Shown: positions 1 through 64,000 of the stretch, piece after piece
How positions within the stretch are numbered: the first letter of the stretch is position 1
Layout of the letters: each line of letters starts with the position of its first letter
Assembly: GCA_008632985.1 (NCBI GenBank)
Contig: QPGO01000097.1
Span: 186,001 to 250,000, forward strand
Length of the DNA: 64,000 bases
Source of the DNA: Psammoneis japonica
Taxonomy: Eukaryota
Reading direction: 5' to 3'
Made by a program: the position numbers and the translations under genes
Notes under the pieces: model-generated
Told to the model about the DNA's origin: nothing
The model's database searches: none
Seen by the model: the letters and a program-made list of their open reading frames with translations, nothing else

Positions 1-692
1 TCCAAGAAAGACATCAAAAGCTTCAGCGGTGTCTCTGGTGCATTTGGAACTTCCAACAGATTAGAATCCACGGATGAGCCAGATGCATTGGAACCCTCAG
101 CTACAATGGCCTCCACTGCCACAGCAACAATGTCGATTTCGCAATGCAGCGGTCCGTCCAGCTCCTCTTGACACTCTTGAGCCACCAAATGGATTTTCTC
201 AAACCACTTTGCATCTGAATCAACAACCTCTACCTTCATCGTTGCTCGGTTGGAACCAGTCTTCCTCCCGGTGCGTCTCGTGAATGTGAACGCACCGCCG
301 GGAAGCTCGTCGCAAGCGGAGCAACCATCGGCTTCAATGTGCGCAGTGATGAAAGGCACTGTTTCCTCGGTGAATGATGCAGTTGTGTCAAACTGACGAT
401 TCGGCTTCAAAGTTTCAAACTTGAATTCGGAGAGTTTTGGCTTTGGTTCTTTGGATGATCCCTTTTTGCTTGGAACAAACACGGTTTTGTCGAAGTGAAT
501 GACAAGTTTCTGAGGCTGCGGCTCCTCGGCTTCTCGTGGGCTTTGTGAGTCCTCTTCAGGATCAGAAAAGTCCAATTTGGAGGCAGAACGCTTTGTACCT
601 CGACTAGAAGCACGACTATTGTGTTCTGGTTGGTTGGTTGCGGGCTGCTTGGCAGCGGAGCGGCGGTTCTTCGCCATGGTTGACAGCGGCAT
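1..692 (-). CDS. Partial hypothetical ORF running off the window start (MPLSTMAKNRRSAAKQ...), possibly TE-derived
   Basis: Hand translation from the ATG at 692 is open for ~230 codons to position 1. It contains no Tyr, and the DNA is TA-poor like the TE blocks. Confidence 0.4.
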   Translation of the reverse strand, partial: MPLSTMAKNRRSAAKQPATNQPEHNSRASSRGTKRSASKLDFSDPEEDSQSPREAEEPQPQKLVIHFDKTVFVPSKKGSSKEPKPKLSEFKFETLKPNRQFDTTASFTEETVPFITAHIEADGCSACDELPGGAFTFTRRTGRKTGSNRATMKVEVVDSDAKWFEKIHLVAQECQEELDGPLHCEIDIVAVAVEAIVAEGSNASGSSVDSNLLEVPNAPETPLKLLMSFL

Positions 693-1308
693 GTTTTGAT
701 CCTCGATTGTAAATTCTAGTGCTTATTTTGTGTACGATTCTACGTGACTATTGAGAGGAACCCGGAAGGTTGTTGTCGAAGAAAAAAAAAAAAAAAAGAG
801 AAACACCTCTCTCTCTCGAACCCTGTGACATTTTTACCTCAAACAGCAATACGCGCTGCCTACAGAAGCGGGATCCAAATTCTTCTTAGGTAGCGTATGT
901 GACAAAATTTCACTTCAACTTACGACTAGATTTACCACATTCCACGTGGCGCGCGACCACGCGCATAGATACTGTACCGTGCGGCGGTGCAGATCTTGCG
1001 GCGCGGCGGCTCGCTCGTGCTACAGTTACCGTTATTAATTATATTTTATTCTCAGAGCTGAATAAAATTTGAAATGAATATGTCTTAATTCGAAATTTGA
1101 TTGGTGGGTTGTGTGATGTTCACATCGCATGTTTCTCGTTTTGTTGATGGTTGATGTCATTGTGTGTGCGTGTTGCGTTCCTTCACCCACCCTTTACTGA
1201 AGTAAGCAACCATTAAGCATTATAAAAAGAGCATAGGAATAAGTCAAACAATCAGGCACGCGACGTGACCTTGCGAAACAAGTAACATTGCTCGCTTCCA
1301 TTTTCATA

Positions 1309-1836
1309 ATGATGTACACCCGCAACATACCGCTAACGGTGTTCTCTTTCCTCATCATGCTAAGATCACTCCATTCAACGTGCTCCTTCACAGTTGATGT
1401 TGTCAGCCTTGTAAGCATCAGGGGATGGAAACCGCAGCAACGAGATCGGAATTCCTTGGGCATAAATGCACCTTTGGAGCATGATCATGCGTACCGGTAC
1501 ACCATCGCTGAGAAATCGCTTCATGCTGAAACGCCGTTTTCGGGAGGACCACCCGGAGTTCACCGTGGCGGGGTATCGAAAACAGCTCGAGAATCTGCCG
1601 TGTTAGCTGAATGGGAACCGATTTCAGAGCTCCAGCGACGAATTGATGAAGGGGTTTACTACGAGCACTGGCCGGATCACGGTCATGACGACTCCAGTAG
1701 AAACAGAAGCAAGCGTACAAAACGCTCACAGGATAGTGACACTCAATCTGTACGTGGAGTTTTTTGCGGATATCGATCGACTCAGGAAGAACGAAATAGG
1801 CTAAAGAGTGCAGACCCAGACAGCCCTAGCGAGTAA
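1309..1836 (+). CDS. Hypothetical protein with hydrophobic N-terminus
   Basis: ORF 1288-1836, first ATG at 1309; normal TA content; protein-like blocks WEPISELQRRIDEG and GVFCGYRSTQEERNRLKSA. Confidence 0.55.
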   Translation: MMYTRNIPLTVFSFLIMLRSLHSTCSFTVDVVSLVSIRGWKPQQRDRNSLGINAPLEHDHAYRYTIAEKSLHAETPFSGGPPGVHRGGVSKTARESAVLAEWEPISELQRRIDEGVYYEHWPDHGHDDSSRNRSKRTKRSQDSDTQSVRGVFCGYRSTQEERNRLKSADPDSPSE

Positions 1837-2061
1837 TCTTTCGATTCATCAAGAGCAAAACATTACTTGTTTTAAGAAAAGAGATTGCCGAATCCACGAT
1901 ATGAGCCATACATACTCTAGAGGGCCCTAGGCAGTCAAGAAGCGAGTATCTCTGCAATGCGCAAAGCGAGAAAGGCGCAAATGTCGATCACTTATAGTTT
2001 GGTAAATGTATCTAAATCTTCATACTGTGAGGCAAGTTGCGTGCGGAAGGTTGAACAATCG

Positions 2062-3994
2062 CTACTTTTCATAAGCCTTCAGGTTGTCCCTCAATATCCG
2101 GCGAAGGATCTTTCCACTCGCAGACTTTGGAATGTTGTCTGTGAACACAACGCCACCATCGAGACGCTTAAAAGGGGCTACTCTTTCCTTTACCCACTCC
2201 TTTATCTCTTCTTCTTTGACATTTCGTGAAATTTCGTCGTCCTTCAGCACGATGTAAGCCCTAGGGAGTTCCCCAGCATCTTCGTCAGGCACCTGGATAA
2301 CCGCAGCGTCGCCAACGTGCTCATTTGTCAACAAAAGCGCTTCCAATTCCGCCGGAGCTACAGGGTAGCCTCGAACTTTGATCAACTCCTTTAGGCGGTC
2401 CGTGATATAGAAGAATCCGTCGTCGTCATAGTATGCAACGTCTCCCGTACTCAGCCATTTGTTCTTGCTGAGGCACTCAGCAGTCCTTTCGGGATCATCA
2501 AGGTACCCCATCATTACTTGTGGACCCTGTTCATCAAGCGTAAAAGAGAAACAATGAGATCTTTCGAGAAGTAGACAAGATGAGACAGAAGCATTTGCTA
2601 TCCAGTCCGGTATCGCACCTTGATCAAAAGCTCGCCCGGCTGGTTGGGCGGTAAGCTGTTACCATCTTCATCGACAATCTTCCCGAAAGTATTTGATACA
2701 AGTGGACCTACGCTACCAGATTTCGAGTTGAAATCTGAATTCAGTGTGCCGAGTGGAGACAACTCGGACATTCCCCAACCCTGCTTCGTATCACACCCGA
2801 TTCGCTGGACCACACCTTTCTCGGCTTCTTCACTCAAGGGTGCAGCCGCAGAGACAATCATTTGCAGTGAACTCATGTCGTACTTCTCGACAACGGGACT
2901 CTTGGCAAGACCCAATATTATCGGCGGTACTATATGAGCTCTCTCGGGCTTATGTTCTTCGACGAGGTTACAAAACACTTCAAGATCAAACCGACCCGAC
3001 ATTGTGATGACCTGTTGCCCTTTCCATGCAGAGTACAACATAGACACAAGAAATCCGTATATGTGAAAGAGGGGAAGCGGCGATATCACTTTGTGGTCCT
3101 AAGGGACCACAAGCAACGAAGACCATCGATCATGTTGAGATGCAGGCTAGTGATGATTAAAAAGAATAGAGAATACGATATTCATCGCAGAGGACTTACA
3201 GATGGAACACTCAATTCCTCAACTTCCGCCATCTGTAGCAAGTTGGCGACTAGATTTGAGTGAGTCAAGCAGACACCCTTGGCTAAACCAGTAGTCCCAC
3301 TTGAGTATGGCAATAAACACGGATGGGAGTCGACATTTTTATGAACAGCATGTACTGTCTCGTCAAAGGTGTCCCCATGGTTCTTCATTGAAGTGAGACT
3401 GATCGTGCCTTCTGGTACTGGTTCGCCTTCGTTGTCCGTAATGACAACGACATGCTTAACAGTTTTGGAATTTTTTGCTGCATCCAGTGCAACCTCCAAC
3501 TTGCTCGAGTGCGAAACAAGCACTGAGGTACGACTCCGATCTAGAATGACGCCAAGTTCATCTTTAGTGTACAGAGGATTAATTGGAGTGAGCTTAGAGC
3601 CACAGAGGGAAACCGCGAGAGATATAGGGAGGTAGTCAACATGGTTAGGCGAGAAGAGTGCAACAGTTGAATCCTCATGGAGTTCCAAATCGTAACGTAA
3701 TGCGGCGCCCACACTTCTTGTGATTTCTCGATAGTCATGAAAAGTTCGTGATAGACCTGTAGAACCGTCGACCATTGCAATTTTGTCTCCCAAGTGTCCT
3801 CGTGGAGCCCAACCCGCGCTTACAAATTCAAAAAGTGGAGGATAAGGACCACTTTCTATCTCAGGGTAAGGGCTTTTCACAATGTTGAGGTCGCACCTGT
3901 CAGCGAGGTTTGAAGTAGACGGCTTCGACGCCATCGATCTGAATGCACCGGGGACTAGCCTCCGAGCTTTCAGTGATAATTTCGACCGTATCAT
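2062..3994 (-). CDS. 4-coumarate:CoA ligase-like AMP-dependent acyl-CoA synthetase; exons 3994-3200, 3098-2619, 2526-2062
   Basis: AMP-binding motif PYSSGTTGLAKGV, plus QGWGMSE, GELLIK/GPQVMMGY, TGD, DRLKELIK and PKSASGKILRR; two GT-AG introns join the ORFs in frame. Confidence 0.93.
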
Positions 3995-4467
3995 ATTTAC
4001 TTCTAGCAGTGAAAAAAGCCAACCAGAATGCTACGAATTCGCAACAAGACCAACGAAGCAGATTGAAGAGTCAACATACATTAGGTGAAGTCAAGGCTGA
4101 AGGCTCGTGACAACAGAAATGTTGTGTGATGTTCTACCGGTACAGTACGTTCTACCGGTACAGCATCGCATGCGCGTGATGTTGATGTCTGTGATGCGAT
4201 GGATGATGGTTCCCCGCCACTGTTGGGGGTTTTGTTCAAAGCCAAAACGAAAACACCTCCAAATCTTTACACAGCCACACTTACAAGCACGTTCTCGCTT
4301 TCATCCGTTGGGCTCCGTTTGGACAGGTACTAATCCTACATGCACATGAATCTCGTAGAGATTTACGTACATCATTGATGACCCTCACACCGCCACATTT
4401 TCCCTCATTCTCACTTTTTTTCGATCTTTCGACCAGAGCAATCCACCAAAACAACAACGACAAGAAG

Positions 4468-6106
4468 ATGTCTACTGGAGACTACAAAGGTGAGCATAAC
4501 TGTGTTGGGATTGTCCAATGTACAAGCTGCCGTTTGCTTAGTTTCAGTCTATTTCAAGACTTGCCTAACAGAAGGGATGCAACACCCCCTTTATGTGCAA
4601 ATCTCTGAACCTTTCTTGAATCATCGTGAAAAGCACTACAGTAGAACTTACGCTTGTGATGTTGCTTCTTTCCTAAAAAAAGTGAAGGATATCTCCCTTG
4701 CTGATTATGGACGCAAGGAGATTGACATGGCCGAGGTCGAGATGCCCGGTCTTATGGCCTGCCGCTCGGAGTTCGGTGGTGCTCAGCCTCTGAAGGGAGC
4801 TCGTGTTTCCGGATCCCTTCATATGACGGTGCAAACCGCTGTTTTGATCGAGACTCTCAAGAGCCTAGGCGCCGATATCCGTTGGTGCTCGTGCAACATT
4901 TTCTCCACTCAGGATCACGCCGCCGCCGCTATTGCTCGTGACGAGTCGGCTGCTGTTTTCGCTTGGAAGGGCGAGTCTCTCGAAGAGTACTGGGAATGCA
5001 CTCTCAATGCCGTCACCTGGCCCGAAGACGATGGAAAAGGTCACGGTATGGATATCATTGTCGACGATGGTGGGGATATGACACTTCTTATCCACGAAGG
5101 AAAGAAGGCCGAAGATCAATTCCTCAAGGATGGAACTCTTCCCGACCCCAGTTCTACCGACAATGCCGAATTTAAGATCGTGCTTACCATTATCAAACGT
5201 CTCCTCGAGGCTGGCGAGACCGATAAGTGGAACAAGATCGCCGCTCGTTGTGTTGGTGTCTCTGAAGAGACCACCACGGGAGTTCACCGTCTTTACACTA
5301 TGGAAAAGACTGGTACTCTCCTTTTCCCCGCCATCAATGTGAATGACTGCGTCACTAAGTCCAAGTTCGACAACCTCTACGGATGCAAGCACTCGCTCCC
5401 TGATGGAATCATGCGTGCTACTGATGTCATGATGGCTGGAAAGAAGGCGGTCATCTGCGGATACGGTGATGTCGGCAAAGGCTGTGCTGCTGCCATGCGT
5501 GCTTGTGGCTGCGTTGTGTACGTGACCGAAATTGATCCCATCTGCGCTCTCCAGGCCTGCATGGAAGGTTTCACTGTTACAACGCTCGATGACGTTGTTG
5601 GTATGGCGGATATTTTCATCACTACCACGGGTAACAAGGGAATTCTCATGGCTGACACCATGTCCAAGATGAAGAACAATGCCATTGTGGGAAACATTGG
5701 GCACTTTGATAACGAAATTGACATGGACGGGCTGATCAAGGCCACCAAGAGAATTAATATTAAACCGCAGGTCGACCGCTTCGAATTCCCCAGCGGAAAT
5801 GGGGTGATCGTCCTTGCCGAGGGGCGTCTTCTCAACTTGGGTTGCGCCACGGGTCACCCCTCATTTGTCATGTCTTGCTCCTTCACCAACCAGTCATTGG
5901 CACAGATTGAACTCTGGACTGAGAAGGACTCTGGCAAGTACGAGACCGGAAAGGTTTACGTACTCCCCAAGATTCTCGACGAGAAGGTTGCTCGTCTTCA
6001 CCTCGACTCCCTTGGTGCCAAGCTCACCGTCCTCTCTAGTGAGCAATCTGACTACATTGGCATCCCTGTTGAGGGTCCCTACAAGCCAGAGACTTACCGT
6101 TATTAG
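4468..6106 (+). CDS. SAHH: S-adenosyl-L-homocysteine hydrolase (adenosylhomocysteinase); exons 4468-4489, 4683-6106
   Basis: Spliced start [21 protein letters not shown]; signatures [62 protein letters not shown]-terminal YRY. Confidence 0.98.
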
Positions 6107-8313
6107 AGTGTCTCTTTATTAACCCGACAGTTTAGAAGAGTTTTTTTACACAGTACGCCCAGTCAGCATTGTATACAAGGTGGTGTAGAACTTCATAACT
6201 GCAGATGCACAACAGGAAGGAGCTCTGAAAGACCTTCATCTTCATCCATCTAGCCCTATCGAGATGAAGGGTGATGCAACCGCTGGCATTGGCAGGAGAG
6301 CGCGGAACTATGAACTACGGTAGTTGTCCCTACACCCTGTTGCCCTGTAAGTAACGTGAGCGGTTGATCCTTCAATCTAGGGCCGCGTGGTGATGGTGGT
6401 TCGTCCTTTCACATCGATTTTGGTGCGTTTGTCTGACGTCTGACCCGCCCGGACTCCGACACGCGATGGACACAGTACACGAAGCAGGGGATCCACCGCA
6501 GAAATGGCAGCTTCTGGCGGAATCGCCCACACATCCAGCACTTGGCAGACAGTGGGTTTTCTTTTCCATGGGCTGATGAGGGCTGGGGCCCTGCTTGGCA
6601 TGATGAGCCTGTGACAGAAATGCAGGGGATTTTGAGTGCTCTGCGGTTTGCTGTGATGGGCACCAGAGAAAGGTGGTGCAGCATGTTCACACCCTCTCTT
6701 TGTTCCAGACATTGACTTTGTGCTGAGTGCTTTGCAAAAGCATGTGCTGGTCATGGAGACATGACAAACTGGCTTGTCCAAGAGGTGGTGATGTGCTGTC
6801 CTCAGATTTTGTGCCACTGGCGGCACAAGTCTCTGCAAGTGCCTGCTGTCAGATGGAGAAATGTGTGCTGAAAAGGAAGCATCCAAACATGAAATGGCCA
6901 AACCCATCAAGAAAAAAAGAGTGTGGTTTGACACTTTCAGATGCAACCTGATGTTGTTGGGATTTCCTCAGTTTTGCTCTTCATTTTTTTCTTTGTGGCG
7001 GCAGCAGAGCAAAAAACAACTCAGCCAACTGCCGAAGTCAATGCCGTGGCAAAATGACAGCACTCCCCAAGTGGAGAACAACAACAAAACAAAAAAGAGC
7101 CACAACAGATGCTGTCAAGACAAGCCACAATCATGAGGAAATTAGAGCTGCCATGAGCTGCAGCTGCAAGACAAGTGCTCTGCACGGCGGGCAAAGTTGT
7201 TCTTTGCCACACTTTTTCAAAAGTGCCGCAATGCTTGTTTGCATCAAGTGTGGTGCTTGCTGTGATGAGAGCATTCTTTGACAGAGTCAAGATCACACAC
7301 AAACTCAACTTGGCAGAGACGGCAGCAATCATTGTTGTGATTTGGACCACAAGAAAAGCAATGGCTGCCACCCGGTCCCCTCACATTGTTGTTGAGGCAG
7401 GGGATTTGTCAAAGCTGTCAGCAAGAAGAATGCTGCCAGTGCAATTGCCAGAAAGTTCAGAAAATGACCGTGTGCAACAGATGGTCAACATTGGAGAACT
7501 CATTTGGTGTTTGGAACAAGGGGTGACTCATCAAGCTTTGGCGGCCAGAGGTCAGTGGGTCTGGACAGTGCCACACTCAAGGCACTGGAGTTGTTGCTGG
7601 GTTGCTTTGTTCTTGTTGGGTTGCTTTGTTCTTGCACAAGGCAGCACAAGCACAAGGAGCACTCTCATGGGCAACTCACCTGCAGCAGAAGTCAAGTGAG
7701 ACAAGACAAGTTGCGCTGAACTGCACAAACAATGTCCGCCCAGCTTCCAACACAAAGTGTCTTGCAAGTCAAGCTGAGCTGAAAAAGAACACCAAGCTTT
7801 TGTGAATGAAGACTGGTCAAGGTTTTTGCTGCAGCTTCAAAAAAATGTCCCAAGGAAGAAACTAAAAAGAGCCAGAGAAAAGAAACACTGTTCACACCCT
7901 TTCTGCTGGCTCAGACCCCACACAAAGTGGGCTTTCATTTGTTGGATGCAGGAAAGCACTTTGTTTTGTAGCAGAAGGAGTGCGCAGCACCAAGAAGTTG
8001 TCCAGGAAAGAGTTGGAAGCCTCTCAAAAGAGCAAGAGAAAGCAATTGCATCACAACCTGGAAACAACAGCTGCAACAGCAAGCCCACAGGAAAAGCAAT
8101 CCAGCAACAGCAGCAGAGTGCACATCAAGGCATTGGGAGAAAAGCTGTCCAAGCATGTCAAGGAAACAGCAAAGAACACAAGAAGTGGCCTCACATGACA
8201 TTTCCAACCTCATTCAACAGTGTGTGTGGTGCAAGAAGCAAAAGAGTTGAGAACAGCAAAGCACAGCAATGTGTGTGGCAAACCATGCTGTGTCAGCTCA
8301 GTGTGCATGTTCA

Positions 8314-9070
8314 TGTTGGAACATTGGGGTCAGTGGCAGTTGTTGGACCATTGGGGTCAGCGGCAGTTTTTGTCATGCAGACACCAGACAGAGTTGCAGT
8401 GTGAGGCACACTGATGATTGTGAACAATGTGGCATGTTTGTGTTTGCAACTTAGATTGAGTTGTGGGTCTTGTGCTCATTTTTTAGCTTGTGCACCCAAT
8501 TGACATTGTGATGATGACTGGTGACAACAGTCAATGTGTTTGCAAGCTGCACAGTGAGTCAGGAGATGGTGAGACCAGCTGTGCAACAGTTGTCAAGCCA
8601 TGAAGCTCCACCAACACCAAAGCCAAAAAGTCACAGAACAACACTCAAAGGAGTGTTGTTGTTCAAGGGCTGGAAAGTTGAGAGACATCCACAGAACAAG
8701 GGCTGGGCAGTCAAGACGGATCTGCAGACAAGGGCTGGGACATCAACAGGAATTCAAATGAAAGGGCTGGGAGATCAGCAGGAGTCTGAAGGCATGCTTG
8801 TGTTGGAAGATTGCAGCAAATGAGCCAGCTGGATGAGGGCAAAGAAATGATCTCCGGAGGGCGTTGCTGCCAAAAAAGCTGTTGAGAGGGTCTGCTGAAG
8901 CAAGGAGGGCATGGCAAAGTTGCATCAAGGTTGGCGAGACAGAGTGCACAGATGTTGGTGAGCCATGATGCACTAACATGAGTCCCGGAAATGTGGGCAA
9001 AGACACAAATGAGTGTGGAAGCATGAAAGACTTCCAGGGCAGAGCAGGCGTGTGCTGCCATTGCCAAGTG
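8314..9070 (+). mobile_element. Degenerate 5' LTR and leader of a copia-like gag element family
   Basis: Starts TGTTGGAACATTGGGGTCAG (start duplicated at 8341); homologous to LTR copies at 12826, 14885, 16483(-) and 26344(-); 8930-9010 matches the reverse complement of 26000-26080. Confidence 0.6.
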
Positions 9071-9189
9071 AGGAAGCCAGGCAAATGGTTCATCAGACCA
9101 CCGAGCACATTTTGTGGACTTCAACACTCTTGCCTCATTTGGAAACCCCTCCATGGATTTGCCCCATTTCTGATTTGGCAACCTTCAAG

Positions 9190-12100
9190 CCAATTCTCCC
9201 AAACACGTCACCACCCATTTAGAAGTTGTGGCTCCCATGGGGCAGAGGCATGCAATGCATTGGCAAGATCTGAGGTGTTGCATGCAGCGCACTCTCTGAA
9301 TCATCATCTGGCCAAACGCTTGGATCAAGTCATGCTGCAGCTCTCATTGGCAGCAGCGAAAGAATGCAAAAGATGCAAGGAACCTGAGTGGTCCCTGAAA
9401 CTTGCAGCTCTGTGGAAACAAGTTTTTGTGCTGTCCAGAATGATTTTGATGTTCCGTGACCACATGAACATTTTCCCTGCAGTCCTCCCTGCCAAACACC
9501 AACTTTCTGACTCCTTCTTACTTTCCACAATGCTGCTTGAATGCTCTGCCATTTTTAGACAGGCTCAAAGTGAGTGTCGCAGGGTTGCCAAAGAAAGCCA
9601 AAAACACTGCTGAGCTGGAATTGGACAGAGAACAAAACAGTCCCACACTCAAGCAAAGATTCGTCTTTGTAACTTGCATTGTGCCAAAGAAACCAAGAGA
9701 GTCTTTTGAAAGATCAATCTTTGTTTGAGTCTACAACCATGGTCATGTGGACAACACATCCAAACAAGTCAACAATTTTTGTGCCAGCCCCCAACCATCT
9801 GTGTTCAACCCATCCCTGTCTCTTCATTCAGATGGCCAATGGTGGTGCAATCTCCTGGATGCTGCAGGACATGAACCAGAACTGCCCAAATGCTCATTCC
9901 ACGCAATCAAACAGGACTTTGCCAAAATTGGCAAGCTGTGCATCCCACCCTGCCATGACAACATTGAAATTGAAATCTTCTCAGCAGATCAATCCACTTC
10001 AAGGTCCAGCAAACAACTTTTGGCGTGTGTCCCACACAAAACTCTTGGTCATTACATTGTGCCAATTGATGCTCAGAAAAGACTCAGTTGAACAAGTTAA
10101 AAATGAAGAGTGCTGCAGCCATGTTGTTCCTGCAGTTTTGTCTACTGGATCAGGTCAAATCCTGGAGGTGTCATCATGCATGTTTTCTGTTGTCCATGAC
10201 GTGCTTCCTCCCCAACTCAAATTATCTCCCCAATGAACCACAAATGGTGCAACAGAAAGCAGTGTGGATCATCTTTGCCAAATGTGGACACAACAGGGAC
10301 ACCAAGCATCTTGTCCTGTGTGGCCCCCAGTGGAGAAGGGAAATCATCAAGGATGCCACTGAAATTGGGAAAAGATGCAAAGGTGCCATGCAAATCACTC
10401 AAAATGTGCAAAATTTTTGTCTGCATGTGTGTGGATTCTGATTGTGCTGCAGCACCCCAAGTTTTGTGTGGGACATTGTTCTGCAGTCCCAGGCAATTTT
10501 GCACAGAAATTTGCTGGATCAACTGTTGTTGATCATGCTTGCAGGTTTTGTTGGTGTCTGATGTTGCCTTGGCAGATGGTCTCACCTTGGACATTGTGAA
10601 AGTAAAAGGAGATCCTTTTGTCTGCAGCAGTGTTGTCCTTGAACAACATTGAGCAACGCAAGCCTGGAACAAGAGCTTGGCACCACCTGCAGAAATTTTG
10701 TGCCTTGTTGTGTCATCCAAACTCCTTTCTCCTGAAAGAGCCACCAGGGAACTGGCTTGTCCCTCCTTCTACAATGAGGATGCGTGTGTCTGCATGCTTC
10801 ACTCCCTCTGAGGAACACTTGCGTGCTCGGAATCATGCAAAGTTTGACATTTTTCCAGTCAAAGGCACTCAAGCAACAATGCTGACAGAGATAGAAACAG
10901 TTCCAGATCTAGCCAAGGAATCCTTCCCAGTTGATTTGACTGCATTGGCAGGTGGGTTTTTGCTCTGCCCTGCACCTCAGTGTCTCTGCAACCAGAAATT
11001 GTTCCCCCGGAGTCCTTCAGTGACTGTCTCCATCCCTCCCACCAGCAGTGTTTCGAGAAGGTGGAGCTGCTGGTGTCTCCTCATGCCTTGGTGCAACTTT
11101 TTATTTCCTCAACACTCACGGCTGGCAGCGATGGATCCAAGGGATGCATCTCAAGTGCAGCCATTCCCTCATTGCCATTCACATCTGTCAGTGGGTGATG
11201 GCACAGTGACCTCCAACTGGAAGACACAGATTTGTCATGTGGCCATCCCCCCAGCTGCTGGAATGCACAGCTGAGTGCAACCAGTGGAGACCGGATGCAG
11301 CGGACTTGACAAATTGGAAATCTCATGCAGCCCTTGTCAAGCAACACTCCAAGCAACATGTCAACACAGTCAAGCTGGTCCACAACCTTCTCCCTGTAAA
11401 TGAAATTATGAACCAATGCAATCCAGTCTGTACCCACACCACTGCTTGACCTGCAAACACCCCATGGAGGATGGGGATCACACATCCTCAGATGCCCAAA
11501 CAACAAAAAGTGGAGAAGAAAATTCTTGCAAGGCCTCTGGCTTCACTGTGATCAGATTGATGCCATGCCACCACTGCAAGATTTTCTTGTAGCCTCCTTG
11601 GAGGCTTGGCTGAAAAACAAAATGATGCATGCTGATGACATCAATTGCAGATGCAGAGCTCTCTGGGAATTCCAATCGGACATTGGATGGCACCAAGCAT
11701 TCAATGGCCATTGTTCTTTTCTTTGCAATGTCACACAATCAGGCCATTTGCATGGCTCAGAAATCCTCAACCAGCACCAAGAGGAGAACAAGCAACCCCC
11801 AAATTGGATGGTGCAGATCAGATCACACACAATGGCTGGAACTCTGGAAGCAGGTCAGCACAACCAGTTGGTTCATGGACACAATGCAGACACCAGGAAA
11901 TCCTCTCAAAGGCATCAAGCAGAGGCTGAATTGACAGCAACATGCAAAAAAACGCCAGGAGCATTTGGCAAAAGATCCCGGAGTTCTGTTGGACAACTTG
12001 GAGGAGCACAAGACTTTCTCTGCAACCAGAACACAGAATTGGATCTCCATGGTCTGTCTCAGACTCAAAGAAAGTTTTGAGGAAGCAAAACATTTGGTGC

Positions 12101-12280
12101 TTTGCAGCACACACACAATTGCCAGCCATTTCCATTGGGTGTCTCCATCTGGAGGTGCTGCAACCAGCCAATTGCATTGTCTTCTGCCGCACCCCTGGCA
12201 GGGTGCACCGGAAGTGTGGGTTGAGTGGTGCCGGTGTTGCAGGGCAAAGGTGTGACAGCACTTTAAATTGGTTTTTTTTT
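9190..12280 (+). mobile_element. Degenerate non-LTR retrotransposon (LINE, diatom Ambal-like) ORF2 remnant
   Basis: Frameshifted motifs WCNLLDAAGHEPELPKCSFH (~9843-9903), PHKTLGHY (~10031), QSDIGWHQAFNGH (~11672) and WLELWK...VHG, resembling diatom LINE ORF2 from recall. Confidence 0.6.
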
Positions 12281-13481
12281 TTGTTTCAAAAATGATGCAA
12301 GAACTGGTTTGCAGGTGTGGTTGAAGTGGTGAAATCATCCTGTGGCAGGATTGTCCCAGAAGAAATTGCCAAGAAAGAAGATGGGTTTGACAAGAATGCT
12401 GACAATGACACCTGGAACAAAGAAAGAAACAAGTTGTCAATGGTGATGCCAGCAGAGAAGGCACCACAGATTGTTGGCATGTCTTGAAAGACCTGCATTG
12501 GCAGCTTACATTGGGGGTTGGCATTTGCCCCATTTCAGCCAAGGAGGCACTGCAGGTGTTGGGAAAACTTTGCAAGACCACCAACAAAAAGCCTGATGGC
12601 TCAAGTTTTGTGTGGAACAAGAAGCAGATTGGATGCTGAGGTTGGGCATGTGAGAAGAGATTGTCCCAACAATGATCATTCATCAGCAAAGTCAGATGCT
12701 GTGGTCCATGGGAGTCAGTGGAGAAGAGTCGATGTGGTGCTGGGTGGTGCACTGGATTCCAAGTGTGGCCCTCCTGTCCTTGATGCAAATGAGGCCAATC
12801 AGCTGATGGCCCATGTGAAGGAGTGTGCTGGAACATTGGGATTGAAGGCAGTTTTCATGGCACAGACAGACAAAGCTGCAAGATCAGATGCACTGATGAC
12901 TGTGGATGATCATGTGGCAAACTCATGATGTTTGAAACTCAGTTTGGGTTGTGGGACTTGTGCTCACTTTTTTAGCTTTTGCACCTGGTTGGTGCAGCAA
13001 TGGTGGTCAATGGCATCAGCAATGTGTTTGCAAGCAAGTTCAGAGTCAGCAAGACCAAATGTGTGCCAGTCAGTGAGCTGTGAAACTCACATGCATGATT
13101 TTTGTCAGAGAGCTCAAAAGGGCAAAAATGTGGCATTTGTGTCATTTTGTCCTGACCTGCTTCGACGTTTGGTGCCCAAGGGGCTCAAAAAGGCAGGTGG
13201 AACATTTGCACAATTTTGTCCTGGATGCCCACCCTGGTGCTCAGTGCTCAAGACAAGACAGCCCAAAGTGTTGTCACCTTGTGTTGGTGACAAGAACAGT
13301 TTTTGGAAAGCTCCCAAGGTGACAAATTTGATCACATGGGTGCCACCTTGGTGAGGATGCAAAGCCCTTGCAGCTTGGTCATGCACAGCCAAGAACACAG
13401 CACCCACCCAGAGCAAAACTGCACAGCAAATTCTTCTGAACACCAGCCACAGCACCCCCTCAATGCAAAACAAGGGGAAAA
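10334..13481 (+). repeat. Left arm (~3.15 kb) of a large inverted duplication
   Basis: Reverse-complement match to 15828-18977 at the ends and at several internal points; the ORF track shows near-identical peptides on opposite strands (e.g. MQKNARSIWQKIPEF, MKLSLGCGTCAHFF). Confidence 0.93.
12290..13090 (+). mobile_element. 3' part of gag-only LTR element: gag zinc-knuckle relic, PPT and 3' LTR
   Basis: VGHVRRDCP (~12640-12667), then GAAGGAGTG|TGCTGGAAC at 12826; mirrored at ~16230-17010 (-). Confidence 0.6.
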
Positions 13482-13959
13482 CAAACATTGCCATCATTTC
13501 TGCCACACATGATGTCTCCACTTCTGCTCTGGCCTTTGCTCTAGATGCCATTTGGCTCACCTTTGTGACAAAATGACAGAAGAACATTTTTTGCCTTGAG
13601 CAATCTGCTGCATTTTCTGCAACACACACTTGCAAGCCACCTCACTTTGTTTTGTCTTTTGTGCCACTTGACAAACCAAAAAGATTTTAGCAATGGGGCT
13701 GCAACAATGCCAAACAATGTTTTCAAGTGACTTGCCAGCTTGTGCATTTCTCAAGTCTTTGGATCTGTGCAATTTTTGCCATCTTGTCAACAAGCTGCAG
13801 GGTTTGGAATTTTGTGGCCCCTTCTGCTTGTTGTTTCCAGCCTGGATGCTCAGGCAGCTCAAGCAACTTGTGCGCCCTTGCCTTGCACCAACAACTGCAA
13901 AAGCCTTGCCAACTTGTCTCTGATGAGACATGCAAACTGACAAGATTGTGAAAAGTTTG

Positions 13960-15140
13960 ACATTGAGCATGTGGCTGCACCACCCCCCTGATTGTCCATC
14001 GGGAGACACTGCATTGGAGAAGGACAAGGTGGTCTGGGGCAAGAAAAGCAATCACTGCATTGAGCAGAGAGTGCAATCTGCAAGATGCAGAAGGCAAAGG
14101 TGTTTGACATGATCATGAGGCAATGTGCAAAGGCCACTTGTCACAAGCTTGAAAGAGTGGAGTTTGCAAAAATCACAAAGGAGCAGGATGTGATGGCGCT
14201 GTTGAGTGCTCCCAAGTTAATCTTCTTTGTTGATGCAAATGAGAAAATGAACCTGCATGATGTCCAGGTGGTCAAGGCTTGGAAGCAGTTGGCACTCATT
14301 TGTCAAGATGAAGGAGAGAAGTGCTTCAAGGCTGTTGCAGCTGCCAGCTCATGATTCATGAGTGTGGGTGAAGTGGCAAAATCGTCCTGTGGCAGGATCA
14401 TCCCAGAAGAAATTGCCAAGAAAGAAAATGGGTTCAGCAAGGATGATGCTGAGATGACACCTGGAGCAAAGAAAGGAACAAGTTGTCAGTGGCATTGCCA
14501 ATGGAAGGTGCCACAAAGGATCATTGGCTGCATGTTGTGGCTGAAAGACCTGCATTGGTGGCTCACATTGGGGGTTGACATGTGCCCCAGTTTGGCTGAG
14601 GAGGCATTGCATGTGTTGGACACTTGTCAGACCAACAAGAGTTCTGAGGGTGCAAGTTTTGCACAGAACAACAATGAGAAGGTTGTGTGCTGGAAGTGCT
14701 GCAAAGTTGGACACACAAGGAAGATTGTCCTGAGAGTGATCATTCCTTGGTCAAGTTGGATGATGTGGGCCATGGGAGTTGACAGAAAAGTCAACGTGGT
14801 GCTGTGTGGCATGGTTTTCAAGTGTCTTCCTCCTGTGCTTGATTTGCACAAGGTCATTTGATTGTTGACTTGTTTGGAGGAGTGTGTTGAAACATCAGGG
14901 TCAGAGGCAGTTTTTGTCACATGGATAGACAGAGTTGCAGCGCAAGATGCACAGACAATTGTGGACAACATGGCAAGTTTGCTCTCATGACATGGATTGA
15001 GTTGCAGGTCTTGTGCTCACTTTTCAGCTTCTGCTCATGGTTGATGTGGCAATGACAACCAGCAGCAACAGCCAATGTGTTTGCAAGCCACATGATGAGT
15101 TGAGAGATGGTGAGACCAAAGCAATGTGCAACAGTCAGCA
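13960..15140 (+). mobile_element. Degenerate gag-only LTR element: gag, zinc knuckle, PPT and 3' LTR
   Basis: KAKVFDMIMRQC...KLE...DVMALL (copia-type gag), CWKCCKVGH (~14690), then GGAGGAGTG|TGTTGAAAC at 14885. Confidence 0.65.
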
Positions 15141-15827
15141 AGTGGCAAAGCTCCAACAGCTCAACTCCTTTGGTCACAATGATTGCTTGGCATGCATCTG
15201 CTGATGTCCTTGTGAAAACACCCTGCTCTTCATCTGTCTGTGCTGCAATCTCTGACCAGCGCTCACAGGAAATGGAGAGAAAGAGATCTCATGCTGCAGT
15301 TGCAGAGATTTTGATGTGAGGCAAGAAGACCAAGGTTCTTCAAATTCAGCACACACAGAAGGAGGTTTGAGCTTTGAGCTGCAAAAAATCCTTGGAGCCA
15401 TGTGCCACCCAAGTGCAAGGGCCAATCTCCCAGAGCCATTCTTGACAAGGAAGCAACAAAGATGTTTTGTTGTTGGAAGCATTGTGCCCACTCATCCCCT
15501 CCTGGTGGAGAGAACTCAGAAGCTGCTCCCATGAGAGGGTTCTTCATTGTGTGGGTGCTGACCATCACAGCACCACACACAAGCAAATCCCAGAGTTGAA
15601 AGCAAAGCAAGCAAGGCAGAGCAGAGCAGATGAAGCAGGCATGGCACAACACAGCAGCAGAAACATTTTGTTGACATGTTGCACTTCTTGTCAGTCAAAA
15701 ATCAAAACATGAAAATTTTGACACTCTGGGCATGCAAAGACATGCAACAAAAGTGCAGCAGGTGCAACTTGCTTGCAGCACAGCAGGTGGCACCCTGCCC
15801 CATTCATTTGACAGAGAAGAGTGGCAC

Positions 15828-18800
15828 TTTTTCCCTTTTTCTGCATTGAGGGGGTGCTGTGGCTGTGTTGAAAAGAATTTGCTGTGCAGTTTTGCTCTGG
15901 GTGGGTGCTGTGTTCTTGGCTGTGCATGGCCAAGCTGCAAGGGCTTTACATTGTTGCCAAGGCAGTGCCCATGTGGTCAAATCTGTCACCTTGGGAGCTT
16001 TCCAAAAACTGTTCTTGTCACCAACACAAGGTGACAACACTTTGGGCTGTCTTGTCTTGAGCACTGAGCACCAGGGTGGGGCATCCAGGACAAAATTGTG
16101 CAGATGTTCCACATGCCTTTTTGAGCCCCTTGGGCACCAAGCATCAAAACAGGCCAGGACAAAATGATGCAAATGCCACATTTTTGTCCTTTTGAGCTCT
16201 CTGACAAAAATCATGCATGTGAGTTTCACAGCTCACTGACTGGCACACATTTGGTCTTGCTGACTCTGAACTTGCTTGCAAACACATTGCTGATGCCATT
16301 GACCACCATTGCTGCGCCAACCAGGTGCAGAAGCTAAAAAAGTGAGCACAAGTCCCACAACCCAAACTGAGTTTCAAACATCATGAGTTTGCCACATGAT
16401 CATCCACAGTCATCAGCACATCTGATCTTGCAGCTTTGTCTGTCTGTGCTGTGAAAACTGCCTCCAGCCCCAATGTTCCAGCACACTCCTTCACATGGGC
16501 CATCAGCTGATTGGCCTCATTTGCATCAAGGACAGGAGGGCCACACTTGGAATCCAGCATGCCACCCAGCACCACATCGACTCTTCTCCACCGACTCCCA
16601 TGGACCACAGCATCTGACTTTGCTGATGAATGATCATTGTTGGGACAATCTCTCCTCACATGCCCAACCTCAGCATCCAATCTGCTTCTTGTTCCACACA
16701 AAACTTGAGCCATCAGGCTTTTTGTTGGTCTTGCAAGTGTGCCCAACACCCGCAGTGCCTCCTTGGCTGAAATGGGGCAAATGCCAACCCCCAGTGCAAG
16801 TTGCCAATGCAGGTCTTTCAAGACATGCCAACATTCTGTGGTGCCTTCTCCACTGGCATCACCGTTGACAACACTTTCTTGTTTCTTTCTTTGTTCCAGG
16901 TGTCATTGTCAGCATTCTTGTCAAACCCATCTTCTTTCTTGGCAATTTCTTCTGGGACAATCCTGCCACAGGATGATTTCACCACTTCAGCCACACCTGC
17001 AAACCAATTCTTGCATCATTTTCGAAACCAAAAAAAAACCAATTTAAAGTGCTGTCACACCTTTGCCCTGCAACACCGGCACCACTTGATCCACACTTCC
17101 AGTGCACCCTGCCAGGGGTGTGGCAGAAGACAATGCAATTGGCTGGTTGCAGCACCTCCAGATGGAGACACCCAATGGAAATGGCTGGCAATTGTGTGTG
17201 TGCTGCAAAGCACCAAATGTTTTGCTTCCTCAAAACTTTCTTTGAGTCTGAGACAGACCATGGTGATCCAATTCTGTGTTCTGGTTGCAGAGAAAGTCTT
17301 GTGCTCCTCCAAGTTGTCCAACAGAACTCCGGGATCTTTTGCCAAATGCTCCTGGCGTTTTTTTGCATGTTGCTGTCAATTCAGCCTCTGCTTGATGCCT
17401 TTGAGAGGATTTCCTGGTGTCTGCATTGTGTCCATGAACCAACTGGTTGTGCTGACCTGCTTCCAGAGTTCCCACCATTGTGTGTGATCCGATCTGCACC
17501 GTCCAATCTGGGGGTTGCTTGTTCTCCTCTTGGTGCTGGTGGAGGATTCCTGAGCCATGCAAATGGCCTGATTGTGTGACATTGCAAAGAAAAAAACAAT
17601 GGCCATTGAATGCTTGGTGCCATCCAATGTCTGATTGGGCTTCCCAGAGAGCTCTGCATCTGCAATTGATGTCATCAGCATGCATCATTTTGTTTTTCAG
17701 CCAAGCCTCCAAGGAGGCCACAAGAAAATCTTGCAGTGGTGGCATGGTGTCAATCTGATCACAGTGAACCAGAGGCCTTGCAAGAATTTTCTTCTCCACT
17801 CTTTGTTGTCTGGGCATCCAAGGATGTGTGACCCCCATCCTCCACGGGGTTTTTGCAGGTCTGGCAGTGGTGTGGGCAGACTGGATTGCATTGGTTCATG
17901 ATTTCATTTGCAGGGAGAGAACGTTGTGGACCAGCTTGACTGTGTTGACATGTTGCTTGGAGTGTTGCTTGACAAGGACTGCATGAGATTTCCAATTTGT
18001 CAAGTCCGCTGCATCCGGTCTCCACTGGTTGCGCTCAGCTGTGCATTCCAGCAGCTGGGGGGGATGGCTGCATGACGAATCTGTGTCTTCCAGTTGGAGG
18101 TCACTGTGCCATCACCCACTGACAGATGTGAATGGCAATGAGGGAATGGCTGCACTTGAGATGCATCCCTTGGATCCATCGCTGCCAGCTGTGAGTGTTG
18201 AGGAAATAAAAAGTTGCACCAAGGCATCAGGAGACACCAGCAGCTCTACCTTCTCGAAACACTGCTGGTGGGAGGGATGGAGACAGTCACTGAAGGACTC
18301 CGGGGGAACAATTTCTGGTTGCAGAGACACTGAGGTGCGGGGCAGAGCAAAAACCCACCTGCCAATGCAGTCAAATCAACTGGGAAGGATTCCTTGGCTA
18401 GATCTGGAACTGTTTCCATCTCTGTCAGCATTGTTGCTTGAGTGCCTTTGACTGGAAAAATGTCAAACTTTGCATGATTCCGAGCATGCAAGTGTTCCTC
18501 AGAGGGAATGAAGCATGCAGACACACGCACCCTCATTGTAGAAGGAGGGACAAGCCAGTTCCCTGGTGGCTCTTTCAGGAGAAAGGAGTTTGGATGACAC
18601 AACAAGGCACAAAATTTCTGCCAGTGGTGCCAAGCTCTTGTTCCAGGCTTGTGTTGCTCAATGTTGTTCAAGGACAACACTGCTGCAACAAAAGGTTCTC
18701 CTTTTACTTTCACAATGTCCAAGGTGAGACCATCTGCCAAGGCAACGTCAGACACCAACAAAACCTGCAAGCATGATCAACAACAGTTGATCCAGCAAAT

Positions 18801-18977
18801 TTTTCTGTGCAAAAACGCCTGGGACTGCAGAACAATGTCCCACACAAAACTTGGGGTGCTGCAGCACAATCAGAATCCACACACATGCAGACAAAAATTT
18901 TACACATTTTGAGTGATTTGCATGGCACCTTTGCATCTTTTCCCAATTTCAGTGGCATCCTTGATGATTTCCCTTCT
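15828..18977 (-). repeat. Right arm of the large inverted duplication
   Basis: 18961-18977 TTGATGATTTCCCTTCT is the reverse complement of 10334-10350; 15828-15865 matches 13444-13481. Confidence 0.93.
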
Positions 18978-21900
18978 GTCCCTTTCCATCCTCTCCTAGA
19001 ACCGGCCAACAAAGCTCTGCATGCTTTGCGATGGACACACGTGGATGAAACCCATCAATTGGACATTTCAAACATTGGATTGTGCTCTTGCAAATTGGTG
19101 CTTGAAGAGCTGCAGCTGCATTGTGCTCCTCCTGCCACCCAGGAACACAGCAATTGCTGTGCTGACAACTGTCTTCAGATCTTTTGCAACTCCAATGAGT
19201 CCACCAGCAGCTTCATCAAGTGCTTTGAACGCAAGCTTTGCAGTTGCAAAAACACCTGTCTGCCAGTCAAAACTGACTCTGATGTCAGCCTTCATTTTCT
19301 CAGCCAAGTGGGTTGCCATGCACAGTGCAATGTGACAATCAAACAATTTGAGTCCAAATTTTGCACTGCCGCTCACCTCTCAACTTCTGTTGTTCCTCTG
19401 CTCAAGGATGTCAGGCAAACTTTCTGTGACATTGACGAGCAGCATCACAATCAACAACACCACGACTGTCAATCCGGTGGCACTTGCTCACTCTCGAACA
19501 ACGATCATGCTCACCTGGCCACTGCCAAGCACAGCCCACCGAATGGTCAACCAAGACAGCAAGGCCACCCACACAACTCTGGTGCACCCCAAATCTGCAG
19601 CCACTGTCACAAACGGAATCACAACACTGCTGAATGCCGTTCCCGTCTTCATGATGTGAAGAACAGCACCGCCAAACCCAATTTGACCACAAAGCCTGCT
19701 CGGGATTTGAGTGAGGTCATTTGCCATCACTGCAAGAAGGAGGGACACCTTTGACCTCAATGCCCTGAGCTCAAGAAAAGCAAAATCAAACCGCAGCACT
19801 TGTGCCACTGCCACTGGCATGCCAACCAAGACCTGCTGTAACGCTGTTGAACCAAAAAACACCAAAATTGTTTTCTGCATCACTTGTGCTGACCCAGAGG
19901 AAGCTCACTTCGTTGCTTCATCCTCTGTGGACTCTCTGCTGCTGCTTGCATTGTGCCCCCTGTTGAGCTGTGATGACTCCTTGTCCGAGTCATCCTTTGG
20001 CTCCAACCCATCTGATTGTTGCGTGTCACTCTCGACTCATGGATCAATGCCGACCCTTGCTCTGCAGGAGCTGCTGGCAGATTTAGGTGCGGAGTGCAAT
20101 GTTGACAACAACTTGTCCATTGACTCTGATGCCACCGGTCCGCCACCTCTCTTGCACACCACAATTGCAACTCCAGCACACAGACTCGTCCTTGGCCATG
20201 CCCATTTTGCATCATTCCAAGCCTGCCCCAGTCTCACCGCATGCACACGTTGATGCTGCGGCAATCAAACAGGGTGCCCTCATCCCGAAGACATTCGTTT
20301 TCCCTTTGCCCTCACATGAAGAACACCCATTTGGTGCACCTGTCATCTTGACAACTGTGGCGCCAATGTTCCAATCGGATGCGCACGATGCATGCATGCT
20401 TGCAGCACCTCTTGATGCTCTGCCATCAACAGTTTCAAATGATGACAACTCGTTGGTCATTTCAGCACTCAGCACTGACACCTTCAAGCAACCCTTGTCC
20501 TCTCCTTCCAATCAAGTCACCAACAATGTGCTTGATCAGGTTGCTCTCATGGCCAATGGCCCAATCATTGCCAACCTCAGCAACTCCCACGTGACATTGA
20601 TCTGTCAGACATTTGCAGCTGGTTTGTTGACTCTGGTGCCTCGTCTCACTTTGTTTGCCATGATTCACATGACAACCCCGTTGATTGTCATGTTCCTGTT
20701 GTGAATGCCGATGGCACTGCTGTTCATGCAACAAAAGTTGGTTCTGTTGCTTTGCATTTCCATGATGATCAAGGGCACCCAGTCAATCTTGTTCTTGACC
20801 ACATTCATCACACCCCTGGACTCAATCAGAACTTGTTTTTGGCACCTTCTTTCATGGCCAACGAACTTTTTCATGTCAGAAATACAACAAACATCACAAC
20901 ACTCGATTTTGTCAATGGACATGCCTTCAGTTTCCCAGTGCTTCATCACAAAGCTCCAGTCACAATGCAAGTGCCGATGCTGCTCCATTGGATGATTCAG
21001 ACAATTGGTTGATGTCCCCAACACCAGCCAACCCTGTGTCCACACCACAAAAGACCACCGCCATTGACCTTGATCTTGCAGGCCAATGTTTTGGAAGTCG
21101 TTCTTCCCAGAGTCTTTTGGCTGGCACAGTTGGTGAGGTCTGGTGTGACTGCCATGTTGCCCCTGGGACTGACAACTGTCTGGACAATGCACACATCGTG
21201 ACATCCAGAAAAATAAATCATGTTAAATGGGGCCCATCTGAACCAGAACATCCTTTTTCACATGTGTTTGTGGGTGTAATCCCCAACCCACACTCAGTGA
21301 CTCTCACCCCAAAAATGTCTTTTCCACACCACCTTTTCCTGGCTGCCCACAAGGGACACTGCTGTGGAGTTCATGGCATTGAGAGTCCCTCCTCTGGCAA
21401 CATTGTTGCAGCTGTCAAATCATGGGTGGCTGAGGTTCAGGCCACAGGACAGGTGAAAGATGTCAATCATGTCCAAGCTGACTCTGCACAACATTTTCTA
21501 TCCTCTGAATTTGTTGCTTTTGGCGACGCCAATGGCATCAGCCAAGGTCAAGATTGCTGCTCTACGACAGCAAGAGCAAAACGGAGTTTCTGAATGCATG
21601 TGGCAGAGGTTGTCAGCAATGTGATGTGCTGCCTCCTTGTCAATGCACGCCTCTTGGCCCATTTTTACCATCACACCTTTGTTTGCACAGTTGTGATCCA
21701 GAGTGCACTGCTGGCCAAAGGCAAGCACCTGCCTGATGGATCTCTTGCCACTCCACACTTTCATGCTTTCAACAAGCAACTCAAGATTGGCCATTTGAGC
21801 ATTTTTGGCTGCCCGGTCATTTTTGACAGATGCCAACCAGACAACCTGGAAACTTGCCACCCGCTCACCACTTCACAACAGCTTCAATGCCATTCTTGCA

Positions 21901-24240
21901 GCACCCACGTTGGTTTTGCACCTCACAATCCTGGACATCTCATCTGTGTGCCCAAGGGCATTGGAACGAACAATCTGATTGTTGCACATGATGTTGTCTT
22001 CAATGAACACTTTGAATCCTTGCTCGTGCATGACCACACTCCATTCTCCGGTGTGCCCCCAATCCAGAACATCTCCAATGATGCATCTGGCCTTGCCACT
22101 TGTGACGAGATGCCAGCAGACAAGCACACAGGTGCCATCCAAGATTTCCTTGATGTGGACTCACCTGCTTCCCCCCCCAACCTCATTGACACAACACTGG
22201 ACAGCAATGAGTCTGACTCGGCACCACCTCCACCTGAACCTGCTCCCACCAGCTTGCAATGCTCCACTCACTCCAACCTTGGACCTTGGCATGCAAAGGT
22301 CTGTGCACTTTGCCGACAAACGTGCCAAACTGCACACAGCATTGGCTCTCTCTTCCATTGACTTGCTCAAGCAGATTCTATTTGATGACTCACCTTCCAC
22401 AGAAGAATCCCACAGCACATCAGTTGCATCACCTTGGCTTGACTGCAATTGGCACAACTGTCCTGATCCTTTGCAGCAGGCTTTGGAAGCTGTCCAAGCC
22501 ACCACCAACCTCCCTGTTGATGACTGCTTGCCCACTTCTTGCACTTTTAGAGCCATCCTCAGACAACCACCCATGACGCCTGGCTTTGTGCTGTCCCCTC
22601 TGAGCTTGAAAACCTCATTGTGGACAATGAGACTTGTGCTCTTCACAAATGCCCATGTCACAATGATGAGATTTTTGGTGCCACCCTTGCTCTCTGTGCC
22701 AAACAGAAGCCAGATGGTTCCCTCAAGAAACTCAAGGCACGACACTGCACATGCAGCAACATGCAGTGCCAATCTGACAATGACAACAATTGCCCCCCCC
22801 CAATGCCTTGTCGCGAGCCATCAAGATGTTCTTGGCTTTTGCTGCACAAGCAAAATGACACATCAAGAATGGTGATTTTGCAAGTGCTCACCTTCAGGCT
22901 CCCGCTTGCAGCCATCTCTTTGTCCACTTCAATCCAATCCTGAAGCAATGTTTTCTGGAATGCACGGAACATTTTGGTGTTCCTTTCAGACTCAAGAAGG
23001 GCATGCATGGGACCATCTGGAGTGGCCTTTGGTGGTCAACCAAGCTCTCTGAATTTTTGATTGACCAAGGATGCACCAACTCAAAGGCTGATCCCACCTT
23101 CTTTGCCAAGCACTTTCCTGATGGATCCTGTCTCAACTTGATTTTCTGCACTGATGATGTGATCTATTTTGGATTGAACGATTGAGCTGAAAAGGATTTT
23201 GAGAAGCTCATCAAGTCCAAGTGCAACATTGCATTCACTGGTGACATTGCCTGGTTCCTGCAAATGCACACTCACAGATGTGAGGATGGATCTTTCTCCC
23301 TTGACCAACACCAATGCATTTGCAATCTGCTCAAGCAATTTCTGAGTCTGGACTCACCTTGGGGCAGCCCCAGCTTTCAGGACACTCCAGCTCCAGTTGA
23401 TTGCGTGCACTCCAAGAAGAACCAACCAAAAGACAAAGCTGATTCCAGTTCCATGGCAACTGAGTGTCCTGGTCTCCATTTCCAATCCACTGCCTGTTCC
23501 ATCTTGTGTCTTGCCCACAACATGCATGCTGACATTTTGTGGATCACCTGCAAGCTTGCAAAGGCTTGCACCAACCCTGGCACAAAGGATTTTGATGCTG
23601 TTGTTCACCTTTTTGGTTGTCTTCAAAAACATCAAGACCTTGCCATCAAGTTCTGTTTTGATCCCACCACAAGCCCTGTTCATGTGATTTGCGAGGCCCA
23701 CAACATCAGTCATTCTGAGTTTGTGCTTTTCACTGATGCCAGCTGGCAGGACTGTCCAGACACTGCAAAGTCAACCATTGGATTTATGACCTGCTTCAAT
23801 GGGGCAATTGTGGAAGCCAGTTCCACTGTCCCGACCCCTGTGGCAATGTCCACTGCAGAATCTGAGTGGATGGGTGCCCACACTGGTGCAATGGCTGTTG
23901 CTCACCTGTGCATGTTGGCCCATGACTTTGCCTGCCTTGGCACCCGCCACTGCTCCATCAATTCCCAGTGTCTCACTGCTGTCCCTGCCATCATCATGTT
24001 GGACAATCAGGCCACAGTCTGGAATGGCACAGAATGGCCAACAGACTCAACACACAAGACACATCGAGCAATGTTTCCAATGTGTCCATGAGGGTCAGCA
24101 ACAGGGTCATCACCTGCTTGTGTGGGTCCCCGCTGAAAGTCAATTGGCAGACTGCCTTACAAACACTCAGTGTGCTGAAAAAATTTGGGTCATGGTTGAT
24201 CATGTCCTGTGGTGCCTTCCCACTCACATGTTGTCATGAG
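18978..24240 (+). mobile_element. Degenerate Ty1/copia retrotransposon gag-pol (pseudogenised)
   Basis: Zinc knuckles CSHCHKRNH and CHHCKKEGH; protease WFVDSGASSH (20620-20649); integrase QADSA..FLSSEF and QEQNGVSE; RT KKLKAR, DFASAHLQA, LKKGMHG, CTDD; RNase H FTDASW, STAESE, DNQA, QLADCLT; order PR-INT-RT-RH. Confidence 0.92.
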
Positions 24241-24400
24241 TCTTTTCCCCGTTCCCTTTTTCCATCGGAACCTCATGACCGAACATCTTCTGCTCCGTTT
24301 TTGATTGAAATCAATCGCAGCTCCAATCTGTGTTGTCAACCTGTTGTGCAATCCATCCAATTTCAACATCACATTGACTCTGAGACTGGCTCAGAGTCTG

Positions 24401-25027
24401 TCACAACATCTCTCCTGTTTGTGCACGGACTTGATCACCCAAGTCACTCACAGGCAAAACCAGTTCTTTCCAGTTCTCCATCAACTGCTGTGCAGTGGGA
24501 TTGGCTGCAGACAAAGGGGCATCACCCCTCATTTGGAGGCCATGCTTCCTTGAAGGAAGGCAGAAAGGGAAGACTCTTGTCTGCATTGTGGAAGACAGGC
24601 AGCATTGATGGCTGGGCCTGCCTTGCAGAAAATCTGAATTGTCGACTTTGGTCATGGAAGTGTCCTCAGGAGGGTTGTGTGTGGAAGCACCAGCTGGAGT
24701 GGATGAAGCAGGCTTTTTACATTGAGGAGAGGTGGGGGCATCTGGAACTGAGGAAGCAAAGGTCTCTTGAATCATTGTCTGCAGCTGAGCAGCAAGAGCA
24801 GTTTGCAACCATGCAGCAAGATCATTTTTCAACTGGGTGGCACAAGTGGAGATGGGTTCTTGATGCTTCCGTTCGAGGGTGGCAAAATGCTTCCATTGAT
24901 CCTGTTGGTTTTTAAGAACAAGTTGTTGCAGTTCAGCAATTTCAATTGACTGATTTGACATTTCTGAGACAGGGACAGCACCAGGGATGACTGCTCTGGG
25001 TGTGTTCCTCAGAACTTGGGGGAACAA
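24401..25027 (-). mobile_element. Possible LINE ORF1-like coiled-coil fragment
   Basis: Tyr-free 208-aa ORF with a heptad-like stretch followed by a Pro/Ser-rich SPQCKK tail, inside the TE block; family assignment is a guess. Confidence 0.3.
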
Positions 25028-25199
25028 GTTGGAAAACTGCCATGTGCACCCACACTTTTGGAGCTAGATTGGCTTCTGATTCAGCAGATGCAGGAGCTGC
25101 AGAGCCGGTCAGGAAAATGTCAGAAATGTTTCAGACACCCAACTCTGAACACCAGTGGAAGAGATGGGTTGAACAGTGTTGGACATGTTGTTGCTGATT

Positions 25200-26344
25200 C
25201 TGGGAATCATGGGTTTGGGCTGACTCTCTGGGATTCCTGCCTTGACAGTGATCACATTGAACCATTCCAGAAGACATTTGGAGATGCAATGTTTGGCCTG
25301 ATGAAAATGATCCTTGTCAACCAGAATGTTGCACCTTGGGATGGCAGCAAGATTCTTGGATGGTGCAACATCTGTCACTCCTGTGACCCGCACAATTGCA
25401 TTGGACAGACAGAACAAAATTGCTTCAGCACAATGAAGCACTGGAATGACATGGGTCTTGACACTTGTTTTGCATTGTTTTTACACTGCTTTGTCAAAAG
25501 CCACTGGTTGGTCACAATGCCAGTGGGATGAGACAAGTGCAAGGAGGGGGTGTTCCTTCAGAGCTTCCAACAAGGCATGAATCATGTCTTTGGCTTGGTC
25601 ATGGGGAGTTTTGACAGCATGGAAATTGGCATGCAAGGATTGGTCTTTCAGAGATGTGGCAGAGACGTGTTCCAATGAACAGCTTCATGCATTGCCCCAC
25701 AACCAAGTTGGATGCCTTTGCCTTCTGTGTCTTGTAGATTGCATCATTCTGTTTCACATGGTGGTTGTGCCGCTGCTTGCCCCAAACTGCCTTGTCCTTC
25801 TCCTCTGACACAGTGTCTCCCAATGGTTGGCTCTGGTCTTTTGGCATGCTCTCCTGTCTCAGAGACACCAGCACCTGGTGCATCTCTGACATGCTTGCCA
25901 ATCTTTTCCATTGTTTCCATGCAAAACCATGTTCCTGTCATCCCAACTTGACAAAGGCGCGGCACACACCCACTCTTTGAAATGTTTTGTGCTGCCGCAC
26001 TCAGCTGTGTCCTTGCCCCCATTTCTGGAACTCACACTGGAGTGACATGGCTCACCAACATCTGTGCACTCTGTCTCAGCTTGCCAACCAGTGTGTTTTT
26101 AGTCTTGCAGACTCCAAACTCACCGCATGGCTTGCAAACACACATGTTGCCAACACACTGTTGACTGCTGCTGCCATGCATGTTGGCCGGGTGCAGAAGC
26201 CAAAAAGTGAGCACAAGACCCACAACGCAAACCAAGCTGCAAACACAAATTTGTCATGTCATTCACAATCATCTTCAGCACATCTTGCACTGCAACTTTG
26301 TCTGTCTGTCCTGTGAAAACCACCTCTGGCCCCAACGTCCAACA
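25200..26344 (-). mobile_element. 5' LTR plus degenerate gag of the same gag-LTR family
   Basis: Minus strand starts TGTTGGACGTTGGGGCCAGAGG at 26344; EKDKAVWGK...KAKASNLVVGQC is homologous to 14000-14130. Confidence 0.65.
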
Positions 26345-26424
26345 GCCAATGGCCAAAAAAGGAGCCAAGAAGGTTGGAGTCCAGAGGCTGAAATGAGGGC
26401 ATCAGAGAGCAAATGGACTTTGCT

Positions 26425-27095
26425 GCTGCCAAGGGACAGAAGGATCAAAGGTGAAACCTCTTTTTTCCCTCCAAGGGACAAAAGGTTTGGGTGCAAAACC
26501 TCTTCGCCCTCCAAGGGAAGATGGAATGCTAAAAAGTGAGAGCTTCTGCCCCCAAGGAAGAGAAGGTGTCAATTTTCAAGCAAAACTTTTTGACCCTCCA
26601 AGGGACAAAAAGGTTTTAAAGACAAAACCTTTTCACCCTTCAGAGGGCTTGGAAGCAAAACCTTTCACACCCTCTGTCATCACACCCTCCAAGGGATGGA
26701 GAGTGGAGAGGGTTGTTCGAAGGAGCTGAAGCACCGCCTTCAAATCCTCCATCCAGAGGGAGACAAAAGAGGGTTTTCAAAGTGTGAGACCTTTTTGCCC
26801 CCAAGGGACAGAAGGCACCCTCCAAGGGATGGATGGCCAGAAAGTGAAACCTTTTTGTCCTCCAAGGGACAAAAGGTTTTTGAAAGTGAGGCCTTTCGCC
26901 ACCCAACTGGGGGCAGAAGGTCAAACTTGAAACCTGCTCACCCTCCAGGGAGGGACAGAAGGTTTTGGGGTAAAAGTTTTTCACCCTCCATGGGATGGCA
27001 GGCCCCAAATGAAAAACCTTTTCACCCTCCAAGAAGAGGGGCAGATGGTTTTTAAAAAAAGTGAGGCTCCTTTTCACCCCCCAAGAAGAGCATCA
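26425..27095. repeat. Degenerate ~40-bp tandem array with palindromic core (AAACCTTTT-n-CCCTCCAAGGGACAAAAGGTTTT)
   Basis: About 15 recognisable copies of a CCCTCCAAGGGA-like core at roughly 40-bp spacing. Confidence 0.85.
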
Positions 27096-27123
27096 GGGGT
27101 GTGCCATGTGCGTGCGCGTGAGA

Positions 27124-27354
27124 TTCTAGCCCTAGACTCCAAGCCAAGCAATGAGAGGAAGCTGTGGCTGGGTGAGTCGCGGGGGTCATCGCGGAGGTAG
27201 ACTAGCGAGGGACAGACGGGAGGCCGAGGACGGAGGACAGACGGACGCGACGAGATCCCAGACATGACCAATCCACGCATTGTTCCCTTGGCAGTCAGCA
27301 TCAGAGGGGTGCAACCATGGTCCACTGCAGCAACCATGTCTCATTGCAAAATTA
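27124..27354 (+). repeat. Split direct repeat A1
   Basis: Matches 35578-35808 with 3 differences found (27132, 27259, 27332). Confidence 0.95.
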
Positions 27355-28214
27355 ACACTCTGTTGATGATTGCTAAGGATCGGGGAGCGATGTGCGTGCC
27401 CCAAACGTTCATTTTGTCAAATTCTGCGCTTGTGACAGAGCAATTTGACTGGGATTTCGGAACCGACTCATGAACAGTCGTTGTTTCCGACCCCTCTCCT
27501 TTTTACTGTGCCAATGCGGCAATGCCTGCTGTTGAGAGGACGGTCTCCTCTGTGCAACCAAATGCCACTTTCCTGATGACCGCTCAGTGCACGGGTTGTT
27601 CCCTCGCGGTGGCAATGGCCGCATGCCATCGGCCATGGTTGACTCCCTCGCTGGGACGAGGGTGGAACCATTGACACATTCACAAATGTGTGCCTCCTGA
27701 CAATGGCATCTCTCTTTCCTGCACACCAGTCATTCAACTGCCAGTCCCGCACGCTTGGCGATCGACCATGTGATGTGTCCATCTGCGCCACGAATGTTTC
27801 GATGCAGGCACGGAGCGTGTTGGGTCCTCCAAGTGCCAGTGCCTGCTTAAGAGCAACCGTTGCACAGGGTTTGCGGTTCACATTGTTTGCAGCCATTGAA
27901 AATTTTGAAAATCCAAATTAAACACCATGAGGAATCGTGTCGTGTCATCTCCGTTTTAATCATGATTTTCGAAAGTCATGGACAGGATGCTCCACCTGCA
28001 GAGTTCACGGCCGGACGCTGTGAGAGGGACTCCTCATAATTTCCGAAGTCAGCCATTTGCAACGAGACCGTGAAGTCATTGTTCAACGACCATGTTTGCT
28101 CCTTCCGCCACTGCTGTCCAGCGGGTTCGTGGTGCTGCCAACCAGCACCACACGACAGCGTTTCCATTCTCTGACGAGAACGCAATGGTCCTGGCTTCTG
28201 CGCTTTGACCAGGT

Positions 28215-30947
28215 GTGAACCATGAGGTTCACCACGCTGTCGCATCTGATCCGATGAAAGTGACCCAGTTTGCATTCATGCACTCAAAGCGGATCATGAT
28301 TCTCACCCGCCCTCAAGTGTTCACTTCGACGGCAGGGACTGCCTCTGTCATTGGGAGCTTGTCGGACGAGATTGGGAGTCATGCCCCAGTCTCTGTCGCT
28401 CTCGACTCCTTTCGAGCATCGATGACTTCGCTCCTCACGTTGCGATCGGTCACGGCTTTCCACCTTCCCAAGTTGGATCAGGCGCCGGATGCTGTTGATG
28501 GTCCAACAACTTTGGACGTGTTCCAGCCGCACGTGAACCAAATCGTGCACAAAAACGACATTTGCGCGATTTTTGCGCGGTCCCTAACTTACGATCGAAC
28601 TTTCACCACCAAAAGTATAGATTTATCCAAATGTGAATGTTTTGCAACACTAACAAGACTCGTGTGAGTGTTGCAATGTCATTGTCATTGTGCTGTCTAT
28701 GTTTTCCATTGCGTTAAAAGATTCGCAACACAACGGATGATTTTCGGCGAAAACATTGCCGTCATTTGGATGTTGCCTGAACACATCTTTCTACAATGCC
28801 ACTTGGTGGTTTTCTACCTACAAAGAAATCTCAGTGTAAATCCACTGACGTACAATCAGCATTGAGTCAACTGAGGAAGTTTGTGACACATGTCCCATGA
28901 GGACTTGAATGCCCCACAAAAAACTGTTTAAATGTTCATGCTCTAGACGCCTGTAAAAGCCAATCCGCTCAAGCATTTTTGTGAAAATGCTACATGCACT
29001 AAAAGATACATAATTTACACTCAAAATCGATTGTCGTTTTGTGCGTCACCTGGGACTGGAACACGTCTTTGCTGGAGGACGACCGGGTTGCATCCATGGG
29101 GCGTCTACACTTCCCGCCACCTGCGGCTGCGGACGACCATCCGCGGATTTCTGTGCCACCGCCATTCCCACCTTTGCCGCCAGGCAAGACTTTCCCCAGT
29201 GGCATTCCTGTGGATGAGCCCACTCCGGAGTTGGACGCGGATTTCCCTCTGGGAGCTGCATGGAAGCGTGGCATGCAATGCATTGCAGCAAACAACGACG
29301 AGCGCTCGGTTGCGAAGGGCGGCCCTTTGTTCGATGCGAGCCAGATTGACGATGCCGCGGATTTCGATGGTTTCGACATCGCGAATCGTCTGTTGCAAGT
29401 GGATGATGTGAGCATCCTGGCGCCTGTCACGGACTCATGCCATTCGGTCAAGCAGTCTGTGAAGGCTTTTGATGCCCTGGCATGGGGCTCCCCAGGAGCA
29501 GATGCTGATGCGGATGATGCAGCGGCGCCGGCAGTCGGTGGTGGTGGTGACAATGGCGGCATGACAAACAACCAAATTGTGGCGTTGTGTCAAGGGATTG
29601 CTGCAGCACCCCGTCCCCCTGCTTGGAAGGAAGAGGAGCGTCTCGAGGTTGCCACTGAGCATGCCCGGCGCTGGGGGTTGGTTGCGGGGTGTGTTGCTCC
29701 TCCGCCTGGTGGAATGGGTGAAGCGACGTTTGTTCTTGGAGAACTGCGCCCAGAATTTGTGGTGGCACTCAAGGTCTGACAAATTTGTGACCACCCGCAA
29801 ATTTTTGGATCTGGTTGCCCAAGTCTTGGCTGGGTTGTGTACGAGCAGTTCCTTTCTGGACAAGTCGGCGCACTTGTCGCACGAGGTGATCAATGAAGCG
29901 TTCACCACGAGTGTGCGTTCGTTCCACATGCATGCACAGCCTGCAACCTGCAGCGTGCAGGCTCTGCTGTCCAAGTTTTCCATTGTTCTTCTTCTGGAAC
30001 CTGACACGGCGACTTCGACGTGGGAGACAATCATGGATGAACATTCCAGTCTCCCGCTGCAGGAGCAGTGCAGTCAGTCGAAGTCGGACGTGGAACTGTC
30101 TGCCCTCAAGTCGTCAGTTCTGTGTGCTCAGGGAAGGATCAACACGCCGAAGGACATCACTGCTGCAGCATGTAACCTTCGTGCTTTTGGACCATGTCTG
30201 ACACCGGACTTCGACCAATCTGCGTTGTGGAAGTCGGTCAAGTCGCACCACGACGTGCTTGACTCGGAGCGTGGCGCCGAGTGGCTGGCACGTAATGCCA
30301 AATCACCCCAGGCATTGGTGAATGCACTGTTGGACATTCAGAACATCCTGGCGGAGTGTTTGATTGTCGGCAACCAGCCAGCGCATTGCAAGGCGATTGG
30401 CGCTGGGGACACTGTAGATCCGAGGATCTGCGACCAGGTGAGTGTGATTGCGAAGCAGCTTGCTGCGGAGTTGCAGACAGCAATCTCGTCGGGCCGCCCG
30501 GGATGCTGCAACACCATCACGGACGTTGCCAGAAAGCTCATTCCGGCATTGACCAAGTCAGACAAGTCTGCCCCGGTGGCAGCTGCAGATGGTGAGGCAT
30601 CTGAACCTGCCAAGAAAAAGCAGAAGACGCTTCTTTCGGATGAAGAAAAGGAGAAGCGTAAGAAGCTTGGCATCCTTGTGTACAGTGGCAGTGGCAAGCC
30701 GCCGCAGACCTGCCCAGTCTATGCCAAGAAGTCTCGTGACTCAACGGCAGAAGAGCGTTGCTGCACAAACTTCATGATGGTTGGGCGTTTCTGTGCCAAT
30801 GCGAACTGTCCGAAGCCTCACATCACGAATGCTAAAGTGTTGGGCAATGAAAAGGAGCAGCAGTTCTGTGGCTGGGTTAAAGAGACTGAGGGACTCAGTT
30901 TCGCACCTGGAAAAGGCCCTGCTGGTGAGGCTGCTGTCCAAACATGA
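28215..30947 (+). pseudogene. ORF1/gag of the YR retrotransposon, interrupted by a MITE and a frameshift near 29770
   Basis: ORFs 28215-, 29039- and 29577-30947; removing the MITE joins DGPTTL|LEDDRV in frame; C-terminal CTNFMMVGRFCANANCPKPH finger. True start uncertain. Confidence 0.75.
28515..29067. mobile_element. 553-bp MITE (non-autonomous DNA transposon)
   Basis: Perfect 12-bp TIR GACGTGTTCCAG/CTGGAACACGTC; inner inverted GCACAAAA(A)CGACA; 4-bp TSD TTTG (28511-28514, 29068-29071); AT-rich interior. Confidence 0.88.
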
Positions 30948-31156
30948 GCGACGCTCAATTGGAGACGATCATCGGTTGTGACACCATCCTCTGCTGTTTC
31001 TGTCTCTGATGGATGGCATGCACCAACGAACTAATCCTTTGTTTTGATCTTTGTGTGTTCATTTGTCACTGCAATGACGAAGCATTGCACAATGCGAGTC
31101 CAATCGTTCCTCTGTTGTCCGATTCATTGGCTTCTAGTTTGGGATTTGATCCTGTG

Positions 31157-33881
31157 ATGTCGTCAGGTCTGGCCGTGGAACCGTCACAGGCAGACATTGA
31201 CAAAGCAATGGGGAGCAAGGTGGATCCCCTTCCCGAACCGGAAGGTTTCTACCCAGTTCTGTCACAGGTCACGAAGGACACTTTCGGGTCACCACAAGAC
31301 TTGGTTCCCACCATCAACAATTCGTTTTGCAAGGCGGAGCGCGAGGCATGGAAGAGCACGTGTCTCCCGACCTCGGTTCAAGCAGCATTGGACAACCATT
31401 TGGCAAGGAATCAACATCGCAGTGTTTTCTTGCAGAAGCGTGTTTGCGACATGTGCTGATGCCACTGCGGAAGTCGGGGTTTCTGACTGTGTTGGAATGG
31501 ATGCAGTTTGCGGAAGCCATCCCTGAGGTCACGGAGTTCACAGCTCTGTTGGCGAAATGTGGTGATGTCAACTTCGGAGAAATTCGAGGATGCGCCAAAG
31601 ATTGGAAGAATGTCACCAGTGTGAGCCAGGAACATGTGGATGTGGTGTCCGCAGCGTTGCTGCATTTGAACGGGGATGCAGCTGCTGCTGTCCGGTGGAT
31701 TGGCGGTCCTCACATCGGACAGCACCGCCATGTTGATGCGATTGAGCGTTTTTTGAGTGGAGTGCTCGATGAGCAGCATGTGAAGCCACTGATTGCCATG
31801 TGCCGACACGGGTCGCCGTCATTCTGCAATGCAACATCAACGGAATCGAATTTCCAAGCGTGCTTCCAGCATGGCAGCCATTTGAGTGTCGACTCTGATC
31901 CAGAGAAAATGCTTAAAACGGTGGTGAAAGACGCGAAGAGGGGCCACACAATCCCATTTGATCGGCGCTTGATTCCGTTTCTGCTCAACTGTCATGTAAT
32001 GCCTCAAGGGATCGTTGATTTGGACAAACCGTGTGAGACTCCTCGCCCTGTTTTTGACAGCTCTTTTCGCCCAGAGAAGTGGAATGTGGCCATCAATGAT
32101 TGGATTTCCAAAGATGCGGAACCTCTGCTTTCGGACGAAAGCGCAGAGATGGATCTCATGAAATGGATCTACAACTTGCGCATTTTGCATCCGATGGAAG
32201 AAATCATGATTGGAGACGACGATGTCGGGGGGGCTTTTCATGACAACAAGCACCCACCAAACCTGGTTTCGATGCATGCCAGTGTCCAGGCAGGGTTTGG
32301 GACATTGCAGACTGGAAACAATTTTGGGGACAACATGAACCCATCAAATTGGCAAGTCATTGCAACAGCACATCAGCAGCTGGCGCGGATGCCATGGCAT
32401 TCATCGGAAGCAATTGAAATGACTGCTCCGTTCATGCCGGAGATCCGACATTGCGAGGCACCCAGCGATGAGGAAATTGCAGCATTTGCACCTGCAACTG
32501 CAGATTCCGCTAACAGAGGTGTACACGATGAAGAGGGTTTTCGATTGGCGCCACCTCACACGCATCATGTTGACGACAACATGCATGCGGACGTGAGGGA
32601 GCACCTGCCTCGGACGTTGATGGCCAGTGCCCTCTCCCTGTTCTGTGTGTTGGGTTTTCCGCGAGAGGAAGTCCCATTGAGTCTCAGCATGGAGAAACTC
32701 AACACTCTGTTTGGGCACACCCGCCGAGTGGTCGGGCGGGCCTTTAATTCTTGTGCGCCAGCGATTGGTGTGCTGGACTACAAAAAGGAACAGCTGATTG
32801 AAATGCTTGCAGTGTGGATTGAAACTGTTGTCACTTGCGACCTGGTGGACGCCACTGGTCTCAATGGTTTGCTGAGAATCACACAAGATGCACGCGTTGG
32901 GCACGTCCTCTTTTTTTCCAACTTCAGAACGAAATGCGAGCCGCCTTCAAACAATGGTTCTACACAGTTCGGCGACAGTGCAAGAAAGAAGTGAGGACGG
33001 AACAAATTCTCCACCAGCTGCTGAGTGCTCAGCACAAGCGAGTTGATCAGATCGTTGCGAAAGAGATGGCGGCATCACTCTGGCAAACGCGAGCGAAGAT
33101 TCGCATGTCGGACGCGCTCCGACACTCCCTCGTCCTGATTGGGCATTGTCTTCAGACAATGCCTGACTCTTTCTCAGAATGCGTTGGTTTCATTGCACCA
33201 AGAGACCCCAACATCCACAGTTGGGGGGACGCCTGTGCGGACTCTGGGGGAGGTGGGTTCTGCCCCACGCTCAAGTTCTGGTTTGACATCGGATGGAGCA
33301 AACGCGTTCTGCACGGGGTCAATCATGCTCGGCCATCGACACAAGGGCATCTCCATGTCAACCAGTTGGAATTCCTAATTGTGGTTGTCCAATTTGCAGG
33401 AATTACAATGAGACTGCACAGTGTGATGAGGCAACAAGCAGAAAGTTACTTTCCGAATGGGGTGCCCCCTCGGCCAGTTGCACTTGCCGAATGTGACAAT
33501 GCCACCTCCGTGAAATGGAGCAACAAGGCATCTTCTACGTCGCGCAATGCTCAGGCCATCATTGCCTTTTTCTGTGAACTCCTCCATGACTCAGGGATCG
33601 GGCATGACGCTCGATGGCTCGCGGGGATGCTGAATGAGTTGGCGGATGCCATTTCGCGCCAACCCAACTTTGCTCTTCCTCTTTGCATTCGTTGTGCTCA
33701 GCTGTGTCAGACGTGGCCTGTGATGAAGGACGGGGACTGTTTCCTCCCGAGTCCCGAGCTGCTGCAGGGCCTCTGCTCTGCTCTGTTCTCAGTGTCAACA
33801 GCGGCGCCAGTCAAGATCCCAAGAAATTTGGGACAGTTCGTTCGCGCAGAATCCATTGCTTCTGGTTTGCCCATGATGTGA
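31157..33881 (+). pseudogene. pol (reverse transcriptase and RNase H) of the YR retrotransposon, frameshifted
   Basis: PRPVFDSS, DDDVGGAF, NFGDNMNPSNW, HVDD (32566); RNase H WGDAC, HVNQLEF, CDNATSVKW, GMLNELADAISR. Confidence 0.88.
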
Positions 33882-34954
33882 ATTGGCACAAGGACAATCT
33901 GGGGATGACAATGCAGAACCTTTCCCTGGAAAGGTGCCAATGCATGATGGCAATCCATGCGTTGCATCTCGCTTCAGGGTGCACATTGTTCTGCAAGCAG
34001 ATCAAGCTTGACACAACAAAGCAGCACCTGCTTGCAGTGGCGACGTTCTGCGCGTTGTTCAGCAAGGTTGCAAGGGACACACAGAAGATGAACCCCATGG
34101 AGAAGGAGTTCTGTCCCCTGCTCAAGAATGTGTTTGAACATGTGCAGGAGTGTGAGGACGAACCTGACCGCCGTGAGCCTGTCACCCCGGAGATGACACA
34201 AGAGCAGATCCGCCGTGGGGAGGTCGCAGCAGAAAAGGAGCCGGATGGTCTCGTTGCCATCCAAGGCGATTGGAGCCAAGTGGCGCTGTCTGGTGGCTTG
34301 CGGTGTGGTGAACATGCTCAGTCAAAAAATGAGAAAAGCCCGCAGCGCCTGCAACAAAATTTCAAGAACGACACCGAAGCATTTGCTCTGCGTGACGTTC
34401 GAATCCAAACGAAGGACAGGAAGCGCCGCAAAGGAGCGGATGTTGCCGATGCCCCACTGAGCAGCATTGATCTGATGTGGATCAAGTTCCGCACTCAGAA
34501 GAATGGGGACAACGGTCAAGAAATCAAATTCAAACACAAGGCATTGTCGAAGATCAGCTGTGTCCGAGCGATGCACCGGATCACATGCCGTTTTGCATGG
34601 TTGCGGGGACGGAACGATCATGAGACACCCTTGTCGACACACAAAAGTGAGAAGGACGGTCTGCAACTGCTTGCTGCAAATGACATTGCGAAGGAACTTT
34701 GGGGCATTGCTGCAAAGCTGCATTCCCTGCACCCGGCACGAGACGCCGATGCCATCAAGCGTTGGACTGGCCACTCGCGCCAAATTGGAGCATGCTGCAT
34801 GTGTCACAGCATGGGGATGTCGTCAGTGGACCTCAAACGTGAGCTCCGCTGGAGATCGGACACATTCATGAGATGCCTGCGGAACACAAACATCCTTGCG
34901 GAGGCAAAGAACGACGCCATTGACAAGGCTGTTTCCCTTCCAGACTTGTTCTAA
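33683..34954 (+). pseudogene. Tyrosine recombinase of the element, catalytic Tyr replaced by Cys
   Basis: GLRCGEH, FRTQKNG, WTGHSRQIGA and LRWRSDTFMRCLR (TGC at 34874 where the catalytic Tyr is expected); zero Tyr in 423 aa. Confidence 0.9.
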
Positions 34955-35361
34955 ATTGGGGCTGTGCCCAACAAAGTGGCCTCCCAAACTCAGGGTGTGA
35001 AGACGGATGTCATGCGACCCGTTCCCTCTCTGGGCGATGTCAGCTCACACACTGTTGACCTTGTGTGTCAATAAATTCCGATTTCAAATTCGAAATTTTC
35101 ATTGACAACTTCATGCTGTAGATGACACACCTCAGTGAGGAGGCAGTGCGAAAGTTGTGACGATTTACCGCCTTTTTCTTCCATTTCTGCCGTGTTCCCC
35201 TCTTTTTTGTCTGTCTTTCTTCTCTTTTTTCTTTTTTTTTTCTCTTTTTTTCTTTTTTTCTTTTTTCCGGTGGATCTCACCTCCGATGACATGGGCGCGG
35301 ACGTGCGCACGCCTCTGGTGTGTTTCACTGTCAGGCGCATGCGCTGCGTCGGCTCGACATG

Positions 35362-35577
35362 GGCTGTTTCGGCACAGTGCCGGATATCCTCTATTTTGTC
35401 TAGGCTACGTTGCTGTAGACCTTCAGACTCGCATATCCGGGTTCCTATTAGCTACTACTTCTACGGTGCAACTACTACTGTCTATTGTACACCCTAGATC
35501 TAGTGCTGTGGATCACTGTTGCACGTCATCGAGGTGCTGATCCGCTGAGGCGGTGGCCGGGAATCCCATGGGGATTC
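35362..35577 (+). repeat. Split direct repeat B1
   Basis: Identical by eye to 35829-36044. Confidence 0.95.
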
Positions 35578-35808
35578 TTCTAGCCGTAGACTCCAAGCCA
35601 AGCAATGAGAGGAAGCTGTGGCTGGGTGAGTCGCGGGGGTCATCGCGGAGGTAGACTAGCGAGGGACAGACGGGAGGCCGAGGACGGAGGACAGACGGAC
35701 GCGACGAGATCCTAGACATGACCAATCCACGCATTGTTCCCTTGGCAGTCAGCATCAGAGGGGTGCAACCATGGTCCACTGCAGCGACCATGTCTCATTG
35801 CAAAATTA
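35578..35808 (+). repeat. Split direct repeat A2
   Basis: Matches 27124-27354. Confidence 0.95.
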
Positions 35809-35828
35809 TCCCACCTCATTCCCACCCT

Positions 35829-36044
35829 GGCTGTTTCGGCACAGTGCCGGATATCCTCTATTTTGTCTAGGCTACGTTGCTGTAGACCTTCAGACTCGCA
35901 TATCCGGGTTCCTATTAGCTACTACTTCTACGGTGCAACTACTACTGTCTATTGTACACCCTAGATCTAGTGCTGTGGATCACTGTTGCACGTCATCGAG
36001 GTGCTGATCCGCTGAGGCGGTGGCCGGGAATCCCATGGGGATTC
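35829..36044 (+). repeat. Split direct repeat B2
   Basis: Identical by eye to B1; separated from A2 by the 20-bp spacer TCCCACCTCATTCCCACCCT. Confidence 0.95.
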
Positions 36045-36285
36045 GCCATGCGATCGAGATCCCATCGTGAGGAGTCTATGCGTCGACCGCACCGCGCGAT
36101 GGAGAGGTCGAGTTCGGAGTGTGCTTTGCACTTTGCACCGTCGCACGCTTTCCAGTTTCCAGCCAGCTTCAACAAATCTTCTGAAGGGTGTTACCGATGT
36201 TGATTGACAAGTGAATGTTGCGTGTAGAGCTTGGACTGTGAGCGAATATTCAACTGCCTTCTGCCTCTTTCTTACACGAAAAGAA

Positions 36286-37891
36286 ATGGCGTCAAATACG
36301 ACCAACTATGGAGCGGTTCCCTCTGAAGATCCTTACGCCAAGGTTGACGTGATGGAAGAGTCTGATTCCCCGCCTGTCTTTCGCGACGTGCCCTTCTCAA
36401 TCGCCTTTTTCATACATCTCGGCGTTATGATTGGCGTTGGTGTCAGGTATGGCTCATTCGGAATGAGTAACTTGGAGAGCGCTGGTCATGGTGAAACAAC
36501 TACCGATGACTTTGAAATTGACGAAGAACTAGTTGGTCTTTACGCGTCTCGTGTTGTTCTCCAAATGGTTCTCCCCTGTGCAGTGATTGCGTTTGTGCTG
36601 GGCTTGATTTCCACTGCTTTTATCATTCCAGCTTGCCCCAAGCAAATGGTATCCGTGAGCCTCTTTGGCTCAGTTGCGTGGACAATTTTGATTGCAATAT
36701 CAATCTTTGCCTCCGCTTCTTCAATCTTTGCTTACATGGGCGCCATATTCTTAGTTGGAATTACAATATACTACGTTGTCATCGTATGGAAGCTGATTCC
36801 GTTTGCAGCAGCAAATCTAGGGTTTGCGCTAAAAGGGCTAACCGCCAACTGGGGGATGTATTTGGTTGCTCTCTTCTTTTCAGCCATTGGCTTCATTTGG
36901 ACTGGATTCTGGCTTTATGCTACCATCGGTTTGATGAATTCAGACGGCGAAAAACCCAAGGACGACGACAACTATTCAGACAGTGAAGACGAAGGCACAC
37001 GAGGGTTTGTCTTGTTTTTACTTCTTGTGTCTCTTTACTGGACAAGTACCGTCATAATGAATACTGTACAGGTTACAGTGGCAGGAGTTATTGGGACGTA
37101 CTGTTTTGACAAAGAGGAGGCAAGGAGCTGCTGCTCACCCGCGGTGATCAGCTCACTCTATCGGAGTGTAACATACGCCTTTGGTTCAATTTGTTTCGGC
37201 TCTCTTTTACAAGCACTTGTCACCGCTCTTCGCGTGATGGTTGAAAATGCACGAGATCAATCCCGACGAGAGGACGATGGAGGATTAGGAGCCATGTTGC
37301 TTTGTGTCTTGGAGTGTATCGTACGCCTGCTTGAGGACATAATTGATTACTTCAATCAATGGGCTTATGTTTTCGTCGGAATCTATGGATACAGTTATCT
37401 TGAGAGTGGACGCAGAGTAGTTGAACTTTTTCGAGCGCGCGGATGGACAACAATTGTCACGAACAACTTAGTTGCGTGGGTACTCAACTTTACTGCATTT
37501 ACAGTGGCAATATTTACTGGACTCATAGCTATGGCCATTGAGAAAGATGAAGCCGATGGGACCTCTTTTTTCTTTGGGTCGTTGCCAGGACCTAAATACT
37601 GGGCTTTTGGGTAAGTTGTTCTCATCACACGACGTTGTTTTACATCTTCGGTTTGCTAAATGATCCGTTATTCCTGTCAGCATCGGCTTCATTGTGGGGA
37701 TCATTGTCAGTTCAGTTATGATGAGTGTTGCAAGGGGTGCGGTGAATACCCTGGTGGTGTGCTTTGCAGATGCTCCTGCCAAGTTGGAAGAAAACCATGG
37801 CGCAGAAACTCAAAAAATGGCCGAAGCGTGGATATCTGTTTATCCGGAATGTGGCGTCCGTGTCCGTCCTGCTTATGATGTTGTTGTGTAA
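36286..37891 (+). CDS. Choline transporter-like (CTL/SLC44/PNS1) membrane protein; exons 36286-37610, 37681-37891
   Basis: FRDVPF, YWTSTVIMNTVQVTVAG, AFGSICFGSL, YFNQWAYVFVGIYG; many TM segments; 70-nt GT-AG intron. Confidence 0.9.
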
Positions 37892-38220
37892 ACCTTGTAG
37901 TTGCTGTAGTCCATACAGCAGAAGTTAATTACCTTAAAAAGTGTTTCACATGTTAGATTTACTTAGCCAGAGCACGCACATTCCTACTACGGGCATGTGG
38001 CATCCAGGTCAAACAGCTTGAGATACCGTACCAAACATTGACAATGAATCCATTCATGACCTTATCGACTCTCTCTCTAATTATTCTACCTGTATGAGTA
38101 GTAGCTGTAGCCTCTACAGAGACAACAAGCAGCCGAGGAGCGAGGAGTGAGATGATTCCTCTATTCATATGTACTTGAAACTTGAAACTAAAGGAGCGGT
38201 GGAAGCAAATCCAAATCCTA

Positions 38221-38440
38221 CTCATCTACTCCTACTCTAGAGAGGGCCTCTCTAGCTACCTTCTGTAGAGCCCTACTCTACTCTACCGTACCGGTAGAGC
38301 TAGAGGCCCTCTCTTAGAGAGCAGCTCTCTACTAGAGCCCTCTCTAGAGAGTAGCTAGCTAGTAGCTCTAGAGAGAGTTAGTAGCTCTCTCACTCTACTA
38401 CTGCTCTCTACTAGCTACTTGTACTAGTCAGAGTAGAGGG
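38221..38440. repeat. CTAG/CTAC/AGAG-rich low-complexity tract
   Basis: Reiterated CTCTAGAG, TAGCTAG and CTACT words. Confidence 0.8.
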
Positions 38441-38876
38441 AGAGATCTTCGTTTGCCCCGCGGTAGGTCCGCGCGGGTAGGTGCCGCGTTGCGGCGGGCT
38501 ACCTAGAGGGACATACGGTAGGGCCCCTACGGTATGTAGCGGGGGGGGGGCGCTGGCGCGCGGGCGGATGGATGCCCCGCCGTCTGCATGTCGTCGCAAG
38601 ATTGCATTCCAATCGCATCCACAGGTAGGAAAGCAACAATCTCGATGGCCGATGGCCTTCACAACATCATCTTCAATCTTGAACTAATCGTTGATGCGAT
38701 TGGTGTGCCTATCTTGTTGCCAATAGTTTTAGTGCTGTTCCCTTCAGTGTGAATCGAGTGAAGGAGCTTTACTTCGAAAATACTTTAGCCAGAGCTCAAC
38801 CTTCCTGTGAACCCTGCCAAACGTCGTGATTTCCACCTACTTTTTGTCGATTGGTGTTGTTTGTCGTCGCACTACC

Positions 38877-40246
38877 ATGAAGCTCGTTATTGCTGAATTC
38901 TGGGCAGCGCTGGCCGTTACATTAGTACCATCATTGACGCAGGCGAGCATATACTCGCCCACACAGTTTAGACAGTCGAAATTGGTGAAGCAATCAAGGC
39001 ATCGTCGTTTCAATCAAGATTCAAATGCCAAAGAGACTAGCTCAAAATTTGATTTGATTCTGTCTATTCGGGCAGGTTCTACCGGGGATAGTGATGCCAT
39101 ATCAGACGAGCCAGATGACACTTCTGACGAGGAACAAGAGCAAGATGAAGACTACTATGACGAATACGATGAAGCGGATTCGGAGAATCTTGAAGCCGAG
39201 GAAGAGCAATCAGCTGCAAATGTTGATGTTGAAATTATTTATGACGAACCTTTGCAGCCAACGATGACTCTTCAACTTGGAGCTTCTATTGGTGTGATGA
39301 TGTTGTGCCGTCGCTTTGATTTGTATCAACCTAAAGTCGTCCGATTCGCACGGTGAGTTCACCCTGTTGAAAGCATGATAAAACTGGGTCAATTGTATTT
39401 AACAAACGGATTTTTTCACATTACGAATTGCTTTTGCACTTATTTCAGGCTTCTTTTCGTTGCGTACATGGTTGTGATGCAAGCGTTTATGGTACGTGAG
39501 TTATCTGTTGTTGCTGGCGTGACGGGACAAGAAGATTGCCACGCTTAACGCAGCTAACCGATGGGCCCTCAGAATGTTCGAACTGTGATTCAGAATTTTC
39601 TTTGGAGCAATCAAAATAATTGGTTTCGCACCGTGTTGTTTGTCCTGCTTCCTTCTCGTTGGCCTCATCATGTCGTTGCTGCTTTCTTTTCCCCAAGGCG
39701 TATGTTCGGATCAAAGCCCATCTTGCAAATGACCGAACCCCCATTACTCTTTCCAATCCTTTCACTTCATTAGTAAAGTCCCAACTCGACCAAAAGGGAG
39801 GCGGAGGTGGCGGAAGTGACGTTGTAAAAGAGATGGCCTCACAATTCCTCTTGTCCCAATCAACGGTAATGGAGTACGATCTCAAGCAGGTCAAATCTTT
39901 AAACGGTTCATTGCTGTTCAATCTACTTTTCATGTGGCTCCTTCACTTTAAGATGAACCAGATCCAGCCGTTGTTCCTCCAAACAGCGTCAGGACTGACA
40001 AATTTGTTCTTCAACCCGCTTTTCCAAGTGTATGTACTGGGGCGAAATCTGGAACGACCCTTTAAAAGCCCAAATTTTGGTGCATTGCAAGCAAAAATGG
40101 AAGCGGAGAGAAAGGCCATGGGTGATCCAGTCAGTGAGAAAGAACAGGAGGTGAAGAAAGAAGAAGAAGATTCGGATGCAGGAGAAGACGAAGAAACATA
40201 TGCTGATGAAGAGGACGACATCGAAAGCAGCGACGAAGAGGAGTAG
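38877..40246 (+). CDS. Pho88/SND3-family ER membrane protein; exons 38877-39352, 39449-39491, 39698-40246
   Basis: TVMEYDLKQV, LHFKMNQIQPLFLQ, NPLFQVYVLG..LERPF; signal-peptide-like N-terminus; in-frame GT-AG splicing. Confidence 0.8.
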
Positions 40247-40425
40247 ACAACAGAAACGGGATCGCAATCAGTAGGTCATGGGGTTCGATCCATGCCTAGC
40301 CTAAGTTAAACCACGAGCTATCTGAATTTAAAACGACAGGCACTTTGTTCGACGTTTTGTGTCTCCCTAGCAAAGCACTCTTCTATACGAATGGAATTGA
40401 TGGCGCAACCGCGCTAGTAGCAGCG

Positions 40426-41529
40426 TTAGATGACACTGGCTTCGTTTCGAAGGACATTTAGGATTTGATCGTGAACCAAACCGTTGGTGGCGATCATCTT
40501 TCTCGTTCGAAGGTTGTAGTCAGTTCCTTCAAGATCAGTGAATCGACCACCTGCCTCGGTAACAAGAAGAGCACCGGCCGCTGCGGTGTCAGGTATGGCG
40601 TGTCGTTAAAGCGGCAAACCGTGAGGGCACAAGGAATGAAAGGGGAACAGAAGCCGAGCTCTGGCAATACTACATCAGCAACAGGACTGACCTATATCCC
40701 AACTTGAAAGATCGTATTCCCAATAGCAGGTTAACCGTCCATTGGCTACCCAAGCCAACATGAGAGCAGCGCTACCGAGCATACGAATAGTTCTCACCTT
40801 GGGCATCAAGGCTTGAACACCGCGTAAACTCATTTGCATACTTTCTTCGGCTGGGGGCGAGCCCATCGCAACGATCGCATCACCGATATCACTCTGTGAA
40901 CCAACAGAAATAGGATCCCCGTTCATATGTGCCCCATGCCCGCGAATCGCACTGAAAAGCTCATCTCGATGTGGGTCGTAAATGACGCCCACCACAGCTT
41001 GTCCCTTGTACGCCACTGCAACAGAAGGCATGCACAGCGGCATACCATGTACAAAATTGCTCGTTCCGTCGATTGGGTCGACAATCCATAGCCAGTCCGA
41101 GCTTTCAGAGGAAAGCTTTGCATCCAGCGCAGCTGCACTGGCCTCTTTACCTGGAGGCACATCTTCCTCGCCCAAAAAGTCGTGATCTGGAAACGTCGCC
41201 AAGACAGTTTCACGAATGGTCTTCTCGCAGAGGGGGTCGATGAGCGTAAGCAAGTCTCGACTGTTGGCCTTTCTTTCGGTCACTTCAGCACCACCAGCAT
41301 TTCCAATTATTATATCTCCCGCCTTTTTGGAGGCATCTACTGCAACGTCAAGAATAGATTCAAGTGTGGAGGTTGCTGGAGGCGCTTGTGACATGGCAAA
41401 CTTAGAAGTCTGTCGAAACTGATGGGGACTGACCTCTCGATGAAAAATTGTTGATGTGAAAGAGTCACTGAGTCTTGGCAGCCTGAAGGACAGCAACGTG
41501 ATGAACAGCTTGCAAGCGTCAGGTGCCAT
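40426..41529 (-). CDS. Inositol monophosphatase family protein, probably plastid-targeted; exons 41529-40692, 40580-40426
   Basis: [42 protein letters not shown]-terminal signal-like stretch ending SDS-F. Confidence 0.92.
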
Positions 41530-41908
41530 GGTGCCTGGTGCCTGGTGCCCCGCGACGATCACTCTATCATACACCGTGTATGTAAGATCGTTTGTCAGAG
41601 AAAAGTTCATCGCGCGTTGTCATCGCGCAAATGACGTCATGAGAATGGGACGGATGGAAGACAGACGTTCGATTCAAAAATGCCGTTGGCCAAAATTCAA
41701 ATCGCGCCGCGCCTCTGTACTGAATACTAACGTAGTTTCTACGTACAGTCAAAACGGCATGTTTTTGACGAAAAAAATCTCACACTCCACGAGCGCATGC
41801 AGCAACATCGGCTGTTGTGGGTTGTGGTTATCAACACTGTTGCTACTTTATCAACGCAACTCCTTCAACGATTACAGAAACACCTTATCTTTATCCAGAG
41901 CTTTCATC

Positions 41909-44100
41909 ATGTCGCGGCGTACGACTTTGGGCCCCGTGAATCCCAACCGCGGTTCCTTGCTCACAGACGGAGGAACCCCCCCAGGCGATCCCAGAAAGAA
42001 AAATCCGGCTCGAAGGGGGAGAGCTTCAATGCTTCCACGTATGACTGGGACACGCGAACCTCTCATTTCATACAGTCCAGCACCGACTGGTAGAGGAGCG
42101 AACCGTCGCAAGAGCGTTGCCGGAGATCCCCGAAGAAAAAGCGTGGAGCCACTGATTGCTTCCAGCCCTGCACCAAACAGAGGCACGAATAGGCAAAGCA
42201 CTGTTGCTGGTGATTCACGTAGGAAAAGCTCGGGAGGTGACCGTCGTCAATCCTTCCTCCCACCTCAGGCCCCACCTGCAAAAACGGATCCTCGTCCAAT
42301 TTCAGACAAAGCGTTCCAGAATTCATGCATCAAGCGTATGCTGGATTACCTTCGATCCAGCGACTATGCTCACCCCGTTTCGTCAAAGACCCTCACGCGG
42401 CCATCTGGCAAAGATTTTCAAAACATTGTCACGTTCATGTTTAGAAGGATCGACCCGACTTTTTGTCAGGGCTCGACGGTGAAGTTTGAGGACGAAGTTG
42501 CTACCAACTTTAAAGCGTTGGGATATCCCTTCCCCATATCAAAAACTGGGCTTGTGGCAGCGGGTTCTCCCCACACCTGGCCCGCCCTCCTTGCCGCTCT
42601 CACGTGGCTCATGGAATTAATCCAGTCGACGGAAGGAGACACTTTTGGTCGCGACCAACCACTTGTATCAGATGCCGACAAGGAAATCTCGGAGCCCTGC
42701 GAAGACCTTGATCTGAAAGCTCACACCGCTTTCTTTCGCTACTTGAATGGTGCATACCGCTCTTTCTTGAGCAACGAAGCGCAGGAGTCTGCTAGGCTAG
42801 AGGAGGAGTTGGTTACCGTCTTCGACGAGGACTATAGGAAGTACGAGGCTAAGATTGAAATGATAAAGCGTACCAACAATGAAATCGTTGCGGAAATCGA
42901 TCAGTTGAAACAACTATCGACAGAGTAAGTTTCTAGCGTGTGGCAATATGATTTTTGATCAAATAAGTGCAGCTCATGAGCTTTTGATCGCTCCATTCGT
43001 TTGCAAATACCGGTAGAGTTCAGTCCTTGGAAGAGAAACGGATTCAGTACATGGCTGAAGTCGAACAATTCGACAAATTCGCACGGGACATGACAAACCA
43101 AAAGGAAGAACACGAGCAGCGAGTGAAGCAGCAAGAAGAGGAGTTGGGGATCGTTGAGCGGCAATTGAATGTCATCACAGCTCATGTCAACGAGCTTCAC
43201 GAGAAGATCGAAACCCAAGAGCTCTCTGTCGAAGACGTCAAGAAGATGAACGGGGAACAAATGCGTATCATTGAAGCCAAGGACCGCGTTCACGCTTCCA
43301 AAAAAGAAATCACGAAAGAGACGTTAGAGCGCGACATGGAGCTTGGGAAACTTATTGAAGATCTCGCGTCTACCGTCTCCATTTATAACGACACCATAGA
43401 AAAGCTTCCTTCGTTCTCGAGCGCCGTCTACAGGATAAGCTTGTCGAAGAGGCATGCCCAGGAGAAAGAACAGAAAAAGTTGTTGGGTGTCAATGTCCCT
43501 TCAGATGCTTTACCTGCTCTTGAAGCCTGCAAGGCAAAGTATCTCTGCAAGGTCAAAGAGGCGAAGACCGAGCACCAAGAACTCCTTGACGAGCTAGAGA
43601 AAGCTAAGGCAACATTGTCGGACGCGAAGAACAAGTTATCAGTAAGTACTGCTTTACTTTTGCCTCCTTGTCTATCATTTGTAACATATCTTATTGACAC
43701 TTTTCGTTTGCAGATTACTAGAGAGACGAAGGAAAAATCTGAGGAGCAGTTGAAACGTCTTCGGAAAGAACAAGATGGAGCTTTGAACGTACGCTTAGGG
43801 GAAGTCAAGAAGCTAGAGGAAAAGATTGTCACCGCTCGGGATCCAGTAGCAATCGAAGAAAAATACGCTCGATGCCAAAGAGAATGCAGCGAGTTGGAGG
43901 CGCTGCACCTAAGGTACAAAGAGGACACAATTTCTAGAAAGAAAGCCTATCAGGACGAGATCGAAAATGTGTTGCTTTCAGTACGGGAGCACGTGGAATA
44001 CCGAGAGAAGAGAACGGCGGAGTTGCAGCAGTACACATTGCAATCAAAGGCCGCCAATGGATCTGTAAAGTCTCTGGTAGCCGCTTCTCTCGAAGAGTAG
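41909..44100 (+). CDS. NDC80: Kinetochore protein NDC80/HEC1; exons 41909-42924, 43017-43641, 43714-44100
   Basis: DPRPISDK, PSGKDF, KFEDEV...LGYPFPISK...GSPHTWPALLAALTWL (CH domain), basic N-terminal tail and long coiled coil. Confidence 0.93.
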
Positions 44101-47100
44101 ACAATATTCGCTCGCGGCAATCAGTTTGCACGAACGAGATCAACCGTCAGCTCGCTATTCGAGCTGCGGTAAGGGGCGTCTCCTCGTTCAACAACATTCA
44201 TTTTATCTTCGATCGAGCAATTACACAGGGATATCTTTGTTTTATGTAATAGTCAATTATGCTTTGATCTTGCGCTTGTAATAAATATGATTCTTTTAAT
44301 TTTGCCCAAAAAAAATTTGCGTCGTTCAATGTGGAGCTATTGCCGTTTGGTACGTACCTGGTGCTAGTTTTGAATCGTCACCTGGAAAGGGCACTGTATA
44401 TATGTACAAAATACACAGTTGATCATTGTCACATGCTCAGCTCTGTTGCATCTTGCAAGCAATGATGTGGAAACATGTTGTGTGTCTCTTTGCTCTTTGC
44501 TTAGAACGGCATTGTCTTTCTTGCAACTGAGCTGTTGTTTTGGCATTTGTTGCAAAATGACATTTTGTTTGTTGCAATAAATGTGCTCAATCATGGACCG
44601 GGCTCTTTCTCACTGTCGCGCAGATTTTGCCTCAGCCCATGTGACACCTTGGCATTGTTTGTCAGCATCTGCATGAGGCGTTTTTGGATTGCAGCTCTGA
44701 GGCTCAGGGCGAGCGCAATGTGGGGTCTCACATTCAGCGGAGCGACAAGGTTTTTTGTGTTCATTTTTGAGATTTCTGCACTGTTGAAGTGGCTTCTTGC
44801 TGCTTGGAGTGACACCACATTTCTGAACCAAGACAATGTGAGTGTCTTGCTTTTGTTCAGCTTGGAGACTCGCCCAAATGGTCTCACTTCATGCAGGACT
44901 CAGCAAAAAGAATGCAGCTCTGCCCTGCCATTTGTCAAAAGATGCGCGACAATCAAACTGCGCTGAGCACTTGTGCCTGTCAATGTGAGCTCAGCTGATG
45001 TTGGTGCACACGGAAACAACATCACAGCAACAACAAAACTTGAGAGTGCCTTTTTGACAGCAATGACATGATTTGTGGCACTGCGCACATTGCAACAAAT
45101 GCTGCAGCATCGACCGTCATGAACCAGGCCTGCAGGGAGCATTGACCACTTGTCCTTCTTTGTGGGTGTGGGTGTGTGCCGTTGCATGCTGCAGCATTGC
45201 CTGCGCATGCGCAGGGCCCTGCCGCCGTGGCCGGCAGATTGTGGCAGCAGAGTGGCATGGCCACTGCACCGGTGACATGGATGTCCGTTGCATTTGATGT
45301 CTCACACCATTTTTGGGGCTGCAGCAAGGTGCACGGACGGCACTCTTTTTTCCCAATTTATTGCCATGGCAGCGCGTCACACAAACTCACTTGTTGTTCG
45401 ATGTGTTTTCCCCAATGTGGCTGTTTTGTGCAGAATTCACAATTGATTGTCTTTGTCAACAACTGAAAGCAATTTTAAACATGCCACGCCAGCAATCCCA
45501 ATTTTGCAGCACTTTCAAGCTCTCCCAAAAAACCGTTCCATGCACCCGTCGCAGCCAGGGCATCATTTGTTGATTTTTAGGATGCCCCCATGACCTCCAA
45601 TGTCCTCAATGATCATTCGAAGAATCGAGCAATTCATTTGCACCAAACACCCCATGCCATTTCAAAATCCAAGGGACACACTTTCAAATTCGGGCGGACT
45701 GCCCGACTGCCCAACTGCCGGACCGGCACGAAAAAGTCTGCAATCACCAACCACTGAGTGGTCAATGACAAATTCCTGACTTGCCAATTGGAGCACTGAG
45801 CGAGCTGCACAAATGCATGTGCGTGGAATTCTGCAAGACTGAACCTCACTTGAGGCACACTGCCTGCCGACATGCCTGGCATGGACGCGACCCTGTCGTC
45901 CATCTGGCATCTCCTCGCGCGCGGAACGGTCGACGCACAGACTCACGATGGGCGAGTGCTTCTGACACGCGCGTTTTTTCTGCGCGCAGCAAGAGTGTCT
46001 TTTGCTTGTGGTGTTCAGCTCAGCATCGTTCCATCCATCCGCCTTGCGTCAGTGGCTCCCACAACTTCAGTGGAACGCATTCGTTCGAGCCAAACAGTGC
46101 CCTTGCGAAACTCAACGCGTCTACAATCTCTTCGTTCAAGCTCTGAAGCAGAGCACACTGCTGCAGTTGGGCAAAGGAACGATCACGACCAATGCGCGTT
46201 ACACAGTCATCTCCCATGCTCTTCCATTTTAGAAGGGTTTGACGTGCTGGTCCAGAGAATGGCTGAAACACTTGGCACCAATCATGAGCGATTCCTTTTA
46301 AAAGACTTCTCCAATTCTCTTCTGCACTTCCTTGTGCGCAGGCCCTGTCATGCAGGCGACAACTAGAAGCCCCAAACAACAACGTAACCCTTGGGCTTGC
46401 ATCAAAGCTCACACACCCTGCAAAACGTGCCGAGAAAATCACGAACTAGATTCGTGCGACCGAAACGATGGCAGAAAGCATCCTCATCACACTCATCGGT
46501 GATCAGAGGTGGGTCGCACCCCAAAAGGTCATCCAAAACTCGGGCTTGTCATCTAGACGCCGCAACAGTGGTGGACTTTTCTCTTCCACTGTGTGTCCAT
46601 GGTGTGCACAATTCTCCGCCAAAATAAAACACTTTCGCGCCATCCTTGTTGAAGGACAATGATCTAGGGTTGCACACGTCCGCCCACTGAAGATCGGCCA
46701 CGCTGCCATTGGACGAAGTCCCCGAGGCAAAAAGACACAGCTGCCACTGCTGGAGCTACAACCAAAGACCCACGTGCAGCAGACTACGTTCCTGGAATGT
46801 GCAGCCGGATTGTCTGGAGCATCATGCACCCGGTTGTTTCTGGCAATGTGTCGGTCTTTCTCATTTTACGCGTGATTTCAACTGTCTCGTCAAAATCATC
46901 ATTCAAACGAAACACCACCTTCAAAGGGAGAGGTTGCGCAAAAGCATCCATTCTGGACGCAATGGTGCCAAGCAATCATTAGACGGCGTGTCTTTACAAT
47001 GGCTTTCCTTGTGCTTGATCCAACAATGCCAATTTTTGTTTTGTCTTGAAAGTGGGCGACCCGGGAGCGTGCAAGAGATTCACAGCCGGTGGCCAACAGT

Positions 47101-50040
47101 CTTCACGATCTTCTTTTCCTGGAGAAGCCACATTTCTTCTTCAGTTCTAGTGTTGACACCAATGAGGTGGATGGGAGAGGAGACAGGTCGTGAGTGAAGT
47201 GGGCGGACCAGGTCAACGACTGCAATGGCAACGGTTCAGGATTCAACGTGATTTTGCATCGGAGCTTTCATGTGTCGCCGTACCTGAGCTTCTGGGTTTT
47301 CAACACATTGCCCATTTGATTTTCCTGGAAAATCAGCATCAGCTCGCTTAGCTCAAGCACCTTGCTGCAGACCACCATTGGGAAAACTCGTGTCGTGGTG
47401 CTGCAGATCTCAAGATGAGGGTTTCACATCGAATGCCAACATTGGGACGGGGAAGATTTCATCAGGAAAATCGTCTTGCATTTCTTTACAGACGAGATGC
47501 AATCCCGCTTCTTCAGCAAGCTTCAGCAAACAAGGTGCCGATCTTGTGACAGAGGCATCATCCACATCAATGACAAAAGCTTCATCCGCACATGTGTTTT
47601 CCTTTGTGCAAATCACTCCGTTTGTGGACGCAGACTCGTTCCACATTTTCTTAGGAATGCTGCACAATCAACATCTGTCAGGTGGCATGACACCCACTGA
47701 ATCCAAATCACCACGCATCTGTTGGCGGCTGGTTCCCATTCTTGCAGTCCAGTGCAGAAAAACCAACACTTGGCAGCATTGTCTCCCAAGCAATTTGGAG
47801 CCTCTGCCAACAACCGCGATGAGGACTCTGCCATGACTGGGTCACACTGAGTTACTCCCAATGGCAAGAGCAAGCCTTTGCTGACATGCCCGATTCCTGT
47901 CCCGCATTCACAAGCTGCTCCAGTGGCCCAATCTGATTTAATCCATTTAAAAATTGTCGCGACCCTTTTGTGTCTTGATCTGAAATCAATGCGAATCCAC
48001 CCAGCACACCGTCCAAAGTGGAAGGACAGTTCTCTTCACAGCAATCAGCTGCTTTCTCATGCCATTCACGTGTCGATTGACCTCCATTCTCAGTCCTTCC
48101 TTGAGCTTGCCACATTTCCTGCAAAGTCTTGCACTTGCGACCATCGGAATTGGATCTGCAAGCAGCACTCTGGTCCTCATCATTGGGGGTTTCTACAGCT
48201 TTTCGCAATGCCTCCAAAAGATCCGAGCTCTGATCCTTGTTCACCATTGCTGCAGTTTGAACTTGCCTTGTGTTGATTTCAGATGTCATTTGTTGCACAC
48301 AGTGGATCTCAGAACAAACAAAGGTGAAGATAGATGCAGATGAGAGGTGTGAGATTTTTTTTGGCTGATCGTCAGCTGATGGTTGGTGATGGATTACAAG
48401 CAAAAAACCGGTCTGTCCTCTTCCAACTGGTCTGTCCTCTTGCCAGAGCAAACTGTGTGGGGCCACTCTAAGAGTGGCTTCCCGTTGTTTCACATGCAAA
48501 CCCCATCCACTGGCATCAGTCAGAAGGTCAACAGAGATCTTTGTGAAAAAAGGCCCTTCTTGCAACAGCAGCAATGGTGTTCAGAACCGTGAACCTGGCG
48601 AATGCATGCATGGGAGCACGTCAATCGACAATGTCAGAAGATGCAAGAAGCATTGTGCAGTGCAAAACCAATCGATTTTGGAAACAAAATTGACTTTTAC
48701 ACAGATGCCTGAAGGCAGAGGACAGACCAGTTTTTTGCTTGCAGTTGCATTCAGTGGTCGGTGGTCTCCAGGTTGCTCGGTGGTCAGTGATCGGCGGCAT
48801 TTTTTACCTGGTGTGGGCAGCAGGTTTTGATTGACTCGACTTGAGTGAAGCCAGAGTGTCGTCAGCTCACAAAAGCAAACAAGATGTTGAAGTGTGGAGA
48901 ACTGACAACTGCACAAGCCACCTCAGGCAGCTGCACTCAAGGACAAGGAACAACATGAGAGGCAAAGTGCAACATGCAGACAAGGAGCTTGTGCAGCAGA
49001 AACAGAGTGTCCCACCATGGCACCACCAGTGGCTGCAAGATGCACACACCAGAGAAGGAGAAGAGAGTGGCGAGGCAGAAAACAGAGAGGTGCCTCTGCA
49101 TGTTGAAGCAGCAAGCAGCCAGAGCAACAACAAAAAGAAAAAAGGAAAAAAAGAGCAGAAAGAAGAGCAAACTCCAGGCACTTTGTGTCGGCAAACAGCT
49201 TGGGAAGGTGCACCTTCTGAGGTGGCCAGAGTGATCTGCGAAGACTCACTATTTTATCATGATGACACAAGGCAGCGAAGTCAAGAAGCCACACAAAGAG
49301 AAGCAAGTCAACTTGGCACAGCCTTGGCCAGGGTGGTGGCTCAAGAATGCACACAGTTGCCTGCAAGGCACCAAGCAGCACAGGAAAAAGCAACATGATG
49401 GATTTTAAAATGGGGCGAGCTGATGATTTTTCACAAGCACCATCACAGAAGGCAGCTGTGCTCAAGGACTGGGAAGAACAACAATTTGTGAAGCAAAGTG
49501 TGGTGTGCAGACAAGGAGTTTGTGCAGAAGCAGTTTGGCCAAGACTCAAATGAAGGGTGGAACTGTCATTGCATTCAATGTCAGCATGTTCGCCAGAAGA
49601 ACAAAGAGCAGAGGAATCACTGGAGGAGTTGCTTGAAGCTGCAAGCACTTGCAATTTCAATGTTGACAAAAGGACCCCGATTCTTGTTGTCAGCACCAGC
49701 ACTGGTGGGAACGGCATCAGTGCTTTCCTCGGTGGATGTGTCAGCAAAAGCCTTTGCTTGGCATTTCTTGGCAGGTCCATTGCACTTTCTTGTAGATTGG
49801 TGAACTCTTCCTCTTGTTTTTGTGATTCCTCTGCTTCTGGTTGCTTTTGGGACAGCACGCGATTGCAAGGAGCTGCTGTGTGACTGATGCTTGCGCATCA
49901 CTTGTGTTGATGTTGGATGGTGTGCTCCCCATTGCTCTTCACAAAACCCACCAAAAGCAAATGCAAGGCAGCACAATCTTTTCGTAACTGTGAAGAAGAG
50001 ATTCAATTAAAGAAGTGTGAGCAAAGAGACAAAATGAATG

Positions 50041-50600
50041 AATGAACATCAAAGCATGGGTCGGCATCAGTCAAAGAACACCAGTGCAAGACCACACAAG
50101 TGCAGCTGACATTTCTTGTCACAAATCAATCAAATGGCATGCACAAGACAGGGTGTGCTTTCAGTGTCTACAACAAAGAGACACCAGAAATGGTGTGTGA
50201 CAGAGGAGGTGCAGTGAGCAAATGAACATCAAAGCATGGGTCGTGACAAAATCCCATTTTGCTGTGTTTCCTGTCAATGTGATGGCGCAACATTTCTTGC
50301 CACAAAACCAATGCCAAGCCTGCAAAAGACAGGGCAAACTTTTCACAACTGTGGTCAATCAACACCAGCAAAGGCAGTCATCAGATGAAGTGGGTTGAAC
50401 AAATGAACATGAAAGCATGGGTTTTGCTGCTCAAAAATGGCCAACAGTGAAGAGACCCACATTTTGATTTGTGCACAACCACAACTCTGTTTCTTGCCAA
50501 ACCAAGGGCCTCACCTGTTGAGTCGACCTCACAAAAGCAATGTCTGTTCTTCAATGAACACAAATGACAAAGCATTGCTCAAACAAGGCCGAGCATGGGT
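50041..50600 (+). repeat. Degenerate ~180-bp tandem repeat (about 3 units)
   Basis: AATGAACATCAAAGCATGGGT-like motif at 50041, 50221 and 50402; TTTCTTG(T/C)CA in all three units; AAGACAGGG in units 1 and 2. Confidence 0.75.
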
Positions 50601-50699
50601 TGGCACTGCGTCATCTCCAAAGACACAAATCCACAGTCTGAAAAAAAGCACTCACTTTGTGTTTTTTATTTGAAACCCAAGATCCTGTTGATTGTCAAG

Positions 50700-53600
50700 T
50701 CAAGGAGGCCATGCCAAGCTCCCACCTGGTGCTCTTCTGGATTTTTTCCAAGCTCTGACTTTTCTGGTCATTTGCTGTGTTCTGGGAAACAGTGCTGCAC
50801 ATTTGCTTCATGCCTGTTCCAGCCCCACCATGTCGCATCCATTGTGAGTGACTTGTCCCAACCATCAACATCTTCCCCTCCACCTGGATTGCATTGACTG
50901 GAGCCATCATCATTGTCTGGGTGTCTGTCTGTGGTGCAATGGTCAGGCATCCCAAGCATCTGTTCTCCAATGTCCCTGGCCTGTTTCTTGCTTCTCCAAG
51001 GCTGGTTCTTGGGTCTGTTTGATCATTGAAGAGCTGGATGACAAGATGTTGTTAGACACAAGCAGCCCAGTGGAGCACAACAAGGTCAAAGTGTGTCAAG
51101 CACTTGTCAAATTTGCAATTAGCGTGCTCTTCACAAACTCCTGCATTGTCACCTCCTGCCATGGCAACAGCCACAATGCATTGAAACAGATGCTCTTCCA
51201 AGTGCACCTGGCCTTTTGTGACAAAGCCGCTGGCATGGTCGACTCGTGTCCCAAACAAGGGTCCCTCAACAACTGTTGTGCAGTCTTCAAGGATTTTTTG
51301 CAACTTGCGCATTTGTTTTATGCTCAGGTTCCTCATTGGACAATGATCATGAGATGACTGTCTTTGTCAAGAATGCCAAGTGCTCAAAGTTCTTGGTGCA
51401 TGTTGCCAAGGTTGAGCAGATGTCTGCAGCCTGTCAACACAAGTGCACCAAGAAACATGTTGTGGAGACATGTCAAGATCAGGGGAGAGATCACAATCAG
51501 GGGAGCACAAAGGAAACATTGGACCCTTTTGATCTTGAGCATCCCATGCACCCTGCCTGATGAGTCCGGCTTTGTGGCTGTCAACATGGCTTGCATCACA
51601 ACAAATGACTGGTGGGTCTCTCTGTCCATCCAGTGCGATGTTGATCATGAAGCATTTGAAGTCAATGCAATTTGTTTTGCTGACAATGAACACTGTGCCC
51701 AATTCAATGCTTGCACCTGTGTCTCTTGCATGGGTGATGCTGAGGTTTTGCATCACTGCCAACCTGTCACCCCCAGCAAGCAACCCATGTCCCCTCAATG
51801 TCAACCCTGCTCTTGGACAAGCCACCACCCCCCATGGTTGCAGATGCCTTTGTGTTCCTGCTGTGAAATGGCATCGGGTCACATCACAGTTCGGGCATGC
51901 TGTCAACCCAAGTTGCAGTCTGCCCTCATTGATGAAGGTGCCTTCAGCACATGCAACAGTGGCCACAAGCAAGATTTTCCAGTTGACTGTCTACAAAACT
52001 TTCATGATGGTGGCACTTGCAAGCATGTTGCCTGACATTGTCTCCGTTCTGGCCAAGATGTGATCATTCATGGACAATTGATCAATGGGAAGTGTTTCAC
52101 ACATCCTCTGATCCTCCTAGAATTGGACTCCCTCCTTGATGCCTCAGTTCAAGAACTCAAGACTGGTGACCCGACTTTTGAGGAAGAATGTGATGTGGTC
52201 ATCGTGTGTGTGATTGATGCCCACAAGGAGAATCAGAAGAGAGCCCTCCATCATGAAATGAAGAAGAACCCTCGTTGTTGCCAAGACATTCCCTTTGAAG
52301 AGACTCAAGCAACAGGTCCCTGTCCAAGCCCTCAGAGCTGATGCTCAACATCTTTTGTGGCATCAATGCTTGGAGCATCCGAGCAACCATTGTCTGTGTC
52401 ATGCCCATGAGCACATTGACGGAGTTCCCAAGTTCAAGCATGGCACTTCTCCGTTGGACACTTGCCCTGCTTGCATCCATGCTGAGCAAACCAAGAACCC
52501 TGCTGGCCCACATTCCACTCGCACTGCAACCCAAGCTTGCCAGGGACTCATGGTTGACTTTGCATTCTCTGGTGTGTGATCCAAGAATGAAGAATGTGAA
52601 GCTGACTTTGTTGGCCTCAATGGTGAGACCTGTTGGATCACTGTTTGTGATCATCACACTCACCATCTTCATGGTGCCACTCATGTTTCGAAGGCCACAC
52701 CCACCTGGTGGATTTGCCATTTCCTCAAGGAGCACTCACCAAAATGTCAGGACAAACAAACACTCATGGATCAGGGTGGTGAGTCGCATGCCAACACTGC
52801 TGTCCAGCATCTTTTTGAGAAGGATTTTCATCACACCTTGTGCCCTTTTGGGGCTGATGCATCCAATCAGAATGGCCCTGCAGAGTGCAGTCATTTGATG
52901 GCACAGAACACTGTTTGGTCCATGTTGATTGGTGCTGACTCACCCATCAAATTCTGGCCCCAAGCATTTCATCACTGTCTTTGTGTTAAGAATGCCATCC
53001 CCTCCAAGGATCAAGATGTTGCTCCTGTCACCTTGGCCATGGGAAAACGGGAAGATTTTTTGTCCTTCCGCACACCTTTGCATGCCGTGTCTGGGCTCGC
53101 AAGAACCACCATCGCCCCACCACTTTCAATGGCAACTCAATGAAGGGTGTCTTTCTTGGGTGTCAACCTGATGCAACACAGAATGTAACATGGTGTGACC
53201 CTGCCACTTCATGCATCAAGTTTGACAAGCATGTTAGATTTGACAAGGGCATGAATGATCTCGCTCATGATGAGATGCCTGCCTCCAAACATCATGCATC
53301 TCCAGTGGACTCAAAATGGTGAACCTTCAAGGCAAAGTCAGAGGAAACTGTGGTTGATTGGTTTTGGTTTTTGGCCAACCCCTTTTCCAAGACCAGCACT
53401 CATCACTTGAAACAATCCCCTTTGGATGCCACTTTTGGCATGGAAGTCACCACTGATGAACTCTGCCAATGGGCATGTTTTTCTGGCATCAAACCCGGCA
53501 GCTCTGTGTCCCACATGTTCTCATCCCTCAAAGCTGTGTGGAACAAGATCTTGGATCATGCATGTGTTGTGTCTGTTGAGTGACCAAGTTTTGCAGGAAC

Positions 53601-54110
53601 TCAGTCATCTCCATGATGCTGACAACCCGGAATTTGAAATTGTTTTTGCCCCGGAGCACGACTTGATTCCAAGCAGCTCCAATGTGCCCTGGAGGAAAAT
53701 GGCACATTTGCTCCGACTCCTGAGCTGGATGAAGAACATGTTCCTGAGCTCACATCAGCTGATGTGCATTCCATTGCAGCTCTGCAATTCCCGGAGGTTG
53801 ATTTTGACACCTCAGACAATGTGAACATGGATTTTCTCCTTTGACCACAACACAGGTGCTTTCAATGTTTGTGTTCTTTCTTCCCATGCAGCCACCCCTG
53901 AGGAACAAGCGCTGGACAGTTTCGCTCATCACCACCTCAAGAAACTCCTGACCTGGCTGCCATGGCGTGATGGTGAGTTCAAGCAACTTGATCATTTTCA
54001 TGCCCTCTGAGTGTTTGGTGCTCCCACACCTCATCCAAAGGATGCCATTGTTTTGCACCCCCATTGGCAACATGATGTCAAGACTGATGGCACGTGTTGC
54101 TCTCAACACT
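50700..54110 (+). mobile_element. Degenerate, 3'-truncated Ty1/copia (CoDi-like) remnant
   Basis: LWHQCLEHPS...CPAC (pre-integrase), VDFAFSG, DQGGE, GADASNQNGPAEC, KFWPQAF, KGVFLGC, HVRFDKG and the start of RT; 5' limit approximate. Confidence 0.85.
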
Positions 54111-55125
54111 GCTGCAATGTGGCCCACCTTGAGCTGCCCCTGCTTTGCATTGCCTGCAATCCACACATTGGTCTTGTGTGGAGAAACTGACACAATGGCT
54201 GTTTTTGCACTGTCCACATCCCTGGGATGCTGCTGTGTGCATTCTGGTCATGCCCAGGGTGCATGTGCCCATTCTCCTTGTGCAGATCGATGAGACATGT
54301 GCCACTTGGTGCTTGGGCTGCTTTGGCACTGAGTTGCACAGGTCCATGGTTTTGCCCATCCTGGCGTGCTTTGGGAGGATCACAGCAACTCAAAGTTGGC
54401 AGATGCCAAGCTTCTTTTTCAGAGCACTGTTCATGACAAATGCATTGTTTGTGCCGGCGCTGTGGACACCAAGCCTGTCCTCCTTCTTCCATTGAGAATG
54501 GATGCAGATTTTGTTCAGCCCCTGAAACACAGATGCAGCTTCTAAAATCGACACAGATTTTCCATGACACAACAGTCACAGTGCAAGAAAGTTCCGGCAC
54601 TTTGTGGCAAGCATGCCATGGCATTGGAGCAGAGAAAATTGGCAAACATTTGATTGATTTGTCCCCAAGACTGACCCAGTGCAAAATCATCACTTGTTCT
54701 GTCGGCGCTGATGTGCAGTGTAGATTTAAAAGGACGGTGAACGATACAGAATCGAGAAGACAAGAAGCATAGCACGGTTCAGCAGGGCACAGTGCATCGA
54801 AAGTAGCACTTCTGTGAGTAAAACTACGTAAACGCAGGAGAGCACTCCTGCCAACAGAGTACCCGGCATGATACTAAACGTGTGAGCGACGCTTCGGTGC
54901 TCTCGCGTGAGTCGTCGCTACTACATACAGTCTCCGTTTCAGATTCCCTCTTACCGCAGTTCCTTGAGATCTGAAGAACACTGGGAGGGGCGTTGAAGCT
55001 GGCTGGCTTCCATACTGTAATGCTCATATCTATATGTCTTAGACTAGAATGTCAGAGACGGAAGGAGGCAGTCCACTTCAAATGAAGCTAGTCTCTCAGA
55101 AACTGCACAAAGGCTCCCTGCCTCG

Positions 55126-55293
55126 TCCCTTCTCTTTGAAAATAAGGGTGTTCATCTGACAAAGCCATTCTTTGTCAGATCAAGACCCCGCTAAAATAGT
55201 ACGTTTATTCTCCCCTCTCTTGAAAACAAAGGGGTTTTCGCCTGACAAAGGACATTCTTTGTCAGATGAAGACCCCTCGAAAACACGTTGATT
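55126..55293. repeat. Two tandem ~85-bp units, each with a hairpin
   Basis: CTGACAAAG-loop-CTTTGTCAG stems at ~55154-55180 and ~55242-55265, flanked by GGG...CCCC. Confidence 0.8.
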
Positions 55294-55328
55294 GAAAACC
55301 TCTGCATACCACGTCGCCGCCTGTCGCT

Positions 55329-58178
55329 CTACACCAGGTTCTGAACAAGTTCCATCGCCCACCTGGAGGTGTCGGCAATGGTATCGGATCCACTTGCCTC
55401 TCCATCCCTCAACAGCTGTGCAACATAAGGCTGGTTAAGCTGATCCGAGATACCGCGGCCCATCGTATTCGCCATGTCTCCGATCAGGCCGACAGTTTTC
55501 TCTAGGACAATCTCCTCCTTGTTTTGATCCGCGGCCAGCAGCTGTAAAAGCTGCATTATATTTGATACATAGGGAATCATCAGGTCTAGGCGATTGCCTT
55601 CTCGAAGACCCTGAATAATCCCGATGTAGGCTTCCAAGATGCCTTCCCGCAAAACGTTTACATACTCAATCAAATCTTCATCTCCTTCCGGTGCCGTGGT
55701 GCCGGAAGCTTGCATGAGCAACAGGAGAGAAAACTGAAGATACGTCTCGAAAGCTGCACCAATAGCAAGAGCAATATCCCCAAAGCAGCACAGAACCGGG
55801 GGTTTGACACTTCGATGTATTGTAGTATCCTTGATGGCCTCGACCAAAGCATTCATCAGGTCATCGCAATAAGGCTGAATCCTCGATTCGATCGCACGCG
55901 AAATGTCACCGACAACTCCAACTGTGACAGAACATACTCGATACGCTTCGAAATTTCGAATCCCCATCAAAAGAAACGGATTCAGAGCATCCATGTATTT
56001 CTAAGAAGAAAAAAAAAATGAGCCGGCATAACGCACATGACATCAAGAGCGATTGAACCGTGTTGATCTTACCACAAAGTCCGATTCCAGTGCATCCGCA
56101 ATCGCACCAACTGTCAAGAATGCCTCTTCGTGGCACATGGAATTCTTCACCTGCAACACTTGCAAAAGCAGGGTCATTGCGTTGTCTGCGACCGGAGCTA
56201 TGTGCTCTTTTGATAGCTTCTGGCATAAAACCAGAATCAGGCCACAGAGTAGGCCTTGCAGTCCTTCCCTACGCTCCTTATCGTCGTTGGTGAGAACAGG
56301 GAGGAAGAAAGAGCGCTGCAGTCTTTCTATCGTGGCAGGCAAAAGTTGGCGGAGAAGGGGATCGCAATCAGGAGCCGCGTACTGGATCAAGACACCAACC
56401 GCTTCGTAAGCCGAGACGCGCAAGTTACTCTCATTGGCGTCTTCGCGATCTGCAGCTTGCAACAACGTCTGTAGAAGAGGCTGCATATAAGCACTCAGGG
56501 CATTGGTGCCGGTCGTTGCACCGGAATCGTCCCCGTTGAAAGCTGCAGCTACATTGTGTATAGCAAAGCAGGCCTGATTCGATACGCGCGGCGTTTCCGA
56601 TACGAGCTTGCTCATGAGGCCGCCCAACAGTGTTGGAAACGTCTCGCTGGGTATGGCACGTATGTGAAGATCACATATCTTTCCGATTGCGTAGGCTGTA
56701 GTATCCTTCACCATGACATGTTCGTCCGACAACGCCTTCAAGAGAACGGGAATACTCTGACTCACGTACTGACCAATGGCATCTTGGGAGGTCCCATCGA
56801 GAACAGAGGCGAATGCCATGGTGGCAGCCTCTCTGCATCGCCAGTTCTCACTTTGGATATTCTGCTGGACAAAAGGCATCACGACCGGAATAATGAGATC
56901 TTCCACGGTCTGTGCGACCAGAGATAGACAATTTGAGGCGGCCATGCTGATGTTGTACATCCCATCATCCAGATCAAAGTCTTCTTCTTGCTTCATGAGA
57001 GTCTCTGTCAGAAGCGGCACCAGGTGCTCGATTGCGGCAGCGACATAGCGAACACAAGGACGAGACGGCTGGATCCCTTGCTCCGCGCACTCAGCTTCTT
57101 CGTCAATGAGTTCCATCTCCACTTCACACAGCGTGGACCAGAACTCCATTGCCTGTTTAGCCACATCCTCCTCGTCCTTCTTGATCGCATCGAAAGTGAG
57201 GCTAAATATCGCCTGCATGTAGTCAGCCAATTTTTCGTAGTACTGGGTTGCAATCACAACAATGCACTCGAAAGCCGCGGTTCTGACTCGAGGATCTTGT
57301 GACTGCGTTGCTTCGCAGATTGTTTGCATAATCGCATCGCGCTCTTGTTTGTTCTCCATGTTCTTCTGCGTGAAGGGAAGAGAGTTGCTGAGAGCCACAG
57401 CAGCCGCAAATCGGATGTTGTCCGTTTTGCTTGGCATAATCCCATCCACGATGGTAGTGAGAATTCTATCCATCACGGCAGAGTCAATACCAGGTAGATC
57501 TTCCAAGGCTCCTATGCGCTCACAGGTGAAACCAAGACATTGTAGAGCGGCTATCTTGGTTGGCTCCGGGTGCTGATCCGCAGACACGTACTCCAGAAGA
57601 CACGTAACGAACTCTGGCCACTCGCTGTATGGTAGCTCAACAGCGGCGACCTCCGAACATACCAGAGCTCCCGTATTTCGTGCGGTGACTTCTTGCGATT
57701 GAAGAGCGAGGAGCAGATTCCGTTTGATCGTTGCTCTGGTGCCCGGGTCAATTTTCTTCCATGTCTCGTGCTTCTCCACCTGGATTACTGCGTTCTTCGA
57801 CACCAGCAGGTTCTTTATGCACAACCCTGCCAGTTGCCGCGCTCGAGGATCTGTGCCTTCTGTTGCTAGCTCTTTGGAGAGAGCAGTCACTAGTTCGGGT
57901 AGGTTTCGTGCCTCCCAATCCTTCAGTGTTTGTTCCGCTTGAGTCCGTGTCGCATTGTCTGTAAACAGCATCAGTTAAAATTGTAAAACAGCGCGGAATC
58001 AATTCAATCCAAAAAATTACACGACTCTTACGAGCCGCCACCGCCGCCTATTCAAAAGATCGTTCACGAAACAGACGCAACGCCACTTCGAGCCTTCATA
58101 CGCATTTCCAAAAAGCATCAACGACAACAACTCACCTGGGCTATTAGCGGCGATAAGCGTCGCTAACAGGTCCGCCAT
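55329..58178 (-). CDS. KPNB1: Importin subunit beta-1; exons 58178-58136, 57958-56073, 56000-55329
   Basis: IBN_N (RQLAGLCIKNLL), ELPYSEWP, QAMEFWSTLCEVE, WRCREAATMAF, VKDTTAY, HRSVKPPVLCCFGDIALAIG, LREGILEAY. Confidence 0.95.
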
Positions 58179-58674
58179 CTTCACACACCAATGCCGGCTG
58201 TTGTTCGTTCGTTGTATCAGTGCTGTGAAAATGGGACGGAGAGCGAGCGAGCGAGATGAGAGAGGCAGATTTCGAGAAATCCATCCGTGCTGCCGCGGTA
58301 TTCGAAATCCGTAAATTCTACGTACTGTACGCCGCCTTACACAAAAGTACGGTATCCACCAGGAGCGCGCGACGAAGCATAAGATGCCGGACGAAAGCAG
58401 ACGTTAGCTGTTCGTACTTGTATGTACGCAAAAAACGACGCGAGACGCGAGCCAAGAAAAATGATGCAAGATGCAAGTAAGATGCAAGATGCATGATGCA
58501 TCTGACTTTTTGCCGCGGTTCCTCATTTCCCTGCGATTGCCATAACACATAACATACCTGTACTCCAGTCTACTCTCTCGAGGGTATGTGGTTTCAACAA
58601 TGAACGAAAGCTTTCCACTTATGTCAGATCAGCTGCTTGGTACATTTAATTGATTTTCGTTCTTAGTATCGAGC

Positions 58675-59520
58675 ATGGCAAATGCTACTGCGCCGCATGT
58701 TGTTCCAGGCCGGCCAATCGTCGTACTAGCTGGCTGGTTAGGATGTCGAGAGCGCTCATTGCGGAAATATGTGGCAATGTATGAAAGACTTGGTTTCTCC
58801 GTTCTTATTCGAATTGCATCGCCGGGTGCTGTTGTTTCTAGCGCTGAGAAAATTTCAAGCAATAATTATCGGAAATCAGAGAGCAGGTATGAAGATGGAG
58901 ATGCAATGGATATGACTGACTTGGCATGGGACACAATCCGATCGTTAGTGGCGACAAAGTGCTCTGCATGGTTTTTCCACAGCTTTTCCAACGCAGGATG
59001 CTTTCTTTGGGAAAAGGTGCGAGATACCATAAGGAAGATGGATGCTTCTGCCAACACTGAGAATCGTGATAATGCTCGACTGATTCTTGATACTATCGTT
59101 GGGGTTGTATTTGATTCGGGTCCTGCACAATATGATCGCAGTGGTACCGCCGTTGCGATGCAGTACTGCTCTTGGAAGGAGAGGTCAATGTATTTTGTTT
59201 CGCACTTTCTCAATGGCGTTGACTCCGCAGCAGCGAAGGAACGTGAAAAACAGTTTTGGCTTGGGATGCGCAATGATCCATCGGACACGCCGCAGCTATA
59301 CCTGTACAGCAAGAGCGACAACCTTACCCCGTTTGCTCCTTTGAAGGATTTGATTGCCAGCCGACAAGCGCAGTTCGGGCGAACTTTGGTATTGTCTCGC
59401 TGCTGGGAAAAATCGTCACATTGTTGCCATCTTCTGGAGCATCCCGACGAGTACCGGTCGATGATTGAAACGTTTGTCGACGCTTGCCTTCACTCCAAGA
59501 GTATGGTTCCCCGACTATAA
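58675..59520 (+). CDS. TMEM53/DUF829 alpha/beta-hydrolase-like protein
   Basis: VVLAGWLG...LRKY, HSFSNAG, VFDSGP, PQLYLYSKSD, SSHCCH. Confidence 0.85.
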   Translation: MANATAPHVVPGRPIVVLAGWLGCRERSLRKYVAMYERLGFSVLIRIASPGAVVSSAEKISSNNYRKSESRYEDGDAMDMTDLAWDTIRSLVATKCSAWFFHSFSNAGCFLWEKVRDTIRKMDASANTENRDNARLILDTIVGVVFDSGPAQYDRSGTAVAMQYCSWKERSMYFVSHFLNGVDSAAAKEREKQFWLGMRNDPSDTPQLYLYSKSDNLTPFAPLKDLIASRQAQFGRTLVLSRCWEKSSHCCHLLEHPDEYRSMIETFVDACLHSKSMVPRL

Positions 59521-59600
59521 TTATGTTGCTAGAAATGTTTAAGCCTAAATACGATGAAGTTGTTACTCGTCGTTGCCGGATTACCTGCATACTCTTCGCA

Positions 59601-62030
59601 TCAATCCTGGACTCGTCGTCGCCCATGACTTTGGAGTAACTGGAGCACCTCCATTTCAACACCATCATCACCGACGTCTTCATCTTCCTCTGGAAACTCA
59701 TTCCTGTCGTTATCAGGGGCAGTCCCTGGTGGTGCCCGACGAGAATCTTCTCTCTTAAACCCACCATTGGTATCTACAGTCAATTCCTCTTCGGCAGCCG
59801 GGCACCCGACGCTGTCAAGGCATATGGGGCACGTCGAAACGTCATGACGCACTAGCTCTCCTTGCGTTCGACGCATCCCAGAAGCCTGTGCAGGATGAGG
59901 TGGAAATTCAATTCCTGACAGTTCTGCCTGGTTGTCGCAAGGCATGCAAAATTTTGAAAACCACGACGGCTGATTCAGTTGCACGCCATAGAGAGCCCAC
60001 CTCAAAATTCCCAGTTCCGCTTCATCTGATTCAATGGTAGCCCCCGGTGCTTCTGTCGCCTCTAGATCAGTGGATGAGGTCTTTCTCCTGTCATGCACAT
60101 TGTAGGATTGCGCTTCGGTCCACAACAGGTTTATCATGGCCACAAGATCCCCTCCCTTGGAATTATCAGGGATAAGTCCAAGAGCGCGCAACATCGAGAC
60201 TAGGCGCTTTTTGCTCAGAAGGAGACAGTCACTATTGGCATTCGGAGCTGGTAACTTCATCGAACGACTATCACCAACGGTCAATGCATTCGGAGGCGAG
60301 CCCAGCAGCGCTAGACCAAGCGCACCCATGTAAATGTTCTTGTCAGTCGGAAGAGTTCCTGGTATGGGTCTTCTCCGCACCGTTAACGACTCCATATTCG
60401 CCTTGAGCTTTGAAAGCTTATGCGCCGCGCGCTGGGGAGATATTCTCTGGGATTGCAGGTCATTGATAACGGAATCAAGGTCTGATGCGTATAGCGTCGT
60501 AAACACCGGCCGTGATACGTCTTCTGTCGTCAAGTTCCAGCTTTTCGACGTCGACGGAGTCTTTTGTTCCGTGAGGGATGGAGGTGCCAGGCCCCGAGGG
60601 CCTGCTGGGGAGGCTTTCCCGGAATAGGTCCTTCGGAACTTAAGCGTTGAGTTTCCGTCCTCGACAATCTCCTCCCCCTCCCGACGCCCATTCATAATTT
60701 TCTCTTTAGAAAAGTGGTTGTGCCACATGTGAACCGCGTTGATTACTTGTTTTCCACGTTTCTTCATATTTCTGAAATGAGGATTGATGATAATTTCTCT
60801 CGATAAGGAAGAGGGAACAGTCAAAAGTTTTCCATTCTTCGGAAGAGTACGCAGGTGAAGACTGCAGTACATTTGTGATGCAACCTCGAAAAATTCAGCA
60901 GGTGATAGCTTTCCCCACTGACAGCTATCCTCAAATTGTATCGGGGATGCAAACTGGCGATTGATTAAATCCGCCGTGTACTCGTGACCTGGGAAAACGA
61001 GAACATTCCTCATCGCATCGCGTGCAGCAAGTCTGGAATCGACTGGTAAACTCCTCACAACGATTTCTGCAAAGCAGCGTTCAATGGCATTGCTTCCGGC
61101 AGACGCCTTTATTGGACTATTTCCTCGTTTACTCGACAGATTAGCATCACGTGAGGACTGCGTGTCCGCTTCAAAAGGCATACCACTGCCCCCACTAAAC
61201 ATGGTGTCTCCTGAAAACAAATAGACTGATTTGTCTTCGCGTCCCTTTGGTCTGAGAGCGTACACCACGCTTCCACGCGTGTGAGCCGGAACGGCGATCA
61301 CTTCGAGCTCTATCAACTCGTTCATATCATTGTTCCCTGAACTAGGTAGATTAAGTAGGTCTCCGTTGGACACTTTCTGGTTGCAGAACGGAACTCTTTC
61401 GACAGCGCCTCCATAAATGCTTCTCAGAGTCTCACTAATTCCAACGTGAGCAAGCATCTCGCCATTACCAGCGGTATGGTCATGGTGCTTATGAGTGCAA
61501 AGAATTGCATGGAGTTCGATCCTCTGATTCGAGTAGTGGTGTTCTCTGATTGCTTTTATTTGGCAAATGGTATCGTAGGCGCTCCCACAGTCAACAAGAA
61601 AAGCGATCAGTGTCTTTTCGTGCTCATGAGGGGGCGGACAACATACGACCAGATACCCAATGTTGTCGAGAAGCTGAGGAACGGGGTGGATATACACTCT
61701 CCCTTTTACTACTTCCACACGCTGCTCGATGGTTCGCGAGTGCGACTTGATCAGGCTAGACGTTTTGCTCCAGCTCTTCGTTTTCATCGACAATTTCAAA
61801 AGAAAAAAGTGTCCCCATCGAGCGATGCTCGTTGGGTAGAGAAATTCAATCAACCAGTAGCTCTTTCGCAACACTGGGGCGAGCAACACTCCAAGAATGA
61901 ACTCAGGGATGTGCAAGATTAGCGTAATCAAGGAAACCAAGCAAATAATCAAGAGCACCACGGCCGACACCGGCTTCATCAAACATGGATTATGGCGAAC
62001 CTCTCGCATTTGTTGTGACCACGGTGACAT
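59601..62030 (-). CDS. Metallo-beta-lactamase-fold hydroxyacylglutathione hydrolase (glyoxalase II/PNKD)-like protein with long C-terminal extension
   Basis: THKHHDHTAGN, PAHTRGS, FSGDTMFSGG, FPGHEY; N-terminal hydrophobic segment; first ATG at 62030. Confidence 0.85.
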   Translation of the reverse strand: MSPWSQQMREVRHNPCLMKPVSAVVLLIICLVSLITLILHIPEFILGVLLAPVLRKSYWLIEFLYPTSIARWGHFFLLKLSMKTKSWSKTSSLIKSHSRTIEQRVEVVKGRVYIHPVPQLLDNIGYLVVCCPPPHEHEKTLIAFLVDCGSAYDTICQIKAIREHHYSNQRIELHAILCTHKHHDHTAGNGEMLAHVGISETLRSIYGGAVERVPFCNQKVSNGDLLNLPSSGNNDMNELIELEVIAVPAHTRGSVVYALRPKGREDKSVYLFSGDTMFSGGSGMPFEADTQSSRDANLSSKRGNSPIKASAGSNAIERCFAEIVVRSLPVDSRLAARDAMRNVLVFPGHEYTADLINRQFASPIQFEDSCQWGKLSPAEFFEVASQMYCSLHLRTLPKNGKLLTVPSSLSREIIINPHFRNMKKRGKQVINAVHMWHNHFSKEKIMNGRREGEEIVEDGNSTLKFRRTYSGKASPAGPRGLAPPSLTEQKTPSTSKSWNLTTEDVSRPVFTTLYASDLDSVINDLQSQRISPQRAAHKLSKLKANMESLTVRRRPIPGTLPTDKNIYMGALGLALLGSPPNALTVGDSRSMKLPAPNANSDCLLLSKKRLVSMLRALGLIPDNSKGGDLVAMINLLWTEAQSYNVHDRRKTSSTDLEATEAPGATIESDEAELGILRWALYGVQLNQPSWFSKFCMPCDNQAELSGIEFPPHPAQASGMRRTQGELVRHDVSTCPICLDSVGCPAAEEELTVDTNGGFKREDSRRAPPGTAPDNDRNEFPEEDEDVGDDGVEMEVLQLLQSHGRRRVQD

Positions 62031-62531
62031 TGTAACAGGGCGTTTTGCATCCAACAACGCGTGCTTCTTGGATCGATGGGAGAGTTGTCGTGCAGGATGG
62101 CGTTCGTTTGCAGTCTTTCAGCGTGGATCGAGCGATGCGGCAAAGGCCTCGCCACTTTTTTCTTTTTTCTGTGGTTTGCGTTGCGCTTTCGGTTTCCCGC
62201 GCATTTGCCTACTCGACTATCCTCGTCATTGAGGAAGTCAAGTAATGAATTATTTAATTCAAAACACGAAGGGTTTTATTACGAACAATTTTAATCCGTT
62301 GGGATCATAAAAAGTATTAATAGTGGAACTATATATGAGCATTTTGAAATTTTTGGAACGGACAGGAGGAAACTCAAAAACAACAAGAAGAGGCAATGAA
62401 ACGTGCTGGCAGAAATCACATCTTCAAACTGATGCATAGCTTTGCAAAATCGAGCCGCTGTTAGACAAAACATCTTTCACCGCATTTTGAACATCACGGG
62501 CGTCTCATAGACAGATAAGCGAGGCAAGCTC

Positions 62532-63347
62532 ATGCGTCGCCGCCGCGTCCTCTTGGGCGTCACGGGATCTGTGGCGGCTGTCAAAGGACCGGAAATTGCT
62601 GTTCGCATCGCGCGGGATCTGCGAATGGACGTTCGCGTGCTGTTAACTCAAGCTGGCAATAATTTTTGGGTCAAATCGGAAGACTACAATCCTCAATACT
62701 GGTCAGAACTTCAAAAGCGTCTCCGATCTCCAGAAGAATCATTCGGGGATGACGCCGATAGCGAACAAACAGACAGCACGGACGATGAAGGCAAAATTTA
62801 TGTTCATTGTGAGTTTGATAGTCGTTCTGCTACTAAGTCCTTCTTGCGTTTGAAGAGTATCTTTTACGTTACTGACTCCAGATGTTGCACTGTTGCTTGA
62901 TGCAATCTACGCAAAACAAAAACAGTGGCAGAAGACGAGTGGAAGGGTTGGAATCGATTAGGTGATCCGGTGCTTCACATTGATTTGCGGGACTGGTCAG
63001 ACGTTGCAGTGATTGCGCCGCTTTCAGCACACACACTTGCCAAGCTGGCTTGCGGATTGTGCGATGACACTCTGTCCTGTGTGATCCGCGCGTGGGACTT
63101 TGGTCACGGTACGAGACCTGGCAAGCCGCTGGTTTTAGCTCCAGCGATGAATACAGCAATGTGGGAGCACCCAATCACCAATTCTCAGTTGAACGTCATT
63201 CGAAGCTTTTGGAACAGCAGCCGTGAGCCTAAGAATGGAATCACTTCGGTTGAACCGGAAGTCAAGACACTGGCATGCGGGGAAGTAGGCACGGGTGCGC
63301 TGGCTTCGGTACAGAACATCTTGGATGCAGTGAAGGATCGTACATGA
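62532..63347 (+). CDS. PPCDC: Phosphopantothenoylcysteine decarboxylase (HFCD flavoprotein); exons 62532-62808, 62926-63347
   Basis: LLGVTGSVAAVK, HIDLRDW, APLSAHTLAKLACGLCD, PAMNTAMWEHP, KTLACGEVGTG. Confidence 0.92.
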
Positions 63348-64000
63348 ATTTTGGGGAAAACAAGCATCTGCTATGTGCTTGGTCCCAAGTTGAAATCACC
63401 CGCGAACTCAATTTACCTCTTGACAAAAACATGCTATGGTACGCAACAAGGTAAGTGATCAAGAATATGAGGACTACGATTGGATACACAAGCCATGGAC
63501 AGGAACCTAGTGGATCGTAGACAGACGGAGACCATTGTTTCCAGTCTCGCTTGGTCTCGCATGGTTTTATGTATTCAAAAAAGCACTCAAAGAAGCACGT
63601 GGGCAGCAGAAGGCCCATGCAAGCTAGAATCCGATTGTCGCGTCGGCCGACATAACATTGTTCTTACTTTGTTCAAATCGATAGCTGAAGTTGGTTGTGC
63701 GCTAATGCGGTTGGACGAGCAAGACAAGATGAACGGAAATTATGGATGCGATGATCTTTATTGTGTTGTGTGCTTTTTCTTCTCTGCACCAAGTCTGCAC
63801 AAGTTGAAAGTTATAAGAAAAGAACTCGACATTCTCAAGTCCCCGGAGCTTCTCCTGCTTGCCACTGCAGAGCTTATGCTTACTTGTGCATATCAAACAC
63901 GTCGGATTTTTGTCATTGAAATTCGCCCCACACAAACTCCACGGTGCATTCTACCTATCCATTATTATAATACCTGAAGAATGGATCACAAATAGCTTGC

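Follow-up and report, generated by a model that had tools for sequence, protein, structure and literature searches.

The locus analysed here raises the question of why a single dinucleotide, TA, should be nearly missing from the transposons of a diatom and remain at normal frequency in the host genes beside them. The window, a stretch of 64,000 nucleotides from Psammoneis japonica (contig QPGO01000097.1, positions 186,001 to 250,000), contains two islands of dead transposons. The evidence makes it probable that a TpA-specific mutational process rewrites TA to TG or CA within these islands, leaving the neighbouring host genes untouched.

The near-absence of TA in transposon DNA, together with its normal frequency in the flanking genes, had been claimed in a sequence-only reading of this DNA and is borne out by the counts. 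The depleted blocks of both islands, pooled (38,025 nt), hold 148 TA, an observed/expected ratio (o/e) of 0.06, as against 960 TA and a ratio of 0.59 in the pooled host-gene flanks (24,201 nt). Along the window the TA ratio amounts to 0.02–0.13 at 8–27 kb, 0.09–0.22 at 28–34 kb and 0.5–0.77 in the flanks. The older part of island 1 (6480..27100), in which CG is also nearly absent, shows 0–4 TA per 500 bases and is TA-free over the whole 20 kb, also where no coding signal is present, and contains no TA-normal LTR-like islands; none of the 115 stop-free frames of island 1 (at least 90 codons) matches a non-transposon Pfam family at the curated threshold. The edges of the islands, as seen in this one 64-kb window, are sharp to about 100 bases and adjoin host genes of normal TA content. 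On the left, beyond the TA-normal S-adenosylhomocysteine hydrolase (SAHH) gene (4382..6106, forward strand), which assigns the organism to the diatoms, TA is dense up to 6378, occurs once at 6476 and is next met at 7143; on the right, one TA is found in the 500-base bin from 34501 and 19 in the bin from 35001. The extent proposed earlier, 6480..35050, is indeed depleted, but its right edge falls inside a retroelement, and a second, equally depleted island (44415..54720, 0–5 TA per 250 bases) lies outside it.

Only TA and CG are lost in the islands and only TG (o/e 1.74 versus 1.13 in the flanks) and CA (1.70 versus 1.15) are gained, AA, AT, TT and the remaining steps being the same as in the flanks. 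At the flank ratio 1430 TA would be expected in the islands, so that about 1282 are missing; added to about 1430 missing CG, this approximates the combined excess of TG and CA (2761), and the balance closes. Roughly nine-tenths of the TA steps in both islands are now TG or CA, the two outcomes being equal in overall frequency. The residual TA of the window, analysed with the host flanks as a stand-in for ancestral transposon composition, is enriched in TTAA, CTAA and GTAA; no ATAT and a single ATAC survive. The CG ratio, 0.36 in the pooled islands, is 0.05–0.3 in the older parts and about 0.8 at 28–34 kb, and in island 2 CG is moderately reduced at 44.5–48 kb and strongly reduced at 48–54.7 kb. 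This depletion of CG, added here to the earlier reading, is a feature of the older parts only.

At the protein level, tyrosine is lost selectively. In the polymerase (reverse transcriptase) frame of the younger retroelement (31201..32994, forward strand), aligned with 53 homologues, tyrosine makes up 0.3% of the residues versus 2.1–4.6% in the homologues. Its 17 tyrosine-rich columns hold histidine in six cases, cysteine in three and tyrosine in one, and none of the six conserved tyrosine columns is kept (four His, two Phe), as against 150 of 190 other conserved residues. In island 2, a pseudogene (47419..48211, reverse strand) that derives from a host-type protein N-terminal methyltransferase (NTM1) and is split over three frames has 6 TA where 52 are expected and keeps none of its eight conserved tyrosine columns (six Cys, two His), compared with 113 of 139 other conserved columns in an alignment with 50 homologues. 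For the two proteins combined, 0 of 14 conserved tyrosines are kept versus 263 of 329 other conserved residues (Fisher p = 5.5e-10). The tyrosine-recombinase frame (33638..34951, forward strand), aligned with a homologue, carries cysteine at 34874 in the column of the homologue's C-terminal tyrosine (LYTRN), and several further tyrosines are replaced by histidine. In all three aligned protein regions, every conserved tyrosine codon examined has been changed, in most cases to histidine or cysteine. Changes to histidine (T>C in the sense strand) and to cysteine (A>G in the sense strand) are interspersed within the same reading frames of the polymerase and NTM1, in agreement with the earlier claim that both TA>TG and TA>CA occur within one element; because the two outcomes are interspersed within single frames, editing of sense RNA only is excluded. 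The further claim, that A>G takes place in TpA on both strands, holds for the two outcomes but not for the base, since TpA is its own complement, which makes A>G and T>C indistinguishable.

The six codons singled out in the sequence-only reading all read as given there. Three of them (CAC at 22889, CAT at 23006 and TGC at 23147) lie within the RVT_2 reverse transcriptase match of the degenerate copia-type element 1 (20536..24088, forward strand), in which protease beta-barrel and integrase SH3 domains are also recognized by Pfam. CAT at 34313 and TGC at 34874 belong to the recombinase frame, and FLGC at 53161 is located in the degenerate copia-type element 2 (52262..53319, forward strand), with gag-pre-integrase and integrase SH3 domains. 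The names given to the copia motifs at 22889, 23006, 23147 and 53161 are provisional, being taken from the consensus.

Copies of repeats within island 1 have been converted independently of one another, because CA/TG doublets dominate the differences within repeat pairs. The arms of a 3.1-kb inverted duplication (10334..13443 and 15865..18977) are 96.4% identical, their differences comprising 13 TG/CA doublets, 21 CG<->TG/CA and 8 TA<->TG/CA changes. A repeat unit of about 800 bases, present on the forward strand at 12305..13088 and, aligned to it, at 14352..15153, with a partial copy at 8341–8615, gives copies that are 87–92% alike in purine/pyrimidine code and about 72% alike in letters, with 42 and 21 TG/CA doublets among their differences. 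Over the three old-repeat pairs, 80 CA/TG doublets are counted versus 35 for all other double-transition classes together. Between the window and paralogous contigs of a public run, 365 transitions are found versus 36 transversions, with many CA<->TG doublets.

The loss of TA is separable from that of CpG, as is seen in the young tyrosine-recombinase retroelement with split direct repeats (27124..36044, forward strand). In its interior (27355..35050, forward strand; TA o/e about 0.1, CG about 0.8), some 85–90% of TA has disappeared while about 80% of the CpG remains, and the flanking repeats differ at 3 of 447 bases. These repeats follow the A1...B1-A2-B2 layout of a DIRS-order element, A1 (27124–27354) and A2 (35578–35808) having three differences and B1 (35362–35577) being identical to B2 (35829–36044). 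They keep a normal TA content (5–6 in the 231 bases of A, 17 in the 216 bases of B), and the two copies of A disagree at no more than one TA, those of B at none. Also TA-normal is a high-copy short-repeat insertion (28560..29030, 17 TA in about 470 bases), the word depth of which, 21,097 versus about 65 for single-copy DNA, corresponds to about 300 copies. A length threshold would fit the sparing of the short repeats (231, 216 and about 470 bases) and the depletion of long elements. The RNase H part of the polymerase (32823..33878, forward strand) lies in a different frame, owing to a frameshift; motifs resembling those of RNase H and of a recombinase were recognized by visual inspection of alignments, no Pfam family matched the window frames of this element or four intact homologues, and a profile search for a solved structure of its proteins found none.

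The direction of the change is also seen in metagenomic relatives of the retroelement, which come from genomes other than that of the window. The relatives are not equally TA-free, the 80 related loci showing a TA o/e of 0.22–0.86 and the 53 protein homologues the tyrosine content given above. Strong mutation is found in 3 of 21 related copies (L030, L036 and L016) and is missing in their sisters. With polarity scored against the majority of sister copies, 39 of the 53 TA sites of L030 are converted (24 TG, 15 CA, 14 still TA, no transversions), the 31 sites of L036 are now TG in 13 cases, CA in 6, TA in 10 and other in 2, and L016 is strongly strand-biased, with 21 CA versus 1 TG. In the sister copies 0–18% of TA sites are changed, L021, 91% identical to L030, is not hypermutated, and the reverse change of TG/CA to TA reaches at most 3%. 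The frequency of A>G after T is 0.36 in L030 and 0.31 in L036, versus 0.00–0.075 after A, C or G, and the excess of TA over other A>G contexts in the hypermutated copies is 5–11 fold or more. In L030, TAR sites survive in 7 of 9 cases and TAY sites in 7 of 42 (p = 8e-4), which suggests that a 3' pyrimidine is preferred (T-A-Y). The mutation is directional, TA-specific, region-limited and copy-independent, and the data support the loss of TA in the window being directional TA>TG/CA mutation on both strands of unrelated sequences, confined to the transposon islands.

It is highly improbable that no mutator has acted and that the TA poverty either arose in sequencing or assembly or reflects the way these elements are composed, intrinsically or through selection. 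The sequence is carried by a single public run, possibly the assembly's own source and so not independent; nevertheless, it is present there, contigs of this run (word depth about 65) matching 21098–22218, 22710–23381 and 23624–24438 with no difference across dozens of former TA sites. Strand-specific misreading would yield reads with all TG or all CA rather than their fine interspersion. A compositional origin is opposed by the equal depletion of non-coding DNA and of the frameshifted host pseudogene, by the normal TA and retained tyrosines of the relatives, and by the destroyed catalytic residues of the recombinase. Hardly more credible is polymerase eta, the error-prone repair of which (WA>WG) is known from the A:T phase of antibody hypermutation and which the sequence-only reading had listed as a candidate. 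TA is one of the two WA motifs, and A>G after A is slightly raised in L030 (0.075 versus 0.033–0.051 after G or C). This candidate is not borne out, however, because AA is not depleted in the islands (1.21 versus 1.12 in the flanks); nor is AG enriched (0.99 versus 1.02), A>G after A is only 0.022 in L036, and TA changes 5 times as often as AA in L030 and 14 times as often in L036.

Two further explanations, both unlikely, deserve more weight. Hypermutation might precede integration and act on retroelement RNA or single-stranded cDNA, in the style of APOBEC3G and HIV, early double-stranded terminal repeats escaping. Chromosomal DNA would then not be the substrate, and every new copy would be poor in TA on arrival. 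Such a course would account for a depleted interior enclosed by terminal repeats of normal TA content and 99–100% identity, for the single-copy specificity in the metagenomic relatives (L030 mutated, the 91%-identical L021 not) and for the strand bias of L016, and it is likewise in the LTR region that APOBEC3G edits HIV least. Strand bias requires no cDNA stage, however, as it is also shown by single RIP events in Neurospora, and the equal overall frequency of TG and CA would require editing of both RNA and cDNA. The 20 kb of island 1, non-coding-signal DNA included, lack TA-normal LTR-like islands, and a host-gene pseudogene, NTM1, is affected, though possibly as a retrocopy. Thymine might otherwise be the base attacked, a comparably doubtful proposal: a TET/JBP-type dioxygenase would oxidise the T of TpA in silenced DNA to 5-hydroxymethyl- or 5-formyl-uracil, which would now and then pair with G and give T>C, and the same mark could be the silencing signal. 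Formyluracil pairs with G, and, TpA being self-complementary, all observations made here fit T>C equally. In favour is also the location of 5-hydroxymethyluracil (5hmU) in dinoflagellates: according to the accessible text on Crypthecodinium, it replaces thymine preferentially in TA and TC, and most of its sites fall within repeats, silencing the transposons there (PMC11572971). This pyrimidine mark resembles the present case in its TA preference, its place on repeats and its silencing role, but it belongs to the epigenetic marks and is not known to remove TA from DNA. The islands, moreover, show no TC>CC-type depletion of TC (1.00 versus 1.16 in the flanks; CC 0.94 versus 0.85), and base-resolution mapping in Breviolum is reported to have revealed no 5hmU motif. 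Against a stage before integration, finally, stands the process in Bigelowiella natans, which the available account describes as observed in real time on integrated DNA.

The diatom footprint matches that of the TpA hypermutation reported in B. natans and belongs to one class of process with it, and the earlier statement that this is not a described system is out of date. The accessible text of a 2026 preprint (Mettrop et al., bioRxiv 10.64898/2026.01.13.699255) reports that giant-virus and virophage DNA, once integrated, is hypermutated at TpA only. During mutation accumulation 230 of 231 mutations in two viral inserts were A>G or T>C, all at TpA, the rate measured in real time was about 1000-fold above background, and TpA-depleted reading frames were enriched in reverse transcriptase and DDE domains (10.64898/2026.01.13.699255). 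As far as that text extends, the two cases share (i) A>G/T>C transitions only at TpA, giving TpG and CpA; (ii) limitation to discrete regions of selfish or foreign DNA, here in one 64-kb window; (iii) long-term TpA loss coupled to gain of CpA and TpG; (iv) perhaps uneven hits, not in all lines there and, among the metagenomic relatives, not in all copies here; (v) an ADAT2-like deaminase, proposed without proof in both. They differ in the host, a diatom (stramenopile) here and a chlorarachniophyte (rhizarian) there, and in the targets, which are LTR and tyrosine-recombinase retrotransposons and a host-gene pseudogene in contrast to viral inserts. Here whole islands are depleted almost to saturation (o/e 0.02–0.1), versus 0.45 in a B. 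natans viral insert, CpG decay is superimposed here, and the process is known here from its sequence footprint, whereas its rate was measured in real time only in B. natans. The 3' pyrimidine preference and the spared terminal repeats are seen here; the extended context in B. natans may be given in the supplements of the preprint. Literature searches found no report of TpA hypermutation in diatoms.

Fungal RIP, a transition hypermutation of repeated DNA with sharp limits and independent action on each copy, changes C to T at CpA or another CpN and makes TpA. It shares with the present case dinucleotide-specific transitions in repeated or selfish DNA, sharp limits, broken frames, independently affected copies and single events that can be strand-biased, but it is rejected, as here TpA is removed and CpA gained, the A:T pair rather than C:G is changed and the host is not a fungus. 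Deamination of 5mC at CpG leads to the same TG/CA sink and accounts for the CG>TG/CA part of the older islands (CG o/e 0.05–0.3); as a cause of TA loss it is rejected, since it cannot remove TA, and TA is lost where CG is about 80% intact. The earlier claim that neither process explains the loss of TA is upheld. APOBEC3 and ADAR are similar in their context-dependent, deaminase-type transition bursts in selfish elements, specific to single copies. APOBEC hits C, and ADAR prefers a U ahead of the A that it edits; retrotransposition of RNA edited in the manner of ADAR is rejected, because both strands, non-coding DNA and a pseudogene are affected and ADAR would fix one sense. In the tRNA adenosine deaminases TadA, from which adenine base editors have been derived, and ADAT2-ADAT3 the edited A34 always follows U33, and the bacterial TadA site is U-A-C-G. 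These enzymes have a built-in T-A preference, and the bacterial site resembles the T-A-Y suggested here, although their natural substrates are tRNA loops, unlike the DNA of the present case. DNA activity has been reported for only a few homologues, as cited in the accessible text of the preprint (10.64898/2026.01.13.699255).

Conversion of TA to TG/CA appears fast relative to ordinary decay, and a second, slower, ordinary process, CpG to TpG/CpA, then strips CG from the same DNA. For the enzyme, the base attacked, the choice of targets and a role in defence, proposals may be made. Most likely, a TadA/ADAT2-like enzyme deaminates adenine to hypoxanthine in DNA that is single-stranded for a short time. 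Such an enzyme would need a 5' T, favour a 3' pyrimidine (T-A-Y) and attack either strand in separate episodes. The outcome is the destruction of coding capacity, as in fungal RIP but in the opposite chemical direction. Against the process as proposed, the terminal repeats are spared though no other part of the element is repeated as much, and so is the insertion of about 300 copies; the spared repeats do not fit simple repeat targeting, and heterochromatin spreading predicts no such edges. A tentative extension, doubtful on balance, is an ancient SAR-wide genome defence common to diatoms and chlorarachniophytes, in which a guided T-A-Y DNA adenine deaminase would erase TpA in transposons and integrated viruses. 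If true, this would be a natural adenine base editor, killing tyrosine codons and catalytic tyrosines while neutral DNA changes by less than 1%, and the guide signal, for instance small RNAs or interior transcription, would have its edge at the spared terminal repeats.

Literature searches brought up no natural defence that hypermutates DNA at adenine and has its enzyme identified, and only one report of the phenomenon itself, the 2026 preprint on a rarely studied alga. That a diatom carries the same footprint, at saturation, suggests a process widespread among marine protists. Diatoms have a major share in primary production, and genetic tools exist for some species, so that the search for the enzyme and its targeting is directly testable; a natural T-A-Y DNA adenine deaminase, if it exists, would be of interest to the base-editing field. 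In TA-free DNA, TGA is the sole stop, so that gene finders call long false reading frames. Transposon libraries will miss TA-erased copies, the homology of which is recovered by purine/pyrimidine coding.

The near-absence of TA from the transposon DNA of island 1 (about 6480-35050), against normal frequencies in the adjoining genes, was reported in the sequence-only reading and has been confirmed; a second island of the same kind has been identified at 44415-54720. Within the window the observed/expected ratio of TA is 0.02-0.13 at 8-27 kb, 0.09-0.22 at 28-34 kb and 0.03-0.24 at 44-54 kb, compared with 0.5-0.77 in the surrounding genes. The pooled islands (38,025 nt) contain 148 TA steps at a ratio of 0.06, and the pooled flanks (24,201 nt) contain 960 at a ratio of 0.59. 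The ratios of TG and CA are raised in the islands (1.74 versus 1.13 and 1.70 versus 1.15, respectively), that of CG is lowered (0.36 versus 0.97), and the other eleven dinucleotide steps are essentially unchanged. Taking the flank ratios as the standard, about 1282 TA and about 1430 CG are missing from the islands while TG and CA together show a surplus of 2761, so that the two losses explain the gain. All island edges are sharp. At the left end of island 1 TA is dense up to position 6378, followed by a single TA at 6476 and the next at 7143; the depletion ends at about 35050, and in island 2 it extends from about 44415 to about 54720.

Both islands are gene-free and are bordered on both sides by ordinary eukaryotic genes, encoding S-adenosylhomocysteine hydrolase, importin beta, Ndc80, a choline-transporter-like protein and inositol monophosphatase. 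The hydrolase shares 85-92% identity with 119 of the best 120 matches listed, and nearly all of the named organisms among them are diatoms (Thalassiosira, Cyclotella, Mayamaea, Craspedostauros and others), which identifies the host as a diatom. The islands contain two degenerate copia-type elements recognized by Pfam, and a purine/pyrimidine-coded repeat search of the window found no LTR pair for either. Island 1 also carries a 3.1 kb inverted duplication, several copies of a unit of about 800 bases and a tyrosine-recombinase retroelement; in its remainder no protein signal was found when stop-free frames were compared with Pfam. Island 2 carries a full-length, host-type pseudogene of a protein N-terminal methyltransferase (47419-48211, minus strand) with two frameshifts, the closest relatives of which are diatom proteins. 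Because the stops TAA and TAG are lost together with TA, the islands (6500-27100 and 44415-54720) are full of long open frames; island 1 has 115 frames that run for 90 codons or more without a stop, and only two of them reach the Pfam curated cut-off, both belonging to transposon families. Gene finders would predict many false proteins here.

The direction of the change is shown by conserved tyrosines. The six codons at which tyrosine had been said to be replaced by cysteine or histidine in transposon enzymes all read exactly as stated. In the methyltransferase pseudogene, compared with 50 homologues, none of eight conserved tyrosine columns is kept (six cysteine, two histidine), against 113 of 139 other conserved columns. 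The polymerase of the recombinase element likewise keeps none of six (four histidine, two phenylalanine), against 150 of 190 others. In the two proteins pooled, tyrosine is kept at 0/14 positions and other residues at 263/329 (p = 5.5e-10). Tyrosine makes up 0.3% of the window's polymerase but 2.1-4.6% in 53 of the 53 homologues compared; at the 17 columns with at least 30% tyrosine the window shows six histidines, three cysteines and one tyrosine. The C-terminal tyrosine column of the recombinase reads cysteine. These replacements show that the TA loss arose by mutation with a direction. Read on the sense strand, histidine corresponds to TA>CA and cysteine to TA>TG, and their occurrence side by side in single frames means that both strands were mutated. 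Codon habit or selection acting on the elements was ruled out, since the pseudogene of host origin, and likewise DNA that lacks any coding signal, is affected in the same way as the transposon genes. Two homologues in the public protein library are rich in histidine and cysteine, and other copies that have lost their TA are the probable source of these predictions. One of them (P0158, 39% identity) contains 0.26% tyrosine and has histidine or cysteine at six of seven aligned tyrosine columns, with the opposite choice from the window at two of these; the other (P0222) contains 0.82% tyrosine.

Comparison of the repeats in the window indicates that the copies were converted independently. As these changes are all transitions, a purine/pyrimidine code is blind to them, and the 800-base units are 87-92% alike in this code versus only about 72% in letters. 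Three repeat pairs hold 80 adjacent doublets with CA in one copy opposite TG in the other, versus 35 for all other double-transition classes combined; each doublet is taken to derive from one ancestral TA or CG resolved differently in each copy. The same is seen between the window and paralogous copies in the public sequencing run X1, with 365 transitions against 36 transversions; many CA/TG doublets fall within the recombinase element, which retains most of its CG. The arms of the inverted duplication (10334-13443 and 15865-18977; 96.4% identity, 2.4 kb spacer) have 664 TG/CA steps in common and only 13 doublets apart, so the duplication formed after most of the TA loss. Eight single differences of TA against TG or CA between the arms could be new TAs from ordinary transitions, and CG, not TA, may be the origin of some half of the 13 doublets, as roughly estimated; the arms alone are therefore no proof of TA conversion after duplication.

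An assembly artefact had been named as a possible source of the pattern. Contigs of run X1 with a word depth of about 65 show zero differences from the window over 21098-22218, 22710-23381 and 23624-24438, and the TA-free sequence is consequently not an assembly product; X1 is possibly the assembly's own source, so this agreement is not independent. The window stretch is present in X1 only, with next to nothing in runs X2 and X3, and no RNA run containing it was found among the sequencing runs listed.

Six intact homologues, used as queries against metagenomes, recovered 80 loci related to the polymerase, with TA ratios of 0.22-0.86 (median about 0.58); relatives of the recombinase element are thus not TA-free. 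In two clusters of 11 and 10 loci, each copy was compared with the majority of its sister copies. In locus L030, 53 ancestral TA became 24 TG, 15 CA and 14 unchanged TA, with no transversions, and transitions elsewhere amount to 4.4%. In L036, 31 ancestral TA gave 13 TG, 6 CA, 10 TA and 2 other steps, and in the strongly one-stranded L016, 56 gave 1 TG, 21 CA, 31 TA and 3 other. The lean of L030 (24:15) and L036 (13:6) towards TG is opposite to that of L016, and single episodes may act on one strand. No long strand-coordinated runs were seen by eye in the order of TG and CA along L030 or of doublets along the arms of the inverted duplication. In the remaining copies of both clusters 0-18% of TA sites are changed, and the reverse change of TG or CA to TA does not exceed 3%. 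Counted on both strands, A following T changed to G at a rate of 0.36 (L030) and 0.31 (L036), compared with 0.00-0.075 for A following A, C or G; the excess is absent from the sister copies L021 and L005. A polarised, context-dependent spectrum of this kind was the check called for in the sequence-only reading, and its outcome, which belongs to metagenome organisms and not to the window's genome, favours the hypermutation of transposon copies put forward there.

The base following TA influences the outcome. In L030, TA survived at seven of nine sites before a purine and at seven of 42 before a pyrimidine (p = 8e-4), and the next base is a pyrimidine in 22 of 22 TG outcomes where it is known. 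With the flanks as an approximate proxy of ancestral composition, residual TA in the window is enriched in TTAA (3.4-fold), CTAA (2.6) and GTAA (1.7), with no ATAT and one ATAC; on the same approximate basis the CpG-intact element has gained most in TGC, less in TGG and TGT, and nothing in TGA. Owing to the preference for a 3' pyrimidine, tyrosine codons (TAY) are the best targets and the stops TAA and TAG the worst. In the recombinase element and at 44.5-48 kb, 80-90% of TA is lost and 70-80% of CG kept, so that TA loss is the faster and earlier process; older island parts have lost both. CpG decay would be a separate, slower process, as expected for methylated transposons.

The recombinase element (27124-36044, plus strand) is bounded by split direct terminal repeats, of which A1 and A2 (231 bases) show three differences and B1 and B2 (216 bases) none. 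It carries long frames for a polymerase, for an RNase H-like part that lies in a shifted frame and for a tyrosine-recombinase-like protein. The polymerase family comprises 882 representatives at E <= 0.001, and 85 metagenome stretches were confirmed as relatives; the window's own polymerase frame as query found no close metagenome relative. No Pfam family was found for the frames of the element or for four intact homologues, and a profile search returned no solved structure matching the polymerase, although motifs resembling those of RT (HHVDD) and RNase H can be made out by eye in the family. The family seems to be a clade of DIRS-order elements, with split direct repeats, that has not been catalogued. 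The interior (27355-35050) is about 85-90% depleted of TA, with no clear 5'-3' gradient of the residue, and the terminal repeats, 99-100% identical, keep theirs (5-6 TA in the 231 bases of A, 17 in the 216 bases of B). A T/C-only low-complexity tract (35200-35267) lies between the recombinase frame and B1, near the end of the depletion. Inside the depleted element, an insertion of about 470 bases (28560-29030) has normal TA; its word depth of 21,097 in run X1, where single-copy DNA has about 65, points to some 300 copies. The insertion may be a young MITE-like repeat, either more recent than the mutator's action or exempt from it. The sparing of the terminal repeats and of this insertion does not fit plain repeat targeting or spreading heterochromatin.

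The process is TA-specific, directional, region-limited, separate for each copy and capable of being one-stranded within a copy. Its most likely cause is a TadA/ADAT2-like enzyme that would deaminate adenine in T-A-Y on single-stranded DNA. In tRNA editing by enzymes of this kind the edited A is always preceded by U, the bacterial TadA site being UACG. An ADAT2 homologue was named, and the same deaminase route proposed, in the preprint on Bigelowiella natans by Mettrop et al. (bioRxiv 10.64898/2026.01.13.699255). The absence of any AA depletion speaks against the other candidate put forward earlier, polymerase eta. A modified thymine as the route to TA loss fits the sequence equally well, TpA being self-complementary, and 5-hydroxymethyluracil in dinoflagellates is reported to favour TA and TC and to mark silenced transposons (PMC11572971); this route is nevertheless considered rather unlikely next to adenine deamination.

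The TA-normal, nearly identical terminal repeats around a TA-depleted interior could also reflect hypermutation that precedes integration and from which the repeats are protected. Editing of HIV by APOBEC3G is the model for such a course. A purely pre-integration origin is doubtful in view of the depletion of island 1 without a gap across 20 kb, the mutated host pseudogene and, in B. natans, the real-time observation of the process on integrated DNA (bioRxiv 10.64898/2026.01.13.699255). In the window, no old insertion with both of its LTRs was found. The spared sequences may also be explained by a guide signal limited to the interior of the element, or by a length threshold for recognition.

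The TA depletion is real and important, and a precedent of a recently described kind now exists. The sequence-only reading had recognized no described defence system in the pattern, a statement superseded by the 2026 preprint. In B. natans, two regions of integrated viral DNA acquired 231 new mutations, of which 230 were A>G or T>C and fell without exception on TpA; the rate was about 1000 times background, in 11 of 15 lines, and reverse transcriptase and DDE domains were over-represented in 324 reading frames poor in TpA (bioRxiv 10.64898/2026.01.13.699255). Fungal RIP has a similar effect, but membership in the RIP family was rejected as the chemical direction is opposite. No report of a TpA-loss footprint in diatoms or other stramenopiles was found in the literature searched. 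The hypermutation of B. natans is the closest match, with the signature and the kind of target in common; the diatom case stands apart by its host lineage, by a depletion that reaches saturation across entire transposon islands, by the CpG decay superimposed on it and by details of context and boundary.

Follow-up and report, generated by a model that had tools for sequence, protein, structure and literature searches.

The 64,000-nucleotide stretch of diatom DNA analyzed here (the window) contains an inverted duplication within a retrotransposon graveyard. Our favored reading, to which we give a probability of about 0.6, is that two dinucleotide-specific processes acted on this chromosomal DNA, and that the arms of the duplication were TA-poor before they were duplicated and then diverged by ordinary and CG-type substitution. 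The first process would be a fast and early hypermutation of TpA to TpG or CpA, with both products on a given strand and sharp domain edges; adenine deamination at TpA, or a thymine modification that mispairs, may be the chemistry behind it. The second would be a slow loss of CpG, likewise to TpG and CpA, such as methylated CpG would be expected to produce. Judged by its footprint in the sequence, TA-to-TG/CA hypermutation is real in this diatom genome, and it seems to act quickly, to come early, and to stay within sharply bounded domains.

Two repeat islands carry this footprint, with TA observed/expected ratios of 0.02-0.1 and TG and CA ratios of 1.5-2.2 across both:

7000-27100, no strand: old repeat island containing the inverted repeat (TA observed/expected 0.02-0.11, CG 0.02-0.42, TG and CA about 1.5-2.2)
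20536-21009, forward strand: degraded Copia-type remnant, Pol_BBD (Pfam)
21594-22358, forward strand: degraded Copia-type remnant, SH3_retrovirus (Pfam)
22859-23182, forward strand: degraded Copia-type remnant, RVT_2 (Pfam)
44500-54700, no strand: second TA-starved island, CG near normal at 44.5-47 kb and grading to depleted at 49-54.5 kb
47616-48580, reverse strand: NTM1-type methyltransferase-like pseudogene in the second island
52990-53319: Copia fragment in the second island

Six 1-kb intervals (29-35 kb and 45-46 kb) combine a TA observed/expected ratio below 0.15 with a CG ratio above 0.6, and no 1-kb interval across the window has CG below 0.3 and TA above 0.11; TA was therefore lost before CG. 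The old islands hold about 3 TA per kb versus about 5 in the young element described below. The island edges, near 6.5-7, 35.1-35.3, 44.3-44.5, and 54.5-54.8 kb, each span about 250-500 bases, and the genes at these edges have TA ratios of 0.45-0.75. The adenosylhomocysteinase gene at 4679-6103 has its best named relatives in diatoms, at 86-91% identity, which marks the host as a diatom.

A young retroelement resembling those of the DIRS order follows the old island:

27124-36044, forward strand: the whole DIRS-order-like element, split direct repeats included (interior TA observed/expected 0.02-0.16, CG 0.7-0.95)
27124-27354 and 35578-35808: repeats A1 and A2, identical at 228/231 positions
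35362-35577 and 35829-36044: repeats B1 and B2, identical at 216/216 positions
31201-32991, forward strand: polymerase-like ORF P0122 with 882 relatives at E ≤ 1e-3; conserved Tyr columns 0/9 kept, five changed to CAY (His)
33638-34951, forward strand: tyrosine-recombinase-like ORF P0123; conserved Tyr columns 0/6 kept, four changed to His

The arrangement A1, interior, B1, A2, B2 is what we take to be the layout of a DIRS-order element, and 27124-36044 matches it. The split direct repeats keep 5-6 and 17 TA each, beside 0-3 TA per 250 bases of adjoining interior. Since near-identical repeats retain TA next to a TA-poor interior, the process would have been quick and bounded. Burst-like timing of this kind presupposes that the DIRS-like copy acquired its mutations once inserted here, and the argument would be weaker if the insertion came from an already dead master copy mobilized in trans. 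The mutated element has no second copy within the window.

Across the element none of the 15 conserved Tyr columns is kept, nine having become CAY (His) and one, the invariant C-terminal Tyr of P0123, TGC (Cys), while other conserved columns are kept at 267 of 389 positions. We infer from this replacement of conserved Tyr by His or Cys, against a background of mostly preserved conserved columns, that the direction of change was from TA to CA or TG. The TA ratio of the element is 0.08, compared with 0.21-0.90 in 49 of 80 relatives retrieved from metagenomes by a search with a 6-sequence alignment. By codon phase there was no consistent strand bias relative to 13 intact relatives, and TG was raised as much as CA or more, both on a noisy baseline because these relatives are distant. 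A purine preference two bases upstream was considered as the cause of the His/Cys bias and rejected, since a purine immediately precedes the Tyr codon in seven of the nine His cases. Pfam returned no match for the ORFs of the element or for five relatives of P0122, and the relatives of P0123 have no precomputed Pfam domain. The P0123 family profile matched, weakly and at the catalytic C-terminus, only Cre/Tre recombinases (E about 0.2), and the polymerase-like P0122 family matched no solved structure.

The inverted duplication lies in the old island and was delimited by alignment:

10334-13481, forward strand: left arm (12 TA, about 690 TG/CA)
13482-15827, no strand: spacer between the arms, 2346 bases, TA- and CG-starved (4 TA, 7 CG)
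15828-18977, reverse strand: right arm (9 TA)

Local alignment of 10334-13481 with the reverse complement of 15828-18977 covers 3138 columns at 96.5% identity, with 12 gaps, each 1-6 bases long; of its 109 mismatches, 90 are transitions and 19 transversions. The spacer holds, at 14362-15088, a paralogue of arm segment 12315-13035 with about 71% identity; this paralogue is older than the duplication of the arms and includes a frameshifted CX2CX4HX4C zinc-knuckle remnant. No Rfam family matched in the window, and Pfam found nothing credible inside the arms among the 138 of 208 stop-to-stop island ORFs of at least 90 amino acids that were scanned. A NET2A_C Pfam match (E = 0.0024) was rejected as falling under its cutoff.

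Contigs of a DNA run from one study, here called X1 and probably derived from the source sample of the window, give a copy-number profile of the left arm, although as contigs they cannot show rare variants. From about 75-215 over 10000-12144, the depth of shared words jumps to about 1800-2050 over 12145-12534, then falls to 400-700 over 12535-13119 and about 175 over 13120-13509. These steps indicate that the arm is a mosaic, its segment 12145-13119 being present in tens of copies. The arms are thus supported as a DNA-level segmental duplication of a mosaic and not as two retro-copies, so that the differences between them arose in chromosomal DNA. A preliminary description of this region had proposed just such a duplication of dead transposable element pieces, with subsequent changes in chromosomal DNA, and full pairwise alignment confirmed its boundaries exactly.

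The X1 contigs also bear on the letters themselves. They contain a share of 0.78 of the exact 31-letter words of the window; contigs of 565-898 bases match it with 0-1 differences and are the same TA-poor sequence. Among the 40 differences listed for X1, at least 14 are positions where its contigs reproduce right-arm letters, including doublet positions 12859 and 12891. Because DNA contigs carry both the TA-poor sequence and the arm differences, the changes are in DNA. At single-copy position 10143 the window has TA and the run CA, an unpolarized difference within the same sample. The G of X1 at 11408 may stem from a third copy, since that bin has about three-copy depth.

Mismatches between the arms were tallied for the pyrimidine-purine (YR) dinucleotides TA, CG, TG, and CA, with pairs given as left/right and followed by the number of sites:

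TA/TA: 6
TA/TG: 4
TA/CA: 4
CG/CG: 11
CG/TG: 10
CG/CA: 11
TG/CA doublets: 13
TG/TG: 335
CA/CA: 338

The 13 TG/CA doublets compare with about 0.15-0.2 expected and a maximum of three across 3000 null simulations, and a model lacking a hypermutable dinucleotide was rejected (LRT 78.8, p = 8e-18). They therefore prove that a hypermutable palindromic dinucleotide, be it CG, TA, or both, went on decaying in chromosomal DNA after the duplication, independently in each arm. Dropping extra TA decay leaves the fit as good as that of the full model and implies about 6 ancestral TA and about 42 ancestral CG; this CG-only fit predicts 9.6 doublets against the 13 seen. In the old islands the CG observed/expected ratio is 0.02-0.3, and CG-versus-TG/CA mismatches between the arms number 21 where the context-free null expects 15 (P = 0.085). 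The CG-decay model is the best fit, although a model with TA decay and no extra CG decay was not rejected (LRT 1.6, p = 0.21).

TA is common to both arms at six sites, and these six survived the whole period since the duplication. The TA of the left arm at 10892, 11397, 11407, 11590, and 12507 and of the right arm at 18901 and 18247, each reported in the preliminary description as facing TG or CA, were all verified, as was a CG-versus-CA difference at 10494/18816; one further site has TA in the right arm at 15947-8 and CA in the left at 13360. TA-bearing sites thus differ between the arms in 8 of 14 cases (57%), and the context-free null, from 3000 simulations, gives a mean of 58% (95% range 42-69%). 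With about 680 TG/CA sites in the arms and only about 10 TA sites, ordinary transitions would make these mismatches, and the eight are fully explained by G>A or C>T gains at the TG/CA sites. Their rate per TG/CA site (8/690, or 1.2%) is lower than the 2.0% of A/G mismatches after a 5' A or G, and their number compares with 15 expected under the same null (range 8-23, P(≤8) = 0.035). Lying at the low end of the gains-only prediction, the eight would fit a removal of new TA.

The direction of change at TA-versus-TG/CA mismatches cannot be polarized from the arms. As an outgroup, the 71% spacer paralogue covers five of the doublets, reads TG, CA, TC, or a gap at every one, and was set aside as uninformative there; only 12507 is suggestive, its three copies (two arms and the paralogue) reading TA, TG, and CA, with the two shortest reconstructions giving TA in the arm ancestor. 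Setting TA decay to the background rate carries no likelihood cost (LRT 0.0, p = 0.97), also when the ratio of G>A to A>G rates is fixed at values between 0.6 and 2.65. The likelihood profile allows a per-arm TA loss of 0 to about 80%; it stays flat for rates up to about 0.65 per product per arm, and values above about 0.85 are excluded. TA loss after the duplication is consequently not readable from the arms. The preliminary description had seen in them an independent, ongoing loss of TA. Its independence stands, in the sense that a hypermutable dinucleotide decayed separately in each arm (13 doublets, LRT 78.8); the identification of that dinucleotide as TA, and of its loss as ongoing, is not supported by these data (LRT 0.0). 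An enrichment of TA/TG-CA mismatches per available TA site, whose absence that description had named as its refutation, is present, but trivially so, because the count is conditioned on TA being present in either arm.

Under our favored reading, the unit would have been nearly TA-free when it was duplicated, with about 6-14 TA in 3.1 kb and probably about 40 CG remaining. Later changes would comprise ordinary substitutions (35 other transitions and 19 transversions), CG decay at 21 CG-versus-TG/CA sites, the conversion of one ancestral palindromic dinucleotide into different products at 13 doublets, most simply from CG, and the formation of a few new TA through ordinary G>A or C>T changes, seen as the eight TA mismatches. 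The earlier view, in which TA hypermutation is still active and most TA mismatches together with a good share of the doublets are post-duplication TA losses, seems to us unlikely, if still worth serious consideration. The flat profile up to about 0.65 per product and the LRT of 1.6 for a TA-only model leave room for it, but that model requires an ancestor with about 37 TA and about 11 CG, the reverse of the order found elsewhere in the window, and the likelihood gain from added TA decay is nil (LRT 0.0). Six TA sites common to both arms speak against continued loss; the shortfall of TA mismatches relative to gains alone (8 vs 15, P = 0.035), the surplus of doublets over the CG-only fit (13 vs 9.6), and the three states at 12507 speak for it, as does the finding that the old islands, at about 3 TA per kb, hold no more than the young element at about 5. 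The TA>CA difference of X1 at 10143 points the same way, yet it is a single, unpolarizable difference in a run from the same sample.

It is improbable, in our estimation, that the bulk of the TA depletion arose before integration, through ADAR- or APOBEC-like editing of retroelement RNA or minus-strand cDNA at the TpA adenine, with chromosomal DNA left untargeted. The recognizable targets are indeed retroelements (the Copia remnants and the DIRS-like element), but a host-type methyltransferase pseudogene sits in equally TA-poor DNA, and the split direct repeats of one and the same element retain TA with a sharp edge. Sense-strand T>C accounts for nine of ten Tyr-codon changes, as editing of minus-strand cDNA would produce, whereas TG and CA are both enriched about 1.5-2-fold on the same strand throughout the islands and the codon-phase comparison, noisy as its distant relatives make it, has TG up at least as much as CA. 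The same signature moreover appears de novo in chromosomal DNA of Bigelowiella natans clonal lines (bioRxiv 10.64898/2026.01.13.699255). We regard as very improbable indeed the idea that the TA poverty is an artefact, modified TpA bases having been miscalled in the long-read assembly, and we found no evidence in support of such miscalling. Base-calling errors linked to modified motifs occur in general, but the 31-letter words of the window recur exactly in X1 DNA contigs (share 0.78), and the 565-898-base contigs, with 0-1 differences, are equally TA-poor. At 10143 the window has TA and the run CA, the reverse of what miscalling in the window would yield.

We offer, tentatively and at somewhat less than even odds, the broader proposal that diatoms possess a TpA-directed, domain-limited DNA hypermutation that mirrors fungal RIP. 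A burst would kill newly resident retroelements by erasing nearly every TA, hence every Tyr codon and TAA or TAG stop, independently of and earlier than CpG-methylation decay, and the machinery would read boundaries within a few hundred bases. The same signature being found in a chlorarachniophyte, such a process, if true, would amount to a genome defence by adenine editing, either old or recurrent, in SAR-clade algae. Natural introduction of A:T>G:C changes at a single dinucleotide of DNA has been reported only once before, in the 2026 preprint on another algal lineage; a much deeper diatom footprint on retrotransposons, cleanly separable from CpG decay, would widen both host range and target range. 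A TA observed/expected ratio below 0.1, combined with TG and CA ratios near 2 and with His or Cys in place of Tyr, could serve as a sequence-only diagnostic. There is also a lesson of method, namely that in dinucleotide-starved sequence the differences between duplicates at that dinucleotide are mostly its re-creation, so that counts per available site cannot show loss and doublets and outgroups are required.

Fungal RIP is a DNA-level, dinucleotide-specific transition hypermutation of repeats that makes TpA from CpA. The process described here resembles it in killing repeats at the DNA level and leaving sharply bounded, skewed domains, and differs in its opposite polarity, TpA being destroyed. 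Dependence on duplication, unlike in RIP, is unseen here; the duplicated arms share six TA and the mutated DIRS-like element is single in the window. RIP itself (C>T at CpA, raising TpA) was rejected as the cause, TpA being nearly absent and CpA enriched. As in the methylated-CpG decay of silenced transposons, the change of CG to TG/CA is progressive with apparent age, with 21 arm differences in addition to the doublets, which independent decay of the two strands would be expected to leave, but such decay cannot account for the TA loss, which in the young element and at 44.5-47 kb came with no loss of CG. ADAR-type A-to-I editing prefers adenines after U or T, and long inverted repeats are classic dsRNA substrates; here, unlike in ADAR editing, the changes are in genomic DNA, are present in DNA contigs, and affect both strands.

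Our literature search found no relevant diatom report of TA-poor transposons. The only described counterpart of the TA-loss process is the TpA hypermutation of integrated viral DNA in B. natans, which Mettrop et al. (2026, bioRxiv 10.64898/2026.01.13.699255) saw arise de novo in mutation-accumulation lines and whose hallmark is a rate exceeding background by orders of magnitude. The two systems differ in several respects. The host here is a diatom, a stramenopile, and not a chlorarachniophyte; the targets are retrotransposon islands and not an integrated giant virus and virophage; the TA ratio of 0.02-0.1 is far deeper than the 0.45 of the B. natans giant-virus region; CpG decay is superimposed, whereas CpG is never mentioned in the main text of the preprint; and the process is deduced here from sequence where it was observed directly in B. 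natans. They are alike in the conversion of TpA to TpG and CpA, in TA-poor, TG/CA-rich clusters enriched for reverse-transcriptase and transposase-like genes, and in a seemingly non-constitutive process. The confinement of A:T>G:C changes to TpA is reflected here, indirectly, in TA poverty, TG/CA excess, and Tyr loss, and in both genomes the changes are limited to foreign or repeat DNA in sharply bounded domains, the island edges of the diatom marking where neighboring genes were spared.

Across the window the observed/expected ratio of TA is 0.28 and that of CA and TG is 1.49, and a dinucleotide profile at 1-kb resolution divides the sequence as follows.

Observed/expected TA and CG by region
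Genes: TA 0.45-0.75, CG ~1
Island, 7-27 kb: TA 0.02-0.11, CG 0.02-0.42
29-35 kb: TA 0.02-0.16, CG 0.69-0.83
Second island, 44.5-54.7 kb: TA uniformly low, CG falling from ~0.7-0.8 to ~0.15

In six 1-kb intervals TA is below 0.15 and CG still exceeds 0.6, and in no interval of the window is CG under 0.3 where TA exceeds 0.11; the two losses are therefore separable, and TA was lost first. The genes have long exons, and the closest named relatives of the adenosylhomocysteinase gene (4679-6103) are from diatoms (86-91% identity). Residual TA sites in the islands (7-27, 29-35, 45-46, and 47-54 kb; n = 126) avoid a 5' A or a 3' T: ATA accounts for 8% versus 23-26% expected, ATAT is absent, ATAC and GTAT are nearly so, and TTAA, TTAG, and TTAC are commonest. 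This bias suggests that purine-T-A-pyrimidine contexts may be the most sensitive to TA loss.

A repeat finder and local alignment placed the inverted duplication at 10334-13481 and the reverse complement of 15828-18977, exactly as in the preliminary description. The arms align over 3138 columns at 96.5% identity, with 12 small gaps and 109 mismatches, of which 90 are transitions and 19 are transversions. A Pfam search covering 138 of 208 ORFs (at least 90 aa) in the islands gave no credible match within the arms. Word depth in contigs of X1, a DNA sequencing run probably from the same sample as the assembly, steps along the arm from the single-copy level of ~70 to ~1800-2050 at 12145-12534, indicating that copy number changes within it. 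In addition, the spacer carries a 71% identical paralogue of arm segment 12315-13035, including a frameshifted CX2CX4HX4C motif that we take to be a zinc knuckle. These steps and the paralogue bear out the proposal that a mosaic of repeat pieces was duplicated here as DNA. Segments 12145-12534, 14095-14484, and 14875-15069 (depth ~1300-2150) belong to one repeat family of tens of copies with a gag-like zinc-knuckle remnant. Between arms and paralogue (12300-13060 vs. 14347-15113), TG/CA doublets, with TG in one copy and CA in the other, visibly predominate among the differences, so this older duplication appears to be likewise marked by independent decay of a palindromic dinucleotide.

Arm mismatches by class
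TG/CA doublets: 13 doublets, 26 mismatches
CG versus TG/CA: 21 mismatches
TA versus TG/CA: 8 mismatches
Other transitions: 35 mismatches
Transversions: 19 mismatches
YR (TA, CG, TG, CA) sites common to both arms: TA/TA 6, CG/CG 11, TG/TG 335, CA/CA 338

The individual sites reported previously are all present in the alignment, namely TA kept in the left arm at 10892, 11397, 11407, 11590, and 12507 and in the right arm at 18901 and 18247, and CG versus CA at 10494/18816; a right-arm TA at 15947-8 opposite left-arm CA 13360 joins them. At single-copy position 10143 the sole X1 contig covering the site has CA and the window TA. A second single-copy X1 difference is A>G at 15385, within an A run.

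TA-bearing sites differ between the arms in 8 of 14 cases (57%) versus ~2% for purines in other contexts. This enrichment, proposed earlier as the test of TA loss, is confounded because the arms hold ~680 TG/CA sites, each one ordinary transition from TA. In a null simulation with the left arm as ancestor and context-free rates from non-YR sites (3000 replicates), 58% of TA-bearing sites differed (95% range 42-69%), and TA versus TG/CA differences in both directions are thus the null expectation for TA-starved sequence. The same simulation gave 15 TA mismatches (range 8-23; 8 observed) and 0.15 doublets (maximum 3; 13 observed). A/G mismatches by 5' base number 17/863 for A, 14/710 for G, 21/714 for C, and only 8/690 for T.

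A likelihood model with four states (TA, TG, CA, and CG) was fitted to the arms together with the background A/G data, leaving the ancestral frequencies free. A model without a hypermutable dinucleotide was rejected (LRT 78.8, p = 8e-18). Omitting extra TA decay left the fit equal to that of the full model (LRT 0.0, p = 0.97) and implies an ancestor with ~6 TA and ~42 CG, and omitting extra CG decay lowered the fit slightly, though not enough for rejection (LRT 1.6, p = 0.21), and implies ~37 TA and ~11 CG. Results were unchanged with the ratio of the G>A rate to the A>G rate fixed anywhere from 0.6 to 2.65. A likelihood profile over the rate of TA decay shows no slope between 0 and ~0.65 per product per arm and crosses 3.84 near 0.85. 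The fits therefore prove that some palindromic YR dinucleotide, for which TA and CG are both compatible, decayed independently in the DNA of each arm after duplication. To this extent the earlier claim of independent decay holds, but it is not shown for TA specifically: its observations were accurate, and the arms do not demonstrate ongoing TA loss, as the null reproduces the mismatches and extra TA decay adds nothing to the fit.

The TA-first, CG-later order elsewhere in the window and the six TA sites common to both arms argue that the old mosaic held little TA by the time of duplication and that the doublets are mostly CG derived. There are hints that TA loss continued after duplication and supplied some doublets: TA mismatches lie at the low end of a gain-only expectation (P = 0.035), 13 doublets were observed versus 9.6 fitted, site 12507 reads TA, TG, and CA across the two arms and the spacer paralogue, and X1 differs at 10143; against this, the six common TA sites survive.

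Direction and tempo are better read outside the arms.

Features outside the arms
27124-36044: young DIRS-like retroelement, split direct repeats A1 - interior - B1 A2 B2
31201-32991, plus strand: polymerase-like ORF (P0122)
33638-34951, plus strand: tyrosine-recombinase-like ORF (P0123)
47616-48580, minus strand: methyltransferase pseudogene, ORF pieces matching PF05891 (E = 1.7e-22 and 1.8e-05)

The element's repeats are nearly identical (A1/A2 228/231, B1/B2 216/216), and the three A1/A2 differences include one CA (A1) versus TA (A2) and one CA versus CG. Relatives number 882 for P0122 (E<=1e-3) and 18 for P0123; no Pfam model was found for either, and a P0123 family profile matched only Cre/Tre recombinases, weakly, across the catalytic end. 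Columns with Tyr in at least 60% of relatives keep it in 0/9 cases in P0122 and 0/6 in P0123, versus 164/218 and 103/171 for other conserved columns. Nine of these Tyr columns are now CAY His, and the invariant C-terminal Tyr of P0123 is TGC Cys. TA loss is thus real, with its direction, TA to CA/TG, legible in the Tyr columns. The TA ratio is 0.08 in P0122 versus 0.21-0.90 in 49 of the 80 metagenomic relatives fetched; one of these, L035:524-2409, is both TA-poor (0.21; TG 1.61) and Tyr-poor (0.5%), so at least one other environmental genome has probably undergone the same kind of decay.

The interior has lost nearly all TA with CpG almost intact. Also almost intact are the terminal repeats, which keep 5-6 and 17 TA each versus 0-3 per 250 bases in the adjoining interior. 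Within the interior, ~600 bases (28501-29100; GC fraction 0.41-0.43) keep 21 TA and were either spared or inserted after the process. The contrast between repeats and interior points to a process that is fast and has sharp bounds. In the arms any such process was much slower, because six common TA survived; the comparison of tempo rests on non-YR substitutions (1/447 bases in the split repeats, 54/3138 in the arms) and assumes that the element was mutated where it now lies.

Several features speak against sense RNA having been edited ahead of reverse transcription: TG and CA are both enriched on the same strand everywhere, the terminal repeats are spared though part of the element, the changes are carried by DNA contigs of X1, and a host-type methyltransferase pseudogene sits in TA-poor DNA. 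This frameshifted copy of the AdoMet-dependent proline dimethyltransferase family (TA ratio ~0.1) has His/Cys where the family motif has Tyr, and appears to be a host-type gene copy struck by the same process. In the Tyr codons of the two ORFs His outnumbers Cys 9:1, a T>C bias on the sense strand that the preceding base does not account for; other codon phases of these ORFs gave no consistent signal of it.

Deep TpA-specific hypermutation of diatom repeat DNA is real. A literature search for TA-poor transposons in diatoms found nothing relevant, and the sole counterpart found was a 2026 preprint on Bigelowiella natans (bioRxiv 10.64898/2026.01.13.699255), which describes TpA>TpG/CpA mutations arising de novo ~1000-fold faster than background, in an integrated giant virus and a virophage and in some lines only, and TA-poor clusters enriched for transposon-like genes. 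CpG is absent from the main text of that preprint, whereas CG depletion is also present here. Among better known systems, RIP in fungi is of opposite polarity, CpG decay accounts for the CG part only, and ADAR targets RNA. We regard the diatom hypermutation as a further case of the kind very recently described in B. natans.

Follow-up and report, generated by a model that had tools for sequence, protein, structure and literature searches.

Anatomy of the locus

The window analysed here (64,000 nucleotides of contig QPGO01000097.1) comes from the genome of the diatom Psammoneis japonica and contains, at 27124-36044, a Ngaro-like tyrosine recombinase (YR) retrotransposon whose B2 repeat ends ~240 bp upstream of where a host choline-transporter-like gene apparently begins (Table 1). 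An earlier note, made from the sequence alone, had called this element structurally complete and wrongly ended it at 35050; the split direct repeats (A1-[ORFs]-B1-A2-B2) place its end at 36044. Completeness holds for the termini but not for the coding region, in which gag and RT-RNase H are each broken over two frames, whereas one relative has a single 898-aa RT-RNase H ORF. A sister copy (C118), laid out identically and 92% identical, was compared over 29067-35361.

Table 1 Features of the window (positions within the window; TA and CG values are observed/expected ratios, o/e)
Feature	Position	Strand	Remarks
Old TE debris with copia-like pieces and an inverted duplication	6477..27123		TA 0.05, CG 0.16
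A1 split direct repeat	27124..27354	+	Differs from A2 at 3 sites, 1 of them outside TA/CG
Element 5′ region	27355..28514	+	TA-erased, o/e 0.09; CG 0.84
MITE, terminal inverted repeats, 4-bp target duplication	28515..29067		Lacking in sister copy
gag-like region, two frames (29003-29779, 29565-30947)	29003..30947	+	Assigned by position; 2 Tyr
RT-like ORF	31201..32994	+	Motif-based
RNase H-like ORF	32823..33881	+	Out of frame with RT
YR ORF, 0 Tyr	33638..34954	+	Catalytic-Tyr column is Cys (TGC)
B1 repeat	35362..35577	+	17/17 TA retained
A2 repeat	35578..35808	+	Split-repeat comparison
B2 repeat	35829..36044	+	Same sequence as B1, no differences
Second TA-erased island	44579..54720		Spans same states as first
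Duplicate of host methyltransferase-like gene, inside second island	47501..48360	-	Comparison with paralogue

The repeat layout, the gag/RT-RNase H/YR order and the lack of a methyltransferase domain, for which the RNase H-like ORF leaves no room (it stops ~80 aa past the last RNase H motif), are shared with Ngaro-type YR retrotransposons as described in the accessible text of PMC8547959 and PMC4157794. In contrast to Ngaro, the coding region of the window element is dead, and its domains were assigned by motif (RT and RNase H by motif alone) and by a weak match of a YR profile to Cre (E=0.006); Pfam gave no match in the window element, nor in two intact relatives, from which five ORFs were searched. 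The RT motif HVDD was considered as a TA-damaged YxDD and rejected, HVDD being native to the subfamily (HVDD in 10, FVDD in 24 and YVDD in 2 of 38 aligned TA-rich relatives).

TA is depleted at the level of DNA

The ORFs of the element had been described as almost free of tyrosine on a hand count (YR 0/423, RT 2/555, RNase H 2/348, gag 2/456), and a recount from stop to stop agrees: 2/460 in the gag-like region (0/258 in its first piece), 2/597 in the RT-like, 2/352 in the RNase H-like and 0/438 in the YR ORF, or 6 in 1,847 aa, compared with 1.9–4.5% Tyr in eight host ORFs of the window (P = 1.7e-14 for six or fewer at an expected 2.6%). TA is depleted whatever its codon phase (6/5/12 for the three phases among 1,769 element codons versus 85/109/132 among 3,180 host codons), and the effect therefore acts on DNA and does not reflect Tyr avoidance. 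The catalytic-Tyr column of the YR, Cys in the window element, is His in the sister copy and Tyr in 70 of 76 relatives, and the RT-like ORF carries His or Cys at 6 of 13 columns that are mostly Tyr in an alignment with relatives.

TA o/e is 0.083 and CG o/e 0.775 in the element ORFs, against 0.56–0.62 and 0.94–1.02 in three genic blocks of the window. The CG described earlier as abundant is indeed kept at 0.78, although ~25% of it has already gone; the debris upstream has, as claimed, lost both TA and most CG (0.047 and 0.155 over 6900-26900), and its remaining TA avoid ATAT/ATAC. Across 410 1-kb tiles, 61 combine TA below 0.15 with CG above 0.6 and none combines TA above 0.15 with CG below 0.3. 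Both states recur in the second island (TA 0.14 and CG 0.70 at 44.4–47.5 kb; 0.05 and 0.20 at 48.6–54.3 kb), where the duplicated methyltransferase-like gene has had 28 of the 33 TA and 22 of the 42 CG of its paralogue converted. B1-A2-B2, at the other extreme, is still TA-rich (o/e 1.11). The inverted duplication in the debris is younger than most TA loss and of little use.

TA is lost after insertion and ahead of CpG

At TA sites the window element and its sister share TA at 14 positions, with 15 TA in the window only, 10 in the sister only and 103 TG<>CA doublets; at CG sites the corresponding counts are 255 shared, 86 and 85. From ~216 ancestral TA (o/e ~0.64), the two copies were thus independently reduced to 13% and 11%, while ancestral CG fell to 75% (YR pair), so that TA>TG/CA outpaces CpG decay ~7–13-fold: 7x in the YR pair, with hazards of 1.0–1.1 per A at TA, 0.145 per C at CG and 0.0045 for background transitions, and ~13x in the MITE copies described below. 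Relative to background transitions, TA>TG/CA in the YR pair is elevated at least 200x, a time-averaged lower bound. We are nearly certain, then, that the element inserted with normal TA, that each copy has since lost 87–89% of it, and that CpG decays 7–13 times more slowly and continues once TA is exhausted, as the earlier note had proposed in claiming a faster, post-insertional loss of TA. Plotting TA and CG o/e against terminal-repeat divergence, as the note suggested, shows that TA has bottomed out by the time divergence reaches 0.5% and that CG declines later.

Native avoidance of TA, codon selection or an assembly or base-calling artefact could be entertained in view of the mildly low TA of all DNA here (genic o/e ~0.6). 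The comparisons with the sister copy and relatives already refute this, leaving it a negligible probability: the doublets and the B repeats of the sister, in which 16/17 and 14/17 TA have gone to TG or CA independently, record independent loss, and 80 related loci have a median TA o/e of 0.71, so the family is not natively TA-free. The TA-poor ORFs are matched by contigs from a public run, which may be the assembled sample itself, and all 16 differences checked were CG versus TG/CA. The A1 repeat was also considered as a protected sequence and rejected, since the contexts of its five TA, mostly CTAG, are resistant or nearly so.

Polarity and context distinguish the two losses

The MITE within the element is a younger insertion (empty-site joint 28511-29070) that retains part of its TA (o/e 0.45), with 28 of 54 family TA hit and 1 of 25 CG. 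Family copies were collected as the best 40 of 324 candidates matching an already eroded query, and within these 40 they are bimodal, 16 heavy copies carrying 15–45 TA hits and 24 light copies 0–6. In the heavy copies of this set, transitions affect 553/1728 sites at TA and 0.8–1.2% at AA, CA and GA; AA>AG is slightly raised (1.2% versus 0.37% in light copies), mostly at AAT, and C>T at CA/CC/CT is not elevated. TA products are evenly split between strands (281 TG, 264 CA) and show no strand clustering (p=0.75), which rules out processive single-strand bursts. ATA*Y is preferred over YTAR.

CG loss is directional, CG>TG/CA: private changes in three allelic copies comprise 43 CG losses and 4 CA>CG gains. 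CA>CG was on these polarised counts rejected as a major second target, and 6 of the 15 cases in MITE copies come from one TA/CA-polymorphic column. The claim of a mechanism distinct from CpG decay is upheld by the opposite base polarity and separate context preference of TA loss, and both processes do converge on TG/CA.

TA and CpG loss are spared and accrued together

Within ~0.7 kb of host genes both dinucleotides are spared, and the pattern is reversed in the sister copy: in the 3′ zone of the window element 40/40 TA are retained and only 2/31 CG lost (p=0.024), and in the 5′ zone of the sister 0/33 CG are lost (p=1.5e-4). In the best 40 of 324 MITE copies, CG loss is 31/800 in heavy and 7/1200 in light copies with transversions equal, and TA and CG loss are correlated across copies (Spearman 0.70; 0.73 within the 16 heavy). 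Heavy copies more often sit in CG-richer flanks (13/16 versus 8/24, p=0.004). The earlier picture of two separable clocks is therefore right as to chemistry and speed but does not accommodate this co-variation and joint sparing; TA and CG depletion scale together in part, an outcome that the note itself had named as refuting its view. It is probable that the two losses share one on/off condition. Being position-dependent and saturated by ~0.5% background divergence, TA loss is a poor clock.

A proposed shared targeting state and its alternatives

We favour, at a probability of roughly 0.55, a single targeting state that exposes DNA to two chemistries. After insertion with normal TA, A:T>G:C transitions would accrue at TpA on both strands evenly, over many divisions rather than in one burst, with slower CG>TG/CA decay going on after TA is exhausted. 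The shared condition would be silenced chromatin with DNMT5-type CG methylation, in which 5mC deaminates passively and the adenine of TpA may be turned into hypoxanthine, which is read as G, by a DNA adenosine deaminase of the host, either TadA/ADAT-type or a paralogue resembling ADAT1/ADAR. The outcome would be permanent inactivation through loss of the catalytic Tyr, a defence that resembles RIP but has the opposite polarity and has been suggested for Bigelowiella too.

Two independent clocks running at fixed rates from insertion, with MITE bimodality reflecting two transposition waves, are less likely but deserve the most weight among the alternatives. The terminal-repeat series fits one fast and one slow clock, TA and CG hits are correlated within the 16 heavy copies, and the MITE age test is short of power (private changes 1.14-fold in heavy versus light copies, CI 0.77–1.69, where age alone needs only ~1.3 extra per copy). 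Against such clocks, DNA of the same age within one element differs (40/40 TA kept at the 3′ end versus 13% inside), CG is spared in the same zones as TA and reversed in the sister, and heavy status follows flank CG, with the caveat that 8 of the 24 untouched copies among the best 40 of 324 sit in CG-rich flanks. The light copies, moreover, form no clade of near-identical recent copies: 1/276 pairs is identical, and a light copy is nearest neighbour to 13 of 16 heavy ones (best 40 of 324). Somewhat less plausible is an error-prone, pol eta-like polymerase that wrongly places G opposite T while copying or repairing silenced chromatin, for instance where 5mC has been damaged. This would directly explain co-location with CpG decay, and AA>AG is raised ~3-fold, mostly at AAT, in heavy copies. 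Pol eta has a WA>WG bias with TA:AA ~2:1, far below the ~30–50-fold preference for TA over AA seen here (553/1728 versus 24/2000), and transversions are not elevated in heavy copies.

A lesion of thymine, whether 5hmU/5fU formed by oxidation and pairing wrongly with G or a T>C amination in RTAT context, seems improbable, even though an A and a T lesion are indistinguishable by sequence, T>C before A being formally A>G after T. No TET/JBP match was found in the genome, a weak point since control genomes gave none either, and we know of no thymine-modifying enzyme with such a DNA context. We consider still more doubtful a true RIP analogue, with homology pairing in the sexual stage via RID/DNMT4-like proteins. 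Repeats and one duplicated host gene are affected, several single-domain C5 methyltransferases in the genome are candidates, and diatom DNMT4 clusters with RID in the accessible text of PMC9998398. Dinucleotide-specific transition hypermutation that kills repeats is indeed common to both, but fungal RIP is C>T and creates TA, whereas the process here destroys it; nor does homology alone act as a trigger, 24 of the best 40 of 324 MITE copies being nearly intact despite equal homology and the perfect repeats B1/B2 spared. The region affected in Bigelowiella, according to the available preprint text, is moreover single-copy and mutated in clonal lines.

For the shared targeting state, a DNA adenosine deaminase is, on sequence patterns, a somewhat better than even candidate. 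The genome carries a DNMT5-like gene (Tudor, weak MTase and SNF2 at one locus), ADAT2-like, TadA and two A_deamin genes, and the dCMP-deaminase family as a whole has nine matches; the genome search gave no match to AAG/MPG, and Endonuclease V is present, which counts against the deaminase model. No deaminase is singled out, because all resemble tRNA/RNA enzymes of the usual kind and, by atlas and homologue search, the C79 gene, second of the A_deamin paralogues, is widespread in diatoms. In the accessible texts, TadA recognizes U-A-C-G (PMC10586758) and ADAR2 has a UAG hot spot (PMC10661471), whereas here the UAG-type context is weaker than TAY.

Relation to known systems

The closest parallel is the rhizarian Bigelowiella natans, for which the available text of one preprint (Mettrop et al., bioRxiv 10.64898/2026.01.13.699255) describes TpA hypermutation of integrated NCLDV/virophage DNA, with a de novo rate in clonal lines of ~6e-7 per site per generation, ~1000x background. 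As there, A:T>G:C transitions fall almost only on TpA, giving TpG/CpA, regionally and in silent foreign DNA, and mobile or foreign regions are hit while host genes are spared, here except for one duplicated gene inside an island. RT and DDE domains are among its TpA-poor CDS, as the retrotransposon RT is TA-poor here; the process is not always on there (11/15 lines), and the MITE copies here are bimodal, which may reflect two age classes; and ADAT2 is proposed there without proof, where an ADAT2-like gene exists here. The systems differ in that viral inserts are replaced by retrotransposons, MITEs and duplicated genes in the diatom, and in that depletion here is near saturation (TA o/e 0.03–0.08) rather than partial (rho 0.45); CpG-decay coupling, gene-edge sparing and ATA*Y context do not appear in the preprint text available. 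Deamination of 5mC cannot produce A:T>G:C at TpA, but DNMT5-dependent CG methylation of diatom TEs (PMC9998398, accessible text) would, if present here, explain the slower, TE-restricted CG>TG/CA decay. A literature search, mostly outside subscription journals, found no report of TpA hypermutation in diatoms, and the accessible parts of PMC11884799 and PMC12344493 do not mention TpA.

In the transposons of this diatom, then, most TA is rewritten to TG/CA soon after insertion, ~10x faster than CG decay and probably under the same silencing control. A process hitherto described for viral inserts, in a single preprint, is thereby extended to the transposons of a second algal supergroup, where TA erasure has reached saturation over large stretches of a 91-Mb genome. 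Unless TA and CG sites are masked, TEs in such genomes will be misdated, and both annotation and consensus building will go wrong. The context fingerprint, even strand use, near-gene sparing and CpG-decay coupling offer handles on mechanism, and since diatoms are editable, knockouts offer a way to look for the enzyme. If a natural enzyme does introduce A>G into chromosomal DNA, it would be relevant to genome defence and base editing. More tentatively, diatoms and perhaps SAR algae broadly might possess a nuclear DNA adenosine deaminase dedicated to this task and drawn to newly silenced mobile DNA by its dense CG methylation. Such an enzyme would erase TpA over many mitotic divisions and cease to act when the mark has been lost through CpG decay; it would be an adenine base editor of natural origin, guided by chromatin and serving genome defence, whose ATA*Y fingerprint would be conserved in other organisms. 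This fingerprint of TA loss was found again in metagenome relatives.

TA loss after insertion of the element

The window (G000:C97:186001-250000 of a 91-Mb assembly) combines genic blocks, with observed/expected (o/e) TA of 0.56–0.62 and CG of 0.94–1.02, and two sharp-edged TA-poor islands (~6.5–35.3 kb and 44.6–54.7 kb), in both of which TA o/e is ~0.05–0.14 and TG+CA o/e 1.5–1.8. Silicon-transporter genes gave 24 matches in the assembly, with homologues carrying diatom names, both of which mark the genome as a diatom's; a 1,511-aa frame at G000:C38:226311-230342 holds three silicon-transporter domains.

Features of the window
Feature	Positions	Observation
A1	27124-27354	split direct repeat
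B1	35362-35577	split direct repeat
A2	35578-35808	split direct repeat
B2	35829-36044	split direct repeat
Inverted duplication	10334-13443 vs 15865-18977	3.1 kb, ~96.5% identity, within old debris; many TG<>CA doublets
Tandem array	26451-27080	degenerate, ~40 bp, directly before A1; TA- and CG-poor
Two short repeats	48395-48745	~155 and 200 bp; found again at ≥6 further loci, where TA is intact and genes are frequently adjacent

The earlier note had claimed that the element lost TA, and comparison with a sister copy on contig C118 (92% identity) shows this loss to be strong, real and post-insertional. Across 29067-35361, the two copies differ by 103 TG<>CA doublets, share 14 TA and have 15 and 10 one-sided TA, while 255 CG are shared and 86 and 85 are one-sided. 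After subtraction of ~14 doublets expected from CG, ancestral TA was ~216 (o/e 0.64), of which 13% and 11% survive in the two copies, against 75% of CG; 162 TA are predicted under equal TA and CG rates and 29 are present (per-base hazards: TA 1.0–1.1, CG 0.145, other transitions 0.0045). Furthermore, the B repeats retain 17 TA each in the window and have lost 16 and 14 in C118, and metagenome relatives (80 loci) are TA-rich, with median o/e 0.71 and 2 loci below 0.3.

The repeat layout agrees with that of Ngaro elements in the available text of PMC8547959 and PMC4157794. A recount confirmed the near-absence of Tyr from the element's ORFs. Its recombinase is alignable to 6 database proteins, the Cre alignment being weak; the catalytic-Tyr column holds Cys in the window copy, His in the C118 copy and Tyr in 70/76 aligned relatives, which amounts to the loss of one TAC codon by each of its two possible routes. 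In three ORFs taken together, His or Cys now occupies 11 of the 21 columns in which Tyr is the majority residue. The HVDD motif of the reverse transcriptase was considered as TA damage and rejected, the motif being native. The window copy is dead because its reading frames are split.

TA is lost before CG

The order proposed in the earlier note, TA before CG, is supported. Following the check that the note proposed, terminal-repeat differences outside TA and CG were compared with internal o/e (table below); the series omits L004 and L010, neither of which yielded a pair that could be used, and also two divergent matches of C118 to itself that are not terminal repeats. Among 410 1-kb tiles, a sample biased to TE loci, 61 had lost TA with CG retained and 0 showed the reverse. 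Within the window locus, the MITE has lost 52% of TA and 4% of CG, the element hosting it 87% and 25%, and the debris ends the series at o/e 0.05 and 0.16. CG decay continues once TA is exhausted; private changes in three allelic copies comprise 43 CG losses, 8 TA losses and 4 CA>CG.

Terminal-repeat differences and internal o/e (L numbers, other loci)
Copy	Differences	TA	CG	Remark
Window element	1/447 sites	0.08	0.78	
C118 copy	1/220	0.08	0.75	
L006-L009	0-2 per ~450	0.13-0.18	0.85-0.87	L006, L007 and L009 are one insertion
L012	2/234	0.15	0.76	
L011	4/243	0.03	0.25	
L013, L014	~3%	0.06	0.23	one insertion
L003	8/177	0.03	0.19	pair may be a tandem duplication
L005	22/215	0.05	0.12	

Candidate mechanisms

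Restriction of CG>TG/CA to CpG in TE DNA fits 5mC deamination; diatom TEs are methylated by DNMT5 according to the available text of PMC9998398, and a DNMT5-like locus lies on C76. TA>TG/CA requires another chemistry; the separate chemistries suggested earlier are supported. Adenine deamination would be the simplest option, with polymerase error, thymine lesions or a RIP-like pairing system as weaker sources. In the portions available, TadA is described as recognizing U-A-C-G (PMC10586758), ADAR2 as preferring UAG (PMC10661471), and amphioxus ADAT2 as editing DNA (PMC10354150, cited too in the Bigelowiella natans preprint). By sequence, the genome offers ADAT2-like, TadA-like and two A_deamin genes, which are candidates only, none being singled out as the actor; Endonuclease V is present and AAG/MPG had no match in the genome.

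Contig C79 carries a 491-aa frame fusing 2OG-Fe(II) dioxygenase and deaminase domains (L069) and a second ADAT1/ADAR-like deaminase gene (L096), among whose best 120 homologues A_deamin is the sole Pfam family and the named ones are centric and pennate diatoms. On C301 and C297, TA-poor islands hold TA-erased, broken C5 DNA-methyltransferase gene copies (L083, L084, L085) similar to an intact host gene on C59 (L080); the broken copies may be carried on a mobile element. These methyltransferases may be of a RID/DNMT4-like class.

TA and CG loss are probably coupled

At its host-gene-adjacent 3′ end, the window copy kept 40/40 TA and lost 2/31 CG; the gene-adjacent 5′ end of the C118 copy kept 17/~50 TA and lost 0/33 CG. 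Sparing is therefore positional and common to both changes. The family of the MITE inserted in the element (28515-29067) has at least 324 candidates, of which 40 scored copies were analysed: at 54 TA sites, 16 heavy copies carry 15–45 hits and 24 light copies 0–6. Heavy copies also lose more CG (31/800 vs 7/1200), with transversions and other C>T equal; their site hazards are 1.02 for TA and ~0.08 for CG (ratio ~13). The independence earlier claimed for the two processes is unsupported.

Heavy copies are dispersed across the tree, and their flanks are CG-richer than those of light copies (0.66 vs 0.45, p=0.0013). We favour a context switch behind the MITE pattern, at a probability of about 0.7. 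Two insertion waves are a distinctly less probable source; private background changes (48 in 16 heavy, 63 in 24 light copies) leave room for an age gap of ~1 mutation, which would suffice. All 40 copies (L025-L064) have TA-poor flanks (500-bp TA o/e 0.02–0.29) and 0/40 lie in genic DNA, reflecting either insertion preference or purging from genes.

Sequence context and occurrence

Among heavy copies, A is the most favourable base at −2 (the others give 0.34–0.43), and at +1 the rate follows T 4.7, C 3.0, G 1.7 and A 1; TA survival is 6% in ATAT, 15% in ATAC, 87% in CTAG and 90% in TTAA. TG and CA outcomes are evenly mixed within these copies, from which we infer that the hits came over many rounds and not in a single segregating burst. 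The available text of a preprint (bioRxiv 10.64898/2026.01.13.699255) describes the same signature, TpA>TpG/CpA, in B. natans, with viral inserts as its targets, in 11/15 clonal lines. No diatom report was found in the literature searched; TA erasure here is a variant of a process barely known so far.

Contigs from metagenomes show that TA erasure is not confined to the P. japonica genome. In the most asymmetric pairs, chosen from 110 at ≥80% identity, one-sided TA was 49 vs 2 (L123 vs L112) and 69 vs 2 (L121 vs L125), with CG balanced in each, and survival was 0/36 in ATAY and 31/50 in YTAR (p=2e-10). Four further metagenome YR loci, in other records (L111, L148, L175, L176), have TA o/e of 0.10–0.37, or tiles at 0.15, with CG intact.
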